Of a stretch of 64,000 nucleotides of DNA, positions 1-64,000 are shown one piece after another. The notes below the pieces were generated by a model that was given only the letters and a program-made list of their open reading frames with translations, had not been told where the DNA came from and ran no database searches. Made by a program: the position numbers and the translations under genes. How positions within the stretch are numbered: position 1 is the first letter of the stretch; every line of letters begins with the position of its first letter. This stretch comes from a bacterium (GTDB taxonomy: Bacteria > Armatimonadota > Chthonomonadetes > Chthonomonadales > CAJBBX01), in contig JAJZOL010000206.1 of assembly GCA_021811565.1 (NCBI GenBank), positions 9,105 through 73,104 on the forward strand, read 5' to 3'.

Positions 1-713
1 ATATAGCGAATGTTGTAAGCGAGTTCCCACTGGATGATGGCGGCGCGCATAAAAGCCAAGGGGCGGTGCGTTGTTGTGTGATTGCCTATCTGGAACCCGT
101 TTTTCACGAGGAATTGGAGCTTGGAAGTGACATATTGATGCTGATGGAACGGTTCGGGATTGAAAGATGAATCAGGTAACACATAGAATGTGGCGCGAAG
201 TGGCCAGTCGGGGTGCATTTTATGAAAGCGAAGCAGGATTCCAACGGCGCAGTTAGGATCGATTTTTCCATTTGGAAGATAGTGGAATTGACTGCCTCGG
301 GAATCATCGAAAGTGATTGCCACCGGGGTCTTGCCCGCAGGCACATTGACCCTCGATGTTAGTATGTCATCCACATTCACTGGGTACCATCCCGCCGCGT
401 ACATTAGCTTTAATTGATGCAAAAAAGTGTTGGGGGAGATATTCCATCCGTGTATGTCATAGCGCACATGTCCCTTGCGTGCCGTGTCGCCGATTGAGTG
501 ATACATTAAAATGGGAATGTCGCCCATTTCATTTGGATGAATTTTACTCAACTCGGCTTTGATGGCGGATAAGTCTTTTGGGGCTGATTGCGCCGCAGCT
601 TGGGGAATAACATGGAATTTGCCGCATCCTGCGAGTAAAATCATACATGGCAGACTCAAAAAAAAGACAAATCCAAGCAGGAAATAACGATTGGAATGTG
701 TATTTAACTTCAT
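1..713 (-). CDS. Polysaccharide deacetylase (NodB-homology) family lipoprotein; C-terminal end cut by the window edge
   Basis: Absent from the supplied ORF track because it runs off the window. My manual translation from the ATG at 713 (minus strand) stays open to nt 1: MKLNTHSNRYFLLGFVFFLSLPCMILLAGCGKF... It has a lipobox (LLAGC) and NodB motifs VAITFDDS and QIGNHTTTH. Confidence 0.7.
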   Translation of the reverse strand, partial: MKLNTHSNRYFLLGFVFFLSLPCMILLAGCGKFHVIPQAAAQSAPKDLSAIKAELSKIHPNEMGDIPILMYHSIGDTARKGHVRYDIHGWNISPNTFLHQLKLMYAAGWYPVNVDDILTSRVNVPAGKTPVAITFDDSRGSQFHYLPNGKIDPNCAVGILLRFHKMHPDWPLRATFYVLPDSSFNPEPFHQHQYVTSKLQFLVKNGFQIGNHTTTHRPLAFMRAAIIQWELAYNIRY

Positions 714-758
714 GTTGCGTCTCTCTCTAACCATATTAACTTTTAGGAGGATAGTACG

Positions 759-1784
759 ATGGCATTAGTTTACAACAGAAAACTCACAAAACACGAACTT
801 CTCCAGTTGACGGGGGATATTTCACAAATCGCCAGGGTGAAGCCTCACATCCTCCGAGACGGACCGGAAAGCGGGGTGTACGCCTTGGATGTGACCAATG
901 GAAGCGGTCTGGAGTTTTCCATTATCGCCGATAGAGGTCTGGATATCTCCTCCGCCAGATACAACGGAATGTCCTTGGCGTGGCGTTCAGGGTGCATGGA
1001 TAGGAATCCCGCCTTTTTCGAGTCAGATGGGTTCGGATGGCTGCAAACTTTCACCGGCGGACTCGTAACGACTTGCGGACTCACTTGGAACGGGGCTCCC
1101 TGCGAGGACGAAGGGAAAGCATTGGGATTGCACGGACGATACAGCCATCTGCCCGCCACAAACGTAAGCTATAACGGGGTATGGAGAGGGGACGATTACT
1201 TCCTGGAAGTGAGCGGAGTTGTTCGGGAAACCTCGGTGTTCGGCGATAAGTTACAATTAACGCGAAAAATAACGGTGAAGCTTGGTGAGAAAGTAATTCG
1301 GATTCATGACACCGTGGAGAATATCGGGAGCTTGATCTCGCCGCACATGATACTTTATCATATCAATTTTGGCTTTCCCATCGTGGATGCGGATACAAGG
1401 TTGGTGGCGAAAGGCAAATCAACCCCAAGAGATGCGGATGCGGAGATAGACTCCGAGCATTACAATCTCATGCATTCACCCGTGCAAGGTTACAGGGAGA
1501 AGTGTTACTTTATAGATTTGGAAGAGGACGAAACGCATCACGCCACCGCCTCATTGATCAATCCCAAGCTAGGTGAGGGTGCGGGTGTGTTCGTACGCAT
1601 TGACAAGCGGGAGTTGCCATGGTTCACGGAATGGAAGATGCTGGGACACGGCGAGTATGTGGTGGGGCTGGAGCCGGGGAACTGTTTGGTTCTGGGGAGA
1701 AAAAGAGAACGGGAGGCTGGAAGGTTGCAGAGTCTGGAGCCAGGAGAAACCCGTGATTATCATCTAGAAATCGGCGTGTTGTGA
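759..1784 (+). CDS. DUF4432 / aldose-1-epimerase (galactose mutarotase-fold)-like protein
   Basis: 341-aa ORF preceded by AGGAGG. It resembles DUF4432-type mutarotase-fold proteins as I recall them (GLHGR, ILYHINFGFP blocks). Confidence 0.6.
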   Translation: MALVYNRKLTKHELLQLTGDISQIARVKPHILRDGPESGVYALDVTNGSGLEFSIIADRGLDISSARYNGMSLAWRSGCMDRNPAFFESDGFGWLQTFTGGLVTTCGLTWNGAPCEDEGKALGLHGRYSHLPATNVSYNGVWRGDDYFLEVSGVVRETSVFGDKLQLTRKITVKLGEKVIRIHDTVENIGSLISPHMILYHINFGFPIVDADTRLVAKGKSTPRDADAEIDSEHYNLMHSPVQGYREKCYFIDLEEDETHHATASLINPKLGEGAGVFVRIDKRELPWFTEWKMLGHGEYVVGLEPGNCLVLGRKREREAGRLQSLEPGETRDYHLEIGVL

Positions 1785-1823
1785 TGGCGATGTAATCAGT
1801 TTTTCTTCACGGGGGTGGCTTAA

Positions 1824-2861
1824 ATGCCTTTGATCCAGGACATCCAAATTACGAGAATAAGCAAGCCGTTGATAAAGCATTTTATGACGAGCAGAGATAC
1901 AGCACGGCGCGGCATCGTCGAAGCGATCAATCTGGGGCTTGTTTTAAACGATGGCTCCTTGGATACCGCGGAAGTGGTGACTCCTCCCTACATTTGCGGC
2001 GAGACATTGGAAATATCCGTGAAGGCTCTGGATGATGTGAAATCGGAACTCATCGGCACTGACGTGCTGTGTCACCGAATTATTGCGGACGTTCTCGACA
2101 AATTCAGGAAGACTGCCCCTGCGGCGATGGCGGGGGTGGAAATCGCTGTTTGGAAGAGCATCAGTCGAATAACTCGAACGCCGCTTTGGATTCTTTGGGG
2201 AGGCGCCAAGCGAGAGGTGATCACGGATTTCACCATATCTCCCAATGCCAAATTCGAATCGGATTTGGATGAGGCTGTGAAAATCGGGTTCTCCACCCTC
2301 AAAGTGAAAATGGGCGTCATCGGAAAGCGGAACGAACTCTCCGCTTTCCGACAACTATACGACAAACATCCCAATGTGATTTTGCGAGTGGACGCAAACC
2401 AAGCGTTTCAACCTGAGGAAGCCCTTGAGGTGATTGACGAGATTCGAAGCATAGGACTCCAGCTGGAGTTAATGGAGCAGCCCACTTCCGCGCATGATTT
2501 GCAGGCGTTGCGAAGAGTGACGGAGATGTCCCCTGTGCCAATTATCGCGGACGAATCGGTGCGTACTTTTTCCGATGCATTAAGAATTTACGAAGAACAG
2601 GCGGCGCATGGTTATAACATCAAGCTAATGAAATCCGGAATATCCCAAGCTATGTCCATGGTTGCGTTGGCTCAAGCCACGGGCATGCGTTTAATGCTGG
2701 GTTGCATGATGGAAGGGATGGCGAATATCGAGGTGTCACTGGCGTTTGCATGCGGCACGGGCGCTTTTGATTTCATCGATTTGGATTCATTTATGTTTTT
2801 CCAAGACGACGGAAGTGATGTATTTTTCAAATCGAAAGGCGAAAGATTGATGATGGGGTAG
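1824..2861 (+). CDS. Enolase-superfamily dipeptide epimerase (L-Ala-D/L-Glu epimerase-like, MLE subgroup)
   Basis: KxK motif (LKVKMG), metal ligands in VDANQAF / LMEQP / IIADES, and a second catalytic Lys in YNIKLMKSG. Confidence 0.75.
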   Translation: MPLIQDIQITRISKPLIKHFMTSRDTARRGIVEAINLGLVLNDGSLDTAEVVTPPYICGETLEISVKALDDVKSELIGTDVLCHRIIADVLDKFRKTAPAAMAGVEIAVWKSISRITRTPLWILWGGAKREVITDFTISPNAKFESDLDEAVKIGFSTLKVKMGVIGKRNELSAFRQLYDKHPNVILRVDANQAFQPEEALEVIDEIRSIGLQLELMEQPTSAHDLQALRRVTEMSPVPIIADESVRTFSDALRIYEEQAAHGYNIKLMKSGISQAMSMVALAQATGMRLMLGCMMEGMANIEVSLAFACGTGAFDFIDLDSFMFFQDDGSDVFFKSKGERLMMG

Positions 2862-2973
2862 TTTCAGGAAATCGTTGTGAGACGAGATTTCATTCATGAA
2901 ATGCCCATTATATCTTCGGGATGGGGATTGCGATGAGCATTCCCGACGCAGGCTTATAGAACATAAGCAAGGA

Positions 2974-3002
2974 TTGTGATATACTTTGTAAGCTAGTATA
3001 AA
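2974..3002 (+). promoter_or_regulatory. Candidate sigma-70 promoter (TTGTGA-17 nt-TATAAA) for the UPF0182 gene
   Basis: TTGTGA at 2974-2979, a 17-nt spacer, TATAAA at 2997-3002. It lies 24 nt upstream of the ATG at 3026. Confidence 0.4.
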
Positions 3003-3025
3003 TGCAATACCCGAGGATGGATTAA

Positions 3026-5905
3026 ATGGCTTCGAAGAATGTTCCTCAAACCACGCCCGGTTGGCTTAAGTTTCTACGTTACGCATTTGTTTTTCTTGTT
3101 CTCTTTTTCTTGCTTTTCGGCACTCAATTGGTTCGCATCTACACTGATTGGCAATGGTTTGGAGAGCTTCATCAGCGCATCGTTTTCTATAAAAGCATAG
3201 ACGCCAAACTTTTGTTGTTCTTCGGATTTGGCGCGCTTTTCTTTATAATCGTGTATGTGAACATTTGGTTGGCGATAAGGTTTTGCGAGTCACGTTCCAT
3301 TATTCGAATGATGCATGATGACCGCGTTCAATTCACGGACTCCGCCAAAGGGGTTGTTCGCTGGGGTGCGCTGGCTGGATGCATTCTATTATCATTCCTT
3401 GTCGGTGGAAACGCATCCACGCACTGGTCGGAGTATCTCCTTTATCACCATCATATTCCTTTCGGAGTGTCGGATCCTCTTTTTCATCTTGATATCGGAT
3501 TTTATGTTTTCCGTCTTCCTTTTCTCGATTATATTCAAGGTCTCGCACTATTTACAGTCGGATGCGCGGCAGTCGGGGCGTTCGCCGTGCATTATATTTA
3601 CAACACCATCGATTTTCTAGGATCCGGGGCAGCCCCCATCGCTTCATTTGTGCGCAAGCATATTTTGGCTCTTTTGACGGTATTTGCGGTGATATTCGCA
3701 TGGGGGATTTTATTAGGGAGATACGACCTTCTTACCAATGACAACGGGGTCTATTTCGGAGCGGGTTATACGGATATCCATGCGAGGCTCCCTGCCGCGA
3801 ACATCAGCGCGGTTGTGATGCTAATTGTGGCTATTTTATGTTTGGTGAACATTTGGGTGGGACGTCCATTTCGATTGCCCATAGCAGGCTTTGGAGCCTG
3901 GGTGGTGATTGCCTTTCTTGCGGGAGGGGTATGGCCCTCGTTGATGCAACGATTTACGGTGGTGCCAAACCAATTCGGGATGGAGAAACCCTATATCGCA
4001 TATGATATCAAGTACACGCAGCAGGCGTATGGGTTGAGCAATGTGCAGGTTCTTCCGTTTTCTGGGGTGAAACCCGCCGACGCCAATGTGCTAAGGGAAA
4101 ACGAGGCGACGATCAAGAACATTCGTTTGTGGGATTGGCCTCAGTTAGGGGCTGTTTACACCGCCAAGCAAGCTCGGCAAACTTATTACACGTTCGATCT
4201 TTCCGCCAATCCCAATTCCGGAGCCACAGGTTTTGACATAGACGTCGATCGCTATCATTTAGGCGGGGAATATCGTCAGGTGATGCTTGCCGCGAGGGAA
4301 ATGAATCAAGCGGGGTTGCCCAATTCGGCGCAAACCTGGCAAAACCAGCGTCTTCAATACACACATGGTTACGGCGTGGTTATGAGTCCCGTCAACGAGG
4401 TGGATTCTGACGGATTGCCCTCCTATTTTCTCAGTCAGATTCCCGTGCAATCCTCAATTCCAGGTTTCAATGTTACCGTACCGCAAATCTATTACGGTCA
4501 ATTGAACAACAGTTATGTTCTTGTGGATACGAAACAACAGGAATTCGATTATCCCTCCGGCGATAAGAATGTTATGACCCAATATGATGGCACTGGAGGC
4601 ATAAAACTCGGAGGAATCGTTAACCGTACCATATGGGCGTTAAGAACGGGAGATGCAAATCTCCTTCTTTCCACGGATCTAACGGATAGCAGTAAAATTC
4701 TGTTCAGACGAAATATCCGTAATCGCGTGGAGACTCTCGCTCCATTTCTAAATTGGGATAATGATCCGTATTTGGTAGTGGATAATGGGAGACTCGTCTG
4801 GATTATGGATGCCTACACTGTGACTGATCGATACCCATACAGTAAGAATACCGAGGTTGGAACTGGTATCGACGGGGTGGATCAGGTTTTCAATTACATT
4901 CGTAATTCCGTAAAAGCCGTGGTGGATGCATACAACGGATCGGTGACGTTTTATGTTTCCGACATGAACGATCCCATTATAAAGGCGTGGTCACAGATAT
5001 TTCCAGGTCTGCTGGTTCCGATGTCTCAAATGCCTCCCGATCTGGTGCAGCATATTCGTTATCCTGAGGATATGTTCAGGTTTCAGCGCAATATATATAC
5101 GATCTACCATATCAACGATCCATTGGAGTATTATCAAAAGAATGACGCTTGGATGGTGCCCCCCGATCCCACAGCCACACCGGATACCACCGATTCCGCT
5201 GGTGTGATGGGAATGGAAAATTCCCAAGCGCGCATGCAGCCGTATTACATCATCATGAGGCTCCCCGGAGAGAAGCATGAGGAGTTCATGATCATGTCGC
5301 CATTCACGTATTTGTCGATACCCAACATGTCGGCGTGGATGTGCGCCAAGTGCGATCCGGGGGATTACGGGCATCTTTTGGTTTATCGATTTCCCAAGAA
5401 CAGCACCATCAACGGACCGGGTAATATCATGGCGCAGATAAACTCTCAGCCTGAGATATCTCAGTTTAGAACCCTGCAGAATCAGCAGGGATCCCATGTG
5501 CTTTTTGGGAATATGCTTGTGATTCCTATGAACTCGTCGATTGTGTTCGCTGTTCCCTTGTACGTTCAATCCACCGGCAGCGGATCGGCATCCGTTCCAG
5601 AGATACGCGAAGTGATACTCGCCACCGGCGACAGAATCGTGATGCGTCCCACTTTGGAGGAGGCAGTTGCGGCGTTGCCCAGCGCGGGGTCGGCAAATCA
5701 ATCATCCAACCAACCCGCAAACTTACCCGCCAATCCTATGAAAATCAATACTTTTCCCAGTGGCGGATCTCTAAAGGATATAATCAAGCAACTATCCAGT
5801 GAGTTGCAAAACGCACAAGCCAAACAAAAGGAGTATAACGACGCTTTAAATCGTATGAGCCAAACCATTCAACAACTCAAAAGCAAAGTGGGTTCAACTC
5901 CGTAA
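3026..5905 (+). CDS. UPF0182-family large membrane protein
   Basis: 959 aa. The N-terminal region has about 7 TM helices and is followed by a large soluble region. Size and architecture are typical of the UPF0182 family. Confidence 0.75.
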   Translation: MASKNVPQTTPGWLKFLRYAFVFLVLFFLLFGTQLVRIYTDWQWFGELHQRIVFYKSIDAKLLLFFGFGALFFIIVYVNIWLAIRFCESRSIIRMMHDDRVQFTDSAKGVVRWGALAGCILLSFLVGGNASTHWSEYLLYHHHIPFGVSDPLFHLDIGFYVFRLPFLDYIQGLALFTVGCAAVGAFAVHYIYNTIDFLGSGAAPIASFVRKHILALLTVFAVIFAWGILLGRYDLLTNDNGVYFGAGYTDIHARLPAANISAVVMLIVAILCLVNIWVGRPFRLPIAGFGAWVVIAFLAGGVWPSLMQRFTVVPNQFGMEKPYIAYDIKYTQQAYGLSNVQVLPFSGVKPADANVLRENEATIKNIRLWDWPQLGAVYTAKQARQTYYTFDLSANPNSGATGFDIDVDRYHLGGEYRQVMLAAREMNQAGLPNSAQTWQNQRLQYTHGYGVVMSPVNEVDSDGLPSYFLSQIPVQSSIPGFNVTVPQIYYGQLNNSYVLVDTKQQEFDYPSGDKNVMTQYDGTGGIKLGGIVNRTIWALRTGDANLLLSTDLTDSSKILFRRNIRNRVETLAPFLNWDNDPYLVVDNGRLVWIMDAYTVTDRYPYSKNTEVGTGIDGVDQVFNYIRNSVKAVVDAYNGSVTFYVSDMNDPIIKAWSQIFPGLLVPMSQMPPDLVQHIRYPEDMFRFQRNIYTIYHINDPLEYYQKNDAWMVPPDPTATPDTTDSAGVMGMENSQARMQPYYIIMRLPGEKHEEFMIMSPFTYLSIPNMSAWMCAKCDPGDYGHLLVYRFPKNSTINGPGNIMAQINSQPEISQFRTLQNQQGSHVLFGNMLVIPMNSSIVFAVPLYVQSTGSGSASVPEIREVILATGDRIVMRPTLEEAVAALPSAGSANQSSNQPANLPANPMKINTFPSGGSLKDIIKQLSSELQNAQAKQKEYNDALNRMSQTIQQLKSKVGSTP

Positions 5906-5979
5906 GTAAAGAGAATTCAGTTGCTGAATAATGGAATTGTGACATGATATGTTGATGCGTACGCTTGGAGAACGATTGT

Positions 5980-7983
5980 ATGAACGATCCGGATAGGGTA
6001 ACGGGAAATGGAGCGTACTCATGGGGAACTATGCTTGATACGCTCTCCATGATCGCCTCGCATGAATCCATGCGTAACATACTCCATCAAATAACGAGGA
6101 ACGCGCGTGTTATCACCTCCTCATTTAACGCAGCGATAGCTTTGCGCGCCTCTGATTTCGAGACACTTAATTTTTGCGCAGTTGATGGAGAGATGACAGA
6201 TCAACTGCTTGGATTGCATATCCGCACAAATGATTCCATTGCAGGCAAGGTTTTGGAACAGAGACGCACCATGATCATGGATGAAGGGATTATCACCGAT
6301 ACATCCCAAGGCGAGAAGACACGCAATTCCATGGTGCCTATTTTTCTCAAAGGGGATGTTCATGGCGTTCTGATTGTTCAAAAACGAACCGATCAGGGGG
6401 ATTTCACCGAGGAGAACATCGCAGCTCTGGAAAGCCTAAGCTGTCTTGCCGGAATAGCATTGGAGAATGATTCGATTCATGATTCCGCTAACGAGGCGAT
6501 ACGAGAGTTAACCGTATTATACGATACCACTAAAGCCGTGAACGGAACTTTAAACGTTCACGAAGTGATCAATGGAGTATTAGGGGCGATATGCAAGCAC
6601 CTTGAATATCAGTCCGCTGTATTGTTTTTAATGAATGATGAAAAGACTCATCTTTTTATCGCCGCCGATCGCGGATTGAACGAAGATGAGAGAGAGGTTC
6701 AGCTTTCCGCCGAGGCTCCGATCATATCCACCATTCTGGATTCGGATCGCCCTGCGTTATTTGTTGACGATGAGTGTCTCCCATACGCTCAGGATATTCC
6801 TTGGGTGGAGAAAAGCCGCTCTATAATGATTTCCCCCATAGGCAATCGTCAGGAGGCGATCGGACTTATTATCATTACAAGCTCTCTTCCCTCCTCCTTT
6901 ACCAGAAACGATTTAAGAATGCTGAACGCGGCGACGGTTCAAGCAGGTATTGCTCTCGCCAACGCATCTCTGTACGAAGAGGAGTTGCATCGCGCCGAGG
7001 AGGCGACGGCGTTATACGAGCTGTCACAGCACGTTAACGCCACTCTCAATCTTGATCGTATATTTCAATTCATATCCGGCAGTGTCACCAATTTATTAAA
7101 GGTGGATCGATTCGCTTTGATGCTATACGATCAGACGAAAAAAAGACTTGTCACTCGGGTGTCCGCGGGATTGAACGATACCGATTTTGTCAAGTTGGAG
7201 CCGGAGGTGGGCAAAGGCATCCCCGGATGGGTGTTTGAATGGATGACGCCGACTGCGGTGGCGGATGTGAGTGCGGATTCACGAAACCGATCCTGCCCCA
7301 TCCATCAATTCGGAGTGTGTTCCGTGATATGCGCCCCTATGTCCGTGGGAGAAGAGTGCATCGGAGTGATGCTCGCCATGTCCTCCACTCGGCGTTTTTT
7401 CACCGTTGCTGAGATTGAACTTCTTTACACTATTTCCAACCAAGTGTCCGTCGGCGTGGTCAATTCGATGCTGTACCACAACGCCAGAGTGAAATCCACC
7501 GAAATGCGCCGCCTGATTCACAGAATTGCGCGTGCGTTGGGGTCTGTGACGGATGCAAGTACCACCCCCCAATTGCTGTCGGATATATGCCAGGAAGTAA
7601 TGAAAGCGGAGCGTTGTCTCATATATCGCATTGTTGATGAGAAACTGTATTTGACCGCTACAAGCGGATTCCGTTCGTCATTCCGCCCTGATGAGGTGAT
7701 TGTGGTGGGGGATGGATTAACCGGTTCGGTGGCGAAACGCGCTCGGTATCTGTCCGTGGATGTATTGGATGAAGACCCGCGTTCCGAAGCGCATTCATGG
7801 TTAAAAAGGGACAAATTGTGCTCCTATCTTGGAGTGCCTCTGAAGCATGGGCATAAGACAGTAGGAGTCGCTGAGATATACATGAGGGAACGTTATACTT
7901 TCACCGAAGACGATATACGTATTCTGACGGAGTTTTTACGTCAAACCGGTATTGGCGTCGCATTTGACACTGGCTTAAATTAA
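5980..7983 (+). CDS. Protein made of four tandem GAF domains, no recognisable output domain
   Basis: Four repeats of about 150 aa with GAF-like periodicity, each ending in a GIALEN / GIALANASLY / VGVVNSMLY / GIGVAF-type helix. The track ORF starts at TTG 5965; ATG 5980 sits 9 nt after GGAGA and is the likelier start. Confidence 0.65.
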   Translation: MNDPDRVTGNGAYSWGTMLDTLSMIASHESMRNILHQITRNARVITSSFNAAIALRASDFETLNFCAVDGEMTDQLLGLHIRTNDSIAGKVLEQRRTMIMDEGIITDTSQGEKTRNSMVPIFLKGDVHGVLIVQKRTDQGDFTEENIAALESLSCLAGIALENDSIHDSANEAIRELTVLYDTTKAVNGTLNVHEVINGVLGAICKHLEYQSAVLFLMNDEKTHLFIAADRGLNEDEREVQLSAEAPIISTILDSDRPALFVDDECLPYAQDIPWVEKSRSIMISPIGNRQEAIGLIIITSSLPSSFTRNDLRMLNAATVQAGIALANASLYEEELHRAEEATALYELSQHVNATLNLDRIFQFISGSVTNLLKVDRFALMLYDQTKKRLVTRVSAGLNDTDFVKLEPEVGKGIPGWVFEWMTPTAVADVSADSRNRSCPIHQFGVCSVICAPMSVGEECIGVMLAMSSTRRFFTVAEIELLYTISNQVSVGVVNSMLYHNARVKSTEMRRLIHRIARALGSVTDASTTPQLLSDICQEVMKAERCLIYRIVDEKLYLTATSGFRSSFRPDEVIVVGDGLTGSVAKRARYLSVDVLDEDPRSEAHSWLKRDKLCSYLGVPLKHGHKTVGVAEIYMRERYTFTEDDIRILTEFLRQTGIGVAFDTGLN

Positions 7984-7991
7984 CGAATGGA

Positions 7992-8792
7992 GTGCGAAAC
8001 AGAATTCATATGCAGAATGATATAGAGCATCTCAAGGAGTTGGCGTATCGTGCAGGTGAATTAGCCTTGAAGCTATACGGCAAGGTGGCTGTGGAATATA
8101 AGTCCGATGAAAGCGTAGTGACGGATGCTGATCGTGAAATTGAATTGCTCATTCGTGATGAAATAAAGAAAAGATATCCAGGGCACTCCTTCCTGGGCGA
8201 GGAATATGGATTGCAAGGCGACGAACGGAATCCCATATGGGCGTGCGATCCCATTGATGGAACGACAAATTACATCATGAATATCCCCATATGGGGCGTC
8301 TCCCTCGGATTGATAGAAGAGGGGCATCCGCAAATGGGTGTGTTTTATCTTCCAGTGCTAAATGAAATGTTTTGGGCGGTTAGAGGGGAAGGGGCGTATT
8401 GTAACGGAGAGCTTTTGGTATCTGTGGATGGATCAAAACTGCATCAAGAAGACACTTTATGCCTTACCAGTAACGCCTTAAAGGTGTTGAATACGGAGTC
8501 GGCGGAATGCCGCATACGTTGCCTTGGCAGTATCGCGGCTGAATTGGCATATGTGGGCTCCGGTCGTATGACAGGAGCGATAGGTCTTTATGAAGGAATT
8601 GTGGATATGGCAGCGACGTTATGCGTTTGTTTCGCGACCGGTTGCGAGTTCCGTCATTTGCGAAACGGTGAGAATGTGAACATCGCGGATTTATTGCGCA
8701 TCAAACGAACGGAGGAGCCATTTGTGGTGGCGCCTCCTAAAAGGATGGAACTCCTGTTGAGCACTTTTCATCAAGCGCGTGCGTTGACTTAA
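7992..8792 (+). CDS. Inositol monophosphatase family protein (SuhB/IMPase-like)
   Basis: Motifs FLGEE, WACDPIDGTTNY and WGVSLGL. GTG start at 7992, or ATG at 8010. Confidence 0.85.
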   Translation: MRNRIHMQNDIEHLKELAYRAGELALKLYGKVAVEYKSDESVVTDADREIELLIRDEIKKRYPGHSFLGEEYGLQGDERNPIWACDPIDGTTNYIMNIPIWGVSLGLIEEGHPQMGVFYLPVLNEMFWAVRGEGAYCNGELLVSVDGSKLHQEDTLCLTSNALKVLNTESAECRIRCLGSIAAELAYVGSGRMTGAIGLYEGIVDMAATLCVCFATGCEFRHLRNGENVNIADLLRIKRTEEPFVVAPPKRMELLLSTFHQARALT

Positions 8793-8807
8793 TTTATGTC
8801 CGCTAAG

Positions 8808-10469
8808 CTAATGAGGAGCTAAAACCTTGGGCGCAATATGCGGCCATACCGCTTGGACGAAACTTATCAACTCCTGTCTTCGATTATTCCCAATCCCTGT
8901 ATGCCTTTGTTGGAAACGGATAAAGTAATAGGGACGTACCGCTTTTCCAAGCAGGGCGTCTATGGCGGTGGTCAACTGGACATGCGCCATGGTATGTTCC
9001 GGCCTGCCGTTGACTATGTATACAAACATGATCAATGATTTTGTGCCATTGAACGGGTCCTTGGCTTCAGACACCTGTACGGGAACCGGTCCGGCGGATG
9101 TTTGGATATCCTCTACGGGTAAATCCTTCAAAATAAAACCGCTGCCTGTAAAGCAATCGTGAGGGTCATGAAATGTGTGGCGGCTGTTTCCCCCAGTGAA
9201 GAAGAGATCGATGGAGGCGTCACCAAGGGTGGGATTGAGATAGTCTCGTTCCAAATATGTATCCGGCTCCAACGTATCGAACACCACCTTCGTCATTTTT
9301 ATGTCCGGACCCTCCTGATACCAACCATTTGCCAGTTTCGCTGGTATGTCGGACGGTTGAAGCAAAGGATAGTCCGCTGTAAGAGGATGGATGTTCATTT
9401 CCAAGAGGATGAGCAATCCCGTAACTATGAGTATGGGCCAGGTATTGAAAGACCAACTTGAGAATAGCCTCTGATTTTTATCGCCGAATTGGGCGTTCAG
9501 TTGTTTTTCCCTCTCCTCGGGCGGAATTTTCGGCGGGAGTTTGGAAGGATCATCCACGATTGGAAGTCCTAGGAAGCTTTCGCATTGCATTAACTTTGCA
9601 AAACTAAAAAGAAACATGAACGCCAATACAAGTACGATGAACCCGCTGTAATCATGAAAGGTCCCCGCCGCCTGCGAGCTAATCAGCTCGCCCACGACAC
9701 CAATAAGCATGATTCTCAAGCCATTGACTAAAATGGATAACGGTGCGGTGATTATGAAAAGCGTAACTCGTTTCCACACAGCGCCTTCAATTAAATAGGC
9801 GAAAGCGCCGGCGAATGACAGCAGACCAATTAAAGTCTTGAAACCGCTGCATGCCACCTCCACATTCAGAGAGTAGCTGTCCATTTGTATTGATGTGCCA
9901 ACTCTTTCCGCAGTGAAACCGAGCAGTTTCAGAAGATGGGTGGCGAGAACCGTGGATGTAAGTTGGATAGGAAACGCTGCTTGTCCGATAACTTGGTTGG
10001 GGATAATGGGAATGACGGAGAATGTAAAGATCAACGGCATGATCAAAGCGCGCGTGATCCGTGTTCCCACGGTCAGAAGAAACACACCGAGTATAAAAAA
10101 CATGAAGGAAAACGACATCGAGACGGTTACGATGGCTCTGCCGGAATAGATGATGAGTATTGCCGCAAGGAGGATAGGGATGACACCCCACCAAGACCTT
10201 TTCACCGGCAACCGTATGATTTCTCCCCATCTTCGCCATAGAATCGCCACCACGAAGAACGGGATGAAGATGGCATGGGAGTAATAACTACCATCAGCCG
10301 TCCATTCAAAATACCACCATTGCATGGCTTTATGGTAGAGAAAGTAGGTACCCACCGCAAGCAGGATAAATGGAATCCACTGAACAAGGGGGATTTTTTT
10401 CCGTACAATCTCCTCCGTTTTAATCATTGGCGTATCCATTGCGTTTTCCTTCCAGAGCATGTTGCACAT
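8808..10469 (-). CDS. Exosortase fused to a C-terminal EpsI-family domain
   Basis: Polytopic N-terminal half with exosortase catalytic signatures VACSGFKTL (Cys), NGLRIMLIG (Arg) and FHDYSGF (His). The C-terminal ~200 aa is soluble and EpsI-like. The start codon is ambiguous (M1, M4, M11 or M15). Confidence 0.8.
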   Translation of the reverse strand: MCNMLWKENAMDTPMIKTEEIVRKKIPLVQWIPFILLAVGTYFLYHKAMQWWYFEWTADGSYYSHAIFIPFFVVAILWRRWGEIIRLPVKRSWWGVIPILLAAILIIYSGRAIVTVSMSFSFMFFILGVFLLTVGTRITRALIMPLIFTFSVIPIIPNQVIGQAAFPIQLTSTVLATHLLKLLGFTAERVGTSIQMDSYSLNVEVACSGFKTLIGLLSFAGAFAYLIEGAVWKRVTLFIITAPLSILVNGLRIMLIGVVGELISSQAAGTFHDYSGFIVLVLAFMFLFSFAKLMQCESFLGLPIVDDPSKLPPKIPPEEREKQLNAQFGDKNQRLFSSWSFNTWPILIVTGLLILLEMNIHPLTADYPLLQPSDIPAKLANGWYQEGPDIKMTKVVFDTLEPDTYLERDYLNPTLGDASIDLFFTGGNSRHTFHDPHDCFTGSGFILKDLPVEDIQTSAGPVPVQVSEAKDPFNGTKSLIMFVYIVNGRPEHTMAHVQLTTAIDALLGKAVRPYYFIRFQQRHTGIGNNRRQELISFVQAVWPHIAPKVLAPH

Positions 10470-10517
10470 TCTTCACATTTCACCAACCTGTATTCAACGT
10501 TAGGGTAAAACATGAGT

Positions 10518-11453
10518 TCATTGATTTGACGCGTTTTGCAATGCGCGATCAGGGAACAAGATATTCTCAATTTGTTTTTTGATGCTTGGCGGGTCAGTAA
10601 TGATGTTGGAGCTATCCCATAATTTCTGCAGCACTTCCTGTGCGGGAACGGCGCGTTGTTTTTTAACCGCCAACGCCACTAGATCTTGCACATCCGCCAA
10701 TGTCACTTTCTTCCCTGGCTCGATATGGTCGAATTTAACCACGAGATAGGTCTGTCCATAAGGTATGATGGATATTTGATTTGGTTTCATGGCGGCGATT
10801 TGATTCACGATCTTTACGGGGGATGGCGCTCCGACGGGCTTCAGGAACGCCATGGTTCCATCCACTCCGACAACAACCGCATTTGGGGCGAGTTGACGCT
10901 GAATATCGGTTAGGGCGTCGCCTTGCGCGGTCTGCATCATCGCTTTGGCTTGATTTGCCACATTCATATTTGCGCATTGAATCGCCTTAATGAATATCTT
11001 GTCCGGCTTATCCCATTTACCAGGGTTTGCATTGAAGTAGGATTGCACTTCATCTTCCGTCACTGAGATATCCTTGGTTGCGAGATTATCCATCGCCATA
11101 TTATATTCCAACGCCTGTTTATCGTCCGTTTTCACCCAAGGATCCAAATAGAACTCCCTCGCGAGGGTAGGATTCACCTCGGCTGAAGTGGTTAGGATAT
11201 CACTCACCTGTTTTTCATCGGGAGGCACGCCGTCCTTTTTGGCTGCATCCATAACGAGATAGTATTTTGCCATGGTGACCAAGGTTTGCAAGCCGTAATG
11301 CCCTTCCAGCCAGTTGTGATAGTCTTTTTTGGTTATCATATGGCCATTAACCACCATCTGCATCCTTCTATTCTCGGAACGATAATAAAGGACGAAATTC
11401 ATAAATAGGGATAGTATTAGCAACACGTAGGCGAAAAATCTGACATATTTCAT
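10518..11453 (-). CDS. Membrane-anchored SurA/PrsA-like chaperone or PPIase (EpsD-family-like, degenerate parvulin domain)
   Basis: N-terminal TM helix, a SurA_N-like helical region, and a weak parvulin-like C-terminus (IIPYGQTYLVVKFDHIEPGK). AGGAGG precedes the ATG. Its position next to the exosortase matches known PEP-CTERM/EpsH loci. Confidence 0.5.
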   Translation of the reverse strand: MKYVRFFAYVLLILSLFMNFVLYYRSENRRMQMVVNGHMITKKDYHNWLEGHYGLQTLVTMAKYYLVMDAAKKDGVPPDEKQVSDILTTSAEVNPTLAREFYLDPWVKTDDKQALEYNMAMDNLATKDISVTEDEVQSYFNANPGKWDKPDKIFIKAIQCANMNVANQAKAMMQTAQGDALTDIQRQLAPNAVVVGVDGTMAFLKPVGAPSPVKIVNQIAAMKPNQISIIPYGQTYLVVKFDHIEPGKKVTLADVQDLVALAVKKQRAVPAQEVLQKLWDSSNIITDPPSIKKQIENILFPDRALQNASNQ

Positions 11454-11483
11454 GCAAGTTCCTCCTTTAACAATACGGTTGAT

Positions 11484-12572
11484 TTAGCTGATTGGAGTGT
11501 CAACGGTTTTCAATTTAATAGCGTTTAAGATGTTTTCAGCAATTCTGCTTGTCCAGTGATCCAAGGTCATGTTCGCCAGCAAATCGTTTCTGGCGTTGAC
11601 CCCCATTTTTTTCGCCAAGTCCGGTTGATTTATCAGTCGTTGAATGGCGGATCTTAATGCAATTGGATCCCCCGGCGGCACGGTGATTCCGTTTTCCCCA
11701 TCGCGTATTACATCCACCTGTCCGGTGGTTTTCGTCGCGATCACAGCTTTCCCCATGGCCATCGCTTCCAGGATGGTTGTAATTCCCGCTTGGAAATCGT
11801 TCTCATAAAGAGGTACAACTACGAATAGCGATGATGCGTAGAGATCACGTAGCTCGTTATAATCATATCTCCTTGCCGTAACGTTATTCGGCAGTATGCG
11901 TCCTTTAGTTTCATTCCGATGTTTGGACCATGGGCTAGCGGCTGCAAGGCACACCTCCACATTCATATCTTTCACGGCTTCGATTAGGGTGGGATAATCC
12001 CTCCATTCCAATCCGGCACTGCAAATACGGTTGCAAGTTGCACCATTTATGGGGCGATAAAAGCGATGATCGGCGTGAAAGGGTATCAGATGAACTTTGC
12101 CGTCAGGGAATCCCAATGCGGTGATGCAATACTTTTGCTGAACCGAGGAGTAGGTAAATATCGCATCCATTTTATTCTCAAGGAATTTTAAAAACAACCT
12201 CTTTTTCGGCGTGGATGGATGGTGTCCTATCAAAGCATGATATGGGCGTATTCGGCAAAACAAAAAAAGAAAGGCTAAGGGGATGCTTACATTTTCACCG
12301 TTCGAATAGATAGCCGAGTAGTTTTTTCTATGAAGAAACCCTATCATCGCCAGCGCCGCGTCCTTCCCTGCGAATGCGGTTAGGCGCACAGGAATGCTAT
12401 TGCTGTTATCTACCATCGCGTAATCCGCTATGTCGGCATCTAGCGCATGTTGCAAAGCGTAATAATCCATTACAGGATGTTTATCTTTTGCAACTTCATC
12501 CTGGATGTCGCGTTTTATATAACTAGGTATCAACATCAAGATCGACTTCAATTTGTGACCCCGTTCGCTCAA
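11484..12572 (-). CDS. Glycosyltransferase family 4 (GT-B)
   Basis: E-x7-E region YENDFQAGITTILEAMAMGKAVIAT...DGENG. TTG start at 12572, or ATG at 12536. Confidence 0.8.
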   Translation of the reverse strand: MSERGHKLKSILMLIPSYIKRDIQDEVAKDKHPVMDYYALQHALDADIADYAMVDNSNSIPVRLTAFAGKDAALAMIGFLHRKNYSAIYSNGENVSIPLAFLFLFCRIRPYHALIGHHPSTPKKRLFLKFLENKMDAIFTYSSVQQKYCITALGFPDGKVHLIPFHADHRFYRPINGATCNRICSAGLEWRDYPTLIEAVKDMNVEVCLAAASPWSKHRNETKGRILPNNVTARRYDYNELRDLYASSLFVVVPLYENDFQAGITTILEAMAMGKAVIATKTTGQVDVIRDGENGITVPPGDPIALRSAIQRLINQPDLAKKMGVNARNDLLANMTLDHWTSRIAENILNAIKLKTVDTPIS

Positions 12573-12587
12573 GTGGTTTATTCAGTG

Positions 12588-13676
12588 CTATTCAGCGATA
12601 TTCAACATACAGTCAACCAAACTTTGATAATTGTTTTGTGAGTTAAAGAGCTTCATGGCTCTCTCCTGCCCTTTCATTCCCATTTCGCGGATGGATTGCG
12701 GATTGTGTATGAAAAACGCAATGCTGTCGACCAGCGCCTTTTCGTTCCCCGCTGGGATTAAGTAACCGGTTACTCCATCAGCCACCTCCTCGGAGATCGC
12801 GCCGACGTTGGAAGCGATGACCGGCAAAGAAGCCGCCATTGCCTCCATTACTGCCAATGGCAGACAATCGCCGTTTGATGGGAATACGAATATGTCCGCC
12901 TTTTGAAATAAAGCGAGCATTTCAGGGGAATTCGCTTTGACGCCGTTGTGAACATGCACTCGATCCATTTCCATGCCATTCAAAGGGTCTTGAGTAACAA
13001 TATCCAGCATGCAATTATTTGGAAGTTTTTCAAAAGCTTTGAGTAAGAGATGCCCGCCTTTGCGTTGGAAATTTCCTCCCACGAATAGTAGATGCAATTT
13101 GGAAGATTCCCTTGTTTCCCGAGGAAGGTTCCAACGTTCCATATTCACCCCTGGAGGAATTACGGTAATTTTGTCCCCATCGATTCCATAATCGTTTATC
13201 AGTGAATTCTTCGCCCATTGGCACCATGTGATGATTCCCCTCGCAGCTTGATACGCCTCCTTATTCATTGAATCCTTCCACGCCTCCAACCAACGCAATT
13301 TGGACGGGGAGTGTTGATACGCCTCTCCCAGGGAGTCTATATTCTTAGGCGTTGCGTCCATGGATATTATCGTCGGGTGGCGTCGCATCCATCCAATCGA
13401 GAACAATGTGGTGACCTGGGTATGAAAGAAAACCGCATCCAAGTGCGGGGCGTTCCGTCTTGATTTCAACCAGTCCCTTGACCGAAGGCTCGCTTTGAGA
13501 GTCCAGTTATTCCGTATTACCGGCAGTCGATCGTAAATATCATTGTTATGAAAAAGAACTGGAAATCGTTCGTAGGTGAAGGAATTTTGGGTGGTGAGTG
13601 TGGCTTGAAGGTTCAAATCATGCGTGATATGCCCCAAAGTCTGTTCCATGATAAAGCCTATATGCGGATAACTCAT
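12588..13676 (-). CDS. Glycosyltransferase family 4 (GT-B)
   Basis: SNGDCLPLAVMEAMAASLPVIASNVGAISEEVADGVTG. The ATG overlaps the upstream stop by 4 nt. Confidence 0.8.
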   Translation of the reverse strand: MSYPHIGFIMEQTLGHITHDLNLQATLTTQNSFTYERFPVLFHNNDIYDRLPVIRNNWTLKASLRSRDWLKSRRNAPHLDAVFFHTQVTTLFSIGWMRRHPTIISMDATPKNIDSLGEAYQHSPSKLRWLEAWKDSMNKEAYQAARGIITWCQWAKNSLINDYGIDGDKITVIPPGVNMERWNLPRETRESSKLHLLFVGGNFQRKGGHLLLKAFEKLPNNCMLDIVTQDPLNGMEMDRVHVHNGVKANSPEMLALFQKADIFVFPSNGDCLPLAVMEAMAASLPVIASNVGAISEEVADGVTGYLIPAGNEKALVDSIAFFIHNPQSIREMGMKGQERAMKLFNSQNNYQSLVDCMLNIAE

Positions 13677-14677
13677 TGAACGATATTCCCTGTATTATTT
13701 TTCCTTGAAACAGATAATTCGTTCCACATTTTTTTCGAACCGCCGATTTCTTGCGCCATTCCCTGAAGATAACGGAGGTTAAACAAGATACTGCATACGC
13801 CAAGGGAGATATTCCGCAGACCAATATGATCCCAAAGGAGTATATTATATTTCAGGAACCGAAAAAGACCTTTTTCGGCGGGAGGGAAACCAATGCATGA
13901 TCTCGCCAAAAATTTAGTAAGTGCATTCCGTTGGTTGTAATGTTTCCGGGCAAGGTCCATGGAGGTGTTCTCGCCCTTATCGCGAGCCATTTGAACATCT
14001 CTAATTCCATACAGATAAGGGCTTTGTAACCAGGAATCAAAGCTGCGGACAGGACGGTGATAGCCGATCGCTTCAGGACAAAATGCAAAGCGAAGTCCGA
14101 GTTGTTCCAAACGGAAACCGAGTTCCACGTCTTCCTGACGTTTGAATTTCGGATCGAACCCGCCGGATTCCAGCATGTATTTTTTCCTTACGGAGAAATT
14201 GCCGCTGTAAAGGTTATTCGGTCCAACCCCCCAAACCCCGGCGCGGAAATTGGCGTATTGACGTTCAAGCATTCGATGTTCCCAGTCAATCCATACGCTG
14301 AACTTTTCATTGTCGGGAGGGGATTGGGGACCAATCAGAACCAAACGGTCGTCACGCTCGTGATACGCAAGGTGGGATTGCAGGAACGAGGTACAGGGTT
14401 CGATATCATCATCCACAAAAACGAGTAAATCGTTCGGGGCGTGTGTTACACCACAGTTTCTTGCAACGGATGGACCACTATTCTTCTGTTTGAGATATAT
14501 GATTTCGGAATTGGAAATTCGTGTCGAAACCATCTCGTCAGTTCCGTCATTAGAGCCGTCGGATACAATAACGATATCATAGCGATCCTTGGAAAGCGTT
14601 TGCGCACTAAGGGCATCCAAGGTGCGCTCCAAGCTTTGACATCGATTGAATGTAGGTATGATGACGGATAGGTTCAT
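13673..14677 (-). CDS. Glycosyltransferase family 2
   Basis: LSVIIPTFNR..., VSDGSNDGT, VFVDDD (DxD). It overlaps both neighbours by 4 nt. Confidence 0.8.
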   Translation of the reverse strand: MNLSVIIPTFNRCQSLERTLDALSAQTLSKDRYDIVIVSDGSNDGTDEMVSTRISNSEIIYLKQKNSGPSVARNCGVTHAPNDLLVFVDDDIEPCTSFLQSHLAYHERDDRLVLIGPQSPPDNEKFSVWIDWEHRMLERQYANFRAGVWGVGPNNLYSGNFSVRKKYMLESGGFDPKFKRQEDVELGFRLEQLGLRFAFCPEAIGYHRPVRSFDSWLQSPYLYGIRDVQMARDKGENTSMDLARKHYNQRNALTKFLARSCIGFPPAEKGLFRFLKYNILLWDHIGLRNISLGVCSILFNLRYLQGMAQEIGGSKKMWNELSVSRKNNTGNIVQ

Positions 14678-15606
14678 GATGGTGCGTTCTTATCCAAGTA
14701 TAGACGCTCAATTTTATTTATTGGAAACGAAAAACCTAATTTAATTCCATGCAAGACTCCGCGTAAATATAACAACTCATCATGTCGTGTTTTTTTATAG
14801 CATCGAATAAGATATCTGCGAAACATTAAAGAGCAATTTTTGATAATTCTTCGTATAATGCGAGAATCTCCACATCGTAAATGTTTAATTGCAAATCCGG
14901 CGTCACCGCATCCATAGGAGTAATATAATGCGCCCCACTCCTCGGGGGTCCGTCCGCCGAAATGCATAAGTTTAATATTCGGGTTATGCATGACTATCGC
15001 GTTGTTTAATTGTGCGCGATAAATGAAATCGCCTTCTTCAGAGGCTGGCATGGGAGCTCCAGGGCCGAGCAAGGGATCGTAAAACATGACTTTTAATAAA
15101 AGACTTGAACGCATAGCCATGTTGGCACCCATCCCATCCACGTTGCCTTTTGGAAGTCTTAGGAAATTCTTAAATTGAAAACCTGGAATGCAGATTTTAT
15201 GGGAACCATCCTCCTGCATAATAGGTTGGACTTGACCTAACATAATATCCACATCCGAATATTTATCAAATTCGGATGCGATATTTGATAGCCAGTTTTT
15301 GGGTACAAGTGTGTCGTCATCAGTTAAGGCAAATAGGTCTCCGGAAGCGACATGTAATAGCGTATTTAGAGCATTACTTTTTCCTTTAATATCAGAGTGA
15401 ATATACTTATAATGTGCATTTATAGATTCAATATATGATTGAATCTGTATTGATGATGCTTCATCATCGCTTTGGTCTAAAATGATGGTTTCATAATTGG
15501 AATAATCTATTTCGGATATACTTTGTATACATTTAAATAGATCATTAGTTCTATTTCGGGTTGCAATAAGAATTGAAATACGTGTAGTATTATTTGTCGT
15601 CATCAT
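14674..15606 (-). CDS. Glycosyltransferase family 2
   Basis: ISILIATRNR, ILDQSDD, LTDDDT motifs. The gene is AT-rich. Confidence 0.75.
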   Translation of the reverse strand: MMTTNNTTRISILIATRNRTNDLFKCIQSISEIDYSNYETIILDQSDDEASSIQIQSYIESINAHYKYIHSDIKGKSNALNTLLHVASGDLFALTDDDTLVPKNWLSNIASEFDKYSDVDIMLGQVQPIMQEDGSHKICIPGFQFKNFLRLPKGNVDGMGANMAMRSSLLLKVMFYDPLLGPGAPMPASEEGDFIYRAQLNNAIVMHNPNIKLMHFGGRTPEEWGALYYSYGCGDAGFAIKHLRCGDSRIIRRIIKNCSLMFRRYLIRCYKKTRHDELLYLRGVLHGIKLGFSFPINKIERLYLDKNAPS

Positions 15607-15643
15607 ATATTGTATAAATTAAAAAATTATTTGTATATAATTG

Positions 15644-17221
15644 TTATCTATTTTCTTTGCTTGCATTTAATTTAACTTTATCGCTGTTGAATGATGATTG
15701 GTTGTTGGAAATATATGGTAGGGCAGATAATATCCCGAGTTGAATAGATAAGATAAACATTTGACGAGGATTAGTAATTTGTAAATCATATTTTCCATAT
15801 ATATATATCATTAAAATATCTAGTATCGCCAAAATCCCAATAGTTTTCAAATATGGGTCAGAAACACTCGACAATAATTGCGGACCTCTTATAAGTACAA
15901 AAACAATGATCATAAGGAATGCTAAAAAGCCGAAATTCCCAAGTCTCATCCATACCCATAAAACTCCATTGTGTGGCAGATAATCCAAGAAGGATGTGGT
16001 CAATCTAACAAGGGGCACAACCTCAATAAACTCTTTTCCGTAACCATAGCCAAGCCACGGGTTCGTGTCTCGCGTGAACCTAAGATCCGCGCTTTCCGCC
16101 ATGCGATAAAAGTCTGAACTTTCGTCTCTCGCATTTGGATCGCTTTGTGAACGTATGGCGCGTGCAGGCAGAGCCCATGCGCCTTTGGCATTCCACGCAA
16201 CTGGAAGATATACAGCCGAAAGCACGGAGAAGACTATTAGGAAGATGCCTATTTGCTTGCGACTATCCTTGAAATTAACCCATAGTAGGGGGAGTAACGG
16301 TATAAACGCGATGATGAATGCCGCAATACTGGCGCGTCTTTGGTTTCCGATAATTGAAATGATTGCAAATGGAAGAAAGAAAATCGCCCAAGCGCGCATC
16401 TTCTTGTCCACGTTGATCATCATAACAATAAATGACAACAGGACAAGCCTTACAAAGAATAGAGTGTCATCGTGCGCAAGCAAAGATTGATCGCTAGCGG
16501 CGGTGCCAACAACAAAATATGTAATGGTTCCGAACACAGATAATATGCCGGATCCAATAAGAAGCGACCAAAGGACCGCTTTGACATGCTTCACTTCAGT
16601 GATCAGGTTTGCGCCCAAAATGGTTGCCAAAAGAAGATAGGTTTGAGCTCGTACTTCATACAAAGCCATCACTCTATCTCCGCCCGTCGTCAAACCATGG
16701 ACATACCCCCATAATACAAAGGATAGGTATATAAGTATCGGCCAAATAAAGGCCCCGGGACGAAATTTGAACGTTCGGTCGGATATCGACCTTATAAGCC
16801 ATGCGAGTGTGGTCAGGATCATAACGATTTCAGCAGGGGAAAAAGACAACGGCTTCAGTGCGTTAGTTCCATGCATTTGTCCGATTGTACTAAAATTTAT
16901 CCAAAGCTTGATTACACTCGTGGGCACTGTGGAAAGAGTGGTTGTTGCAGGTTCCGCAAAGATGATTGCAGAAACGATTAAGAAATATATTCCAAACCGT
17001 GGGAAATTCCAAATTATTACCGGGATCGTTATAATGGCAAATACTGCCAATGCAAATGCAAACACCCCGGAAACGGTAATATGAGGATCCATAAAAAATA
17101 GTAATGCGGATGTACCGAGAATCACTATAAGTGATGCAATCATGCAAAATAATAAAAGATTGCTTCGTACTCGTTTAGCTTTTATATATTCAGTTGTGGA
17201 TAATAGATTTGAATCGAGCAT
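15644..17221 (-). CDS. O-antigen polymerase/ligase-like (Wzy_C-type) polytopic membrane protein
   Basis: 525 aa with about 12 TM helices and one larger loop (RAIRSQSDPNARDESSDFYR). AT-rich, as is typical of wzy genes. Confidence 0.55.
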   Translation of the reverse strand: MLDSNLLSTTEYIKAKRVRSNLLLFCMIASLIVILGTSALLFFMDPHITVSGVFAFALAVFAIITIPVIIWNFPRFGIYFLIVSAIIFAEPATTTLSTVPTSVIKLWINFSTIGQMHGTNALKPLSFSPAEIVMILTTLAWLIRSISDRTFKFRPGAFIWPILIYLSFVLWGYVHGLTTGGDRVMALYEVRAQTYLLLATILGANLITEVKHVKAVLWSLLIGSGILSVFGTITYFVVGTAASDQSLLAHDDTLFFVRLVLLSFIVMMINVDKKMRAWAIFFLPFAIISIIGNQRRASIAAFIIAFIPLLPLLWVNFKDSRKQIGIFLIVFSVLSAVYLPVAWNAKGAWALPARAIRSQSDPNARDESSDFYRMAESADLRFTRDTNPWLGYGYGKEFIEVVPLVRLTTSFLDYLPHNGVLWVWMRLGNFGFLAFLMIIVFVLIRGPQLLSSVSDPYLKTIGILAILDILMIYIYGKYDLQITNPRQMFILSIQLGILSALPYISNNQSSFNSDKVKLNASKENR

Positions 17222-17350
17222 TGAACTAATACCTAAATCACTAATTTATATAGTGTCAATCCATAAATGATACAGAACATAACACTTAACTTAACACGCT
17301 TTCACATGAAGATTGCGTGCTTGGTTCAGCATCCATCAAATCTCATCATT

Positions 17351-19507
17351 TCATTTGCTCATTCGTACAAGCATCATGGAATATGCGGGTACGATAATAT
17401 TCAGCGTGTTTCCGGAGAAACTCATATCGCCAACAGATATGATATGCGTGGTATCGGACCGACCGTATAACCAAATGCGAGCGTGCTTCAACTGCGTTTT
17501 ATTTATCACCTTCAACGAAACGTCTTCATTTCGATCCGGATTCTGATTGATCAGCATTGTGATGATTGCACCGGTAGATGCATCCTCCGAGGCGAATGAG
17601 CTAACATCTTTTGGCTGGGAGGAGACACAATCAACGGATACATCGCCAAAACCATCTCCTTTGTCATTAGCATTGCGATACATCTTGAAGGCATAATAAC
17701 CTGGTGAATCCTTGGCTGGAACGGTCCAGTAATCCGCCAAATATAGATTCTCTTTGCCAAAAACACCAAGACAATCCGCTATCGCCAACGCTCCGTTCAT
17801 CGTTTTATCCGCGCCCCAATTCCATTCCGTCAGCCCAAGTTTTGTTCCGGGATAGTATTTGGCAATCCAGCGTTGCATTCTAGGGATAAGCATTACGGGC
17901 TCGTTTATCCAGGATTCATCCACATAAGAAGGATCCCACAATGCCCGAACGCTTCTTATTCGCAGTGCGTCGGTCGTAGGATCGGTTTTTCCTTGATAAA
18001 CACCGTTCGCCTGAGGATAAAAATGGATGTCGAGGACATCCAGCGATCTTTTTCCCGTCTTCATGTCATGCTTGCGAACCGCCTGTAAAAACCATGGGAT
18101 CAATGGCATATCTCCATGCGCCTTGCGATCAGGCCGAGCAACCCAGTTATCTCTATCCTTAGCGGAATAGAAATATCCCGTCCATCCCCATGAAACCGGA
18201 CCTGTCACCATGCAAGAAGGGTCAACATCCTTTATTGCAGTGGCGTAAGCGAGAAAATTGGATAGCAGATCGTCATATCCCACTCTTACCGGGTGGATGT
18301 CCGTATGAGTGACATCCCAGAGATCGGGTTCATTATCCATTTCATAAAATTTCACTCCGCCATGCAAGGCGCTTCCAAAAGTATGAACCAAATGGTCCAC
18401 CCATTCATCCTGATATACTGCATTATCGGATAAATCCGGTGGAAACTGAAATGGACCGTTTTTGCGTGGGTAAGAACGCACATATACTTTCATTCGATTA
18501 TATGAAGGATCATACCCTTTAATCGCATCGCTTCCTGGGCTGGTTGGCAACCCGCCCTGAGCGGGCACATTGATTGAGCGGGTATTGTTATCGTCATTCC
18601 GAGCCACGTATCCAATGGTGGGAATGGTTAGTACGGTTGCCACTCCCCAAGCCTTATTCGTTGAGATAAATTCATCGGCAACACCCGATGGTCGTCTGTC
18701 TGCTGGAGAATTATGACCGTAATTTCCATTGCGAAATCCCCAATCTCTTCCGGCGTTCCAACAATTACCCTTTGCCCAGTTGTAAGTGCTCGATGGGTTG
18801 CCGCCCCATCTATTGGAACCAAGCTTCAAATCTTGTAAATAATTCGCTGGTGCGCTTGCCATCCCGTAAATATAAGGGCTGATCGTATGCCGATCCTCCG
18901 ATGTATTAATAACAACTGTACATCCTTTTGAAACCGGGGCCCCCGGGCCAACAAACCGAATTTCAGCAAAGTATACGGGATATTGTTTCGCAGCAGTATT
19001 CGCCTGAAAAACCACACCGGAAATTGCCTGACGATATCCATGTAAGGATGTCAATGGAATTACTACGTAATTCCATTTGCCTGCACGCACAAAACCATCC
19101 GTAACATACTTGGAAAGGTTCACATTCGGAAGAAACTTTTTACGTACATCCACGAGATTTACTGTGATCTTTTGTCCGCCTGAAAGCCCTCCATTAATCC
19201 AAAATGCCAGTGCGTTGCATCCATTGGTTAAAAATGGTGCATGATATAGGAAAACGCCTTTCCATGCGGATAAGTCGGCTCTGAAAGTAGGGAAATTTTG
19301 AAATTCTCTGTCTGTTGATGATGTGATATGGGTTGCCCAGGACCAATCCTGCCATCCGGAGATCAGTTTCCCTTGAGTGTATACATTGATATTATATCCA
19401 GCACTGGATACCGCGCCGGATAATAAGGAATTATAAGCAATCATCCCTCCGATTATAAATATCGAGAGAAGGAAGACATAAGCAATTGGTTTGCGTAGTT
19501 TCGTCAT
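17351..19507 (-). CDS. Membrane-anchored glycoside hydrolase family 44-like protein with an N-terminal beta-sandwich (CBM-like) region
   Basis: N-terminal TM anchor. GH44-like signature NRWGGNPSSTYNW, a YEMDNEPDLW acid/base block, and TEWNWG. Confidence 0.55.
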   Translation of the reverse strand: MTKLRKPIAYVFLLSIFIIGGMIAYNSLLSGAVSSAGYNINVYTQGKLISGWQDWSWATHITSSTDREFQNFPTFRADLSAWKGVFLYHAPFLTNGCNALAFWINGGLSGGQKITVNLVDVRKKFLPNVNLSKYVTDGFVRAGKWNYVVIPLTSLHGYRQAISGVVFQANTAAKQYPVYFAEIRFVGPGAPVSKGCTVVINTSEDRHTISPYIYGMASAPANYLQDLKLGSNRWGGNPSSTYNWAKGNCWNAGRDWGFRNGNYGHNSPADRRPSGVADEFISTNKAWGVATVLTIPTIGYVARNDDNNTRSINVPAQGGLPTSPGSDAIKGYDPSYNRMKVYVRSYPRKNGPFQFPPDLSDNAVYQDEWVDHLVHTFGSALHGGVKFYEMDNEPDLWDVTHTDIHPVRVGYDDLLSNFLAYATAIKDVDPSCMVTGPVSWGWTGYFYSAKDRDNWVARPDRKAHGDMPLIPWFLQAVRKHDMKTGKRSLDVLDIHFYPQANGVYQGKTDPTTDALRIRSVRALWDPSYVDESWINEPVMLIPRMQRWIAKYYPGTKLGLTEWNWGADKTMNGALAIADCLGVFGKENLYLADYWTVPAKDSPGYYAFKMYRNANDKGDGFGDVSVDCVSSQPKDVSSFASEDASTGAIITMLINQNPDRNEDVSLKVINKTQLKHARIWLYGRSDTTHIISVGDMSFSGNTLNIIVPAYSMMLVRMSK

Positions 19508-19516
19508 TTTGATCTA

Positions 19517-20119
19517 TTACATGAAATCTCTTGCATCCGGGCATTTTTCAAGACTTCTAATGATCCTGGCGGGAATTCCCCCCACCAATGTGTTTGGCGC
19601 TACATCCTTGGTGACCACCGATCCCGCCGCCACAACGCTTCCTTTTCCAATTGTGACACCCGGTAAAATGGTTGCGCGGGCGCCTATCCAAGAACCATCC
19701 TCGACGACAATTTGTCGGCAGAGTGATATGCCGCATCTTCTTCCCGTGGAGTTATATGCATGATCGGTGGTGATCATGATAGTGTGATGTCCTATCGCCA
19801 CGTGATTACCTATGATTATGTCTGCATTCACATCCAGATAAAGAGGGCATGTAATAAGGCAATTCTCGCCAATTTTGAGTTTTTTATTGAGGCGTCCATC
19901 CCAGTTAATATCCATGGAGCCTAGAATAAGGGTTCCCTTTCCGATCGGTATTCCATACATTCGATAAAACGCGGTCCTAAGGCGATTAAAGCAAAAATGA
20001 GGCATAAAGAATAGAATCAGGTTTAATATTCGTAGAGAAAGATGCAGTTGGGAAATCTCGCCTTTGAATTCCTGGAAAAGTTTATACCTATATTTCAACA
20101 TATGGATGCCAATCGTCAA
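19517..20119 (-). CDS. Hexapeptide-repeat (left-handed beta-helix) O-acetyltransferase
   Basis: IGNHVAIGHHTIM...VEDGSWIGARATILPGVTIGKGSVVAAGSVVTKDV. TTG start at 20119, or ATG at 20101. Confidence 0.8.
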   Translation of the reverse strand: MTIGIHMLKYRYKLFQEFKGEISQLHLSLRILNLILFFMPHFCFNRLRTAFYRMYGIPIGKGTLILGSMDINWDGRLNKKLKIGENCLITCPLYLDVNADIIIGNHVAIGHHTIMITTDHAYNSTGRRCGISLCRQIVVEDGSWIGARATILPGVTIGKGSVVAAGSVVTKDVAPNTLVGGIPARIIRSLEKCPDARDFM

Positions 20120-20156
20120 ATTAGTTCCGAAAACATTGAATTGAAATTATCCATTG

Positions 20157-20242
20157 AGGTAATTGCAAAATTCAGAAAATGAGGCTATTATCGCTCATTT
20201 CACGCTCGGCTAAATACCTGCAAACGAATTTTGCAATTACCT
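20157..20242. repeat. Copy A of an ~85-bp intergenic element with GGTAATTGCAAAAT terminal inverted repeats
   Basis: AGGTAATTGCAAAATTC...GAATTTTGCAATTACCT, with an inner hairpin AATGAG-GCTATTATCG-CTCATT. It aligns nearly full length to the reverse complement of 44296-44382. Confidence 0.8.
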
Positions 20243-20285
20243 GCATTGACAATGATCAAGCAAGGAAAACAACACTGACCGGCTT

Positions 20286-20546
20286 TCATATATGTTTTAT
20301 CACCTCGGATCGTTTCTGACGATTCAGAAGGGGATCTTTTTCGTTCAATTTGTTAAAGAATATCCATGCAAACAGGCAAAGGAAACAAAAAACTGCCATC
20401 GCTTCGGTGAGCCCGTTCTTTTTCCAGTTGACCATGATCCAAGAGAACACTGCAAGTATCGTGAAAAACCAACCGCTTGCAGTCATTTTCTTCACAATGA
20501 TTCCCATGAAGATGAAAAAGAAAAAGATTTGAAGTTCGTATTTCAT
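20286..20546 (-). CDS. Small hypothetical membrane protein (2-3 TM)
   Basis: The 86-aa ORF is on the same strand as the operon and has clear hydrophobic segments. The overlapping plus-strand ORF looks non-protein-like. Confidence 0.35.
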   Translation of the reverse strand: MKYELQIFFFFIFMGIIVKKMTASGWFFTILAVFSWIMVNWKKNGLTEAMAVFCFLCLFAWIFFNKLNEKDPLLNRQKRSEVIKHI

Positions 20547-20687
20547 GGATATTAAACACTCCGAAGGCTTGTAACTAAAATATATGCATCGTTATAAGAC
20601 AGAAGGTCTTTTCAATTGGAAAAGAAACAGGTTATCAAATCTCATATTACACAATACCGATGCTGCATATTCATATGTCCTTAAAAA

Positions 20688-22148
20688 TTACGTCTGTTTG
20701 GAGAGAGATATCTCCTGAATGAACTTATCCGATGCGGCATCGTTTATGGTGATATTGAACAGATTCGATATATTCTCTCTCTTGAATGTTTCCCTTACAG
20801 TTCTGCCGTACGCAAGCGAAACCCGTATTCCTTCGGTACTAAGCCGACGAACGAGATCGTTAAGCGCCTTGATCGCTGCGCAATCTAAATAGGTGACAGG
20901 CGTTAGGTCGATTTGCACCGACTCCATGCCATATTTCACGTTGTTGTAAACATCCTCGATTTGTGTGAGATGACTTCCGTCCATGCTTCCCATCATTCTT
21001 ACGTTTAATGAATTATCGGTTTTTTGAAGAAGAATTTCAAAGGATTCTGACAAATGACCATTGAAGGCATCGGTAAACGTGTTGTATTCCGGAAGAATAT
21101 CGAGTACACCGGATATTTGCAATGCATGTCTGACTCTGTCCGAGATGCCAATCAACCGGATATCCCTTGAGACATATCTCGCTCGTTTCGCCAAATTAAT
21201 CAACGTCCCAAGAAAAGCGCTGTCGATATCCGTTGTTGAAAGAAAATCCATGACCAGATGCTGATTGGATTTCAACGCCGCTTCAGCAAGGGTTTGAAAC
21301 TGCAAAAGAATGGATTCATTCATCGAACCCACAAGGGATAGGACTGTAATCGAGCCCATTTGGGATACGGCGATTCGAGACTCGATACTATTAGCCGAGC
21401 GTCTCATCACCCAGAGATGCAGCGTCATGAAATGTGTGAAGCTAAACAAATCATGCGCGTAGCGTTTCCAGAGCCTTCTTGGATCTGAGATCAGCCGATG
21501 CAACCATTCCAATCCGGAATTTCGCATCCATACAGGGGCGCGTGGCGTCGAACCAGCAATAAAATCAAATGTTCCGCCAACTCCTATGCATGCTGGCACC
21601 TTAAGACGGTGTCGATGCATATGAATCCATTTCTCCTGCTTGGGACAACCGAAAGCAACCAACAGGATATCCGGCGCAGCCGCTTCCAATCGTTCAAGAA
21701 TTGTTTGGCTGTCCATATCGATGATATGTGTGTTTGGAGGAGAGATGCATCCCACTATCTGCAAATGCGGATGTCGTTTTTCCAAAGCCTCCTTCGCCGC
21801 CAACGCTACCTCGGGACGGGCTCCAAGCATAAAGATGCGATAGCCTTTTTTCTCAGCCAACCCAGCTAATTGAGGAACTATATCCGCACCTGTTACTCGC
21901 TCCTTCAGCGAAGCGCCTAATAGTTTTGAAGCGAGAACTACCGGCATGCCATCGGGAGCTACCAGATCCGCTTCTCGAAGTATGGCTTTTAATTCAGGAT
22001 CCGAATATGCCTTGATGAGAAAATCGGTATTTGCGGTGGCGATTTGATGGAACCGACCCGTTTGGATGAATTCCTCAATTCTTTCCAAAGTCTGTTCGGT
22101 ATTCAGGTTGTCTATGGGAATTCCAAAAATCGCAACGGTGGAACGCAT
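20688..22148 (-). CDS. WecB/TagA/CpsF-family (GT26) glycosyltransferase fused to two C-terminal STAS domains
   Basis: aa 1-~245 are GT26-like (FGIPID...PDGMPVV...GARPEV...FGCPKQEKW). aa ~262-365 and ~375-470 are STAS-like (VMDFLSTTDIDSAFLGTLINL; QIDLTPVTYLDCAAIKALNDL). The start overlaps the upstream stop by 1 nt (TAATG). Confidence 0.7.
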   Translation of the reverse strand: MRSTVAIFGIPIDNLNTEQTLERIEEFIQTGRFHQIATANTDFLIKAYSDPELKAILREADLVAPDGMPVVLASKLLGASLKERVTGADIVPQLAGLAEKKGYRIFMLGARPEVALAAKEALEKRHPHLQIVGCISPPNTHIIDMDSQTILERLEAAAPDILLVAFGCPKQEKWIHMHRHRLKVPACIGVGGTFDFIAGSTPRAPVWMRNSGLEWLHRLISDPRRLWKRYAHDLFSFTHFMTLHLWVMRRSANSIESRIAVSQMGSITVLSLVGSMNESILLQFQTLAEAALKSNQHLVMDFLSTTDIDSAFLGTLINLAKRARYVSRDIRLIGISDRVRHALQISGVLDILPEYNTFTDAFNGHLSESFEILLQKTDNSLNVRMMGSMDGSHLTQIEDVYNNVKYGMESVQIDLTPVTYLDCAAIKALNDLVRRLSTEGIRVSLAYGRTVRETFKRENISNLFNITINDAASDKFIQEISLSKQT

Positions 22149-23407
22149 TATTTTTTCGCCATCGATCCAAAATCTTGCCTCTCGGTGCGGTTCCAGTTAC
22201 GAACACCGCCGGAAGCGATCATTCGCGCATATAGTCCGAATTTCCACAATATGTAAAAAGGCGCCTGGAAGAGCGAAAGGGCAGTGCGCAAAGGTGTTTT
22301 CGCTATGATCAAACCTGCAATGAGATAAACTATCTCAAGCAGAATTACGAATGAAATCCCAAATAATAACCAATTAATATTAGGGAGATGAAAACCAATG
22401 AGTTTTAGCCCTCCCATTATGGCCAATAAAACAATAGGAAGGGAAAAAAGCTCCGCGAAAGGGGGAATGAGGATATCCAGGGATCGATCCGCCAGAAGGA
22501 TGTTTTTAATGTAAACCGATTTAATGAATATAGGTAACGCGCGTTTCATTAAACCGTACCTGCCCCCTTCCCAACGCTCTCTTTGCGTTTCCGCCTGCTT
22601 GGAATCCACGGGCATCTGAGCCGAAACCGTGGCGGAGGGGCAATAGACAATACGAATTCTTCGCTCGTTCAGTCGTAAGGCGTAATCGATATCCTCCGTA
22701 ATGCTCTCGCCAGACCAAGGAACACTTTTCAGTATTTCACCGTGAAAGCACATCCCATTTCCCTTCAACCCATCTGAAAGTCCAATGTTGCGTCTGCCTA
22801 ATGGTTTTGCATGGTGCGCCAAGTCTAATGCGCAAGCCATAAGACGTGTGCGCCAACTGTCATTCGTGTTGAGCACAACATAACGTGCTTGGATAGCTCT
22901 TGCACCTTGATTTAGAAGACTGTTCATCTCGTTTAGGAAATTCTGCGACAAGATGGAATCCGCATCCAAAATCACATAGGCGTCAAGGGTGTCATCTCCT
23001 TCCGCTAATAGCGTATCCAACGCCCATGCCAACGCGTATCCTTTTCCTTTACGATTCTCATCAAATCTTTCCAGACAGCGGACATCGCATTGTTTGGCAA
23101 TGGATGCAGTGGCGTCAACACAATTATCGGCTATGACAACGATATCATAAAGATGATTATCATATTCCAATTCCTTCAGACGATGCAACACCTCACTCAA
23201 CAGCATCTCTTCGTTATGTGCCGGGATGATCAAATGGAAACGATGGGTGTTTGAGATATTCGCAATACTGCGTTGAGGTAGAGTTGCGCACAATACCAGA
23301 AAAAGCTGATATAAGACGAATATCAACCAAATCGCTATAATGGCTGCGAAGAGGGATGTTAAAATCGTTTTGAATACGATATTCAGGAAAAATATCGTTG
23401 CAGCCAT
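22148..23407 (-). CDS. Membrane-embedded processive GT2 synthase-type glycosyltransferase (QxxRW class)
   Basis: N-terminal TM, IIPAHNEE, IADNCVDAT, ILDADS, GNGMCF, QRERW, and C-terminal TM helices. Confidence 0.75.
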   Translation of the reverse strand: MAATIFFLNIVFKTILTSLFAAIIAIWLIFVLYQLFLVLCATLPQRSIANISNTHRFHLIIPAHNEEMLLSEVLHRLKELEYDNHLYDIVVIADNCVDATASIAKQCDVRCLERFDENRKGKGYALAWALDTLLAEGDDTLDAYVILDADSILSQNFLNEMNSLLNQGARAIQARYVVLNTNDSWRTRLMACALDLAHHAKPLGRRNIGLSDGLKGNGMCFHGEILKSVPWSGESITEDIDYALRLNERRIRIVYCPSATVSAQMPVDSKQAETQRERWEGGRYGLMKRALPIFIKSVYIKNILLADRSLDILIPPFAELFSLPIVLLAIMGGLKLIGFHLPNINWLLFGISFVILLEIVYLIAGLIIAKTPLRTALSLFQAPFYILWKFGLYARMIASGGVRNWNRTERQDFGSMAKK

Positions 23408-24108
23408 TTTGGCATCGCCGTTTCAACACCATTCAACACCACACCGAGTACCTTGTCCGAACCAATCGTTTCAATGGCACGATTGACGATTTCCCTAGGC
23501 GTCACTCCTGATCGTACCACCATGACCACCCCATCCAACAAGCGTGCCATTACTTTCGTATCTGCGACAGGAAGGACGGGAGCCATATCGACTACGATAA
23601 AGTCACTGCTCATCTTCAGCGCATCGATAACCTCCGGCAGACGAGACGATCTCATCAAGCGCGAGGGATTCGCTGCGGCTCTTCCCGCTGGAATGAAGGA
23701 AAGGTTATCCAAGTCTGTTTTGTGAAGAATGTTGGTGATGTCATCCTCGGCACCCTCCAATATGTCGACCAATCCCTTCACCGACTCAAGATTGAGACGT
23801 GTTTGCATATCCCAATTTCGCAAATTGAAGTCAATCAGGGTTACCCGAGCTTCGGAGTTTTGCGCCATGGTTCCTGCCAAGTTTAGTGCGACAGTGGTTT
23901 TACCCTCCCCGTAAACGGCGGAAGTGACGCCCACCACAAAACATCGAGACGGACTTGCAGCTCGTTCGATATCCGCATGAAGGCGGGCGTATTCCTCCGG
24001 AATGAGTGAGAGTCCGTCCGTGCCCGATAGCCCGTTATGGTTTTGGTTTGCGCCATTCGGTGCGAATTGTACCAAGTGTTCCGATTTGCTGACGTTGGAT
24101 TCATTCAT
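23383..24108 (-). CDS. BY-kinase-like P-loop ATPase (CpsD/CapB / PEP-CTERM-locus tyrosine autokinase-like)
   Basis: Walker A GVTSAVYGEGKTT, Walker A' LIDFNLRN, Walker B FIVVDMAPV. There is no C-terminal tyrosine cluster. Confidence 0.7.
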   Translation of the reverse strand: MNESNVSKSEHLVQFAPNGANQNHNGLSGTDGLSLIPEEYARLHADIERAASPSRCFVVGVTSAVYGEGKTTVALNLAGTMAQNSEARVTLIDFNLRNWDMQTRLNLESVKGLVDILEGAEDDITNILHKTDLDNLSFIPAGRAAANPSRLMRSSRLPEVIDALKMSSDFIVVDMAPVLPVADTKVMARLLDGVVMVVRSGVTPREIVNRAIETIGSDKVLGVVLNGVETAMPKWLQRYFS

Positions 24109-24175
24109 AATATGTATTATGACCCTTCTCCTAGACTTTCATCAGGATAAATCATGATGATAAGCTTCTCTTCTT

Positions 24176-25705
24176 TCAGGAGGGAAGCTGTTGATTGGAT
24201 GCACCTCCGATCCGCTTGATGGACTCTTTTGATTCCTGTATTTTCGGTATGACCGCAAGCACAGGCTTTCCGAGATAACTCTCGACTTCTACGGGTGTGC
24301 GTAAAGAATGATCCATCGCCTCCAAGGCTAGTGAGAAGCAAAAGCCCACTAGGAGTCCAATAATTGGACCCAAGATATAGAGCAATATCTTTTTGCTTTT
24401 GGAATCCACCGCCGTGGCGTCGGGTTTCACGATGAGATTAACGGATTGTGATGAAGTGATGCGGTCGCGTTCCTCGTCTATTTGGGCGGCTTTCAATTCC
24501 GCCTGGGTGTTGTTTCGGATATTGTTCGCCAGCATGTAATCACGTTCAATCTTATCATAAGCGACCTCCTCAACCGGCATCTGTTTCACTCTGTCTTCAT
24601 GTACTACGATCTGATTGTTCAAATCCGCCAATCGCTGCCGTTCAGCCATCATCTGGATATTCAACGTACTTTTTTGCTGCTGAAGATCGCTCCAGACCGG
24701 GTTGATGGTGTTTTGAGTGGTGTTGGAAACCTCCGTTGCGCGAGCGGGTTTCTGTCTCGCCTCCTTGATCTGCTGATCAATGGCGGCGATGTTCTTAAGC
24801 ATTGCTTGAACTTTGGGGTGCAACGGACTGTATATGTTTTCAAGTTGCTTTAGCTGAATTTCCAAATCCTGCTTTTGCGCCACGAGAGCCAGCGCGGGAT
24901 CCGTTTGATGCGATGTTACGGATGTGCTCTCCACGATGTTGCGAGGGGTTTGCGCCAATTGGCGATTGATATCCTGAAGCCGTACTTGGGTTTCGGATAT
25001 GTCCACGTTTAAGGATGCGATTTGGCGTTGCGTGTCATCAAGGCTGGTCATTTCGCTCGTTAGCAATGTGGGCATTTGCCAATAGTGATCGCGCAAATAT
25101 TCCATCCGCAACTCCGCTTTTTTGTTGGCGGATGCGTTAAAGCGTTTATATTCCTCCTCCAACACCTGGCGCTTATCAGTGATCGCCATTGTTTCGGTGG
25201 CCACGGTGCGGTCGGCGAAGCGGCTATACAGAGCCTGCATGATGGCGTTAGCTTCTTGTTGGTTATCCCAAATGATGGAAACCTTCATGTATTGATCATT
25301 CAGGAGGGTTGGAGGAGTGATCGCTGCCCGTACCTCTTTGACGAGTGTGTCCATAGGAACGTTGGGGTGATCGCGGTCTAAGTTGGCGTTCCGTATCACC
25401 TCTTGGAGAAAATCGGGGGTCTCCTCGACCCAGAGGGAGAGTCGATTCGCCTTGCGTTTCACGTTGTCCTGGAGTTGAACCTCCTGTTTGGGGTTAGTGA
25501 GGTCTTGACTTAATTCCGGGTTGCCTGTGAGGGCGACTATGATGGATGCCTCGTATTTATTGGCGCGCAGAGCCACGATCAAACTAGTAAGAACTGTTCC
25601 AAGAACAATGGAAACGATGAACAATCTCTTACATCGAAAGATCAGTTCGACATAATTGTGCAAGGGAGAGGAGCCATAAAGACGCATAATTGAATATACC
25701 TCCAA
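24176..25705 (-). CDS. Polysaccharide chain-length determinant (Wzz/GumC-like, long coiled-coil)
   Basis: An N-terminal TM helix, ~350 aa of coiled-coil-like sequence, and a C-terminal TM helix (ILLYILGPIIGLLVGFCFSLAL). GGAGG precedes the ATG. Confidence 0.7.
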   Translation of the reverse strand: MEVYSIMRLYGSSPLHNYVELIFRCKRLFIVSIVLGTVLTSLIVALRANKYEASIIVALTGNPELSQDLTNPKQEVQLQDNVKRKANRLSLWVEETPDFLQEVIRNANLDRDHPNVPMDTLVKEVRAAITPPTLLNDQYMKVSIIWDNQQEANAIMQALYSRFADRTVATETMAITDKRQVLEEEYKRFNASANKKAELRMEYLRDHYWQMPTLLTSEMTSLDDTQRQIASLNVDISETQVRLQDINRQLAQTPRNIVESTSVTSHQTDPALALVAQKQDLEIQLKQLENIYSPLHPKVQAMLKNIAAIDQQIKEARQKPARATEVSNTTQNTINPVWSDLQQQKSTLNIQMMAERQRLADLNNQIVVHEDRVKQMPVEEVAYDKIERDYMLANNIRNNTQAELKAAQIDEERDRITSSQSVNLIVKPDATAVDSKSKKILLYILGPIIGLLVGFCFSLALEAMDHSLRTPVEVESYLGKPVLAVIPKIQESKESIKRIGGASNQQLPS

Positions 25706-26131
25706 CGGGGCGCTGCCATGCGAAGAAAGAGTTAAGCATGCTGTGGTTCAGCAGGGCGTATCTTACATCAAGGCAGAAACCCGCTCACTTGAATGCGAAG
25801 CCACCCTAGACAATAGGATGGGTATAGTTAATTTCCTTTGCATACAGTATACCAAGTATTATCGAATAACATGCGGATTTTCAGATAACAAAAAACGGTA
25901 TGTATAAGTAAACGAATGGAAATATCCATTCATTCTTTATCTTTTTGGATTGGCGTGAAAATAAACGCATGCTTTGAGATGCAATAGCATTGATACGATC
26001 CTTCGGTGAGATGTGTTCCAGCCGGAATAAAAAACGGATGGAGGTTTGAAGCGCACATTCCTGAGATGGTATCCTTTCTATCTGTATGATGCATCCCGAT
26101 GATGTATCTTTCCATATTATGGGTGTAATTC

Positions 26132-26629
26132 ATGAAGACTGGAATCGAATCGATCAAGGACTGGGAAATATTACGTCCCTCATTTCACAAAGATATCTAT
26201 TCTGCCTCCCCCTATCAAGCATGGGCGGTAATTGTTTTCGCGAAATTGGGGAGTGAATATATACTGGCGAATATTCCCCGTAGAGGGTGGACAGTGCCAA
26301 GCGGAAGAATAGAGGCTGGCGAAACGCCTGTTGATACGGCGGTGCGCGAAACGTGGGAGGAAATTGGGGCTCGTATTCGTCCGGAGGATCTGCGTTACAT
26401 GGGGTATTACCTTGTGCGAGAGGAATCCGGAGGTTACGCGACGGTTCCAACCTATTTTGTCAAATTGACGAATTACGGGGATGTTCCAGTGGGAAGCGAA
26501 TCTTTGGGGACCATCCAGTGTCCACTCGAAAATGTTCGGATGCTCTACTGGATGTGGGACGCACTCATCGAGAGTGTATTCGCCATAGCCGAAGAGTATG
26601 CGAAAAATGTGGGTATCGTAGACTGTTAA
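26132..26629 (+). CDS. NUDIX hydrolase
   Basis: Nudix box GRIEAGETPVDTAVRETWEEIGA. Confidence 0.85.
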   Translation: MKTGIESIKDWEILRPSFHKDIYSASPYQAWAVIVFAKLGSEYILANIPRRGWTVPSGRIEAGETPVDTAVRETWEEIGARIRPEDLRYMGYYLVREESGGYATVPTYFVKLTNYGDVPVGSESLGTIQCPLENVRMLYWMWDALIESVFAIAEEYAKNVGIVDC

Positions 26630-26747
26630 TAGCCCGAGCGTGTGCGTGAATGAACCGTTTTCCGCTTTTTACTACATATCCTCCATGATTTATGGCGGTG
26701 TATCCTTCTTATTTGCTTGAGCGGATATAGGGTTAGGAAAAATCACA

Positions 26748-28916
26748 ATGAGTAAGCAGAGAACCGAACTTAACATTAGAGGAATGACTTGCGCCTCTTG
26801 CGTGGCGCGAGTTGAAAATGCTTTGAAGAGAGTTCCCGGGGTGACTGACGCCAATGTAAACCTCGCCACGGAACGAGCGACGGTGCAGTATGATCCCTCA
26901 ACGGCGGATTTATCCAGTTTGATCGATGCTGTGGATATCGCAGGCTATGATGCGAGCGAATTCAAGGAGGAGGAGTTCGCTCAAACCGAATTGGAAACAA
27001 AACGTCGGATGGATGATTTCAAAAAACGATTGCAAATTTCAGTGATTCTGTCCATTCCGATTGTGGTTATAAATATGTTTTGGATGCCACGACCTTCCGA
27101 AGTAAATATTCTTCTCCTGCTTCTATCTATTCCTGTGCAGTTCTGGGCGGGAGCGACTTTTTACAGAGGCGCTTGGAAAACATTACGACATGGCTCTGCG
27201 GATATGAACACTCTCGTGGCTTTGGGATCCAGCGCCGCGTTCTTTTACAGTCTTGTGAATATTCTTCGTGGTGTGAATGAGGTTTGGTTCGAATCCTCCG
27301 CAAGCATCATTACGCTTATTCTCGTTGGTAAATATCTGGAAGCGGGAGCTAGATCCAGAGCTTCGGATGCGATAAGAAAGTTAATGAAGCTCGCCCCGGA
27401 TAAGGCATTGGTGCGTAGAGAAGGTATTGAAACGGAGATTGAAACCAAGGATATTCGAATTGGTGATGAAGTAATTGCGCGTCCGGGAGAGAGAATTGCA
27501 ACTGACGGACAGATTATCGAGGGGCTGACATCGATTGATGAAAGTATGCTCACAGGGGAGAGCATGCCTGTAAGAAGAAAGCCGGGTGATCCGGTTTATG
27601 GCGCCACTATCAATCAGACGGGTTCTATTATTTATCGCGCCACTCATCTTGGGAACGAAACGGTGCTCGCTCAAATTGTGCAAATGGTGGAGCGAGCACA
27701 GGGGTCGAAGGCTCCCGTGCAACGCTTGGCGGATAAGGTGGCCTCTGTTTTTGTTCCTGTGGTGTTGGCGGTTGCCGTCCTTACGTTTGTTATTTGGAAA
27801 TACATTTTAGGCGTGGATCTCACAAATGCCATGATGCCGACCATATCCACTTTGGTGATCGCCTGTCCCTGCGCAATGGGATTAGCTACACCCACCGCTA
27901 TCATGGCGGGAACGGGGCGCGGTGCGGAAATGGGCATTTTGATTAAAGACGGTGCGGTACTGGAACGGGCGGGGAGAATCGATACGATCCTGTTCGATAA
28001 GACCGGTACGATCACCAAAGGAGAGCCATCCATTACTGACGTTTACACGATGCCGCATGTGAATGAGGATGACCTCATGAGATACGCCGGATCGGTTGAG
28101 AAGCAATCCGAGCATCCACTGAGTCGGGCTTTGATCCGAGAGGTTGAGGCGCGTAAACTGATTTTACTACCGTCTGAGGATATCCAAGCGCACATAGGCA
28201 TGGGCATTCGAGGGCGCGTGTCTGGCGAGATGGTATTGGTCGGCAGCGAAGAGATGTTGAAGGAAGCCAATGTTTCCATTTCCGACCCTTTGTTGGAGCG
28301 CAAGCGAAAGTGGGAGGAGCAGGGCAAAACGATCTTGTTTGTGTCGAGGAATGATGCGTGCATTGGCGTATTGGCGGTGGCGGATACGATTGATCCAAAT
28401 AGCTCTGTGGCGATAGAGAGCTTGAAAAGAATGGGATTGAATGTTGTAATGGCAACTGGTGATAATAGAATTACCGCAGAGGCGATAGCCCAAAAGGCGG
28501 GTATTACGGAAGTTGCCGCGAAAGTTTTACCGAGTGATAAGGCGAAATTGGTTGAGAAGTATCAATCCGCCGGGCATGCAATTGCCATGGTGGGGGATGG
28601 AATCAACGATGCACCGGCTCTGGCGCAATCCGATCTTGGCATTGCGATTGGATCTGGGACGGATATCGCCATAGAGACTGCGGATATCACATTGCTTCGT
28701 TCGGATTTACGAGGTGTTCCGTCCGCAGTGAAACTCTCACGGGCAACTCTACGCACAGTGAAAATGAATCTGTTCTGGGCGTTCATCTACAACGTGATAG
28801 GGATTCCCCTTGCCGCGACGGGCAGGTTGAATCCCATGATAGCCGCCGCCGCCATGGCTTTCTCATCCGTATCGGTTGTGACGAATTCTCTGAGATTAAA
28901 AAAATTCCGTGAATAA
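26748..28916 (+). CDS. copA: Copper-translocating P1B-type ATPase
   Basis: HMA domain [11 protein letters not shown] motif ([11 protein letters not shown]), [15 protein letters not shown]. Confidence 0.95.
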
Positions 28917-28923
28917 TCAATAT

Positions 28924-28958
28924 AAGGGACGCTCTCTTCTCTTTAGTAAGCGTCCCTT
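28924..28958. terminator. Hairpin with a 10-bp perfect stem between the convergent copA and divIVA genes (possible bidirectional terminator)
   Basis: AAGGGACGCT (28924-28933), a 15-nt loop, AGCGTCCCTT (28949-28958). No clear U-tract on either side. Confidence 0.4.
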
Positions 28959-28996
28959 GAAATATGCATACATCATGAGGTGGTTCAAAAGAGCAT

Positions 28997-29578
28997 TCAC
29001 GCAGCTTGGGTGATGGAATCCACATCCGATGCGATGGCGGAAATTCCAAATTCCGGCAATTCCGAATTACTGTCAGGCAGAAGCGCCATTTGAGCCTCCA
29101 ATGTTTTGCGGATTCTATTGGCGGTGATCATGAAACTGTCACATAGTTGACGATATTTCTCTTCTTGTTCGTCGCATTTCGCTTTCGCTTGCAACACCAT
29201 CTCCTCCGCTTTTCTTTCAACGTCGGCAAGCATTGAGCCCGCCTCGGATTGCGCCGCTGATCGGACCTGCTCCGCATCTTGTTCGGCGCGCTTTCGAATG
29301 CTATCCATTTCCGATTCCATGGATAGGCGTTGTTGCTGCAAAGCCACCATTGCGTTGGCTATGGCGCTTTCCTTGGACTTGTAATCATCCAATTGTTTGC
29401 GAGTATCATTTAATTCGCTTTGTATTTTTTCGCATGCCTGATCCCTTTTGTTCAATTCCTCTTGCAATGCGGATAATCTATTCCCCATGTCTTTGACAAA
29501 TTCATCGACCGAGGCGGTTGAGTATCCTCGCACCGTGCGAGGAAATTCCACAGACAAAAGATTTTGGTCTTGATTCAT
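28997..29578 (-). CDS. DivIVA domain protein
   Basis: N-terminal FPRTVRGYSTASVDEFV motif followed by a long coiled coil. GGGAG precedes the ATG. Confidence 0.8.
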   Translation of the reverse strand: MNQDQNLLSVEFPRTVRGYSTASVDEFVKDMGNRLSALQEELNKRDQACEKIQSELNDTRKQLDDYKSKESAIANAMVALQQQRLSMESEMDSIRKRAEQDAEQVRSAAQSEAGSMLADVERKAEEMVLQAKAKCDEQEEKYRQLCDSFMITANRIRKTLEAQMALLPDSNSELPEFGISAIASDVDSITQAA

Positions 29579-29609
29579 TTCATGCTCCCTTCATGACTGT
29601 TTTAGAGGA

Positions 29610-30806
29610 TTATAGTGGTGGAATCTCAGCGTTGGTTGGTTCTGAATTGAGAGATTCCCATAATGCGCGTTGATTAGGGGTCATAATCATTAATATACGA
29701 GTTTGCAACTCCTCCCGCTGCACTTTCATTTCATTTGTTACGTCAATGTTTTGTCCGGATGCCGCACTGTTGATCATGGATACCGTTTGATCTCTCTGCG
29801 CCGCAAGACTCTCTTCGATAACCGTATACTGATCCTGGGACAGTTGGAAGATATTGGCGATGGCGGGATGAAGCAATGCGGCGACGCCTTGTCTTCGTAT
29901 GGCAAGCTGGAGCAATGCGATATCCTCCCGGCTTAAGTTCGCACCTAACGGAGCAGGCTGAGAAATCACAATGGGCGAAGGAGGAGGAGGTGTGTCCCGT
30001 TGAGAGAAGGCGTATCCCCCCGCTGTGGCTAATGCACCGAACAAGCCAATTGCCGTTGCAGGTTTCCAAGCCATTCGAAATAGCGCGAGATGAGTTGGGG
30101 GATAAAGACTGTCGACGAAAAGATTCACCGCATTCGGCAAAGGATGACGCATATGTTTTGTTTGATCTATCGCATATTTGATTCTGGCGGGAAGATAGTC
30201 CGTCTTAATGGAGCATAGAGGAGTGTTCTCCGTAATGAATCCTGTTAGCGATTCATATGTGAACAAAGCGAGTGACTGAACGCCATCGGAATAACGGTGA
30301 GGGGTCAAATGTGCAGTGAGATTATTCATACAAAATGATCCGGCGGATCGATCAAAGCCGTAATCCACCAGAATCGCCCTGCCATCGCGATCCAAAATGA
30401 TATCTTGGGGTTTTATACGGGTAAAGGGTAGTTCGTATTCCTCCGCCGCTTTCATCGCATCAGCAAGGTCCAAAAGAATCGGCTTTATGTCGTTGATATT
30501 AATAAACGCTCTCTTATCCTTCCATTGGCGATATGACTCACCCTCCACCCACTCTCGTGTTATAATAACCGAATCATCCTTCTCGCGTACATCCATCACT
30601 TGAGCGAATCGAGGATGAAGACGTTTTTGGAGTTTGATCGCATGGCGGTAAATGGCGTCTTTGCGTAACCTGCGCTCATGTGATGTTAACCACAATAGCG
30701 GACGGTATTCCTTTTGCACCAAATGGATGCCGTTGGAGGACATTCGGCTCATCCCAAGGGATGATATGGGAAACTGAACGTGATTTTGTGATGATTGCTC
30801 TTTCAT
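29610..30806 (-). CDS. Membrane-anchored protein-kinase-like protein, predicted pseudokinase
   Basis: Kinase-fold landmarks are present (hinge ITREWVEGESY). The catalytic loop reads TRIKPQDI instead of HRDxKPxN and DFG reads DYG. No Gly-rich loop. TM helix ATAIGLFGALATAGGYAF, then a ~130-aa C-terminal domain. ATG 30806 follows GGGAGG, so I prefer it to the track start at 30821. Confidence 0.55.
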   Translation of the reverse strand: MKEQSSQNHVQFPISSLGMSRMSSNGIHLVQKEYRPLLWLTSHERRLRKDAIYRHAIKLQKRLHPRFAQVMDVREKDDSVIITREWVEGESYRQWKDKRAFININDIKPILLDLADAMKAAEEYELPFTRIKPQDIILDRDGRAILVDYGFDRSAGSFCMNNLTAHLTPHRYSDGVQSLALFTYESLTGFITENTPLCSIKTDYLPARIKYAIDQTKHMRHPLPNAVNLFVDSLYPPTHLALFRMAWKPATAIGLFGALATAGGYAFSQRDTPPPPSPIVISQPAPLGANLSREDIALLQLAIRRQGVAALLHPAIANIFQLSQDQYTVIEESLAAQRDQTVSMINSAASGQNIDVTNEMKVQREELQTRILMIMTPNQRALWESLNSEPTNAEIPPL

Positions 30807-30937
30807 GCTGATTCCTCCCATCTTGTAAGAATTATCGGAGCAAACATCTCAAAACATTAGTATTATTGAAAATCAAGTATTTCCGCCAGCGAAATCAGCT
30901 TCCCATATCGCTCTAATTGATGAAAAGTCCTATCAGG

Positions 30938-32308
30938 CTAAATAAGTAACCGGACGGGATATTCCAGTGTTTCCTTCAAGGATTGCAGGAACTTCGCAGC
31001 GGGTACGCCATCCAGCACTCTGTGGTCGAAGGAGAGACACAGATTCATCATGGGGCGTATTGTCACCTGATCGTCTATCACTACTGGTTTTTTCTGGATT
31101 TTACAAACGCCTAAGATACAGGATTGAGGAGGAACAATGATGGGATCGAACTCCTCGACGCCGAATGCGCCTAAATTCGTGATGGTGAATGTTCCATCCG
31201 AAAGGTCTTCCGTAGTTTGCTTTCCCGTGCGACACCGGTTGGCTAGCTCCTTCAATTCGACGGAAATCTGACCAAGGGTTTTCCTGTCCGCGTTCTTGAT
31301 AACCGGAACAATTAGACCGTCCTCCAACGCCACCGCCACGCCTATATTCTTCTCTTCGTAAACGAGAATCTCCTTATCGTTTAACGAGGCGTTGCATAAT
31401 GGGTGACGCCCCAATGTCTTGGCAACGCACATGATGAGTAAATCAGTGTAAGTGAGCTTGGTGTTGAATTTCCTCTGAACGTCCGGACGGATTTTCTCAA
31501 GGAATATCGAAGCTTCCGTCATATCCACCTCCATGGAGACGGTGACATGCGGAGCGGTGGAGCGGGATTTAGCGACCGTTTCACCTCCGATTCGCTTCAT
31601 ACCCTTGTATGGGATTACGGAAGCCACAGTTAAACCTGGTGTTACTGAAACAGGAGCTGGCTGAATTTGGGGTGTTTGCACGGCGGCTTGACGAATGTCG
31701 GCCGACATGATCCTTCGTCCGCCAGTTGTCGTGGCGAGTTCGGCGATATTCACTTGGCTTTCCTCCGCCATTTTAGCCGCCAAAGGTGATATTCTGACTT
31801 GCGAGGCGGTTGCAGGCTGGGAGAGAAAAGCGACGATATCTCTCTCTATGATGCGTCCCTGTGGACCCGATCCGACAATTCCCACTGCGGCTATATCAAT
31901 GCCCGCCTCTCTGGCTTTACGCTGGGCGCGCGGAGAAATCGCCATCGTGGCGGATGCGGGGGACTCGTTCATAGAGGATATCACTGTCGACGTTTTATTC
32001 GTCGTTACCGAAGAGGGTGCAGTGATATTTGAAGCTTGCTCGCCGGTTAGGAGTGCATCAATCGATTCACTCACGTCTCCTATGATGGCAATTGGAGTTT
32101 GAATGGGTACGGTTGCATCCACCGAGTGTAGGATTTTCCTTAACACGCCATCCATTGGCGACTCCACCTCGATATTCGCTTTGTCGGTGGTTATCTCAAG
32201 CAGAGGTTCGCCCTTTTTGACGGTATCCCCCTCCTTTTTGAACCATTGCAAAATGGTGCCTTCCTCCATTGTTTGACCCAGCATGGGCATTTTGAAATAT
32301 TCAGCCAT
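30938..32308 (-). CDS. 2-oxoacid dehydrogenase E2 (dihydrolipoamide acyltransferase) with one lipoyl domain and two subunit-binding domains
   Basis: Lipoyl TDKANIEVESP. PSBD-like ISPRAQRKAREAGIDIAAV..GSGPQGRIIERDI and ISPLAAKMAEESQVNIAEL...GGRRIMSADI. Catalytic SFDHRVLDG. The likely start is MAEYFKMPMLG at 32308, after GGAG. Confidence 0.85.
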   Translation of the reverse strand: MAEYFKMPMLGQTMEEGTILQWFKKEGDTVKKGEPLLEITTDKANIEVESPMDGVLRKILHSVDATVPIQTPIAIIGDVSESIDALLTGEQASNITAPSSVTTNKTSTVISSMNESPASATMAISPRAQRKAREAGIDIAAVGIVGSGPQGRIIERDIVAFLSQPATASQVRISPLAAKMAEESQVNIAELATTTGGRRIMSADIRQAAVQTPQIQPAPVSVTPGLTVASVIPYKGMKRIGGETVAKSRSTAPHVTVSMEVDMTEASIFLEKIRPDVQRKFNTKLTYTDLLIMCVAKTLGRHPLCNASLNDKEILVYEEKNIGVAVALEDGLIVPVIKNADRKTLGQISVELKELANRCRTGKQTTEDLSDGTFTITNLGAFGVEEFDPIIVPPQSCILGVCKIQKKPVVIDDQVTIRPMMNLCLSFDHRVLDGVPAAKFLQSLKETLEYPVRLLI

Positions 32309-32469
32309 TAATTCCTTATCTCCATTCGGTACTTGCGATATCTTCACTCAAATTTACCAAGGCTTATAAATCATAACTCCATATGATTATACACTGAAGG
32401 AGAAGCGTATCGCCATAAATAGAAAAGAAACGAAAATAAACTCCAATAAAATCGTAAATAAACGAATGT

Positions 32470-33528
32470 TCACGCCCGATCAGGGCCTATCAATTTCCTA
32501 TCAAGCATATCCTGAATAGGGGAGTCATCTATATCGAGCGGCAGATTCACTCTGCCTCTTCTTCGGCTGGATTCATAGCAGGCGAATATGATTTCGGTGG
32601 AATGAATCACACTGTCCGCTGACAATATGGTGGAGCCCCCTATATCCATGCTTTTGATCATGTCCGCTGCAGCGCGCGGAATCGCCTCTCCTCCGTGTAT
32701 TCCTTCTGATGTGGTTACGACGATCCAATTGGCATCCCCTCGACGGATATATCGAAGGGACGGGTCGCCCCATAAAATCTCCAGCATCCCGTTGGAACCC
32801 ACGGCTCTTATGGCGCAACCGATGTCTGAATCAGCGCCGGTTATCATCAACCCGCGAACCCCGTTTTCAAATTGGAACTGGCATATCGCCTGATCCTCCG
32901 CAGGAGCGCCGTAAACTCTTCTTCCGGTATGGCTTTCTATCTGCGCCAGCACCCATCTGGCGGGGACTTCGTTGTTGAAAAAAAACATCATATTCAGCCA
33001 ATGGGTGCCCCAGTCAAACATGTCCCCGGTATTTGCCTCCAAACGCACCAAATCCCCGATCGCCCCTTCGCGGATCAGTTCTCTGGCTCTCTGAAAAGGC
33101 TCAAGGTAACGCCTTTGATGATCGAAGATTAAGTTGACCCCTTTCTCCTTGCACGCAGCGTACATGCGTTTGCATTCACCCCACGTTACAGCCATCGGCT
33201 TTTCGCAGTGAATCGCTCTCACCCCTGCGTTGGCGGCTTCGATCACCATTTCGGAGTGGAGATGCGGCCACGTGGTCACGCTGACAATATCAAGGTTCTC
33301 TTTTGAGAGCATCTCCTTGTAATCGGAGTATACTTTTTGAGGGGAGTATTCTACGGCGAAGAGATTAGCCGCTTCCGGATCGATATCCGCTATGGCTGCG
33401 AGAACCACCCTTTCGGTTCTTTGATAACCGCGTATGTGTTCGTGCGCCATTCCAAAACCGGTGCTTCCTTCCGAACGGTGTTTTCGTCCGGTACCAATGA
33501 TGCCGTAACGATAGATTTTTTTCTGCAT
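32470..33528 (-). CDS. Gfo/Idh/MocA family NAD(P)-dependent oxidoreductase
   Basis: Rossmann N-terminus YRYGIIGTGR and EKP motif (HCEKPMA). ATG 33528 follows GGAGG. Confidence 0.8.
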   Translation of the reverse strand: MQKKIYRYGIIGTGRKHRSEGSTGFGMAHEHIRGYQRTERVVLAAIADIDPEAANLFAVEYSPQKVYSDYKEMLSKENLDIVSVTTWPHLHSEMVIEAANAGVRAIHCEKPMAVTWGECKRMYAACKEKGVNLIFDHQRRYLEPFQRARELIREGAIGDLVRLEANTGDMFDWGTHWLNMMFFFNNEVPARWVLAQIESHTGRRVYGAPAEDQAICQFQFENGVRGLMITGADSDIGCAIRAVGSNGMLEILWGDPSLRYIRRGDANWIVVTTSEGIHGGEAIPRAAADMIKSMDIGGSTILSADSVIHSTEIIFACYESSRRRGRVNLPLDIDDSPIQDMLDRKLIGPDRA

Positions 33529-33769
33529 GAGTTTACGCCTCCAAGAGTGATTGATGGGCATTGGATTTAATGCATTGAGACCTCATGCATACAATGTTAC
33601 CTGTATTGAATCATTTATTGAAGCGGCATGGCGCGTTTGTAAAAATGTGCTTGCGTTCGTGTCATGAATAGTAGCCGGATTGTAAGATTCATGCCCTATG
33701 GAAGGTGAGTGAGCGCGAACTTAGCCATATCCTGAGCTCCGGAAGTTCCATGTATGCTTAAGTGAACAA

Positions 33770-34780
33770 GTGATGAAAACGGACATTATAAAAGTAAACA
33801 AGGATAACCCAGATCCCGAGGTAATCAAGAGAGCGAGTGAGATTATACGGTCGGGGGGGCTTGTCGCCTTTCCCACCGAGACGGTTTACGGACTTGGGGC
33901 GAATGCGTTGGACACCGAAGCCGTTGAAAAAATCTATCTTGCTAAAGGGCGTCCCTCCAACAATCCCCTCATCGTGCATGTGGCGACCGTCGAGGTTGCA
34001 AAGAAGATCGTGGCATTTTGGAACGATGAGGCGGAACTTCTATCCAGACGATTCTGGCCCGGTCCTTTAACGATGGTTTTACCGAAGAGAGATATCGTGC
34101 CTGACAACGTCACTGGCGGCGGATCAACCGTTGCTGTTCGATTGCCTGCCCATCGCGTGGCGCATGACTTGATTTTAGCGTCCAAGGTTCCTATCGCGGC
34201 GCCTAGCGCGAACCGCTCCATGAGACTTTCTCCCACCATGGCGGATCATGTTAGGAAGAGCCTTGGCGGAAGAATAGATATGATTATAGACGGGGGGCCG
34301 ACTCTGGTGGGAGTGGAATCCACCGTGATTGATATCTCTAGAAACCCGGCGGTTTTACTTAGACCGGGCGGAATCACCCCCAATGAGATAGAGAGCGTCA
34401 TAGGTTCGATCGAGATTTTGAGCTTTGGGGATCAGGGGCATGTTGGCGTGATGAAGTCTCCGGGCATGTTGAAAAAACACTATTCCCCTCAAGCTCCGTT
34501 GGAATGCGTAGAGGGGGAACTCGACATAAAAGATATATTGCAACTGCATTCGGGAGAGAGAATTGGGATATTGCAGTATCAATCTCACACACCCATTTCC
34601 CGAGAGGATGTTGTTTGCATTGAGATGCCTACAAGCGCTCGAAAATACGCTGCCAGGCTCTATGCGGCGTTGCATTCAATGGACGATGCCGGTGCGATGA
34701 AAATATACGTGGAGATGCCTCCTGTCGGAGAGGAGTGGATGGCGGTCAGGGATCGATTAAGACGCGCCTCGGCAAAATGA
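33770..34780 (+). CDS. tsaC: L-threonylcarbamoyladenylate synthase (Sua5/TsaC, long form with Sua5 C-terminal domain)
   Basis: AFPTETVYGLGANA, KGRPSNNPLIVHV, SANRS. The protein is 336 aa long. Confidence 0.9.
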   Translation: MMKTDIIKVNKDNPDPEVIKRASEIIRSGGLVAFPTETVYGLGANALDTEAVEKIYLAKGRPSNNPLIVHVATVEVAKKIVAFWNDEAELLSRRFWPGPLTMVLPKRDIVPDNVTGGGSTVAVRLPAHRVAHDLILASKVPIAAPSANRSMRLSPTMADHVRKSLGGRIDMIIDGGPTLVGVESTVIDISRNPAVLLRPGGITPNEIESVIGSIEILSFGDQGHVGVMKSPGMLKKHYSPQAPLECVEGELDIKDILQLHSGERIGILQYQSHTPISREDVVCIEMPTSARKYAARLYAALHSMDDAGAMKIYVEMPPVGEEWMAVRDRLRRASAK

Positions 34781-35040
34781 AAGGGAATGACACTTTTGAG
34801 GCTTGAACGGATTACCCTTATTTTTTTCATTAAGTGTATAATGCAAAAAGCCATGCTTGGTAGGATAACCGTGTCAATAGTGAGTCAGGACTTAGACTCC
34901 GAGCGAATCGCCCTAAATACTCCTTTTCTTGCAGGCAACCCATTCCCATACATCTTATGCGGCAAACGGGAAATGTTTTCTTTGTATTCTATCTTTGTGT
35001 TAGATACCCGACCTGGATTTCTTACAAGGGGGGCGGCGAT

Positions 35041-38000
35041 ATGTTCGCAAGAATGAAAACCGTAATTATGCTATTGGGTTTGACTCAAATATTATGGAGT
35101 GGAGTTGCCATGGCGCAAAAAGTGATACCGACGGTTGACCCCAACCAAAAGGTTGGAGTGCGCCCCTATGAGATGGTGTGGGCGAATCGCAAGGAAACGT
35201 TGCCCCCCACTGTCACATTCGATAACCTTGATGGATGGACAATGCGGGTTTCGGGAGGCGCGGTGGCAACTTTCCAACCCAGTTTGGCGCAGACCCTTTA
35301 TGGGCGTCCGGTAGGAGAGTTGCGCTATCATGGTGATGGTGAAAACGGCTCGAATGCTCAAATCCTTATCACGCCTCCAAAACCGATATCAATTCCCGAT
35401 GATGCGGATGCGGTGAATATGTGGATTTATGGAAATCGATGGACATTCGGATCTGCCTTCCCCGATTCTCCATCGATTGAATCCACTCCGCCCGTATCCG
35501 TGACTCTGCTATTACAAGATGCCAATGGCCAATCCGCATCCATTCTCATCGCTCACATAGACTGGCCGCAATGGTTTCTTCTGCACGCATTGGTGCCGAA
35601 AACGCTGAAAAGACCTCTGCAATTAACGGGGTTGGAGATCAATGGCGGATGGCAATCCGGCTGGCGGGATATCTATCTCGAATCGATCAAATTCTACCGA
35701 CAGCAATTTCCACCACTGCATTTTCCTCCATTGCCCAAACGAAATCTGGCTCTTTTCCCCGGTCAGTCCCCTGGAGCCAACACAGGGAAAGGAAAACTGC
35801 CTTTTCCTACGCGCGAACAGACAATATTGCCAGTCAATTTGACGAACATATTTCATGACGATGTAAAAAGAACCGTCGCCAATCGATACGTTTTCGATTA
35901 TAAGGGAAGGGATTGTACGGTAGCCTACGAATTTGATGCAAATAGATGTTTTTCCGGACTTGACGCCAAAGTGGATGGCAAATATCTTGGGGATTTGATG
36001 GACGGAGGCGTGGTTCGACTTCAGGGAAATAACAATCCGACCGCTCAGTTGAAATCCTCAAATCTCAAAGACGGGATTGTGACGGCGGAATATACGGACG
36101 GCACGGTCCTGACCCTTCGCATATGGCAAAAATCCCTCGTAATGGATGTGAGGAATACGACTCGACGCGCAACGGCTCTTGAATTCGGAGAGTTATCAGG
36201 CTTAACTGATCCCCGTGTATTGTATATCCCCTTTTTGACGTACGGTGGAGGCAATGATCCCGGGGTGTTGCTCAGCAAGGCCGGCGGCAAATGGGTGTAC
36301 ACCTCCATATGGCCGGATTGGTATCGTTCCAACGGCAGCCAACTTTCCGCCGCTAACTACACGAATGGTAAAATCGCGCGTATCAATGGCGCGGTGACAT
36401 ACACCCCGTTAACGAATGGCATACTGAATCCCATGTATGAGAGGTTGTTCATCACAGTCTCGCCTTCCTTGGAGGAAACTTTGCCTACAATCGCCAATCC
36501 GGTTGGTTTGCATGCGAAACTGGCGGTAAATCGCTTGTGGCAGGAATCCTGGGGCCCGGATAACTATGCCACGGAAGAGAAGCGCAGTTCAATGTTGCGC
36601 GCATATGGGATCAAACGGCTGATTCAATGCAACCATGAGATATCATGGCGAGACCATGGAGAGAGTTTCACCTTGAGAACCCACGCAGCTCCGATACGAG
36701 GAGGTGCCAAAATTGTGGACGGAGAACCGGTGGTGGGCGGAGGCGACAAGAAACTGGAAGAATATGTTGCACATCAGGAATCGCTTGGATGGCTTAGCGG
36801 TCTGTACTCCAACTATAGTGATTACGCACCTATCAATCGACACTGGACACCGGAGAAGGTGATATTAAATCCGGATGGAACATGGGGAGGGGCTTGGTAC
36901 CGATGTTGGGCGTTGAAACCGTTGGCTGCGGTTCAGTTTGATGCGGAGATCGCTCCGCAGATTGAAAAAAGATACCGATCCAACTCGGCGTATACCGATG
37001 TTATGACTGCGGTACCCCCATGGGGTCGCACCGATTACGATCCTCGCGTTCCAGGAGCTGGCACTTTCGCACAGACTTTTTACGCATACGGCCAACTCTT
37101 GCGAAACGACTCTCGGGTATATCACGGACCGATCTTTTCAGAAGGCACGTATCAGTGTTTTTACGCTGGTTTGCCGGATGGAAATTATGGTCACACATAT
37201 AATAATCGGCCGCTTGCTACGGAGCCATTATTGCCCGTCTTTGACCTTAATCAAATCCATACCAAGGAGTGCGATATCGGTGTAAGTTGGACCACATCCT
37301 ATTGCGATGCGATACCGAATTGGCAAGCGCCTCAAAATATAGACAATGCGATAGATCGCTTCATTCTGACCACCATGGCTTATGGACATATCGGATGGTT
37401 GGTGGAGGAGCAATACGGTATCGAGAGGACGTGCAGGTCTTACTATATGTTGCAACAGGTTCAGGCACGTTACGGACTGAAAAAACCGCTCCGAATTGCT
37501 TATTGGGATGGCTCAAAGTTGGTCGGGGTGTCGAAGGCGGTGGAGGAGGGATTGCCAGCAAGTAGGCGGCAACTCTATGTCGAATATCCGGGAGGGCTTC
37601 GACTCTGGCTGAACGACAGTCCCAATGATTATTGGAAAGTGCGAATCGGCAAGAATATTCACATCCTCCCACCAGCCGGATGGGCGGTGTTTCAGAAAAA
37701 GAGCCGTAGGGGCCCCCTTCTCAGCTTTTCTGAACTCCATGATGGATCCAAGGTGGACTATCTCCATTCCAATGCATACATCTACCAAGACGGAAGGGGG
37801 CGGTGGTATATGACTTCCGATGCGGGATCGAATGGAGCGTTGGCGATTGAGAACAAATCCCGAAACATACTTGGAATCACCCATATAACCGGAACCGGTG
37901 ATTTTATGATCGCACGCCCGTACGAGATGAAGGGGGTGGCGTTGGAATGCAAGACTTACGATGTGAATGGACAACGATTGGAAGACGCCAAATTCAAGGA

Positions 38001-39126
38001 TAGCGGCGATCAGACGTGGATCACGCCGGTACCGAACGCTCTGAAATACGTTCTGCGATTTTCCGGAAAGAGTGCGTGGAGTATCCATCCGGAACATGCC
38101 GAAGTCGTTCCGGGAGGCAAGGTTCGTTTATTGACGATAAACCGAAAAACGTCCCAATGGCATAGCAGCGAGGGAAGCGTTGATAAGGGAGAGCTTGTGA
38201 TTCCGTCTAACGCGAAGATCGGAGACTGGATAGATATTCAAGCTAAATCTGGCGTCGATTTGCGAACGACACGTGTGTTGATTTGTCCTCCGGTGCGATG
38301 GGAGTGGAGTTTCGAAGCCAACCCCAAGGAAACACTGCTGATGCTCACTCCGCAATGGAGACTGACAGGGTTGCACAAGATAAAGATGAGAGTGGTTGTT
38401 ACCACTTCCGAAGGTTGGAATGTATCTCCCGCATATTACTCCTTCTCATCGTTGAACCCTCCGCGCAAACTGCAATTTAGGGTCTCTTCCTCATTGGCGG
38501 CGGGAGAGATTGGACACCTTACGGTAAGCTTGGAAGGGTTGCCGCAAACAATGCAGGAGGACTTTCAACTGGTTCGGGAATATCAAAAAACGAAGATTCA
38601 AAACCTCACCAATATCTCCTACTCATGGGGAATCTGTCTCAGAGGCGGTCAGGAGGAGCCTAACGAGGGGAATACAGGGGCGATATTCGATCCCGGCGAG
38701 GATTTATCCGTTGGAGGCGTTGTCAAACGCGGTATTTTCATGCATCCGCCTTATGCGGAGGGGGTTGGTTATACATGGGCAATCTCCGATCCTATCCTTC
38801 TTCCTTCGAATCCTTGCCAGTTCCACTGTTATGCCGGAATCAGAGATGGAGGGGATCCTAGCGATGGGGTGTGGTTCACCGTATACGTGATCACCGGTAA
38901 GGATAAGAGGGTGAAAATTGGAGAGATTACCGCAGAGCAGCATGAATGGAAGGAGTTTCAAGGCGACCTAAGCCCGTTCGAGGGGAAAAAAATACGTATC
39001 ATGCTCAAAGGCGATGTGGGGCCAAATAACAACTCCACTGCAGATTGGGGGGCTTGGGGTGAGCCGGAGATTCGCTTGTCCAAACCCTCCGTGGAAACAA
39101 TCATTGCACGCTCAAATGCGGAATAA
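35041..39126 (+). CDS. Very large secreted protein of unknown function (possibly glycan-active; C-terminal NPCBM-like beta-sandwich)
   Basis: The track ORF begins at 34957, but ATG 35041 follows AAGGGGGG and yields signal peptide MFARMKTVIMLLGLTQILWSGVAMA-Q. No catalytic family recognised. The last ~190 aa (GIFMHPPYAEGVGYTW...VWFTVYV...WGAWGEPEI) resemble carbohydrate-binding sandwich modules. Confidence 0.6.
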   Translation: MFARMKTVIMLLGLTQILWSGVAMAQKVIPTVDPNQKVGVRPYEMVWANRKETLPPTVTFDNLDGWTMRVSGGAVATFQPSLAQTLYGRPVGELRYHGDGENGSNAQILITPPKPISIPDDADAVNMWIYGNRWTFGSAFPDSPSIESTPPVSVTLLLQDANGQSASILIAHIDWPQWFLLHALVPKTLKRPLQLTGLEINGGWQSGWRDIYLESIKFYRQQFPPLHFPPLPKRNLALFPGQSPGANTGKGKLPFPTREQTILPVNLTNIFHDDVKRTVANRYVFDYKGRDCTVAYEFDANRCFSGLDAKVDGKYLGDLMDGGVVRLQGNNNPTAQLKSSNLKDGIVTAEYTDGTVLTLRIWQKSLVMDVRNTTRRATALEFGELSGLTDPRVLYIPFLTYGGGNDPGVLLSKAGGKWVYTSIWPDWYRSNGSQLSAANYTNGKIARINGAVTYTPLTNGILNPMYERLFITVSPSLEETLPTIANPVGLHAKLAVNRLWQESWGPDNYATEEKRSSMLRAYGIKRLIQCNHEISWRDHGESFTLRTHAAPIRGGAKIVDGEPVVGGGDKKLEEYVAHQESLGWLSGLYSNYSDYAPINRHWTPEKVILNPDGTWGGAWYRCWALKPLAAVQFDAEIAPQIEKRYRSNSAYTDVMTAVPPWGRTDYDPRVPGAGTFAQTFYAYGQLLRNDSRVYHGPIFSEGTYQCFYAGLPDGNYGHTYNNRPLATEPLLPVFDLNQIHTKECDIGVSWTTSYCDAIPNWQAPQNIDNAIDRFILTTMAYGHIGWLVEEQYGIERTCRSYYMLQQVQARYGLKKPLRIAYWDGSKLVGVSKAVEEGLPASRRQLYVEYPGGLRLWLNDSPNDYWKVRIGKNIHILPPAGWAVFQKKSRRGPLLSFSELHDGSKVDYLHSNAYIYQDGRGRWYMTSDAGSNGALAIENKSRNILGITHITGTGDFMIARPYEMKGVALECKTYDVNGQRLEDAKFKDSGDQTWITPVPNALKYVLRFSGKSAWSIHPEHAEVVPGGKVRLLTINRKTSQWHSSEGSVDKGELVIPSNAKIGDWIDIQAKSGVDLRTTRVLICPPVRWEWSFEANPKETLLMLTPQWRLTGLHKIKMRVVVTTSEGWNVSPAYYSFSSLNPPRKLQFRVSSSLAAGEIGHLTVSLEGLPQTMQEDFQLVREYQKTKIQNLTNISYSWGICLRGGQEEPNEGNTGAIFDPGEDLSVGGVVKRGIFMHPPYAEGVGYTWAISDPILLPSNPCQFHCYAGIRDGGDPSDGVWFTVYVITGKDKRVKIGEITAEQHEWKEFQGDLSPFEGKKIRIMLKGDVGPNNNSTADWGAWGEPEIRLSKPSVETIIARSNAE

Positions 39127-39318
39127 AGGGATGGATGAATGGTGTGATTTATAGCGAAGCTCATAGGAGGACAATTAAATCTTTTCCATGAAATTTAAAC
39201 TAACGGGCTATGAGTGCGTTTCGACGTTATGGATGGCAGGAAAAGTTTTCCTGACTTCGAATAACCAATTATGTTTGATCATTCGCCCTTCCGGAACGAA
39301 TGGGTTTATTCAAAATGA

Positions 39319-39347
39319 TTGACTATGATTTTTTTTTGCGTTAAAAT
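39319..39347 (+). promoter_or_regulatory. Near-consensus sigma-70 promoter (TTGACT-17 nt-TAAAAT) driving the three-gene cassette
   Basis: TTGACT at 39319-39324, a 17-nt spacer containing a T9 run, TAAAAT at 39342-39347. Confidence 0.45.
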
Positions 39348-39361
39348 ATCTGTGTTAAATC

Positions 39362-40129
39362 GTGTTTCCGCATTTCATTAGCTTCAAAGATATATCTTAT
39401 AGAGAGATATTCACAATGGGTTATGAGTGGCATCAATCCAAGCCGTGCGAATTATCCAGAGGTTATAAGCGCGATCCGCTCGTTGAGGAACAGATTTGCT
39501 TATGGATCAAGCTCTCCAAAAAGGAGTTGCTCTATAACGCCACGATAAAGGATAGGGATAATGGCAATTATCCTCGCATGGAGACTCTCATACATTTCAC
39601 GCGACGCGCGATAAAAAACGGAGACAATGCCGCCAAGGATATACTGCTGACGGTGGTGTTTAATAGAGGCAAGATCATTGTTTGGAATAGCCTCAAACAT
39701 TACAACATCTACAATCATGCTCAACTTGAGGATGTTGCGTATGATGTCCTCGACGATTTGATTGTAAATGTGATGGATTTAACGGAGAAGCATGAGTTTT
39801 GGGAGGTGAATTTCATATCCTGTGTGCAGAGGCTGATAACAACCAAAATCAACTCAAGCTTTAAAAGGTCGAAAAAGGAGATTCATCCGGATCAGTATGA
39901 TGACGATGAGGGAAATGAGAGTTTGGAGGATGGGTTGAGGGATGATAGAAATCCCGAGGATATTGCGTTAACGAAAATTCAATATGATAAGCTTACCTAC
40001 CCTCACACCTTGATAGTCTTTTTGCTTGAAGAGGGTTATACGCAGGAGGAGATCGCGACAATAATTGGATGTTCCTCCAGAACAATCAGAAATCATATCA
40101 AATCGATTCGGACATTGATGCAAAAATAA
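39362..40129 (+). CDS. Divergent sigma-70/ECF-like protein (region-2-like segment plus region-4 HTH) with an extended N-terminus
   Basis: LEDVAYDVLDDLIVNV...FWEVNFISCVQRLITTKINSSFKRSKKE resembles sigma region 2. The C-terminal LLEEGYTQEEIATIIGCSSRTIRNHIKSIRTLM is a region-4-type HTH. Start is GTG 39362 or ATG 39416. Confidence 0.5.
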   Translation: MFPHFISFKDISYREIFTMGYEWHQSKPCELSRGYKRDPLVEEQICLWIKLSKKELLYNATIKDRDNGNYPRMETLIHFTRRAIKNGDNAAKDILLTVVFNRGKIIVWNSLKHYNIYNHAQLEDVAYDVLDDLIVNVMDLTEKHEFWEVNFISCVQRLITTKINSSFKRSKKEIHPDQYDDDEGNESLEDGLRDDRNPEDIALTKIQYDKLTYPHTLIVFLLEEGYTQEEIATIIGCSSRTIRNHIKSIRTLMQK

Positions 40130-40286
40130 GTGTTTTAGACTCGAAACAGGAGAAAACCGGTTTGGATCATCAAACCTTTTTTAATAGCCGTCAATTGCCT
40201 CATTCAACTTTTATTCGGAGCCTTTTGGACTGGCTGTTTATCCTATGTTGAATGATATTGCAAACACCCGGTAGGATGGAAAAATA

Positions 40287-40925
40287 ATGACGGACATCAT
40301 GGATATCATAATAGAGATAGAGAGTGAATCAAAGCCTGGCGAACGCATTGATCTATTGCGATGGATCGAAAAATATCCCTCGCAAAGGGAGGAGATATTA
40401 GAGTACGCCATGCTTAAGCACTATGAATCCATTTTGGAAACGGAACCTGTGGACGATCCACAGTACGACTCCTATTCCGTCCGAGCGAACCAAATTTTGC
40501 AAAATGCTCTTGGAAAAAGGGAGGAGCAAGTAACGTTTGACAATATATCGCTGTTCTCGTTGATTCGTCGAAAACACAAACGACCGGAGGATGTGGCGAG
40601 ATCCTTGAATGTTGGGTTTTCCGTTCTTGCGAAGTTGGATCACGGTTTGTTGGAAGTGTCCAGTATCCCGCGTCGTTTTTGGAGATTGCTCGCAAGGGAG
40701 ATTAATGAAACGGAGGATATACTTAGATCCCATTTTATTCAAATACCCAATGTGTTATTAATGGCAGGACACTGGATCGGTTTTTACTCCCCGTCCAAAC
40801 CGAGTTCGAAATCCCTGGTCACCTTCTCCTCGGCGATTGAAGAGTGCGAAGATATGTCGAACGAAGAGAAATCGAATTGGCTGAAAATAGTGTCCGAGGA
40901 TACCTCGATTAAAGATCATGAATAG
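40287..40925 (+). CDS. Hypothetical protein with a central XRE-like helix-turn-helix (candidate ImmR-like partner)
   Basis: LFSLIRRKHKRPEDVARSLNVGFSVLAKLDHGLLEVSSIP fits the XRE HTH pattern. No TM helix. The stop overlaps the next ATG by 8 nt (ATGAATAG). Confidence 0.4.
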   Translation: MTDIMDIIIEIESESKPGERIDLLRWIEKYPSQREEILEYAMLKHYESILETEPVDDPQYDSYSVRANQILQNALGKREEQVTFDNISLFSLIRRKHKRPEDVARSLNVGFSVLAKLDHGLLEVSSIPRRFWRLLAREINETEDILRSHFIQIPNVLLMAGHWIGFYSPSKPSSKSLVTFSSAIEECEDMSNEEKSNWLKIVSEDTSIKDHE

Positions 40926-43900
40926 ATGGCGTCTCATCCGCCAGCGTGCGCGTGAGTATCGGGAAACGGTTCTATCCTCCAATTCGGGACTTTCCTCCTC
41001 TTCTCTTCCTTCCTCGGAAGATATTATCAGCGCCGCAATGGAACTTGCGGGCTACTCCAAATACGCTCTTCCCGCCACTGATCCCCTCTTATACGGCGCC
41101 ATTTCCGTTCTTGACAGAAGAGCGCAATGCATCTGGTACTCCAAAGACGTAAATCCCTTGATGCTTCCGTTTTATCTCGCACATGAATTGGCGCATCTTC
41201 ATCTTCGGAGGCACACCACCATGTGCTTGCCCGAATACATTCCCTCCTTGCCTCATCCAAAAGCCCCATCGACGGTATGGAGCGAGAGGCTTGGTTACTC
41301 TCTCAAGGAGAGACGGGAGATGGAGGCGAGTGTGTTTGCCATTGAGTTCCTCCTGCCATTACCCGTGGTGCGCGATTTATTCATGAACGGCATGGACGCC
41401 GAAGGGATCAGCGAACGAGTCAGGATCGCTCCCGAATTGATACACACTCAGTTGATAGAGGCTTCTCTGCCGGACATCCCCACGGAAACACCTGCATTGA
41501 AACGCAAAAAACGATTTGACGCGTCTCAGCGGCGTGCGATTGCATGCGAGGATGGTGCTACTTTAGTGCTGGCGGGGCCTGGCACCGGTAAAACGACCTC
41601 GTTAATCTCCCATGCGGAATATCTGATGAGCAATGGAGTGCATCCGGAAAACATACTGATACTGACTTTCAGCAATAATGCAACGGAGGAGCTTTTTCAT
41701 CGCGTGGAGGAGACCTACCCAGAGGCGGCGGAGCGGATGTGGATTGGGACGTTTCACTCCTTTGGTCTTGAACTCATCAGACGATTTGGGAACCTGATCA
41801 ATTTCTCTCAAAACGCGACGCTGATTGATGAAGTTGACGCAATACCCCTCATGGAGCGATATCTTGAAAGGTTGGACCTCTCCCCACATTTCATATGCAG
41901 TCTAAAAGACCCCATCAGGTATTTTAGAAACCTCTATTACACCATTTCCAGATGCAAAGACGAACTGTTATATCCGGACAGCCTTCATGATTATCCCTCC
42001 AAAACCGAGGCGGAGTTCAATGAGACAGAGAAGATAGATCGAGTTCTTAAATTTGCACAGGTCTATGAAGAGTGGGATCGTATCCTCCGAGAGGAGGGGC
42101 GTATGGATTTCGGCGATTTGATCGCGCAGCCGGTGAAAATCCTTCGATCCTTCCCAGAGGTGCTTTTTCAAGTACGGTCAGAATTTCCCCATATTCTCGT
42201 GGATGAGTATCAGGATATCAATCGAGCGACTACGGTGTTGATTGAATTGCTTGCCGGTGATGGTCGAGGATTATGGGCTGTCGGGGACAACCGACAGGCT
42301 ATTTATGGGTTTAGAGGAGCGTACGGAAAGAATTTTCAGGAGTTTTCCCATCGATATCCAAACGCGAAAGTGAAGAATCTAAGAAGAAATTATCGCTCAC
42401 TTGCAGCTATTGTGGAGTTGCTCAACCAAATTGCAAATCATGGGAATGACGGGGTGAAACGGGATAAGTGGCTTCCTCATCGAACAAGCGAACAGGCGAC
42501 AATCCGTAATATCGTTGCGAATGAAAAGAACGATCAACTTGAAGCGATGGTTCAAATAATAAACGAGGACCTGAACCAGGGGGTTTCATATTCCTCTCAT
42601 GTTATTTTATGCAGGACATATGACCAAGCGAAAACGGTATCGGAATACATGGAAGCCTGTGGAGTTCCGACTCTGTTTCTTGGCAGTATAACGGATCATA
42701 ACAGTGTAAAGGATATGCTTGCTATATTAAGCTATTGCAGGAATGGCGATGCGGTCTCACAAGATCGCATCTTGCAATTTGCGGAGTATGTAGGGAAAGG
42801 GGAGCAATCAGAGAGTTCTAAAGATGAAACGGATACGAGACTATTTGAGAGCCACATGGACGCGCTGCACCGCATCGATGATCCCTTCAAGTTGCTCACA
42901 CACTATCTTTACACTCTTTCCAGTTACTTACGTCGCCTGATGCTGGAAGATAGCGTTGAGGCGTTGCAGGAGAGGATTGCACTCAGCCAGTTTCTCTTTC
43001 TTTTGCATTCACATGTCAATCGGAATATCTATGGGAATTCCACTCGAATTGGTGATTTTCTGGATTGGATGGCATTGATGGAGAACTTGGATATGGGCAG
43101 TAAAATCAATGCAACCGAACATATGGATTATCTAAACGCAGTACGTGTTATGACTCTCCACAAGTCGAAAGGCTTGGAATTTCCATCCGTTATCATTCCT
43201 TTTTTGGAGGAGATGAAGACTAGGAGCCGAGGCACCCTGCAATTACTGATGACATTTGATGATCCGGATTCAGCCCAGGAGGAAAAGCGGTTATATTTTG
43301 TGGGGGTGAGCCGCGCCATGGATCGTCTTACTCTATTGCATACCGATTCGAGGCAATCCGATAATGAATTTATTGACCTCATAAATCATTTCATAACACC
43401 CATCGTTTATTGCCATGATGCAAATATCGACCATCGTCTGCATTTCGACAAGGAGCCATTGATTTCAGCGGAAACCTTACCCGTTTATAAACCGGAGGTG
43501 ACTTGGCTCGGATTGCAGCAATTTGAAAAATGTCCGAGAAGATACCATTATTTGGCCAAATTTGGCTTTCCAACCATTTTCAATCGAAGGCATTACGGAT
43601 GGTTTCAGCATCTTATCATGTCGCGGATACGTGATATGCGGGCGAAAAGTTTAGATGGTGAGGGGATATCTCTTGAAGAGGATATCCTCAAATACGAAGA
43701 GGAGTGGAATGCACCGGGAGTGCCAGACACCCAGTATTCCATGAGACTGAAGAGGTATGGAATGAGGTTGTTGGTAAATTTCAGGGATTTGACCCTCCGC
43801 GAAAAACCTATCCCCCAGACTAACATCGTCCTCTCGCTTGATTACGGAAAGATCAGAATACCCATGGATTACGTCTCGGAATGCGAGGGGGGCTATTGGA

Positions 43901-44193
43901 TCATATACAAATTTTTGTTGGATCCGATTAGGAAAGAGGATAAAAACTCTCCGGAAATCGCGCTGCTAAGGAAAGCGTTGATGGAAACCCTGCCGGAAAC
44001 AGAATTTGAAATTGCGCTATATTCGCTATATGACAATGTAACGATGAAAGTGGACGTGGACACTCCCCGGGAACTGCGTAGAATTGAAAAATATAGGAGC
44101 GTCATAAAAAGATTGGCGGAGGGTTGCTCCTCGGCCAACCCTGGCTATGAATGTCGAATATGCTCGTTTAGATTTATTTGCTCCAAGAAATGA
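40918..44193 (+). CDS. Fusion of an ImmA/IrrE (Peptidase_M78) metallopeptidase, an SF1 UvrD-like helicase and a Cas4/AddB-type PD-(D/E)XK Fe-S nuclease
   Basis: HELAH at aa 89-93 (nt 41182-41196) plus EMEASVFAIEFLLP. Walker A AGPGTGKT (aa 219-226), TFHSF, VDEYQD, VGDNRQAIYGFRGA, NYRS, TLHKSKGLEF, VGVSRA. C872 (FEKCPRRYHY) plus C1079-x2-C1082-x5-C1088. Confidence 0.8.
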   Translation: MNRWRLIRQRAREYRETVLSSNSGLSSSSLPSSEDIISAAMELAGYSKYALPATDPLLYGAISVLDRRAQCIWYSKDVNPLMLPFYLAHELAHLHLRRHTTMCLPEYIPSLPHPKAPSTVWSERLGYSLKERREMEASVFAIEFLLPLPVVRDLFMNGMDAEGISERVRIAPELIHTQLIEASLPDIPTETPALKRKKRFDASQRRAIACEDGATLVLAGPGTGKTTSLISHAEYLMSNGVHPENILILTFSNNATEELFHRVEETYPEAAERMWIGTFHSFGLELIRRFGNLINFSQNATLIDEVDAIPLMERYLERLDLSPHFICSLKDPIRYFRNLYYTISRCKDELLYPDSLHDYPSKTEAEFNETEKIDRVLKFAQVYEEWDRILREEGRMDFGDLIAQPVKILRSFPEVLFQVRSEFPHILVDEYQDINRATTVLIELLAGDGRGLWAVGDNRQAIYGFRGAYGKNFQEFSHRYPNAKVKNLRRNYRSLAAIVELLNQIANHGNDGVKRDKWLPHRTSEQATIRNIVANEKNDQLEAMVQIINEDLNQGVSYSSHVILCRTYDQAKTVSEYMEACGVPTLFLGSITDHNSVKDMLAILSYCRNGDAVSQDRILQFAEYVGKGEQSESSKDETDTRLFESHMDALHRIDDPFKLLTHYLYTLSSYLRRLMLEDSVEALQERIALSQFLFLLHSHVNRNIYGNSTRIGDFLDWMALMENLDMGSKINATEHMDYLNAVRVMTLHKSKGLEFPSVIIPFLEEMKTRSRGTLQLLMTFDDPDSAQEEKRLYFVGVSRAMDRLTLLHTDSRQSDNEFIDLINHFITPIVYCHDANIDHRLHFDKEPLISAETLPVYKPEVTWLGLQQFEKCPRRYHYLAKFGFPTIFNRRHYGWFQHLIMSRIRDMRAKSLDGEGISLEEDILKYEEEWNAPGVPDTQYSMRLKRYGMRLLVNFRDLTLREKPIPQTNIVLSLDYGKIRIPMDYVSECEGGYWIIYKFLLDPIRKEDKNSPEIALLRKALMETLPETEFEIALYSLYDNVTMKVDVDTPRELRRIEKYRSVIKRLAEGCSSANPGYECRICSFRFICSKK

Positions 44194-44295
44194 GGCACCT
44201 ACTTCTAAACGGAGGGACGTCAACATATGTCAAACCTATTTGAAGACAATTAAAATCCGTAAAAATAGCGATAATCGCATTTTAGCTATATAGTC

Positions 44296-44382
44296 AGGTA
44301 ATTGCTAAATTCGATTTCCATATATTTCGCCGAACGTGTAATGAGCGATAATAGCCACATTTCCTGAATTTTGCAATTACCT
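44296..44382. repeat. Copy B of the ~85-bp inverted-repeat-bounded element (inverted relative to copy A)
   Basis: Its reverse complement reads AGGTAATTGCAAAATTCAGGAAATGTGGCTATTATCGCTCATT..., nearly identical to copy A. It is flanked by two partial copies (44261-44295 and 44391-44432). Confidence 0.8.
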
Positions 44383-44577
44383 CTATAAACATGAGAAATG
44401 AGCGATCATAGCGTCAGGTGTTACATTTGCATTCCCCTCCAAGGATATCCCCACATCTCTTTTGGTACATATTCCTCTTATTTTAATTTTCACCAAAAAT
44501 ATCGTCACATCAATAAAGATATTTAACATAAAAGCCGAAAATCCATTTAGAGATGGTATTGATGGGGAGGCGAAGAG

Positions 44578-45693
44578 ATGGATTGCGACACGAGAAAGTG
44601 CGTTGAATGCCCATGCTTGAATTGGAAGACGATAGATCCAAGATACAATGTGTTACTGACACCAATGGATCGAATCTCGGAATCCGAACTGAAGCGATCC
44701 CTTGCGAAATCGAAAGTCCCCTTCATATCGCTCGGTTGCTCCGTGTTGCTGGATTTTCCGCTAGAGCGAATGAGTGAATTGAAATCCGCCTTATGGACCG
44801 GCATACCTTCCTTGCTTCATTCACGAATCAAAGGGATATTTCTCAGTGATGCTAATCGGCGTCAATTCACGTTTCGTGATTTTCTTCAGGCGGAATCTCT
44901 CCCAGTCTTTTTCGAACAGGCAGAAGTTGAATGGGCTAGGCGAATACTGAGCATAGGATCTCTGTACAGCGTGTTTCATCCCATTTTGGACGCCAGAACA
45001 ATGAAGATCGTTGCATACGAGGCGTTGGTGAGGGCGCATCATCCCTACACAGGCGACGTGATATCCGCTGGCGAACTCCTGCACGCTTGTGGAAGACTGA
45101 ACCTTATGGATCAGTTGGATGGAATGGCGCGTCAGTGCGCCATTCGATCGGCAATTCAAGTGGATCAGTCCGATGCTCTGATATTCATCAACTTCCTCCC
45201 GAACGCCATTGGCGATCCTGATAGCGCTCTGAAATGCACCTTTGAGGATGCGAAGGAGATAGGATTCAAACCTGAAAGATTGGTCTTCGAGGCGGTGGAA
45301 GCGGAGAGCGCCATGAGCTTGGAGATGTTGCGTGACATTGCAAGGTACATCCATGCGATGGGGGCTAAGTTCGCCTTGGACAATCTTGGCAGAGGTCGCA
45401 TCGCTGTCCAATTGATTGAAAAATTGAACCCGGATTACGCCAAAATGGATGCAAATTTGATAGCCGTAGCGGTGACTAATGCAAATGCACGTCTGGAGAT
45501 GGATCGAATCTGCATGTCGGCGCAAGGTGTTGGAGCCACATTGATAGGGGAGGGCATCGAAACAATCGATCAGATGCGGGTCGCACTTCGCGCCGGCATC
45601 TCTCTGATGCAGGGGTTTCTCTTCTCCATTCCGTGCAATCCGGAGGATGCGGCAAAACCAATAAGGGGGTATCTTCAGCGACAGATCGCGTGA
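44578..45693 (+). CDS. EAL-domain c-di-GMP phosphodiesterase with a Cys-rich N-terminal domain of unknown function
   Basis: EAL motifs YEALVRA, INFLPN, FEAVE, ALDNLG, AKMD, GEGIE, QGFLF. The N-terminus is MDCDTRKCVECPC. GGGGAGG precedes the ATG. Confidence 0.8.
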   Translation: MDCDTRKCVECPCLNWKTIDPRYNVLLTPMDRISESELKRSLAKSKVPFISLGCSVLLDFPLERMSELKSALWTGIPSLLHSRIKGIFLSDANRRQFTFRDFLQAESLPVFFEQAEVEWARRILSIGSLYSVFHPILDARTMKIVAYEALVRAHHPYTGDVISAGELLHACGRLNLMDQLDGMARQCAIRSAIQVDQSDALIFINFLPNAIGDPDSALKCTFEDAKEIGFKPERLVFEAVEAESAMSLEMLRDIARYIHAMGAKFALDNLGRGRIAVQLIEKLNPDYAKMDANLIAVAVTNANARLEMDRICMSAQGVGATLIGEGIETIDQMRVALRAGISLMQGFLFSIPCNPEDAAKPIRGYLQRQIA

Positions 45694-45736
45694 GATACAA
45701 AAGTTAAGGATGATGCTTAAGGATCAATAGCATCAA

Positions 45737-46348
45737 CTACGGTTCGAAGTAGAATGAGGTCCTTCGCCTTAATTCCAGCCTGGCTCGGCTTAATCTGGAT
45801 TTGATGGTTCCCACAGGCACATGCAGTATCCTCGCTATCTCATCCAAAGTTTGCCCGTCAATATGATGCAAAAGAATAACCGTTCGGTATTCGTCCGGAA
45901 GGGTGTCTATGGCTTGCAGAAGCACTTGCGCACGTTCCGTAGTGTGAAGTATCTTCATGGGCTCCAAGGCGGGATCGGCTTGAAGGAATTGAATTGGGGA
46001 AGGTGATCCATCCTCGCCTTCCTTGTCAAGTTCCATGATCTCTGGAGAATTCATCCGCTTGTTAAGATGATCGAGGCATAGATTTGTGGCGATTCGACGT
46101 ATCCAGAACGGCAAGGAATCACGATTGCGCAGACGGGGAAGAGATTTGTAGATACGCACAAAGGTTTCTTGGGTTATGTCTGCGGCATCCTGTTCGTTCC
46201 GGATCATACGGTAAATATAGTTGTAGACCCTTTTATAGTGAATGTCCATCAACCATTCGAACAGCTGGTCATTGGAAAGATTCTCTCGCTGTTCGATATT
46301 TGATGGGAACGGATAGGATAACGCGCCAGGAAAAGAGCCTTTGTTCAA
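45737..46348 (-). CDS. ECF-type RNA polymerase sigma factor
   Basis: Region 2 DAADITQETFVRIY...FWIRRIATNLCLDHLNKR. Region 4 LPDEYRTVILLHHIDGQTLDEIARILHVPVGTIKSRLSRAR. Confidence 0.9.
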   Translation of the reverse strand: MNKGSFPGALSYPFPSNIEQRENLSNDQLFEWLMDIHYKRVYNYIYRMIRNEQDAADITQETFVRIYKSLPRLRNRDSLPFWIRRIATNLCLDHLNKRMNSPEIMELDKEGEDGSPSPIQFLQADPALEPMKILHTTERAQVLLQAIDTLPDEYRTVILLHHIDGQTLDEIARILHVPVGTIKSRLSRARLELRRRTSFYFEP

Positions 46349-46387
46349 GAAATTAATCCTCTGCGTGAGGCGATGATTGGTATGTCA

Positions 46388-46472
46388 AGTAATTGCAGAT
46401 CTCGTAAATAAGGTCTTTTCGTGTGCCAAAAATATGCGGTCTTAGTTTCACATTATGAATTCTGCAATTACC
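46388..46472. repeat. Copy D of the inverted-repeat-bounded element (divergent interior; arms GTAATTGCAGA / TCTGCAATTAC)
   Basis: AGTAATTGCAGATC...GAATTCTGCAATTACC, 85 bp, in the intergenic region between sdhB and the ECF sigma gene. Confidence 0.6.
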
Positions 46473-46527
46473 GCTCCTATTAAAAGTGTAGCAAGGGTTT
46501 CGGGGGTTGTCAAGGAAATATTTGTTT

Positions 46528-46569
46528 CCCGCGTCGAAAGTGTCGAAAATATGGCATTTCCGACGCGGG
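46528..46569 (-). terminator. GC-rich hairpin 13 nt downstream of the sdhB stop codon (candidate terminator)
   Basis: CCCGCGTCG (46528-46536), a 24-nt loop, CGACGCGGG (46561-46569). The sequence after it is A/T-rich but has no clean U-tract. Confidence 0.4.
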
Positions 46570-46581
46570 CATTTATGGAGA

Positions 46582-47334
46582 TTATCTCTTTTTTGGACCG
46601 ACAATCTTTCGAATCAGGATTTTCAATGGATCGTAATAATAATCCGCTACGCGTTCCTTAAGGGGGATAATACCGTTATCCGTAAGATGGATATGTTCGG
46701 GACATACCTCCTCGCAACATTTCGTGATATTACAATACCCAATGCCGCCTTCCTCCTTAAGCTGTCGCAACCGATTCTCGCTGTCCAAGGGGTGCATGTT
46801 GAGTGCGGCGATCTTAATCATGAACCGAGGTCCGAAATAGCCGTCCTTTCGGTTATGATCCCGAAGCACGTGACAAACATCCTGGCACAGGAAGCATTCA
46901 ATACACTTACGAAACTCCTGGATGCGTTCCACGTCTATCTGTTGCATTTTGAACGGGCGGGGAATATCCTCGGAGACAGTGAGGGGAGGTATCTTTTCCG
47001 CAGTCCTGTAATTGATCGATACATCCGTAACCAAGTCCTTGATGAGAGGGAAGGTCTTAAGAGGATGGACGCGAATTAATCCGTTGGAGTCGGCGAAATC
47101 CTCCACATGGCTTTTGCACATCAGTCTAGGTCTTCCGTTGATCTCCGCGCTGCAAGAACCGCATTTCGCAGCTTTGCAGTTCCAGCGACATGCGACAGTA
47201 CTATCCTGGGTTCCCTGTATTTGGTGAATGGCGTCGAGCACCACCATGCCCGGAAACGTGGTTACTTCGTAATCAGTCTCCGTACCGCCATCTGCATTTC
47301 CTCTGAAGAGGCGTATTGTCACTTTGTCACGCAT
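46582..47334 (-). CDS. sdhB: Succinate dehydrogenase/fumarate reductase iron-sulfur subunit
   Basis: Three Cys clusters: CRWNCKAAKCGSCSAEINGRPRLMC, CIECFLCQDVC, CNITKCCEEVCP. Confidence 0.9.
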   Translation of the reverse strand: MRDKVTIRLFRGNADGGTETDYEVTTFPGMVVLDAIHQIQGTQDSTVACRWNCKAAKCGSCSAEINGRPRLMCKSHVEDFADSNGLIRVHPLKTFPLIKDLVTDVSINYRTAEKIPPLTVSEDIPRPFKMQQIDVERIQEFRKCIECFLCQDVCHVLRDHNRKDGYFGPRFMIKIAALNMHPLDSENRLRQLKEEGGIGYCNITKCCEEVCPEHIHLTDNGIIPLKERVADYYYDPLKILIRKIVGPKKR

Positions 47335-49130
47335 TATTTTATCTCCTCAAACATCGCCGCCAACTCGGGAGCCATTGCCGGTACGGGTCTATGTATCAAC
47401 TTTACTGCGTCCCCATCTCTCTGTGCTATGAGATTTATCTTTCCCCACTCCTCGCTTGCATCCGTGTAATCCAACCTCCATTGCGCGCCTCTGCTCTCCT
47501 TGCGTTCCAAGGCGCATCTGCAGATAATTTCGGATGTTTTCAACATGAATCGAATATCTCTTGCGGTATGCCAGCCAGGATTGTAGACTCGATCGCCCTC
47601 CACGTGAATGGATTTTGCTCGCTCCTGCAACTCCATTACCTTATTCAGAGCTTTGGTGAGGCTCTCCTCCGTTCGGGCGATCATAGCGCCCTCCTGCATC
47701 GCTTCCTGCAGTTCCTGGGTGAGTTTGAATGGGTTCTCCTTTCCCGGATTGGTGAACGGCGCGAGGAGTGTATTGGCTTCTTCTTCAATTTGAGACGAAT
47801 CGATTTTTCCGAAATCCGCATTTTTGGCGAATTCGGCGGCATGATCGCCCGCACGTTTGCCGAATACCAGGATATCCGTCAGGGAGTTTCCCCCCAAGCG
47901 GTTCGCTCCATGCAGACCCGCAGCCGACTCCCCAGCGGCGAACAGCCCCTTGATGGATGTGGAGCAGGTTTCCGATTCAGTCCATATACCGCCCATGGTG
48001 TAGTGAATGGTGGGATAGATCTCCATCGGTTGCTTGGTGATGTCGATGCCGCCCAATGAGTAGAACTGCTCCCACATGCTGGGTAGTCGACGTTTGATGT
48101 ACTCCGCTCCCATTTGCGAAACGTCCAAGTAGATTCCGCCGTGTTCGCTTCCCCGACCCGCCAACACCTCTTTGTAAATAGCACGAGAAACCACGTCACG
48201 CGGGAGAAGTTCCGGGGGACGGCGATTGTTAACCTTATCGGTAAGCCACCTGTAGCCCTCCTCTTCCGTATCTGCGTATTGCCCCTTGTAGAGTTCAGGC
48301 ATGTATTCGGGATTGAACATGAAGCGTTCGCCCTTGTTGTTCTTCAGAATTCCACCATCTCCGCGAACCGCTTCGGTGACAAGGATTCCTCTCACTCCCG
48401 GAGGCCAAAGCATGCCGGTCGGATGAAACTGAACCATTTCCATGTCCATGAGTTCCGCTCCCGCCTCATAAGCCATGCCCGCGCCATCACCGGTTGATTC
48501 CCATGAATTGGAGGTGAACTTGTACATTCGTCCCCATCCCCCGGTCGCGAATACAATGGCTTTGGCCCTGAATGCGACGAACTCACCGGTTTGACGGTTA
48601 TATCCAAAAGCTCCGACGGCTCTATCACCATCCATGAGTAGCCTGGTAAGAGTGTGTTCCATATAGACGATGGGTTTGTAAGAAACCACCTTGTCCTGCA
48701 GCGTGCGGATAAGTTCCAGCCCGGTACGATCTCCAACGTGATTTAAACGACGATAGGTATGACCGCCGAAGGGACGCTGAGAAATGAGACCTTCAGGCGT
48801 TCTATCAAACACCGCACCGTATTCCTCCAATTCGCGCACTCGATCGGGAGCTTCTTTGGAGAATATTTCCACGATCCGCGGATTGTTGATAAATCTCCCA
48901 CCTTTCATCGTATCCTTAAAATGAACCTTCCAGTTGTCTGGTTCGCCCATGTTTCCTAGTGCCGCTGCGGCGCCTCCTTCAGCCATCACCGTGTGAGCTT
49001 TTCCCAGAAGAGATTTGGTGACGATTCCACAAGACAAACCGGCTTGGCATATGGAAATCGCCGCTCTCAAACCGGAGCCGCCCGCTCCGACCACCAGGAC
49101 ATCCTGATCATATGTAGTGTATTTTTCCAT
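47334..49130 (-). CDS. sdhA: Succinate dehydrogenase/fumarate reductase flavoprotein subunit
   Basis: VVGAGGSGLRAA, AHTVMAEGG (FAD-linking His), HPTG, HYTMGG, ESRGAQ. Confidence 0.95.
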   Translation of the reverse strand: MEKYTTYDQDVLVVGAGGSGLRAAISICQAGLSCGIVTKSLLGKAHTVMAEGGAAAALGNMGEPDNWKVHFKDTMKGGRFINNPRIVEIFSKEAPDRVRELEEYGAVFDRTPEGLISQRPFGGHTYRRLNHVGDRTGLELIRTLQDKVVSYKPIVYMEHTLTRLLMDGDRAVGAFGYNRQTGEFVAFRAKAIVFATGGWGRMYKFTSNSWESTGDGAGMAYEAGAELMDMEMVQFHPTGMLWPPGVRGILVTEAVRGDGGILKNNKGERFMFNPEYMPELYKGQYADTEEEGYRWLTDKVNNRRPPELLPRDVVSRAIYKEVLAGRGSEHGGIYLDVSQMGAEYIKRRLPSMWEQFYSLGGIDITKQPMEIYPTIHYTMGGIWTESETCSTSIKGLFAAGESAAGLHGANRLGGNSLTDILVFGKRAGDHAAEFAKNADFGKIDSSQIEEEANTLLAPFTNPGKENPFKLTQELQEAMQEGAMIARTEESLTKALNKVMELQERAKSIHVEGDRVYNPGWHTARDIRFMLKTSEIICRCALERKESRGAQWRLDYTDASEEWGKINLIAQRDGDAVKLIHRPVPAMAPELAAMFEEIK

Positions 49131-49955
49131 TTACAGTATCCTTATGTCCTTGAACATTCCGGAAGCAACCGCCATGACGTAAAAATCGGTGAACCATACG
49201 GACAGCATACTCACCCAGGCCCATAGTGCATGATTATGGTTAAGAAAACTAACCTTTTTCCATATTCCATACGAGGATCGTGTGCCGCAGGAGCAGGAAT
49301 AGCAATTGTGTTTGCCTCCAATGAAATGTCGCCATGAGTGACAAGAGAATGTATAAAGCGATAGGAGAATGATGTTAACGAGAAACACAATAGATCCCAC
49401 GCCGATGCCGAAATGGTGAGTGCCATCAGGATTGGTCCAGATGAATGCATCGACAGTATCCTTCCAGAGGATGATCACAATGACCACGGCGGCGTAAAAA
49501 GCGTAACGATGCAAATTCTGAAGTATGAACGGAAATTTTCGCTCGCCGGTGTATTTCATTCGTGCATCGGCCCTAGGTTCCGCTACGGCGCACGCCGGCG
49601 GATCCCAAAAGAAAGACCTGTAATACGCCTTTCGGTAATAATAGCAGGTGAGCCTGAACGCCAAAGGAAAGATCAAAATGTAGATCGCAGGGGATACCAT
49701 TTTCAAACCAAATAGGGGAAGGTGTAGATACCATGCGATCGGTAAAAGCGGTGAGTAGAACGGTGAAAGGTAATCCGCCCCATTGTTCGTATAGTGGTAG
49801 TAGTTGTTCTCAAATGCACGGAAAGTGGTATAGATACCGAAGAGTGTGAGCACTACGACCGTCAATAGCGGCATTAACCACCAATCTCGCTCACGATTTT
49901 CCATTGGGAGAGGTGCGCGACCCTCTTCACGGGAATTTGCTGAATAGGATGCCAT
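49131..49955 (-). CDS. sdhC: Succinate dehydrogenase cytochrome b subunit (single 5-TM, b558-type)
   Basis: 274 aa with about 5 TM helices and conserved His residues. It sits immediately upstream of sdhA. AGGAGG precedes the ATG. Confidence 0.7.
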   Translation of the reverse strand: MASYSANSREEGRAPLPMENRERDWWLMPLLTVVVLTLFGIYTTFRAFENNYYHYTNNGADYLSPFYSPLLPIAWYLHLPLFGLKMVSPAIYILIFPLAFRLTCYYYRKAYYRSFFWDPPACAVAEPRADARMKYTGERKFPFILQNLHRYAFYAAVVIVIILWKDTVDAFIWTNPDGTHHFGIGVGSIVFLVNIILLSLYTFSCHSWRHFIGGKHNCYSCSCGTRSSYGIWKKVSFLNHNHALWAWVSMLSVWFTDFYVMAVASGMFKDIRIL

Positions 49956-49990
49956 TTTTCCTCCTTCTTAACCCGTTTGTTTTTTTGTAT

Positions 49991-50073
49991 AGTAATTGCA
50001 AAACGAATCGTCTACGCGGAAATTGAGGGGGGGATAATCTCAATAGGGTAAAGATATGATTTTGCAATTTACT
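49991..50073. repeat. Copy C of the inverted-repeat-bounded element
   Basis: AGTAATTGCAAAACGAATC...GATTTTGCAATTTACT with an inner hairpin ATTGAG-GGGGGGATAAT-CTCAAT. It lies between the ywiC-like stop and the sdhC start. Confidence 0.65.
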
Positions 50074-50170
50074 TCTTGGAAAAGTTATTCACTTGATATT
50101 ATACTTTATTCCGGACACGATGAAGTAATCTTACCCTATAAAGACGGATATTGAATGTTAAAAGTGAGAA

Positions 50171-51004
50171 TTATATAATAATGCAACATATAAACCAGAT
50201 GGAGTATAAAGTTTCCATGTAACCGACTTTTTTGAGTGGAGGAATTCCATATGGCGGATGCAATATTCCTCTCCAGGCTCGGTACGATACCGGCAGGAAG
50301 GCGATGGCGATCCATAATCCGCGTATGCCGACAAAGTAGAAGGGCAGAAGGGTGAAGGGGATTATGAGGAGATGATAGAGTCGGCTTGGGCCGACGATGC
50401 GTTGATACATTTCCGGTGTGTTTTCTTTGGCAAGCTTGCCACTTTCCAGCAGCATTTTGACATGGAATATCCCGCTTCCGAAAAACAGCAGGCAGGCGCC
50501 CCATTCCATCCAAGATTCGAATGGAGCATTCGTGGTGCATACGATCCAAGTCGCTGGTCCCGTGAGACAGAGGGCGGCAATGCCCAGCAACTCCCCCCAA
50601 ACGGTTCGATCCAATCGCTTACGAGAAGGAATGACGGACAGCCATGCATGCAAGACGAATAGCATCATTGCCGCGAGGAATATTATCGCAAGCCTCAATG
50701 CATCTCCCCTAAGCAATAGGAAGATTCCGGATATGAATGTGATTAGAAGGTAGAGAAACAGCCATATCTTAGTTTTGGAATCCCCTTTGCCTCTTAACGC
50801 TAACTCAGCGGCATGTCGGCTGAGAAAGGCTCCGGTGATTATGCACAATAACAGGGAAAAGGGGATGAAAGAAATGGAGCCGATACGAAACGCCGCAATG
50901 ATTACGGGGGCATACAGCATTATCCAAGCCCCGTGCTCGCGAGGCAAGGGAATGTCCCACGCCTTATTTTTCCCATACATAGTAGTCGTGCTCATTTGTC
51001 TCAC
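50171..51004 (-). CDS. YwiC-like polytopic membrane protein
   Basis: 277 aa with about 8 TM helices. The N-terminal PREHGAWIMLYAPVII block is typical of the YwiC family as I recall it. Confidence 0.5.
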   Translation of the reverse strand: MRQMSTTTMYGKNKAWDIPLPREHGAWIMLYAPVIIAAFRIGSISFIPFSLLLCIITGAFLSRHAAELALRGKGDSKTKIWLFLYLLITFISGIFLLLRGDALRLAIIFLAAMMLFVLHAWLSVIPSRKRLDRTVWGELLGIAALCLTGPATWIVCTTNAPFESWMEWGACLLFFGSGIFHVKMLLESGKLAKENTPEMYQRIVGPSRLYHLLIIPFTLLPFYFVGIRGLWIAIAFLPVSYRAWRGILHPPYGIPPLKKVGYMETLYSIWFICCIII

Positions 51005-51018
51005 CCCCGAACTTTCAT

Positions 51019-51732
51019 TTACTTTAACTCAGCCTCCCGCGCTTGCGCTCTCGGAAAGAGGATGTGGTTTTCGCGGTGGATGTGGCGATGGGTGTCGCTT
51101 TCCAATTCGTGAAGAGCTTCGAGCATCGCTTTGTAGGTGTTGCATGCATCTTCCGGAGGTATGTAGTCTTTGGTGATGGATCGCATTTTTTCCAACGCCT
51201 CGCCTGTAGACTCATGCTCGCTCATCATGACGTGAATTGGGTTGGCAACGGTGTAGCAGTGAAATTCCGGCGCAGATGTCGCTGTTTCCAATTGTTTGAT
51301 CATGGGGAAGAGAACATGCTCCTCTTTCATCAAATGCGATGTTATCTCCTCCTCAAAGGAACTGAACACTGATAGTAAGTCTCGCAGTTCGGGATGGTTG
51401 GCTTTGTGCACTTCAGCGAGTTTTTCGATCATTTTTTTGATCCTTGGCATCTCTCTGCGCAAGTTTTCATGATGCACTGCCACGATGTCATCGCATAACT
51501 CATGCAAGGGAGCCGTATTCCAATCCCTTTCCGATTCCGGATGCTCTTTGTCGTTGGCATCTATCTCCTGAAGCACCTTCTCCACATTCAGTCCCTGCAC
51601 CCTGCATATATCCGACAGAGGGATATCCCCCCCGCAACAAAAGTCAATTCCGTTATTTTCGAAAACCTTCGATCTGCTTATCTTCTCGGAGACAATCTCC
51701 GCAACCGTCGATTCCGGTGATATTTTTGACAT
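51019..51732 (-). CDS. ric: Iron-sulfur cluster repair di-iron protein (RIC; ScdA/YtfE family)
   Basis: ScdA_N motif IDFCCGG, followed by hemerythrin-like His/Glu blocks (HHENL, HLMKEEHVLFP, HIHRENHILFP). Confidence 0.85.
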   Translation of the reverse strand: MSKISPESTVAEIVSEKISRSKVFENNGIDFCCGGDIPLSDICRVQGLNVEKVLQEIDANDKEHPESERDWNTAPLHELCDDIVAVHHENLRREMPRIKKMIEKLAEVHKANHPELRDLLSVFSSFEEEITSHLMKEEHVLFPMIKQLETATSAPEFHCYTVANPIHVMMSEHESTGEALEKMRSITKDYIPPEDACNTYKAMLEALHELESDTHRHIHRENHILFPRAQAREAELK

Positions 51733-51771
51733 CTTATTGATCCTTTCCTTTATAAGTTGTTAACCACAGTC

Positions 51772-52092
51772 TTACTTGCCTTGCATGTACAAAAGCATTA
51801 TCATGGGTGTCTTGGCGACGATACTGTGAGAAACGTTCGCCTGCATGATGGCAAACGCCCCCTCTCTTATCTCATACGATTCTTCGCCAAGTGTGAGCAG
51901 TCCCTCGCCTTTTAAGATGTGCAGTGATGCCGGAATGGATGAGGTATGTTCGGAAAGCTCCTGTCCGGTATCGAATCCAAAAAGTATCGTTTTGCCTCCT
52001 GCATCGCTGTTGAGCGTTCTACTAACAATACTCTCTTTCGCTACACTCACTTCATCTACGAGATTAGCAAAGAAGCGGTATTGATTTTTCAT
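51772..52092 (-). CDS. Small cupin-domain protein
   Basis: 106 aa with a beta-barrel-type pattern (GQELSEHTSSIPASLHILKGEG...VSHSIVA). Confidence 0.55.
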   Translation of the reverse strand: MKNQYRFFANLVDEVSVAKESIVSRTLNSDAGGKTILFGFDTGQELSEHTSSIPASLHILKGEGLLTLGEESYEIREGAFAIMQANVSHSIVAKTPMIMLLYMQGK

Positions 52093-52145
52093 TTTTATAT
52101 TCCTTTCATGATCATAGAGCGTAGGGATGAATGGAAAACTGCGAA

Positions 52146-54437
52146 CTATTTGGCATTGACTAAGTCATCCAATGGTTTGTCAGCCGAGCCTTGCTCTATG
52201 GACCATCCCGTTTTCAGACCCGCCACGAACCAACAAAATGCGAAAATACCAAATGCGAAGAGGGTATCACCGAATATTCTCATCCATCTCAAATGAACCA
52301 TGATCGGTCTCTGTAGAAATCCAGCCGACCTAGCGTACCACATTCCATGCGTCATGCTCGCTAATGCCTGCAGCAGACCCACAGGTAAAAGCGAGAGCAC
52401 CACCATCAAAACGAGCCCGATGTTGGTTGCCCAGAATGCGAACACCAACGGCTTGTCCTTCCAAGTCTTTTGCACGTCCATTCCTTTTAGACAGAAAAGC
52501 ATCAAGCCCAAACCCAGCATGCCATATACGCCAAAGAGAGCGGTATGGGCGTGTACGGGGGTGGTGTTTAACCCTTGCATGTAATAAAGGTTAATGGGCG
52601 GGTTGATGAGAAAACCGAACAGTCCCGCACCCACAAGATTCCAAAAGCCAACAGCAACGAAATAGTAAATCGGCCATTTATACTCTTGAATCCAAGGCTT
52701 TGATTGGCTGATTTTCAAGTTCCCATAAGCTTCGAATCCCACAAGCGAAAGCGGAACAACCTCCAATGCGCTGAATGTGGCCCCAAGGGCGAGAATGGAT
52801 GTAGGCGTGCCAGAGAAGTAGAGGTGATGGAATGTACCGATGATCCCTCCAGCAAGGAATATTATTGACGAGAATAGTATCGAACTGGCGGCGCTCGTGC
52901 TTTTCAACAAACCCATTCTGGTGAATAGAAAAGCAATCACAACCGTGGAGAACACCTCGAAAAATCCCTCCACCCAGAGATGCACAACCCACCATCGCCA
53001 GTACTCAGCTATCGCAAGATTAGTCTGACGTCCGTACATCAACCCCGCTCCGTAAAATAGTGCGATCGCGGTGGCGGATATGATGAAAATACTGAGGAGT
53101 TGTTTGTTCTCCCCGGCTTTCTTGAGAGCGGGCCATAAGGCTCCCGTCATTAACCCAAGCCACAAAAGCAAGCCCACGAAAAGAAATATCTGCCAGAACC
53201 TTCCCAGATCCAGATATTCGTATCCCTGATGTCCAAACCAGAAATTCACATCCAATCCCAGTTTCTGCTGGACGCCAAGCCATTCACCGATCATCGAACC
53301 GGCTACGATGATTAACAGACAGACAAACAGGAAGTTCACCCCCGCTTTCTGCCACTTCGGTTCGTATCCTGATACCGCCGGCGCCACGAAAAGCCCCGTA
53401 GCAAGCCATGCCGTGGCAATCCAGAATATTCCGAGTTGCAAATGCCATGTGCGCGTGATTGCGTAGGGTAACCATTTTGAGAGCGGAATGCCATAGAATC
53501 CTTCGCCTTCCACACCATAATGCGCGGTAATGATTCCCATCGCAATTTGAAACAACAACATCGCCAAAACCACCCAAAAATACTTTAAAGTCGCAAGCAT
53601 GGATGGAGTCGGCTTGAGATTGAGCAAAGGATCCTTTTCAGGCACGATGACTTTGTCATCATCGGACTCCTCCTTCCGACGCACGGCAAAATACCAGGAA
53701 AGTGCTCCTATGCCGGCAATTAATAATACGACGCTGATTATGGACCAAAGGATAAGGGATCCCGTAGGTGCATTGTTTATTAACCGCTCAGGCGGCCAGT
53801 TATTTGTGTAGGTGATATTAGACCCGGGGCGGTTCGTCATGCACGCCCAAGCCGCCCAAAAGAAGAAACCGCATAACTCTTTCCTTCTCTGCAAACTTGG
53901 GAGCGGATTGTCCGGAATCGCGTAATCCTTTCTCAATTGATTCATCGATGGATCGGAGCCGAACAACGAGATGTAATGAGCCGAGACCGCTTGGATAGCT
54001 TGAGCGATAGTTGGGGATACAACGATATTACCGGTTGAGGGGTCATAGGTGTTTTTCCGTAATACATCGCTTAGCCTTGCCCGCAACGCCGCTTTTTGCT
54101 CATCCGTCAAAAATTGATAATCTGGATAACCCTCATCCTTCGCCCAGTCATTAAGTATCCACATTGCTTCTCTGTGCAGCCAATCTGCGGACCAGTCGGG
54201 AGCGACGTAGGCGCCATGCCCCCATACCGTCCCAACTTCCTGACCTCCCATGGACTGCCATGCATTTTGTCCGTTTCTTATCTCCCTGCCCGTGAAGAGT
54301 GTCTGTCCATCCTGTGTGACAACGCGGTTCGGAATCGGAGGTGCTTCAACGTATATCTCCCTTCCGAAATACCCTAACACGGCGAAAGAGAATGTAACGA
54401 CTATGCCCAGGACTATCCACAATCGCAAGTTTTTCAT
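52146..54437 (-). CDS. norB: Quinol-dependent nitric oxide reductase (qNOR, long NorB/NorZ form)
   Basis: 763 aa. An N-terminal extension with one TM helix precedes a heme-copper oxidase core of about 12 TM helices. Ligand motifs HLWVEGFFE, FHHLYFSG, HAHTALFGVYG. GGAGGA precedes the ATG. Confidence 0.85.
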   Translation of the reverse strand: MKNLRLWIVLGIVVTFSFAVLGYFGREIYVEAPPIPNRVVTQDGQTLFTGREIRNGQNAWQSMGGQEVGTVWGHGAYVAPDWSADWLHREAMWILNDWAKDEGYPDYQFLTDEQKAALRARLSDVLRKNTYDPSTGNIVVSPTIAQAIQAVSAHYISLFGSDPSMNQLRKDYAIPDNPLPSLQRRKELCGFFFWAAWACMTNRPGSNITYTNNWPPERLINNAPTGSLILWSIISVVLLIAGIGALSWYFAVRRKEESDDDKVIVPEKDPLLNLKPTPSMLATLKYFWVVLAMLLFQIAMGIITAHYGVEGEGFYGIPLSKWLPYAITRTWHLQLGIFWIATAWLATGLFVAPAVSGYEPKWQKAGVNFLFVCLLIIVAGSMIGEWLGVQQKLGLDVNFWFGHQGYEYLDLGRFWQIFLFVGLLLWLGLMTGALWPALKKAGENKQLLSIFIISATAIALFYGAGLMYGRQTNLAIAEYWRWWVVHLWVEGFFEVFSTVVIAFLFTRMGLLKSTSAASSILFSSIIFLAGGIIGTFHHLYFSGTPTSILALGATFSALEVVPLSLVGFEAYGNLKISQSKPWIQEYKWPIYYFVAVGFWNLVGAGLFGFLINPPINLYYMQGLNTTPVHAHTALFGVYGMLGLGLMLFCLKGMDVQKTWKDKPLVFAFWATNIGLVLMVVLSLLPVGLLQALASMTHGMWYARSAGFLQRPIMVHLRWMRIFGDTLFAFGIFAFCWFVAGLKTGWSIEQGSADKPLDDLVNAK

Positions 54438-54491
54438 TCATATCCTCCAAATCGTTGGTATAGAGAGAACACAGGCTTTGAATGCGTAATT

Positions 54492-54515
54492 AATCTGGAT
54501 AAACTTATCCAGATT
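54492..54515. promoter_or_regulatory. Operator 1: 24-bp palindrome with perfect 11-bp arms, AATCTGGATAA-AC-TTATCCAGATT (candidate Rrf2/NsrR site)
   Basis: Read directly from the norB/rrf2 divergent intergenic region. It overlaps the -35 of the candidate rrf2 promoter. Confidence 0.6.
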
Positions 54516-54542
54516 GTTTCTATTATACATACGTGGTATACT
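54514..54542 (+). promoter_or_regulatory. Candidate sigma-70 promoter (TTGTTT-17 nt-TATACT) for the Rrf2 regulator gene
   Basis: TTGTTT at 54514-54519 and TATACT at 54537-54542. Both hexamers are overlapped by the two operators. Confidence 0.4.
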
Positions 54543-54561
54543 GGATGTCAATATCCAGATT
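54538..54561. promoter_or_regulatory. Operator 2: ATACTGGATGTCAATATCCAGATT, second copy of the CTGGAT-N6-ATCCAGATT motif
   Basis: It shares CTGGAT...ATCCAGATT with operator 1 at identical spacing and lies 46 bp (start to start) downstream of it. Confidence 0.55.
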
Positions 54562-54670
54562 TGAAAATTTTTTAGCATATCGAATAATTCAGGTTCCATG
54601 AGGAGTTTTTCGTGGATTGACATTCGCGTTGTCCACCACTTAGGATGCCCAAGGGGGTAAAGGAGCTTTC

Positions 54671-55057
54671 ATGATCTCACAAACCGCTGAATACGCATTG
54701 CGAGCCGTCACTCATATGGCGAAAAGCAGGGAATCATCCTTGTCCACGCGTCAGATTGCAGATGCGACAGAGGTGCCCATCGCTTATTTGTCCAAAGTAC
54801 TACAGTCGTTAACTAAGGCTGGCGTGATCCATTCCCATAGAGGATTGAAGGGGGGATTCTCACTTGTACGACCTCCAGAGCAGATTACGGTTTACGAAGT
54901 GGTCAATGCCGTGGATCCCATGAAGAGAATCGAGAGTTGTCCACTGAAAAATACTTCTCATGGAAAAAACCTCTGCCCGCTTCACAGAAGGCTGGATTCC
55001 GTTTTGGAGGCCACTGAGAACGCTTTTCGCTCCACAACTTTGGCGGAATTGCTTTGA
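54671..55057 (+). CDS. Rrf2-family transcriptional regulator (NsrR-like by context; only two Cys)
   Basis: N-terminal winged HTH (LSTRQIADATEVPIAYLSKVLQSLTKAGVIHSHRGLKGG). Cys only in ESCPL and NLCPLH. AAGGAG precedes the ATG. Confidence 0.8.
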   Translation: MISQTAEYALRAVTHMAKSRESSLSTRQIADATEVPIAYLSKVLQSLTKAGVIHSHRGLKGGFSLVRPPEQITVYEVVNAVDPMKRIESCPLKNTSHGKNLCPLHRRLDSVLEATENAFRSTTLAELL

Positions 55058-55166
55058 ACCGCAAATGATTGAGAATTAGGAATCGTATCGTACATAAGGT
55101 GGTTGCTTGGTCGTAATTAACTATTTGCATGCGAAAGGAATATAGGTCGTAACGATCAAAGAAAAC

Positions 55167-56042
55167 ATGTTATACGAGATTCGTTTTACCAAAATGCAAG
55201 GCGTGGGGAATGATTTCATCGTGCTGGAGGACTCGCGTAATCCGGATTTGAATTGGTCTTCAGTGGCGACAAAACTATGCGACAGAAGATTCGGGATCGG
55301 TTCCGATGGCATTTTGATTCTATCGCGTCCGAAATCCGCCGATTTGCGGATGATCATGCTAAACCCTGACGGCACGTATGATTTTTGCGGTAATGGATTG
55401 CGATGCTCCGCCCGTTACGCATTGGAAAGAGGTTTGCTCTCAAAGAATGGAGAAAAGGATCGATGTATCTCTATCGACACCAAGGCGGGTGTCCGGCGGG
55501 CGATCCTCCATGACAGCGATGTGACGGTTGGGATGAGCACGCCGAGTTTCCATCCGAAAGCGATTCCAGCCCTATCTTCCGAGGAGATATTGGACTATCC
55601 ATTGGAACTGCAAGATGGCGAGCGACTAACCATATCAGCGGTATCCACTGGGTCTGCGCATGCGATCACGTTCACGGATAGCTTGCCAGATGACGATAGC
55701 TTTCAAAAAATAAGCTCTCAGGTTGAGAACCACCCCTTATTTCCCGAAAGGATTAGCTTGATGTGGGTTAAGATGGAGGGCAAAAATCATGCCAGAATAC
55801 GCATCTGGGAGCGCGGAGTGGGGGAGACCCTTGGCTGCGGGACGGGGGCTTGCGCCGTTGCAGCGGAAATGTTTCGGAAGAACCCCGATTGCAATGAAGT
55901 GTGTGTTAGCAGCAAGGGTGGAGATTTGTATATTCAACAAATGGGTAACGGGGAATTGATGATGCGAGGGCCGGCGGAATTTGTTTACGATGGCATATGT
56001 CATTTGAAACTCCTATCCGACGGATCCGCCTCATTCACGTAA
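55167..56042 (+). CDS. dapF: Diaminopimelate epimerase
   Basis: FTKMQGVGNDFIV, catalytic Cys motifs FCGNGLRC and GCGTGACA. Confidence 0.9.
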   Translation: MLYEIRFTKMQGVGNDFIVLEDSRNPDLNWSSVATKLCDRRFGIGSDGILILSRPKSADLRMIMLNPDGTYDFCGNGLRCSARYALERGLLSKNGEKDRCISIDTKAGVRRAILHDSDVTVGMSTPSFHPKAIPALSSEEILDYPLELQDGERLTISAVSTGSAHAITFTDSLPDDDSFQKISSQVENHPLFPERISLMWVKMEGKNHARIRIWERGVGETLGCGTGACAVAAEMFRKNPDCNEVCVSSKGGDLYIQQMGNGELMMRGPAEFVYDGICHLKLLSDGSASFT

Positions 56043-57449
56043 AAGAACCATTCTTAATAATCGAATATCCTCTCGATTAACCCCTCTCGTAAGGATTTGT
56101 GCGATACAGTAAGTTCCGAGGCATAACACAATCCTGAGCAAAGGATGCAAACCTCCCAATAGCTTCATGACTATCAAGGTTGCGATACAACCTATGAAAA
56201 TAGAGGATGTTCTCCTGGGTAAGCGGTATTTGGAACTTTTGAGAAGCATGATGCTGCCAATCATGAAGGCTGTCAGTTCCGTGAGGGTGGTGCAGATCGC
56301 CGCAAAAACAACGCCGTATTTAGGCGTGAGAAAGCTGTTGGAGAGGATATTTACGAATACGAAGACGCAAACGGAGATGATAAACTCCTTTCTTTTTCCG
56401 GAAGCGATCAAAATGAAGAAAGGGAGAGGGGAGAGAAACATAATGCATTCCGCCGCTCCCAGCCATTGGATCACTTCGCCCGCCTCCATCATCTCCTTAC
56501 CGTACATCAGGGAAAGGATTGCATCCCCGCAAGAGAGAAATAACGCCAGCACGGCCGCTCCCGGGATCATCATCCATCGTAAAAGGATGGGATATGCTTC
56601 CGAGGGATCCTTAATACGGCAGAGCAACGGATAGATGGATTTGATTACCGCACCGGGAATGAAGCTGAGAGCTTCCGTCAGCCGAAACGATGCGGCGTAC
56701 ATTCCGACCTCCTGCGAACTGCGGAATATGGAGAGCAATATCACATCGTAACGATAAGCGATGATCGTTATGACGGAGCCTAAGCCAGGAATGAGTGTTT
56801 GGGACAAAAAAGATCGTAGCAGAAAGAGATTTGGGGTGAAATCGGGGCTTACTGACTTTAAGACGCGAAATGCGATGTAAATGTCCCCTGGTATTGTGGT
56901 GAGAACTTGCACCATTGCAAACGCAATCAGTGTGGCATGATGCGCAATCAGTAGGGCAAACCCGATCAGTAGCAAAAAAGCGCATAAAATTTGAATGACA
57001 TTGATGAAAAGCGATTCGAGTTTTGATTGACAATACACACGGAAAACACCGAATACACCGCCGAAAAGGGAGAATGATCCGAAGATGACGGCGATTTTCA
57101 TTCCGAATGAATAGGGAGTAAATGGAAGAAAAATCATTAAGCCCGTACAAGCGACAAACGCAAGCAGGAGCTTGATGAAAATACCGTTACCGAGCACCTT
57201 CGATGGGGGGATTATTTCCTTGCTGAACTCCGTGAGGAGAATCAGATCGAATTGGAAATCCGCCAATGCCCCCGCGTATCCCAGCAAGGTGAGAACGACG
57301 CTCCATTCGCCGAACATGCCGGGGCGAATGCTTTCCATGCCTGAAACGGTGATGTGTAACAACCACAACCCGCAACCTTTTTGAAGGACTCCTCCGATGA
57401 CGCATGCGGAGGTGTTGGTGAATGCGCGTCGAGACGCATTTGAAATCAT
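56031..57449 (-). CDS. MOP-superfamily polysaccharide flippase (Wzx-like)
   Basis: 472 aa with about 12-14 TM helices. Its 3' end overlaps dapF convergently by 12 nt. Confidence 0.55.
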   Translation of the reverse strand: MISNASRRAFTNTSACVIGGVLQKGCGLWLLHITVSGMESIRPGMFGEWSVVLTLLGYAGALADFQFDLILLTEFSKEIIPPSKVLGNGIFIKLLLAFVACTGLMIFLPFTPYSFGMKIAVIFGSFSLFGGVFGVFRVYCQSKLESLFINVIQILCAFLLLIGFALLIAHHATLIAFAMVQVLTTIPGDIYIAFRVLKSVSPDFTPNLFLLRSFLSQTLIPGLGSVITIIAYRYDVILLSIFRSSQEVGMYAASFRLTEALSFIPGAVIKSIYPLLCRIKDPSEAYPILLRWMMIPGAAVLALFLSCGDAILSLMYGKEMMEAGEVIQWLGAAECIMFLSPLPFFILIASGKRKEFIISVCVFVFVNILSNSFLTPKYGVVFAAICTTLTELTAFMIGSIMLLKSSKYRLPRRTSSIFIGCIATLIVMKLLGGLHPLLRIVLCLGTYCIAQILTRGVNREDIRLLRMVLLRE

Positions 57450-57619
57450 GCCGCATCCTCTTCGAATGTTTCGATAACCCGAAATGAGCGTAATCTATCC
57501 TAGTCTATTGCGAAATTCATGCCACTTAGGTTTTTATCATTCCTGTGATGACCCTATTGGCGCCTAGGGGTAGAATCTATATTATGAAAAATCCATTTTG
57601 ATTATAGAGGAATTCGCTT

Positions 57620-59629
57620 ATGTCACTCCATCGTTATCTGTCCATCAAAGGCGAACCAAATTCACTCCGCAACTGTGTCTTGACGTTAATCCTCGGGGTT
57701 GTCCTTTTGATGCCCTTGCATAACAATGCGCATGCCAAACCGAGAACAGGTCACATGCAATTGAGCATTAGCGAAGAGGGGGTGATATGGCGTGACGGGA
57801 CGAATATTTTATCCCAATCTCCAACGATCCCCGTGATAGATGTCTATTACTCGGATGAACCCGATATATGGAAAGCCCGCACATGGGTGAAATTAATTCC
57901 GCATTCCGTGAAAATCACACGGAATAAGAAATCCATCCTCATTTACATACACTCATTTGGCGGAAAGCCGATTCAAGGCTTAGTGACTGCGACCCCAAAT
58001 CAAGAAACCCGCGAAATTGTTTGGAAGATCACCTTGTGGAATCACACAAAGGGCACGGTGGTGGGGCTGACCGTTCCTCCGATGCTCGGGATTGAGAATC
58101 TTCCGGATGGAAGCCTCTATTTTCCGGATAGACCCGGACAGATGCTGAAAGATCCTTGGGATAAACTCGCGTCTGCCTCGTTTCAGTTAGGGTATCCCGT
58201 TCCAGCATCCATGCAGTACTTGATCTATGCCGGGCTAAATGATGGCGTTGCATTCGACGTACTCGATAAGAGCATGAGTTACAAGGTGTTCGAGTTCGGC
58301 GGTCCGGATCGGGAGTTTGCGGCTACGCTTTATCCATTCATACCGCCAGGACACAAGTGGGTTTCTCCTGATATTCTCTGGCAGGACTTGCGAGGAGATT
58401 GGCATGTCGCGGCTCGGAGATATCGCGCGTGGTATGATTCGTGGGCGAAGACCCCGCAAATATCCTCGGAGGTGCGCAAAGACCCCGTTATGGGTGGAAT
58501 CGTGGTGCTGGCAAGACCAGTTAAGGACCCCAATTTGAATGATGTCACCAAGGATATGGAGACCGGAACCTACGCCGCCGCATTGGAGAAAGCTCGGCAA
58601 CTCCATGAAGCCGGGTTTGAGGGGGCGCATCTTGTTGGGTGGTTCGGTCAGGGGCACGATTCCACTTACCCCGATTACTATCCAACCGCGCGAATGGGCG
58701 GCGGAAAAGGTCTTGTGGCGCTCGTGGATGGAATGCACGCCATGCATATGCTTGCAACTTTCTACCTGAACGCCCGACTTGGCAACGTGACCGATCCAAC
58801 CTATCTCGCACATCCGGGATGGGCTGTGGAATTGGCGGATGGTCAGCATGTGACGGAGACTTATGGAGAGACTTTTAACGTGCTTTGTCCCGCCGCGAAG
58901 GGTTTTCAAACGGATATCATCGATACGGTGAAGCGTATCGCGATGGATTATCATGGGGACGGGGTGCAATTGGATCAGGTCGGAGCCGCTCAATCCTTTC
59001 TCTGTTTTGATCGTGCTCATGGACATTCCACCCCCGCCACGGCATGGGCGCAGGGATACACAGAGATGCTGACCGGTGTTCGCTCCGCCGCTCGAAAAAT
59101 CGATCCTGACTTTTGGGACTGGATAGAGGGGGCATGGGAGGGTGCCGGTCAGTATGTGGATCTATCGCAGGGGGGTTTTTGGCAGGCGATGCCTGATGCG
59201 ATCTATTTCCCTCAGATGTACCGTTACACCATTCCACAGGATCCGATGTTTGGAGACGCACGAATGGGAGGAGTGCCTTATTGGTGTCCGACAGACATTC
59301 AGCGAGCGAAGAAGATTGACGACGCGGTATCTCCGATCTTCTGGCATGGTGAGTTCATGGATAACATCGGCTTGAGCTCCTCCCCTCAAACAGAGGTGCA
59401 TTGGTTTCGATACAAGGGCCAGGTCGTCATAACAGTGGTGAATAATAACGACGCTTCTCAGGATTTCGATGTGCGATTGGAGTTGTCTCAACTAAACTGG
59501 AAAGGTTTTCCCTCCAGAGCGCAAGCTTTGGCATCGGGTCGATATGTGCAGATTACAAGGGGGGACGGATATCTTTCCTTTACCGTTTCCGTCCCCGCGA
59601 AACAGGTTGAGGCTGTGTTAATCCGTTAA
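57620..59629 (+). CDS. Secreted or membrane-anchored hypothetical protein, possible glycoside-hydrolase-like TIM barrel
   Basis: N-terminal hydrophobic signal/anchor. The central GWFGQGHDSTYPDYYP...DGVQLDQVGA blocks resemble GH-like barrels. No family assigned with confidence. Confidence 0.35.
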   Translation: MSLHRYLSIKGEPNSLRNCVLTLILGVVLLMPLHNNAHAKPRTGHMQLSISEEGVIWRDGTNILSQSPTIPVIDVYYSDEPDIWKARTWVKLIPHSVKITRNKKSILIYIHSFGGKPIQGLVTATPNQETREIVWKITLWNHTKGTVVGLTVPPMLGIENLPDGSLYFPDRPGQMLKDPWDKLASASFQLGYPVPASMQYLIYAGLNDGVAFDVLDKSMSYKVFEFGGPDREFAATLYPFIPPGHKWVSPDILWQDLRGDWHVAARRYRAWYDSWAKTPQISSEVRKDPVMGGIVVLARPVKDPNLNDVTKDMETGTYAAALEKARQLHEAGFEGAHLVGWFGQGHDSTYPDYYPTARMGGGKGLVALVDGMHAMHMLATFYLNARLGNVTDPTYLAHPGWAVELADGQHVTETYGETFNVLCPAAKGFQTDIIDTVKRIAMDYHGDGVQLDQVGAAQSFLCFDRAHGHSTPATAWAQGYTEMLTGVRSAARKIDPDFWDWIEGAWEGAGQYVDLSQGGFWQAMPDAIYFPQMYRYTIPQDPMFGDARMGGVPYWCPTDIQRAKKIDDAVSPIFWHGEFMDNIGLSSSPQTEVHWFRYKGQVVITVVNNNDASQDFDVRLELSQLNWKGFPSRAQALASGRYVQITRGDGYLSFTVSVPAKQVEAVLIR

Positions 59630-59735
59630 ATGGGCTCCTTTCATTAATTCGGCAGTTAAATATCATCGAACATATTATCTTTATCAGGAGTGATTTCACA
59701 TATTCAATCATCGCATTGTTTGCCGATATAATATA

Positions 59736-61565
59736 TCAGCGCCCAACTTCCAACCTCAAGAAATCGTACATGATCGCCTGTCGTGGCAAAGCTATGGGAT
59801 TATAAGCGCTGGGGTGAGGTAACTCCGCCACGATTTTAAGGCTGATGTCGTTCTCGCCCTTTTTCAGTAAAGTTGCGTTAAACTTCGCAAGCTTTAGTCG
59901 ATACTCCCCGGCTTTATTGGCATCCCGATAGACGCTAGCGTCGTTGCCGAGGTGATATTGTGCCACCTGCACACCGTTCACCGATACCAATAAATCCGGA
60001 TTCTGTACAGCCCCAGCAATGCCGATGGTTAGATAAGCCGTACCGATTTCCGCATGTGGAAGATGGAAGAGAACATGCCAAATTGGCGCATGGTAGGTTC
60101 CATCGGCTCGCTGAACGACAGGCTCGCAATAGTTCCAATCTTTTCGATCGGAACTCTTCCCGATGAAGAAATGTACATCATGCGGGAAATCCGTCGGATA
60201 ACGGTTCCATAGACCGAATTGCCTGGGAAGATTGCCGTATCGGAACTCCTCGGCAGATCGATTCGGTATTCCAAGTTGCCACATACGGATACCATGCGTC
60301 GGAGGTGTCCAGTTAAGTCTTCCAACGGATGTTATTTCACCTGCGCGTACAGTGACGTTGTCCTTGCGGTACTCCCCGACGACCCCTGATGCGAACGCAT
60401 AGAGCGTGTATTCGCCTGGACGTACTGCAGATATCTTAAATGAGCCATTCCGCATGGCGTGGCTCCAAAAGATGTATCCCCTCCATTGAAGTTGCCAGTC
60501 CGGAGTTGGCGCGGCGAGGATGACTGTGGCGTTCGCAGGGGAGCTTCCATCCGTGATATCAAGAGAACCCTTCACAGCACCTCTTCGGATCGGATAGAGA
60601 GGGCTTTCCATCCATTTGTAGGGCCATTGCCGCTTCTCCCTCACCGCTCTGCGTTGGGCGTCCGCAATCATCGCCTGGGGAGTGTGACCGGAATTGAGAT
60701 AGATCAGATAAGGTCCGTAACACTTCTCCCATTTTCCGGAAACGTTCGTGTCCATATCGTGATAATCAAGGAAATGCCCGCCATGAAACATCTCCAGAAT
60801 AATTGGGTCATCCTCATGCACCATCAACTCCTGCTTCGTCGGTCCACCGTTCACGTATTCATTGCTTGCATTGATGATCCAAACACCAGCATCAGGACCC
60901 ATCAGACCGTGGAAATGCTGATGATCCTCGAAATCTGCTAGGTTGTATTTTGTTGCGATTCTGCCATTGGGGAAACGATAAGTGGCGTCGGTTACCTTCA
61001 CAAGCTGCTGCCCAGGCTTTAGGAACGGAGGATATGCTCCTTGCTCCTGACGGTTCACATAGTAATGAGTGAAGTAGTCCTCCTTGCATTTGATAACCAT
61101 TCGGGTCTGACCAATCGTCCCGTTAGGTCCGTTAACATCATGACGATAGGTGACGTAGCAATAGATGCCTGGATCATTTTCGAACAGGATATAGTGCAGG
61201 CGAATTAGAAAAGGAAAGTAGTCTCCGCCATCCTGCTCAAAGGACACATCAATCATATGCGGCGTGCGGCGAACAAGGTGATAGACGGCATGCGAAAAAC
61301 CCCAGTAGTCTTTTCTCGGATGCAAGGAGCCGTGCCCGTTCGCATCAAAATAGATAGGACGGTTGGGACCGAGCACCTCCGGTCCTCCAACTCGGTGCAG
61401 GGAGACGATCTTTCCGTTATTCTTGGTGATGGTGAGTATCAAGGCGCCGTTGGATATTCGCAGCGTAGCGCCAGTGTCATCCATCTGAATCACAGCGAAA
61501 GACGGCGGGACAAAGGCTAAAACTATAAACAAGAAAACGGCAAGGAAGAGCATGGACGCCCTCAT
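59736..61565 (-). CDS. Polysaccharide lyase family 4-like (rhamnogalacturonan lyase-like) secreted protein
   Basis: Signal peptide MRASMLFLAVFLFIVLAFVPPSFA. Three-domain size (609 aa). Blocks FKISAVRPGEYTLYAF and WQLGIPNRSAEEFRYG resemble PL4 domains II and III. Confidence 0.55.
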   Translation of the reverse strand: MRASMLFLAVFLFIVLAFVPPSFAVIQMDDTGATLRISNGALILTITKNNGKIVSLHRVGGPEVLGPNRPIYFDANGHGSLHPRKDYWGFSHAVYHLVRRTPHMIDVSFEQDGGDYFPFLIRLHYILFENDPGIYCYVTYRHDVNGPNGTIGQTRMVIKCKEDYFTHYYVNRQEQGAYPPFLKPGQQLVKVTDATYRFPNGRIATKYNLADFEDHQHFHGLMGPDAGVWIINASNEYVNGGPTKQELMVHEDDPIILEMFHGGHFLDYHDMDTNVSGKWEKCYGPYLIYLNSGHTPQAMIADAQRRAVREKRQWPYKWMESPLYPIRRGAVKGSLDITDGSSPANATVILAAPTPDWQLQWRGYIFWSHAMRNGSFKISAVRPGEYTLYAFASGVVGEYRKDNVTVRAGEITSVGRLNWTPPTHGIRMWQLGIPNRSAEEFRYGNLPRQFGLWNRYPTDFPHDVHFFIGKSSDRKDWNYCEPVVQRADGTYHAPIWHVLFHLPHAEIGTAYLTIGIAGAVQNPDLLVSVNGVQVAQYHLGNDASVYRDANKAGEYRLKLAKFNATLLKKGENDISLKIVAELPHPSAYNPIALPRQAIMYDFLRLEVGR

Positions 61566-62048
61566 TGATAACTCCTACAAAGCGGTTTATTAGGGTCTGA
61601 TGAAAAAAATCGGACTGCGTGAAATAAAGGCTTATCGCTTGAAGTGGATGCCGTCGTCTTTGCGGGCAAGGATGCATATAAACAGTATGCACGATGAAAT
61701 AGACGATAGCAAGAGGAAAAAGTTTAGAGTGAGGAGAATGGAATATCACTTGTAGGCATTGTGGATGGGTGCATCCGGTTTGTATGATCGCTGTTGAAAT
61801 AATGAAGGATAGACAGTCAATGGAATTATTCGGAGGTGGATTAAAACTCTTGAAGGGAAAGCGGCATTTACCATAGGTTATTAACCCACAAATGAATTAC
61901 ATGGATATTTGTAAGCCTCAACTCAGGGGTTATCTCCAAGTTGGAGATAAGTGAGAATGAAAGGTATATGAAGGGATCAGTCCATGACAAGGTAGAATCT
62001 ATAATTGTAGAAGACAAGATTTTACAATATTCCCAGGTAATAGAAACG

Positions 62049-62654
62049 ATGATCGTAGCTTTTTTGCTTGGCTTGATAGGAGGGGTGGTGCCTGGGCCGG
62101 CGCTTGCCGCGACTTTCACGGAGATCCTGCAGAGCGGATTCTTGAAATGCCTTAGGATTATCCTCCTTGCAATGCTCACGGAGACGGCGGTTGCGCTGTT
62201 CAGCATGAGCGTTCTGACATCCTTGCATCTTCCCTATGCGTTTTTCGCGGGGCTTTCATTCGTAGGGGCAGGGGTACTGATATGGATCGCCTCGATGATA
62301 TGGAAGATAAGGGAGATCGATTCGGGCGAAAAGGTGAATTTTACCATTGGGAGGATCATATCGATGATTCTGGCGAACGGTGTGCTCTGGACCTTCTGGA
62401 TTACCGTCTGCATCCCAAAAGCGGTCGCGCTTGGGAATAGGATTTTTCTCGGACAGTACCTTTTCCTCATGCTCGTGGAGATAGGGTGGCTGATCTCCAC
62501 CATTGGCGCGGCGGTACTGTTCTCCACTTTTCGCAAAGCGCTCTCCAACCCCCGGGTCGTTCCTTTGGCGTTCAAGCTCTTCGCCCTGACGTTCGTCTAC
62601 TTTGCGTTGGAGATGACATGGGGTAGCATGGAGTACTTCATGAGATTGAAATAG
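62049..62654 (+). CDS. LysE/RhtB-family amino-acid exporter
   Basis: A start at ATG 62049 gives the typical N-terminus MIVAFLLGLIGGVVPGPALA, with about 6 TM helices. The track ORF start at 61941 adds 36 unlikely residues. Confidence 0.6.
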   Translation: MIVAFLLGLIGGVVPGPALAATFTEILQSGFLKCLRIILLAMLTETAVALFSMSVLTSLHLPYAFFAGLSFVGAGVLIWIASMIWKIREIDSGEKVNFTIGRIISMILANGVLWTFWITVCIPKAVALGNRIFLGQYLFLMLVEIGWLISTIGAAVLFSTFRKALSNPRVVPLAFKLFALTFVYFALEMTWGSMEYFMRLK

Positions 62655-62897
62655 AGGATACAAGGAATTCGGTTTTTGAAGGAAAGCGCGGAACATCGAC
62701 GAGCTATTGATCATGTGACATTTGGACTGGTGCCCATCGGGTACGGGAAATGCATCGAATATTGATGTTGGCTATGAAACATGATATGGATGTGTGTCCA
62801 CAGGTTGCAGGGATTCATTGTGTTGCGTTTCACACTGTATATTCCGATTCCGGAGTTAAGTGCATATTTAAGACATGCGACTTCGCATCATATCTCA

Positions 62898-63842
62898 TTA
62901 TTTTCGTAAGAGTAAAGCCGCCGCGCAGTTCCTCGCAAGTCCTTTGCGCTTTGAACGCTTGACGGGGCTTTTGCGGAAGAGATCACGGAACTCCTCATCG
63001 CTTATCATAGCCAATTCAGTCAGCTTATGATTGTGGATATGAGGGCGGGGCTGGAAATCCGGATCTTTAGTTGGCAGAGCGTGGCGAATATTGAAAGGGC
63101 ATACCTCCTGACAGATGTCGCATCCAAACATGCGATTGCCCATTCTCTCAGCTAGCGAGGCGGGTATCTCTTCGCGATTTTCGATGGTCAGATAGGAGAT
63201 GCATTTGCGGGAATCGACCACATATGGTCGAACGATGGCTCCTGTGGGGCAGGCGTCGATGCAGCGCGTGCATGTTCCACAACCGCCAATGGCGGATGTG
63301 TCAGGGGGCAATTCGATATCCAGCAATAACTCCCCCAAAAGAAACCATGATCCCTTGCGGGTGTTAATGATCATGGTGTTCTTACCGAACCAACCGATTC
63401 CTGCAAGTTGTGCGATCTCTCGTTCCAAAAGTGGTCCGGTATCGACGTATATCTTACCGGTTACCTTATGGTCGTTGTTCTCCTCGATGAAACGAAGTAA
63501 CTCCTGAAGGGGTTTCTTCATCACGTTGTGATAATCCTCATTGAGGGCGTATCTCGCGAACCGTGCGCTGTCGGGAGGGAAATTCTCCGGCACTTCCGTG
63601 TAATAGTTCTTCGCAACCACAACAATACTTTTTGTCGCCGGCATTACAAGGCTGGGATTGAGACGGCGTTCCGGCTCGCGCTTCATATACGTCATATCCG
63701 CCGCGTAGCCCTGTTCGAGCCATTCCCTAAATTGCTCCTTGAAACACGATTCACGGACAGGGGCTATCCCGCAAAGATCAAAGCCTAACTCAATAGCTTT
63801 GGCTTTGATACTTTGCGTCAAGATTTTCAGTGAATCCGACAT
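62898..63842 (-). CDS. queG: Epoxyqueuosine reductase
   Basis: Two 4Fe-4S motifs, CGTCTRCIDACPTGA and CDICQEVCPFN. Size and N-terminal region are typical of QueG. Confidence 0.85.
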   Translation of the reverse strand: MSDSLKILTQSIKAKAIELGFDLCGIAPVRESCFKEQFREWLEQGYAADMTYMKREPERRLNPSLVMPATKSIVVVAKNYYTEVPENFPPDSARFARYALNEDYHNVMKKPLQELLRFIEENNDHKVTGKIYVDTGPLLEREIAQLAGIGWFGKNTMIINTRKGSWFLLGELLLDIELPPDTSAIGGCGTCTRCIDACPTGAIVRPYVVDSRKCISYLTIENREEIPASLAERMGNRMFGCDICQEVCPFNIRHALPTKDPDFQPRPHIHNHKLTELAMISDEEFRDLFRKSPVKRSKRKGLARNCAAALLLRK

Positions 63843-64000
63843 GGAGTTAACCGCTATGAGAATGGGGACACGCCGCCGGATTCAATCCAATGGAAGCGCG
63901 ACTCATGTCCGTCAAGCTTCCATGACTCCGGGGAGATCGTCCTTTGCCAATCAAGAGGTTCACCGATGGGTTGCCTTTTAGAGGCGATATCCAATGCAGT

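Follow-up and report, generated by a model that had tools for sequence, protein, structure and literature searches.

An 88-89-bp inverted-repeat family in a Chthonomonadales (Armatimonadota) genome is very probably a recently mobile MITE

Results

Five copies of the repeat lie in intergenic spacers of the window

The window (the whole 64,000-nt stretch of DNA that was analysed) harbors inverted GTAATTGCAAAA arms at four sites, spaced by about 70 bp, an arrangement far beyond chance. Arm matches to GTAATTGCAAAAT with 0-1 mismatch numbered six, all exactly at these four sites; the chance expectation for 2 x 64 kb is about 0.08. An earlier note on this DNA, made by a reader of the letters, had described four copies of a short repeat here, all of them between genes; all four were found at these places, and gene calls as well as ORFs placed each of them in an intergenic spacer. 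Copy A (20156..20243, plus strand) is an intact 88-bp element, GAG-GTAATTGCAAAA…TTTTGCAATTAC-CTG, located between an 86-aa ORF and a hexapeptide acetyltransferase gene, and it matched the Chthonomonadales family profile with E = 2.4e-25 (nhmmer). Copy B (44295..44383, minus strand; 89 bp) is a reverse-oriented element of the same subfamily (E = 4.7e-22) and lies between a UvrD/PD-(D/E)XK helicase gene and an EAL gene. As the note had proposed, A aligned to the reverse complement of B, with 88% identity over 72 nt. A Logan contig breaks off inside copy B at 44357. Copy D (46386..46474, minus strand), between the sdhB stop codon and an ECF sigma-factor gene, belongs to the A/B subfamily, is old and diverged, has the tips CAA…CGC and the arms GCAGA/TCTGC, and was recognized by the profile over its full length (E = 1.3e-6). 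Copy C (49989..50075) is likewise old; its near end is located 34 nt upstream of the sdhC start codon (49955), its flanks are TTGT/TTGG and its right arm carries a 1-nt insertion (GCAATTTAC). It has an interior of its own, shares the termini and their spacing alone with the other copies, and was not detected by the A/B family profile. At the sequence level a common interior was seen for A and B only.

A fifth copy, B0, is an older and degenerate element that is split by B. Its left half (44384..44439, minus strand) covers positions 1 to ~52 of the family model (partial nhmmer match, E = 0.03) and its right half (44264..44294, minus strand; outer boundary approximate) covers positions ~53-84. 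With two further copies at most 10 kb away on the same contig, the five copies of the window add up to seven in ~83 kb of contig.

The elements have conserved inverted termini and a 4-bp target-site duplication

The full ends of the elements are [G/C]AG-GTAATTGCAAAA…TTTTGCAATTAC-CT[C/G]. The extents given in the earlier note identified the right copies, but the true ends lie 3 nt farther out on each side. The terminal inverted repeats (TIRs) measure 15-18 bp, read [G/C]AGGTAATTGCAAAA(N)TC at both ends, start with the tip GAGG or CAGG and contain an A-run 12-15 nt inward. When the ends were re-set outward, a 4-bp, AT-rich target-site duplication (TSD) directly abutting them became visible, which for copy A is CATT on the left (20152..20155) and CATT on the right (20244..20247). 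Its offset was validated on 100 elements, comprising those of the window and fetched genome loci: an exact 4/4 direct repeat at left -7..-4 / right +4..+7 was present in 35 of them, and other offsets gave 0-2. Per-position matches were 0.81/0.67/0.71/0.81 for the Chthonomonadales family and 0.92/0.77/0.77/0.92 for the family of a second MAG. The duplication is imperfect in B (flanks TAGT/TATA), C and D, and only 35% of all elements have an exact one; old copies and chance pattern matches are among the rest. The TSD sequences listed have no consensus. The former statement that a consistent duplication is lacking was an artefact, the ends having been drawn 3 nt short on either side.

Copies A and B are absent from orthologous sites in close relatives

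The window is syntenic with the Chthonomonadales MAG GCA_027459625.1 (hereafter clean347) at 88-91% identity. Copy A is missing at the orthologous site in L224-L227 (92-column gap) and copy B in L219, L221, L222 and L223 (93-column gap), and blastn breakpoints against clean347 coincided with both elements. As the contigs L219-L222 / L225-L227 constitute a second related lineage, the two sites that are filled here are empty in clean347 and in this second lineage, and the insertion polymorphism that had been suggested as a check was thus found. Upon in silico excision of B plus TATA, the halves of B0 aligned to model positions 1-84 (E = 8.7e-7), and clean347 has an intact B0 at the orthologous site (L223 14694-14776, E = 4e-9). 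Copies C and D, on the other hand, occupy orthologous sites in all relatives. The arms at the D locus are unpaired in the relatives, including clean347 (GCGAAA vs TCTGC or TTTGC), the L219 group has lost 17 nt there, and B0 as well as a further copy, E2, are degenerate. The family has hence been active since the split from the closest sequenced relatives, A and B being new insertions and B having entered an older copy, and C, D and B0 are insertions that were fixed before that split and are now decaying.

The repeats are dispersed in related genomes and their ends recur in other phyla

Near-identical 89-bp copies were found at at least 18 loci of clean347, to which copy A is 87-94% identical, so that the copies of the window do not go back to a local duplication. 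None of 21 subfamily copies is located inside an ORF of at least 120 aa. A genome scan yielded at least 88 matching loci, with about 4 expected by chance. The same termini with an exact TSD at the same offset, enclosing unrelated interiors, were present in Chlamydiae (L007, L013), Victivallales (L069), Fibrobacterota (L037), Desulfobacteraceae (L056; Desulfobacterota) and other MAGs, and subfamilies with TIR variants such as GCAGAA/TTCTGC are found repeatedly in other phyla. Pattern matches in Planctomycetota turned out to be a different thing, namely arrays of an AATTGCA heptamer without TSD.

This distribution bears on the idea that the copies are paired transcription-factor operators, or were duplicated locally around the sdh, EAL and sigma-factor genes. 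A downstream gene starts within 200 nt of each of the four copies, and three of them fall within a 6-kb stretch. However, the near-identical copies of the related genome stand next to unrelated genes, several other phyla have elements with these ends, close relatives lack A and B in the very same promoter regions, and TSDs are present. The genome-wide and cross-genome distribution refutes the operator and duplication reading, to which we assign next to no probability. The bracketing of sdhCAB and of the EAL/sigma pair that had been pointed out looks incidental, since intergenic spacers of every kind harbor copies.

The hairpins are very unlikely to be a structured RNA

Structured RNA was among the three options offered for the repeat by the earlier note, which took matching changes in the two arms of D as a sign that pairing is under selection. 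According to this explanation, the elements would encode a non-coding or cis-regulatory RNA hairpin with a selectively maintained outer stem. Indeed, every copy taken as a single strand folds better than its shuffled versions (z = -6.0, -3.8, -2.9 and -3.3) with RNA minimum free energies of -20 to -29 kcal/mol, and D is located directly downstream of a conserved promoter-like site (46513-46485). In D and in an additional copy on the same contig (E1, L211 1064-1151) the arm changes are matched in the lineage of the window and mismatched in relatives. The direction of these changes is unrooted, however, because the extra relatives L235 and L236 are 99.4% identical to clean347 and provide no outgroup. 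Matched changes at the two ends are also expected anyway if both transposon ends bind one transposase. The unpaired D arms in relatives, the 17-nt loss and the TIR-variant subfamilies elsewhere speak against selection for pairing, and the decay of fixed copies, visible also in B0 and E2, does not fit a maintained RNA. Moreover, interiors are unrelated between lineages, and that of C is unlike A/B within one genome. Orientation relative to the flanking genes is unbiased (5 same, 6 opposite), with convergent and divergent spacers also occupied, and an RNA gene leaves the TSD and the empty sites unexplained. No terminator-like site (GC-rich hairpin followed by a T-run) was predicted at any element.

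Rfam, a search that had been named as a possible refutation, yielded no match in the whole window at gathering thresholds (Rfam 15), and in E-value mode nothing with E <=1 was obtained for 44200-50200. The only model that aligned to the elements was RF01061 (mir-548; 16.9 bits vs a gathering score of 90, E ~1). The primate Made1/mir-548 hairpins resemble the elements described here in being palindromic MITE hairpins of ~80 bp with GTAATTGC in both arms, but the octamer common to both is spaced differently from the tip and the score falls short of significance. Made1 derives from mariner and duplicates TA. Homology to mariner/Made1 was rejected on account of the score and the octamer distance, and the likeness is regarded as a coincidence. 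Taken together, we consider a structured RNA very unlikely.

The elements are not REP/REPIN members

The second option, a REP-like repeat, fared no better. REPINs are inverted pairs of REP sequences spread by a RAYT (Y1 HUH) transposase, and the elements of the window resemble them superficially in being short, intergenic, palindromic and multi-copy with two inverted conserved motifs and a spacer. To our knowledge, REP/REPIN insertion leaves no TSD, and the 4-bp TSD at a fixed offset argues against this class. A single arm is not itself a palindromic REP, and no PF01797-type (Y1_Tnp/RAYT) gene was present among the Pfam-annotated genes in ~83 kb of contig. REPs are lineage-specific, unlike the termini observed here, which are conserved across phyla. 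The elements are therefore not members of the REP/REPIN class, an assignment that we judge extremely improbable. Of the three options of the earlier note, the MITE stands, and the other two are set aside by the missing Rfam match, the missing orientation bias, the TSD and the lack of a Y1/RAYT-type gene in ~83 kb.

Searches for a parent element

In none of the fetched loci do matching ends enclose a transposase gene, and the genes called on ~83 kb of contig include no transposase Pfam family. ORFs between distant arm pairs were ordinary genes in L003 and SmpB in L067. When 590 ORFs taken from the loci were compared all against all as proteins, no cluster resembling a transposase recurred, and looser criteria for TIR pairs (250-4000 bp apart, with TSD) brought up no credible match. 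A scan of viral contigs for a single arm returned 120 loci, all of them single matches and apparently due to chance; one viral contig (L101) with a distant arm pair was discarded, as the pair sits in ordinary genes. Metagenomes were scanned with a subfamily end in which IUPAC "not-T" codes stood at the place of the MITE right arm in order to exclude MITEs. Five matches and no parent element were obtained: a degenerate MITE that occurs on two contigs, a site upstream of a peroxiredoxin-like gene (judged by eye) and two others. BLAST of the TIR variants against a plasmid collection gave chance matches or none.

Discussion

We are highly confident that the repeats of the window are copies of an 88-89-bp non-coding MITE that has recently been mobile in this Chthonomonadales genome. 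MITEs are smaller than ~300 bp and have no coding capacity, and the copies measure 87-89 bp. The MITE reading is strongly backed by the TIRs, the 4-bp TSD of fixed length, the many dispersed copies, the empty orthologous sites and the nested insertion of B. The lack of a match in Rfam, the literature and the plasmid collection, the unbiased orientation to genes and the decay of fixed copies favor it over a structured RNA or a REP. Bacterial MITEs such as Correia of Neisseria and ERIC/IRU of enterobacteria are non-coding elements of ~80-150 bp with TIRs and a short TSD that are multi-copy, intergenic, hairpin-forming when transcribed and position-polymorphic between strains (in part after PMC10969869). 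The family analysed here resembles them in size, TIRs, TSD, intergenic multi-copy occurrence, hairpin and polymorphism, and it is thus an ordinary kind of element and not a new kind of system. Correia, ERIC and RUP duplicate TA; here the terminal sequence is another one, the TSD is 4 bp, AT-rich and non-specific, and the 15-18-bp terminus occurs in several phyla instead of one genus. We know of no identified parent transposase for Correia and ERIC. A literature search with the terminal sequence gave unrelated primer matches only, and a MITE review held no matching family. By comparison with Rfam, the literature and the plasmid collection, a family with these ends seems to be undescribed.

A transposase supplied in trans, probably of the DDE type, would bind the two identical ends and excise or copy the element, and insertion would proceed through a 4-bp staggered cut. 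Presumably, IS5-group or ISAzo13-like elements fit the 4-bp duplication and the GA/GG tips. In the ISfinder family table the IS5 group reportedly has a 4-bp and ISAzo13 a 0-4-bp duplication, with GA/GG tips. The likeness to these groups lies in the 4-bp duplication and the tip GAGG or CAGG, and the difference in that no transposase gene with these MITE ends was found. IS5 prefers YTAR targets, a preference that is not seen among the TSDs listed here. We further put forward, as a tentative and rather doubtful proposal, that the [G/C]AGGTAATTGCAAAA terminus defines an uncatalogued MITE superfamily spanning Armatimonadota, Chlamydiota, Victivallales, Fibrobacterota, Desulfobacterota, Spirochaetota and others, whose transposase would belong to an unrecognized or unassigned IS group that recognizes its ends in an unusually conserved manner. 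In the same proposal, gene conversion templated by the hairpin may keep the arms of old copies matched, for which D and E1 give a hint.

The elements may also bear on their neighbors. A consensus scan (9/12 matches) predicted a promoter-like site in copy A (20163..20191, plus strand) consisting of TTGCAA within the left TIR, a 17-nt spacer and TATTAT, which points into the element; the same site is present in copy B (44376-44348, minus strand). It may be a relic of the transposase promoter of the parent element. Copy D is probably located in the leader of the ECF sigma-factor gene. As the ends are inverted repeats, a read-through transcript would fold into a long hairpin, and the ends contain TTGCAA, a -35-like hexamer. 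Through this hairpin or hexamer, the copies in the leader or promoter regions of the sdhCAB, ECF sigma-factor, EAL-domain and polysaccharide-locus acetyltransferase genes could, speculatively and judging from sequence, incidentally alter expression of these genes.

For annotation, the repeats account for unannotated intergenic palindromes in Chthonomonadales genomes and for at least one assembly break, that of the contig ending inside B. Since A and B are lineage-specific, they can serve as strain-level insertion markers. The 15-18-bp terminus that is common across phyla, combined with lineage-specific interiors, provides a handle for finding the responsible IS group.

Four intergenic repeats with common arms

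The window was searched with the arm sequence GTAATTGCAAAAT. Six matches with 0-1 mismatch were obtained, every one at four sites and arranged as inverted pairs with outer ends 80-83 nt apart, while the calculated chance expectation for such matches is ~0.08 in 2 x 64 kb. The sites, given with their left and right flanking 4 bp, are copy A at 20156-20243 (CATT / CATT), copy B at 44295-44383 (TAGT / TATA), copy D at 46386-46474 (ATGT / TCCT) and copy C at 49989-50075 (TTGT / TTGG), all intergenic according to ORFs and gene calls. A aligns with the reverse complement of B at 88% identity across 72 nt, and in a six-way alignment C and D have only arms and spacing in common with A and B at the plain sequence level. 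The sites, described in an earlier note with the same arms, pairing, A/B likeness and placement, were thereby confirmed. On single-strand folding all four copies scored better than shuffled controls (z -2.9 to -6.0).

A structured RNA would be another reading of such repeats. The Rfam search proposed earlier gave no match, which speaks against it; the sole alignment, with mir-548, reached 16.9 bits where the gathering score is 90.

Termini and target-site duplication

One genome per GTDB species was scanned with the pattern GTAATTGCARA-N40-70-TYTGCAATTAC, and at least 88 loci were found where ~4 are expected by chance (calculated). Among the matches listed, the inverted repeat is usually three bases longer (GAG…CTC or CAG…CTG), and a 4-bp direct repeat stands immediately beyond these extra terminal bases. 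Direct repeats were then scored at all offsets in 100 elements, with positions counted from GTAATT and AATTAC. An exact 4/4 repeat was obtained in 35 of the 100 at left -7..-4 / right +4..+7 and in 0-2 at any other offset. For the Chthonomonadales family, agreement by position was 0.81/0.67/0.71/0.81, and for that of a different MAG it was 0.92/0.77/0.77/0.92; the duplicated tetramers among the 100 elements are AT-rich and have no consensus. The CATTG seen previously on both sides of A contains its target-site duplication (TSD), CATT, once the ends are corrected. The general rule had been overlooked, and no consistent TSD seen, because the element ends were placed 3 nt too far in. The alternative that the repeats are REP/REPIN sequences fails, as a 4-bp TSD is present and a RAYT gene was not found among the Pfam-annotated genes of ~83 kb of this contig.

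Identical termini with exact TSDs at the same offset, enclosing unrelated interiors, were found in several groups among the matches listed: Chlamydiae (loci L007, TGCC, and L013, TCTA), Victivallales (L069, TTCA), Fibrobacterota (L037, TTAT), Desulfobacteraceae (L056, AAGA) and an unclassified MAG (L033, ACTA). A Spirochaetales MAG contributed at least 13 loci with ~81-bp elements and the "uncultured bacterium" CBDVBE01 at least nine with elements of 91-92 bp. The terminal sequence is common to several phyla. This distribution over genomes refutes an origin of the repeats as operator sites or by local duplication, and the unlike interiors between lineages argue further against a structured RNA.

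Pattern matches in Nostoc and Mixta lie inside genes and were set aside as chance. Those in Planctomycetota (L012, L026, L028, L043, L044, L047, L054, L060, L061, L080) were rejected as the same element, having only a common motif: their arms are inverted AATTGCA heptamer arrays enclosing a GC-rich loop, the tips are TTG…CAA, and a 4-bp TSD is absent. In L026 and L044 this hairpin lies directly 3' of a UvrD-like helicase gene.

Mobility in related genomes

The window is a piece of a 120-kb metagenome contig, for which syntenic relatives were found through cluster and contig look-ups. Contig DAIDHP010000005.1 of the Chthonomonadales MAG clean347 (GCA_027459625.1) is 88-91% identical in nucleotides, and a second lineage, represented by ENA, JGI and Logan assemblies, ~85%. 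Clean347 holds at least 18 loci among the genome-scan matches listed; its 89-bp copies are near-identical to one another and 87-94% identical to A.

Blastn alignments to clean347 are interrupted at A and B, and both copies are absent from the orthologous spacers in 4/4 relatives examined, the gaps being 92 columns (88 bp + 4 bp) for A and 93 (89 bp + 4 bp) for B. C and D were found in every relative aligned. An nhmmer profile made from the clean347 copies detected A (E = 2e-25), B (5e-22), D (1e-6) and a half-copy adjoining B (0.03). When B and TATA were excised in silico, the flanks rejoined as an older copy of full length (B0, E = 9e-7), which is unbroken at the orthologous place in clean347 (L223 14694-14776); therefore, B landed in an older copy. 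The profile also detected two copies on the same contig past the window's end, L211 1064-1151 (1.8e-4) and L211 227-299 (7.9e-4).

These extra copies, 8.7-9.6 kb past the right end in MarR-RND and PQQ-MarR spacers, are old and found in all relatives. Logan contig SRR13221994_20077, which comes from another sample and is 100% identical to the window, stops inside B at 44357, where a repeat would be expected to break the assembly. A 287-nt repeat of clean347 (L073 5659-5945 and L022 7542-7827, 90% identical) lies 44 nt from one of the elements in L073. This repeat contains no long ORF, finds no match in Rfam and does not occur in the window. Window 14684-15725, a glycosyltransferase/Wzy polysaccharide-locus segment unalignable with its clean347 counterpart (L224 16340-18941), looks like a variable surface-polysaccharide cassette. 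The EAL-domain gene at 44578-45693 encodes 371 aa in the window and clean347; in the more distant lineage (L219, L220, L222) it is called in two pieces of 307 aa and 56 aa. A 1389-aa ORF at 34957-39126 has no Pfam family on record but is conserved, the relatives' proteins having 1338-1361 aa.

Arm pairing and the nature of the element

Co-varying arms had been taken as evidence for selected pairing. However, matched arm variants are expected of transposon ends, and the GCAGAA/TTCTGC variant was seen again in the Chlamydiae elements L007 and L052. Fixed copies moreover decay: D is shortened by a 17-nt deletion in one lineage, its arms are unpaired in clean347, and B0 and L211 227-299 are heavily degenerate. 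The 21 copies of the A/B subfamily have no preferred orientation with respect to co-directional genes, five pointing the same way and six the opposite, and they sit in convergent and divergent spacers too. All this disfavours a structured RNA. At D and L211 1064-1151 the arms are matched in the window lineage and mismatched in both relatives; on the comparison of these three lineages, pairing could have been restored in the former or have decayed in the latter. The arms of L211 1064-1151, matched in the window lineage only, read GTAACTGC/GCAGTTAT.

Taken together, the repeats are best described as a MITE family, new but of an ordinary kind, recently active in this Chthonomonadales lineage, because they are short and non-coding, with 15-18-bp terminal inverted repeats (TIRs), a fixed 4-bp duplication and many dispersed copies, and because orthologous sites are filled or empty, one insertion is nested and old copies are decaying. 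Of the earlier alternatives, MITE/REP-like or structured RNA, MITE is thus upheld by TIRs, TSD and empty sites, whereas REP and RNA are disfavoured by the TSD and by the missing Rfam match and decay, respectively. A transposase supplied in trans would bind both ends, and integration would proceed through a 4-bp staggered cut. No transposase was found between matching ends in the fetched loci and no transposase family among the Pfam-annotated genes of ~83 kb of this contig, nor was a parent transposase found in the viral-contig scan, metagenome scan or plasmid searches. As a lead only, a parent of the IS5 group or ISAzo13 may be considered, since a 4-bp duplication with GA/GG tips would fit either.

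Neighbouring genes and possible host effects

By Pfam assignments, A lies between co-directional polysaccharide-locus genes, and C ends 34 nt ahead of the sdhC start codon. D is directly downstream of a promoter-like TTGACA-17-TACACT with an upstream TG (46485-46513, minus strand), which is kept in all relatives. Since this site is directed through D towards the ECF sigma-factor gene, the element probably lies within the 5' leader of the latter. The A/B-type element itself carries an inward-pointing, promoter-like TTGCAA-17-TATTAT, possibly left over from the transposase promoter of the parent element. From the positions of A, C and D and from these predicted sites, effects of the elements on their host may be envisaged, speculatively.

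Follow-up and report, generated by a model that had tools for sequence, protein, structure and literature searches.

The 64-kb window (the whole stretch of DNA that we analyzed) carries three consecutive genes, designated here A, B and C, on its forward strand. The features of this cassette, including the domains of gene C and the putative regulatory elements, are listed below.

39319..39347, + strand: sigma-70-like promoter 5' of gene A, TTGACT-17-TAAAAT (10 of 12 consensus positions)
39388..39410, + strand: palindromic stretch AGATATATCT (ATATCT-N7-AGATAT), just 5' of the gene A start codon
39416..40129, + strand: gene A, divergent ECF-type sigma factor of 237 aa with an N-terminal extension of ~65 aa (Pfam, profiles)
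40159..40182, + strand: terminator-like hairpin GGTTTGgatcatCAAACC with a T-run, 3' of gene A
40287..40925, + strand: gene B, divergent XRE-type HTH protein of 212 aa, predicted M78 substrate (CapH/DdrO/ImmR analogue)
40918..44193, + strand: gene C, 1091 aa, ATG start
40918..41487, + strand: gene C aa 1-190, CapP/IrrE-like M78 Zn-peptidase with an HTH-like helical motif (profiles, conservation)
41515..43422, + strand: gene C aa ~200-835, SF1A helicase core of the UvrD/PcrA type (Pfam, motifs, Foldseek)
43495..44193, + strand: gene C aa 860-1091 and stop codon, AdnA/AddB/Cas4-like Fe-S domain of the PD-(D/E)XK fold with a degenerate active site (PDDEXK_1, AdnA match)
43531, 44152, 44161 and 44179, + strand: Cys codons of the gene C Fe-S cluster
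43897-43929, + strand: motif III region of the nuclease-fold domain

An earlier note on this DNA had described the gene C product as a fusion of an ImmA/IrrE metallopeptidase, a UvrD-type helicase and a Cas4/AddB-type Fe-S nuclease. The open reading frame and every motif quoted there were found in the sequence, and the Pfam families that it had anticipated, namely Peptidase_M78, UvrD-helicase/UvrD_C and PDDEXK_1, were all matched, each above its curated cut-off. Across 119 full-length relatives, on which all conservation counts for gene C are based, the HExxH motif, E134, all helicase motifs and four cysteines are invariant or nearly so.

The N-terminal region matches Peptidase_M78 (PF06114) at aa 66-174 with 27.1 bits (cut-off, 22). 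The HELAH signature occupies aa 89-93 (nt 41182-41196) and the second M78 block, EMEASVFAIEFLLP, aa 133-146; H89, E90, H93 and E134 do not vary among the 119 relatives. The profile of this region retrieves CapP (7t5t, E 5.9e-7) and IrrE (3dte, E 7e-5), which lends weight to the analogy with ImmA/IrrE drawn at the outset. The Q-motif/Walker A region of the helicase begins at about aa 200, shortly after the end of the peptidase region near aa 190, and no GAF-like domain was detected after the M78/HTH-like region. M78 domains of this type are almost exclusive to fusion proteins of ~1000-1300 aa.

The helicase core, which matches UvrD-helicase (PF00580) at aa 202-481 (E 1e-63) and UvrD_C (PF13361) at aa 487-622 (E 1e-29), carries the motifs AGPGTGKT, TFHSF, VDEYQD, VGDNRQAIYGFRGA, NYRS, TLHKSKGLEF and VGVSRA. 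It belongs to SF1A, with the complete motif set (Q, I, Ia, II, III, IV, V and VI) and the 1A/1B/2A/2B fold, and Foldseek aligns it with UvrD, PcrA and Rep at E-values of 1e-31 to 1e-28; AddA, AdnA/B and RecB are among the fold matches of the whole model. With 294 NCBIfam bits where 911 are required, gene C does not qualify as an equivalog of PcrA, UvrD or Rep, and its score for the AddA equivalog is far under the cut-off as well.

The C-terminal domain matches PDDEXK_1 (PF12705) at aa 866-1088 (32.8 bits; cut-off, 22) and contains the four-Cys cluster, C872 and C1079-x2-C1082-x5-C1088, each cysteine invariant or nearly so in the 119 relatives. The best PDB match of its profile is mycobacterial AdnA (6ppu_A, E 2.4e-8). 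In this alignment, the catalytic VVVD934-L-K of AdnA falls on a family 'vvvR-x-R', and the window copy reads I-I-Y-K-F-L (Y997-K998-F999-L1000), without the (D/E)-x-K of motif III. The catalytic Asp position is occupied by R in 83 relatives, K in 9, Q in 9 and D in 7, and the catalytic Lys position by R in 64 and K in 15; overall, ~90% of the 119 have the (D/E)xK replaced. One relative (L007/P0076) has D-Y-K in motif III, and the motif II Asp is kept in 107 of 119. Judged by these residues, the nuclease domain looks catalytically dead, although the retained motif II Asp means that it may have some atypical nuclease activity. Two of the three modules that had been called catalytic thus stand as such; the third is a nuclease-fold Fe-S domain lacking (D/E)xK, and the suggestion that the protein degrades DNA loses its footing.

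The two upstream genes suggest a regulatory setting for this protein. The gene A product matches Sigma70_ECF (PF07638) at aa 65-236 (30.1 bits; cut-off, 21.1), its family profile matches the full-length ECF sigma factors SigL (6dv9_F, E 2.3e-8) and sigma-E (1or7), and Sigma70_r4_2 was detected in 22 of 27 family members; the ATG at 39416 agrees with 237-aa gene calls in relatives. For gene B, the family profile retrieves the XRE-HTH of ClgR (E 0.0029), family members match HTH_31 (8e-8), HTH_26, HTH_3 and Xre-like-HTH, and some homologues carry the label of DUF2384, a domain of the Xre-antitoxin type. The AF2 model of the gene B protein comprises a five-helix HTH at aa 88-152 (pLDDT >90), a disordered linker at 155-172 and C-terminal helices at 180-209, and its top fold match is the HTH of DdrO (6rnz_A; prob 0.99, TM 0.73). 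A candidate cleavage motif of the family is (F/Y)(K/R)(A/S)xxxP, which in the window lineage takes the form FYSPSKP, without the basic residue.

Gene B overlaps the start of gene C by 8 nt and lies directly upstream of it in all cassette loci. The order A-B-C on one strand recurs in ~27 of the sampled loci (the best 80 of >578 matches of a pattern-limited scan), in Acidobacteria, Chloroflexi, Alpha-, Beta- and Gammaproteobacteria and Verrucomicrobia as well as on plasmids, and the cassette is kept across phyla at ~30% identity. The family as a whole, about 150-330 clusters with plasmids included, is patchily distributed over phyla. No second SF1 or RecB-like gene was present in the cassette at any locus examined. 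Gene C had been taken for a self-contained protein; it is not, because an XRE partner and a sigma factor gene precede it in a conserved order.

The copy in the window belongs to a stand-alone clade without adjacent cargo, in a syntenic, housekeeping-like context. The cassette is flanked by Sua5 and EAL/succinate dehydrogenase genes, with the EAL gene downstream, and this arrangement is syntenic in relatives with as little as 35% identity; neither mobility genes nor tRNAs lie close by, and the 64-kb window has no defense operon or Ubl cargo. The TTGACT-17-TAAAAT promoter, the top plus-strand consensus match within 39100-44700, is fully conserved in the window and in two related genomes, L092 and L002, which also keep the stem of the GGTTTGgatcatCAAACC hairpin. 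The AGATATATCT palindrome is 100% conserved in three genomes with diverging flanks and is a candidate operator or 5'-UTR element.

The relatives present a different picture. Among the 29 loci sampled from the best 80 of the >578 scan matches, which is not a census, 20 have a Bil or Bub ubiquitin-like defense operon directly downstream of the cassette: Bil in 10, Bub type I in 5, BubAB-like genes with DUF6791-ThiF in 4, and a BilA-like remnant in L091. Loci of Xanthomonas (pXCV183), Collimonas and Caulobacter are examples of such Bil or Bub linkage. Some relatives lie in defense islands beside CRISPR, BREX, Bil and Abi_C. The idea of a defense island accordingly fails for the window copy, with its Sua5, EAL and succinate dehydrogenase neighbors, and holds for the many distant relatives beside Bil, Bub, CRISPR or BREX.

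In these relatives, a promoter-like motif, TTTCCGGTT-N13/14-CGATTA, precedes both the cassette and the cargo. When a PWM is seeded solely from sites downstream of gene C, 15 of the 19 cargo-linked loci have an independent same-strand match ahead of A or B that ranks among the top two of the whole ~20-kb locus; these sites score 18-25, against shuffle maxima averaging 14.8 (95th percentile, 18.4). Within a locus, the two sites also co-vary, with TTTCCGGGT/CGATCAA at both in L015, CCGATT/CGACTT at both in L090, and TTACCGG at both in L017, L070, L023 and L025. From this pattern we infer that, in most relatives, the likely targets of the cassette are the cassette itself and the downstream Bil/Bub operon. 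The cognate-looking ECF promoter of the relatives is absent from the window lineage: the PWM has no match near the window cassette, the best score being 15.3 at an unrelated site.

Several known systems resemble the cassette in part. CapH and CapP, regulators of CBASS, Bil, Bub and further immune operons (Corbett lab), likewise pair an XRE HTH protein with an M78 (PF06114) Zn-peptidase beside immune operons. CapP cleaves CapH once bound to ssDNA, and in 24 CBASS systems a sigma factor is encoded along with capH and capP (bioRxiv 10.1101/2022.04.27.489752); in literature surveys, 15% of the Bil-type operons and 31% of the Bub operons have the pair. CapP and gene C share the HExxH and the E..A..FA..LLMP block, and both families associate with Bil and Bub. 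In gene C, however, the GAF-like domain of CapP is replaced by ~900 aa of UvrD helicase and Fe-S nuclease-fold domain, and gene B has extra N- and C-terminal helical domains compared with CapH. The cassette runs sigma-XRE-protease, co-directional with its cargo, whereas capH/capP in the surveyed Bil-type (6C) operons lie upstream and divergent; the conserved ECF-type promoter motif of the cassette family departs from the simple repressor-operator logic of CapH/CapP, and no cargo accompanies the window copy, unlike CapH/CapP. In the IrrE(PprI)/DdrO pair of Deinococcus and the ImmA/ImmR pair of ICEBs1, a DNA-damage signal leads to cleavage of an XRE repressor by an M78 protease, as proposed here, but these systems have no helicase, Fe-S domain or sigma factor; the cassette carries all three. 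PprI/IrrE senses ssDNA directly, PprI binding ssDNA (PMC10904395).

AdnAB, AddAB and RecBCD share with gene C an SF1A motor followed by a RecB-fold domain with a C-x(n)-C-x2-C-x5-C cluster, but gene C consists of one chain and lacks a partner subunit, its catalytic D-x-K is replaced and an N-terminal protease is added. The type III-E CRISPR Craspase (Csx29 protease, Csx30 and an RpoE-like sigma factor) reportedly couples a nucleic-acid sensor to a protease whose substrate controls an ECF-like sigma. The likeness is functional only, the proteins being unrelated (caspase-like versus M78; Cas7-11 versus SF1 helicase); gene A matches the III-E sigma weakly (NCBIfam, E 0.002). The UvrD core of gene C strongly matches the PADLOC models of GajB and RTasHel, a resemblance to Gabija and other defense UvrD helicases that is confined to the helicase core. 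Gabija itself was rejected, with no GajA/OLD partner beside gene C and PADLOC matches limited to GajB helicase models. The contention that no named system has this architecture held up: gene C gives generic GajB/helicase matches, its neighbors none, and we found no published description of an M78-helicase-Fe-S fusion in the literature, which leaves the protease-helicase fusion apparently undescribed.

The earlier note cast gene C as a sense-and-degrade defense effector, in which the protease acts as the sensor and the helicase-nuclease breaks down invading DNA. All three folds are present with intact helicase motifs, some relatives sit in islands beside CRISPR, BREX, Bil or Abi_C, and the D-Y-K of L007/P0076 and the mostly conserved motif II Asp would suit such a role. 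This explanation nevertheless seems quite unlikely, with the (D/E)xK replaced in the window as in ~90% of the family, C always accompanied by A and B, separate effector operons whose shared promoter motif suggests regulation, a housekeeping-like syntenic context in the window, and neither homologues in phage genomes nor a PADLOC system match. A toxin-antitoxin or abortive-infection module of the COG2856-XRE kind, with a toxic protease or helicase ATPase and B as antitoxin, is very improbable: COG2856/XRE pairs were earlier predicted as TA systems (PMC3632139), some B homologues bear the DUF2384 label and ImmA is counted among the TA-like cargo of Tn7-like elements, but the characterized M78/XRE pairs (ImmA/ImmR, IrrE/DdrO and CapP/CapH) act as regulators, and the sigma factor and the shared promoter before the cargo would be left unexplained.

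Another alternative is a housekeeping repair motor, that is, an AddA/AdnA/UvrD-like helicase that acts as a single chain in end processing or fork clearing, is auto-regulated by M78/XRE and in the stand-alone clade would serve a RecA-independent damage response. The window-clade cassette is vertically inherited beside Sua5, even where identity falls to 35%, without mobility genes or tRNAs, the helicase core is nearest UvrD/PcrA in an overall layout like that of AddA/AdnA/RecB, and IrrE/DdrO offers a precedent for a damage regulon. We consider it unlikely all the same, in view of the patchy phyletic spread over about 150-330 clusters with plasmids, the missing partner subunit of AddAB or AdnAB, the degeneration of the nuclease required for resection, and NCBIfam scores that fall far short of what PcrA, UvrD and AddA equivalogs require.

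A transcription switch that senses and signals accounts for the data better than an effector that senses and degrades. As judged from sequence, gene C rather likely encodes the sensor-protease of a three-gene switch formed by sigma factor A, XRE protein B and protease-helicase C. By analogy, we read the cassette as a CapH/CapP-type (IrrE/DdrO-like) switch with an SF1 helicase and Fe-S domain in the place of GAF and a dedicated sigma factor added. Under this transcription switch, the SF1A motor and the AdnA/AddB-like Fe-S domain, kept for DNA binding and not for cutting, would load on DNA ends or ssDNA-dsDNA junctions and translocate, the helicase standing in for the GAF sensor domain of CapP/IrrE. 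DNA engagement would activate the fused CapP/IrrE-like Zn-peptidase, as ssDNA does for CapP and PprI/IrrE, and the peptidase would cleave the gene B protein, probably in the disordered linker at aa ~155-175; loss of B would then free sigma factor A or de-repress promoters and increase transcription. More tentatively, as a scenario that is plausible but short of probable, the whole might constitute a helicase-gated alarm, in which a dead AdnA/AddB-type Fe-S end-binder and an SF1 motor track along DNA ends or ssDNA and, through XRE proteolysis and an ECF sigma factor, trigger Bil/Bub immunity. If so, the stand-alone clade represented in the window would fire a chromosomal regulon, and the cassette would amount to a RecA-independent counterpart, gated by a helicase, of the logic of SOS, IrrE and Craspase.

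The gene singled out in the earlier note (gene C) is an ORF with an ATG start, and each motif read from it was found in place: HELAH at residues 89-93 (nt 41182-41196), the EMEASVFAIEFLLP block, the seven helicase motifs, C872, and C1079-x2-C1082-x5-C1088. All three domains exceed the curated Pfam cut-offs. The protein had been described as self-contained, which does not hold, because two genes, here denoted A and B, precede gene C in a conserved order; we refer to the three together as the cassette.

Features of the cassette region in the window and Pfam domains of the gene C product
34957-39126, + strand: 1389-aa ORF with an N-terminal signal peptide
39319-39347: sigma-70-type promoter TTGACT-17-TAAAAT before gene A, conserved in the window lineage
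39388-39410: palindromic stretch, fully conserved in the window lineage
39416 (true start, ATG): gene A, predicted divergent ECF-type sigma factor, 237 aa, preceding gene B
40159-40176: terminator-like hairpin after gene A
40287-40925: gene B, predicted divergent XRE HTH protein, 212 aa, its end overlapping the gene C start by 8 nt
40918-44193, + strand: gene C, 1091 aa
44578-45693, + strand: EAL-domain gene directly downstream of the cassette
45737-46348, - strand: canonical ECF sigma factor (Sigma70_r2 + r4_2), adjoining the EAL gene
Gene C residues 66-174: Peptidase_M78 (27.1 bits, cut-off 22)
Gene C residues 202-481: UvrD-helicase (E 1e-63)
Gene C residues 487-622: UvrD_C (E 1e-29)
Gene C residues 866-1088: PDDEXK_1 (32.8 bits, cut-off 22)

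The identical gene is publicly annotated 101 codons late, as a 990-aa protein (P0001 versus P0121; window 40918-41220), a start call that drops the first 101 residues, including HExxH, with loss of the PF06114 match; a second public record holds the full 1091 aa. The upstream start is favored by the conservation of M1, R8, and A11 across 25 homologs.

Sequence comparison shows that the protease-helicase-Fe-S architecture belongs to a whole family. The same trio of Pfam domains, in proteins of 1100-1300 aa, occurs in more than 100 clusters that align at full coverage and about 30% identity. Among 119 full-length members, H89, E90, H93, and E134 show little or no variation, as do the helicase motifs and the four cysteines. 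When 1.84 billion representative proteins were searched with the N-terminal 201 aa, 334 clusters matched at E 1e-3 or better, of which 149 reached 1e-10 or better. The full-length matches to this domain are mostly 1000-1300 aa long, indicating that the protease domain is essentially specific to the fusion; no homolog of the domain was detected in phage genomes.

The profile of the N-terminal 200 aa matches CapP (7t5t, E 5.9e-7) and IrrE (3dte, E 7e-5), which assigns the peptidase to the M78 family. The top match of the N-terminal profile, the 'CAP repeat' 8vd6, was discarded as a designed repeat protein with matches in a short HTH-like stretch, none significant alone. No GAF-like domain follows the peptidase, and the helicase starts at about aa 200. 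The AlphaFold2 model of gene C, with 27 homologs as input, is confident (pLDDT 82, pTM 0.82), and the structures most similar to it are UvrD, PcrA, and Rep, with AddA, AdnA/AdnB, and RecB next. Helicases dominate this whole-model search, making it uninformative on the protease domain, for which the sequence profile was used.

The C-terminal domain had been claimed as a third catalytic module. A profile of its 235 aa best matches mycobacterial AdnA (6ppu_A, E 2.4e-8), with VVV-D-L-K-TGK of AdnA aligned onto vvv-R-x-R-tgk of the gene C family; the aligned aspartate of AdnA is D934, the residue replaced by Ala in PDB entries titled AdnA(D934A). Across the 119 members, the Asp position is occupied by R (83), K (9), Q (9), or D (7), and the Lys position by R in 64 and K in 15; the motif II Asp is retained in 107. 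The window protein reads W-I-I-Y-K-F-L-L-D at the catalytic position, and D-Y-K is kept by only one sampled relative (L007/P0076). With (D/E)xK missing, this is a RecB/AddB/Cas4-fold Fe-S domain devoid of its defining motif, and the nuclease domain appears, from its sequence, to be catalytically dead; the triple architecture thus stands, and the third catalytic center does not. In AddB-type domains, the Fe-S cluster is needed for DNA-end binding, and the simplest reading is that the C-terminal domain is a non-catalytic DNA-binding module.

The gene A product exceeds the Pfam cut-off for Sigma70_ECF, and its family profile matches full-length SigL (E 2e-8) and sigma-E (E 2e-7), which points to a divergent ECF-type sigma factor. 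The window copy of gene B has no Pfam match, and a single-sequence search yielded only 3 close relatives, such that a profile was required to find more. The best PDB match of the family profile is ClgR (E 0.0029), individual members match HTH_31 (8e-8), HTH_26, HTH_3, and Xre-like-HTH, and the UniRef name of one homolog is XRE family. In the AlphaFold2 model, a five-helix HTH (aa 88-152, pLDDT above 90) is followed by a disordered linker (155-172), the site of the family-conserved (F/Y)(K/R)(A/S)xxxP motif, and then by a C-terminal helical pair. The best fold match of the model is the HTH domain of DdrO (prob 0.99, TM 0.73), which is the substrate of IrrE. Together, profiles and model identify gene B as a divergent XRE HTH protein.

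The A-B-C order, on one strand, recurs around gene C homologs only 27-35% identical, in unrelated genomes, and was recovered with gene A and gene B HMMs in about 27 loci of a species-level genome scan (best 80 of more than 578 matches). The hosts include Acidobacteria, Chloroflexi, Nitrosomonas, Methylococcaceae, Collimonas, Sphingomonas, Pseudomonas, Aeromonas, Caulobacter, Phenylobacterium, Mesorhizobium, and Oleiharenicola; the cassette is also found on nine plasmids, including Xanthomonas pXCV183, and is absent from phage genomes. PADLOC v2 gave no meaningful matches for gene A, gene B, or the 1389-aa neighbor, and the cassette is therefore not a listed system. No description of the M78-UvrD-Fe-S fusion was found in the searchable full-text literature, from which subscription-only papers are excluded, in agreement with the earlier suggestion that no named system has this form.

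Directly downstream of gene C, 20 of the 29 assessable loci (again from the best 80 of more than 578 matches) carry a Bil or Bub ubiquitin-like defense operon, hereafter the cargo.

Cargo directly downstream of gene C
10 loci: BilABCD, co-directional (PADLOC BilA 7e-52, BilC 2.5e-68, BilD 9e-169)
5 loci: Type I Bub, co-directional (Multi_ubiq+Prok-E2_E, Prok-JAB+ThiF, DUF6527)
4 loci: BubAB-like gene and DUF6791-ThiF, co-directional apart from ThiF in L017
1 locus: BilA-like remnant, co-directional (L091, Aquincola plasmid)

In the third group (L017, L023, L025, L070), the BubAB-like gene is followed by the DUF6791-ThiF protein, at about 13.3-15.2 kb in L023, L025, and L070, with ThiF on the opposite strand in L017; this may represent a type II Bub-like E2-E1 fusion. 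In L091 (Aquincola tertiaricarbonis plasmid B), the BilA-like gene (12281-12610) is the sole remnant after the cassette and is still preceded, at 12199, by the promoter-like motif described below, which looks like a decayed Bil operon. Other copies of the cassette adjoin a CRISPR-Cas3 locus (L009) or BREX genes (L014); in the latter, from an uncultured bacterium, the neighbors are a PglX-like methylase fragment, HicB, and BrxL (13809-18621), a BREX-type island. Immediately upstream of the cassette-Bil locus on Xanthomonas pXCV183 (L090, 3721-6982), an AAA ATPase and S8 peptidase pair, which may be another defense pair, lies with a SEC-C protein on a conjugative plasmid, with an integrase nearby.

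A promoter-like motif, TTTCCGGTT-N13/14-CGATTA, occurs in the short spacer that separates the gene C stop codon from bilA or bubA. Both strands of whole loci of about 20 kb were scanned with a position weight matrix (PWM) seeded solely with these sites downstream of gene C; for 15 of the 19 loci linked to cargo, the other of the two best sites lies on the same strand upstream of gene A or inside its 3' end, in the latter case about 130-200 nt before gene B. The paired sites score 18-25, compared with shuffle maxima averaging 14.8 (95th percentile, 18.4). Locus-specific variants occur at both sites, namely, TTTCCGGGT/CGATCAA in L015, CCGATT/CGACTT in L090, and TTACCGG in L017, L070, L023, and L025, as expected of a locus-encoded sigma factor recognizing both promoters. 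In the window, the matrix gave background-level matches only, none near the cassette.

In a neighbor-joining tree of 28 gene C proteins, the window copy groups with those of L002, L092, L004, L005, L007, and L020, and no member of this stand-alone clade has an adjacent ubiquitin-like operon. The cassette of the window lineage is flanked by Sua5 and EAL/succinate dehydrogenase genes, in synteny down to 35% gene C identity; the window has no tRNA genes, no integrase was found among the Pfam-scanned neighbors, and GC content shows only a mild dip. Elsewhere in the window, at about 14000-17000, GC is 0.39-0.40 versus about 0.47-0.49 in the remainder. The 1389-aa ORF, which only in the window lineage separates Sua5 from the cassette, was considered as a fourth component and rejected because it encodes a signal peptide, finds no sequence match in Pfam, NCBIfam, PADLOC, or PDB, and is missing from L004, where Sua5-A-B-C is retained; it is probably an unrelated secreted protein. 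The spacer between gene C and the EAL gene contains three direct copies of AATGAGCGAT(A/C)ATAGC (44263-44412) and an inverted repeat of 17 nt with 94% complementarity (44296-44382). One direct copy is conserved in L092 and L002, as is the sequence ahead of the EAL start, and both loci also keep the arrangement of the EAL gene and the canonical ECF sigma factor. The repeats may be binding sites for a regulator of the EAL gene. HEAT_2-repeat proteins of about 280 aa are encoded near the cassette in L005 (13625-14467) and L007 (996-1847), in differing positions and orientations, with no counterpart in the window.

By analogy, the cassette probably works in the way of CapH/CapP and IrrE/DdrO. CapP cleaves CapH only when ssDNA is bound to CapP, and a sigma factor is present in some capH/capP loci (Lau et al., bioRxiv 10.1101/2022.04.27.489752); ssDNA is sensed directly by PprI/IrrE (PMC10904395). 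In the cassette, the SF1A motor and the Fe-S domain would engage DNA ends or ssDNA, thereby activating the fused CapP/IrrE-like peptidase, which would cut the gene B product, either a DNA-bound repressor or an anti-sigma factor, within its linker; loss of this product would allow sigma factor A to drive the cassette and the cargo. Of the sense-and-degrade scheme proposed earlier, this retains the logic of a sensor protease, and neither self-containment nor degradation, the catalytic (D/E)xK being missing. Gene C differs from IrrE and CapP in lacking the GAF domain and from the RecB family in lacking the catalytic motif; unlike AddAB/AdnAB and Gabija, the cassette includes no AddB/AdnB-type partner and no GajA.

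CapH and CapP are found with 15% of Bil-type operons and with 31% of Bub operons, and CapH/CapP, CapW, and CapK/CapS account for only part of the switching of these operons. A helicase-fused CapP with its own sigma factor is a candidate fourth type of controller for ubiquitin-like immunity; it is not mentioned in the searchable literature, most subscription journals excluded, and the word 'helicase' is absent from the published table of Bub regulators. Relatives of gene C are currently annotated only as UvrD-helicase domain proteins, at least one record without the N-terminal protease. The parts of the cassette are open to test through E90Q, K225A, and Cys-to-Ser mutants, the linker of gene B, and the TTTCCGGTT-N13/14-CGATTA promoter. 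The family matters more than the orphan copy in the window, given the candidate role in ubiquitin-like immunity and the testable promoter. The cassette also suggests how a RecB-fold Fe-S nuclease could persist as a DNA-binding module devoid of catalysis and, if the proposed scheme is true, would represent a mechanistically distinct fourth controller with a recognizable promoter and a concrete example of a protease gated by an ATP-driven DNA motor.
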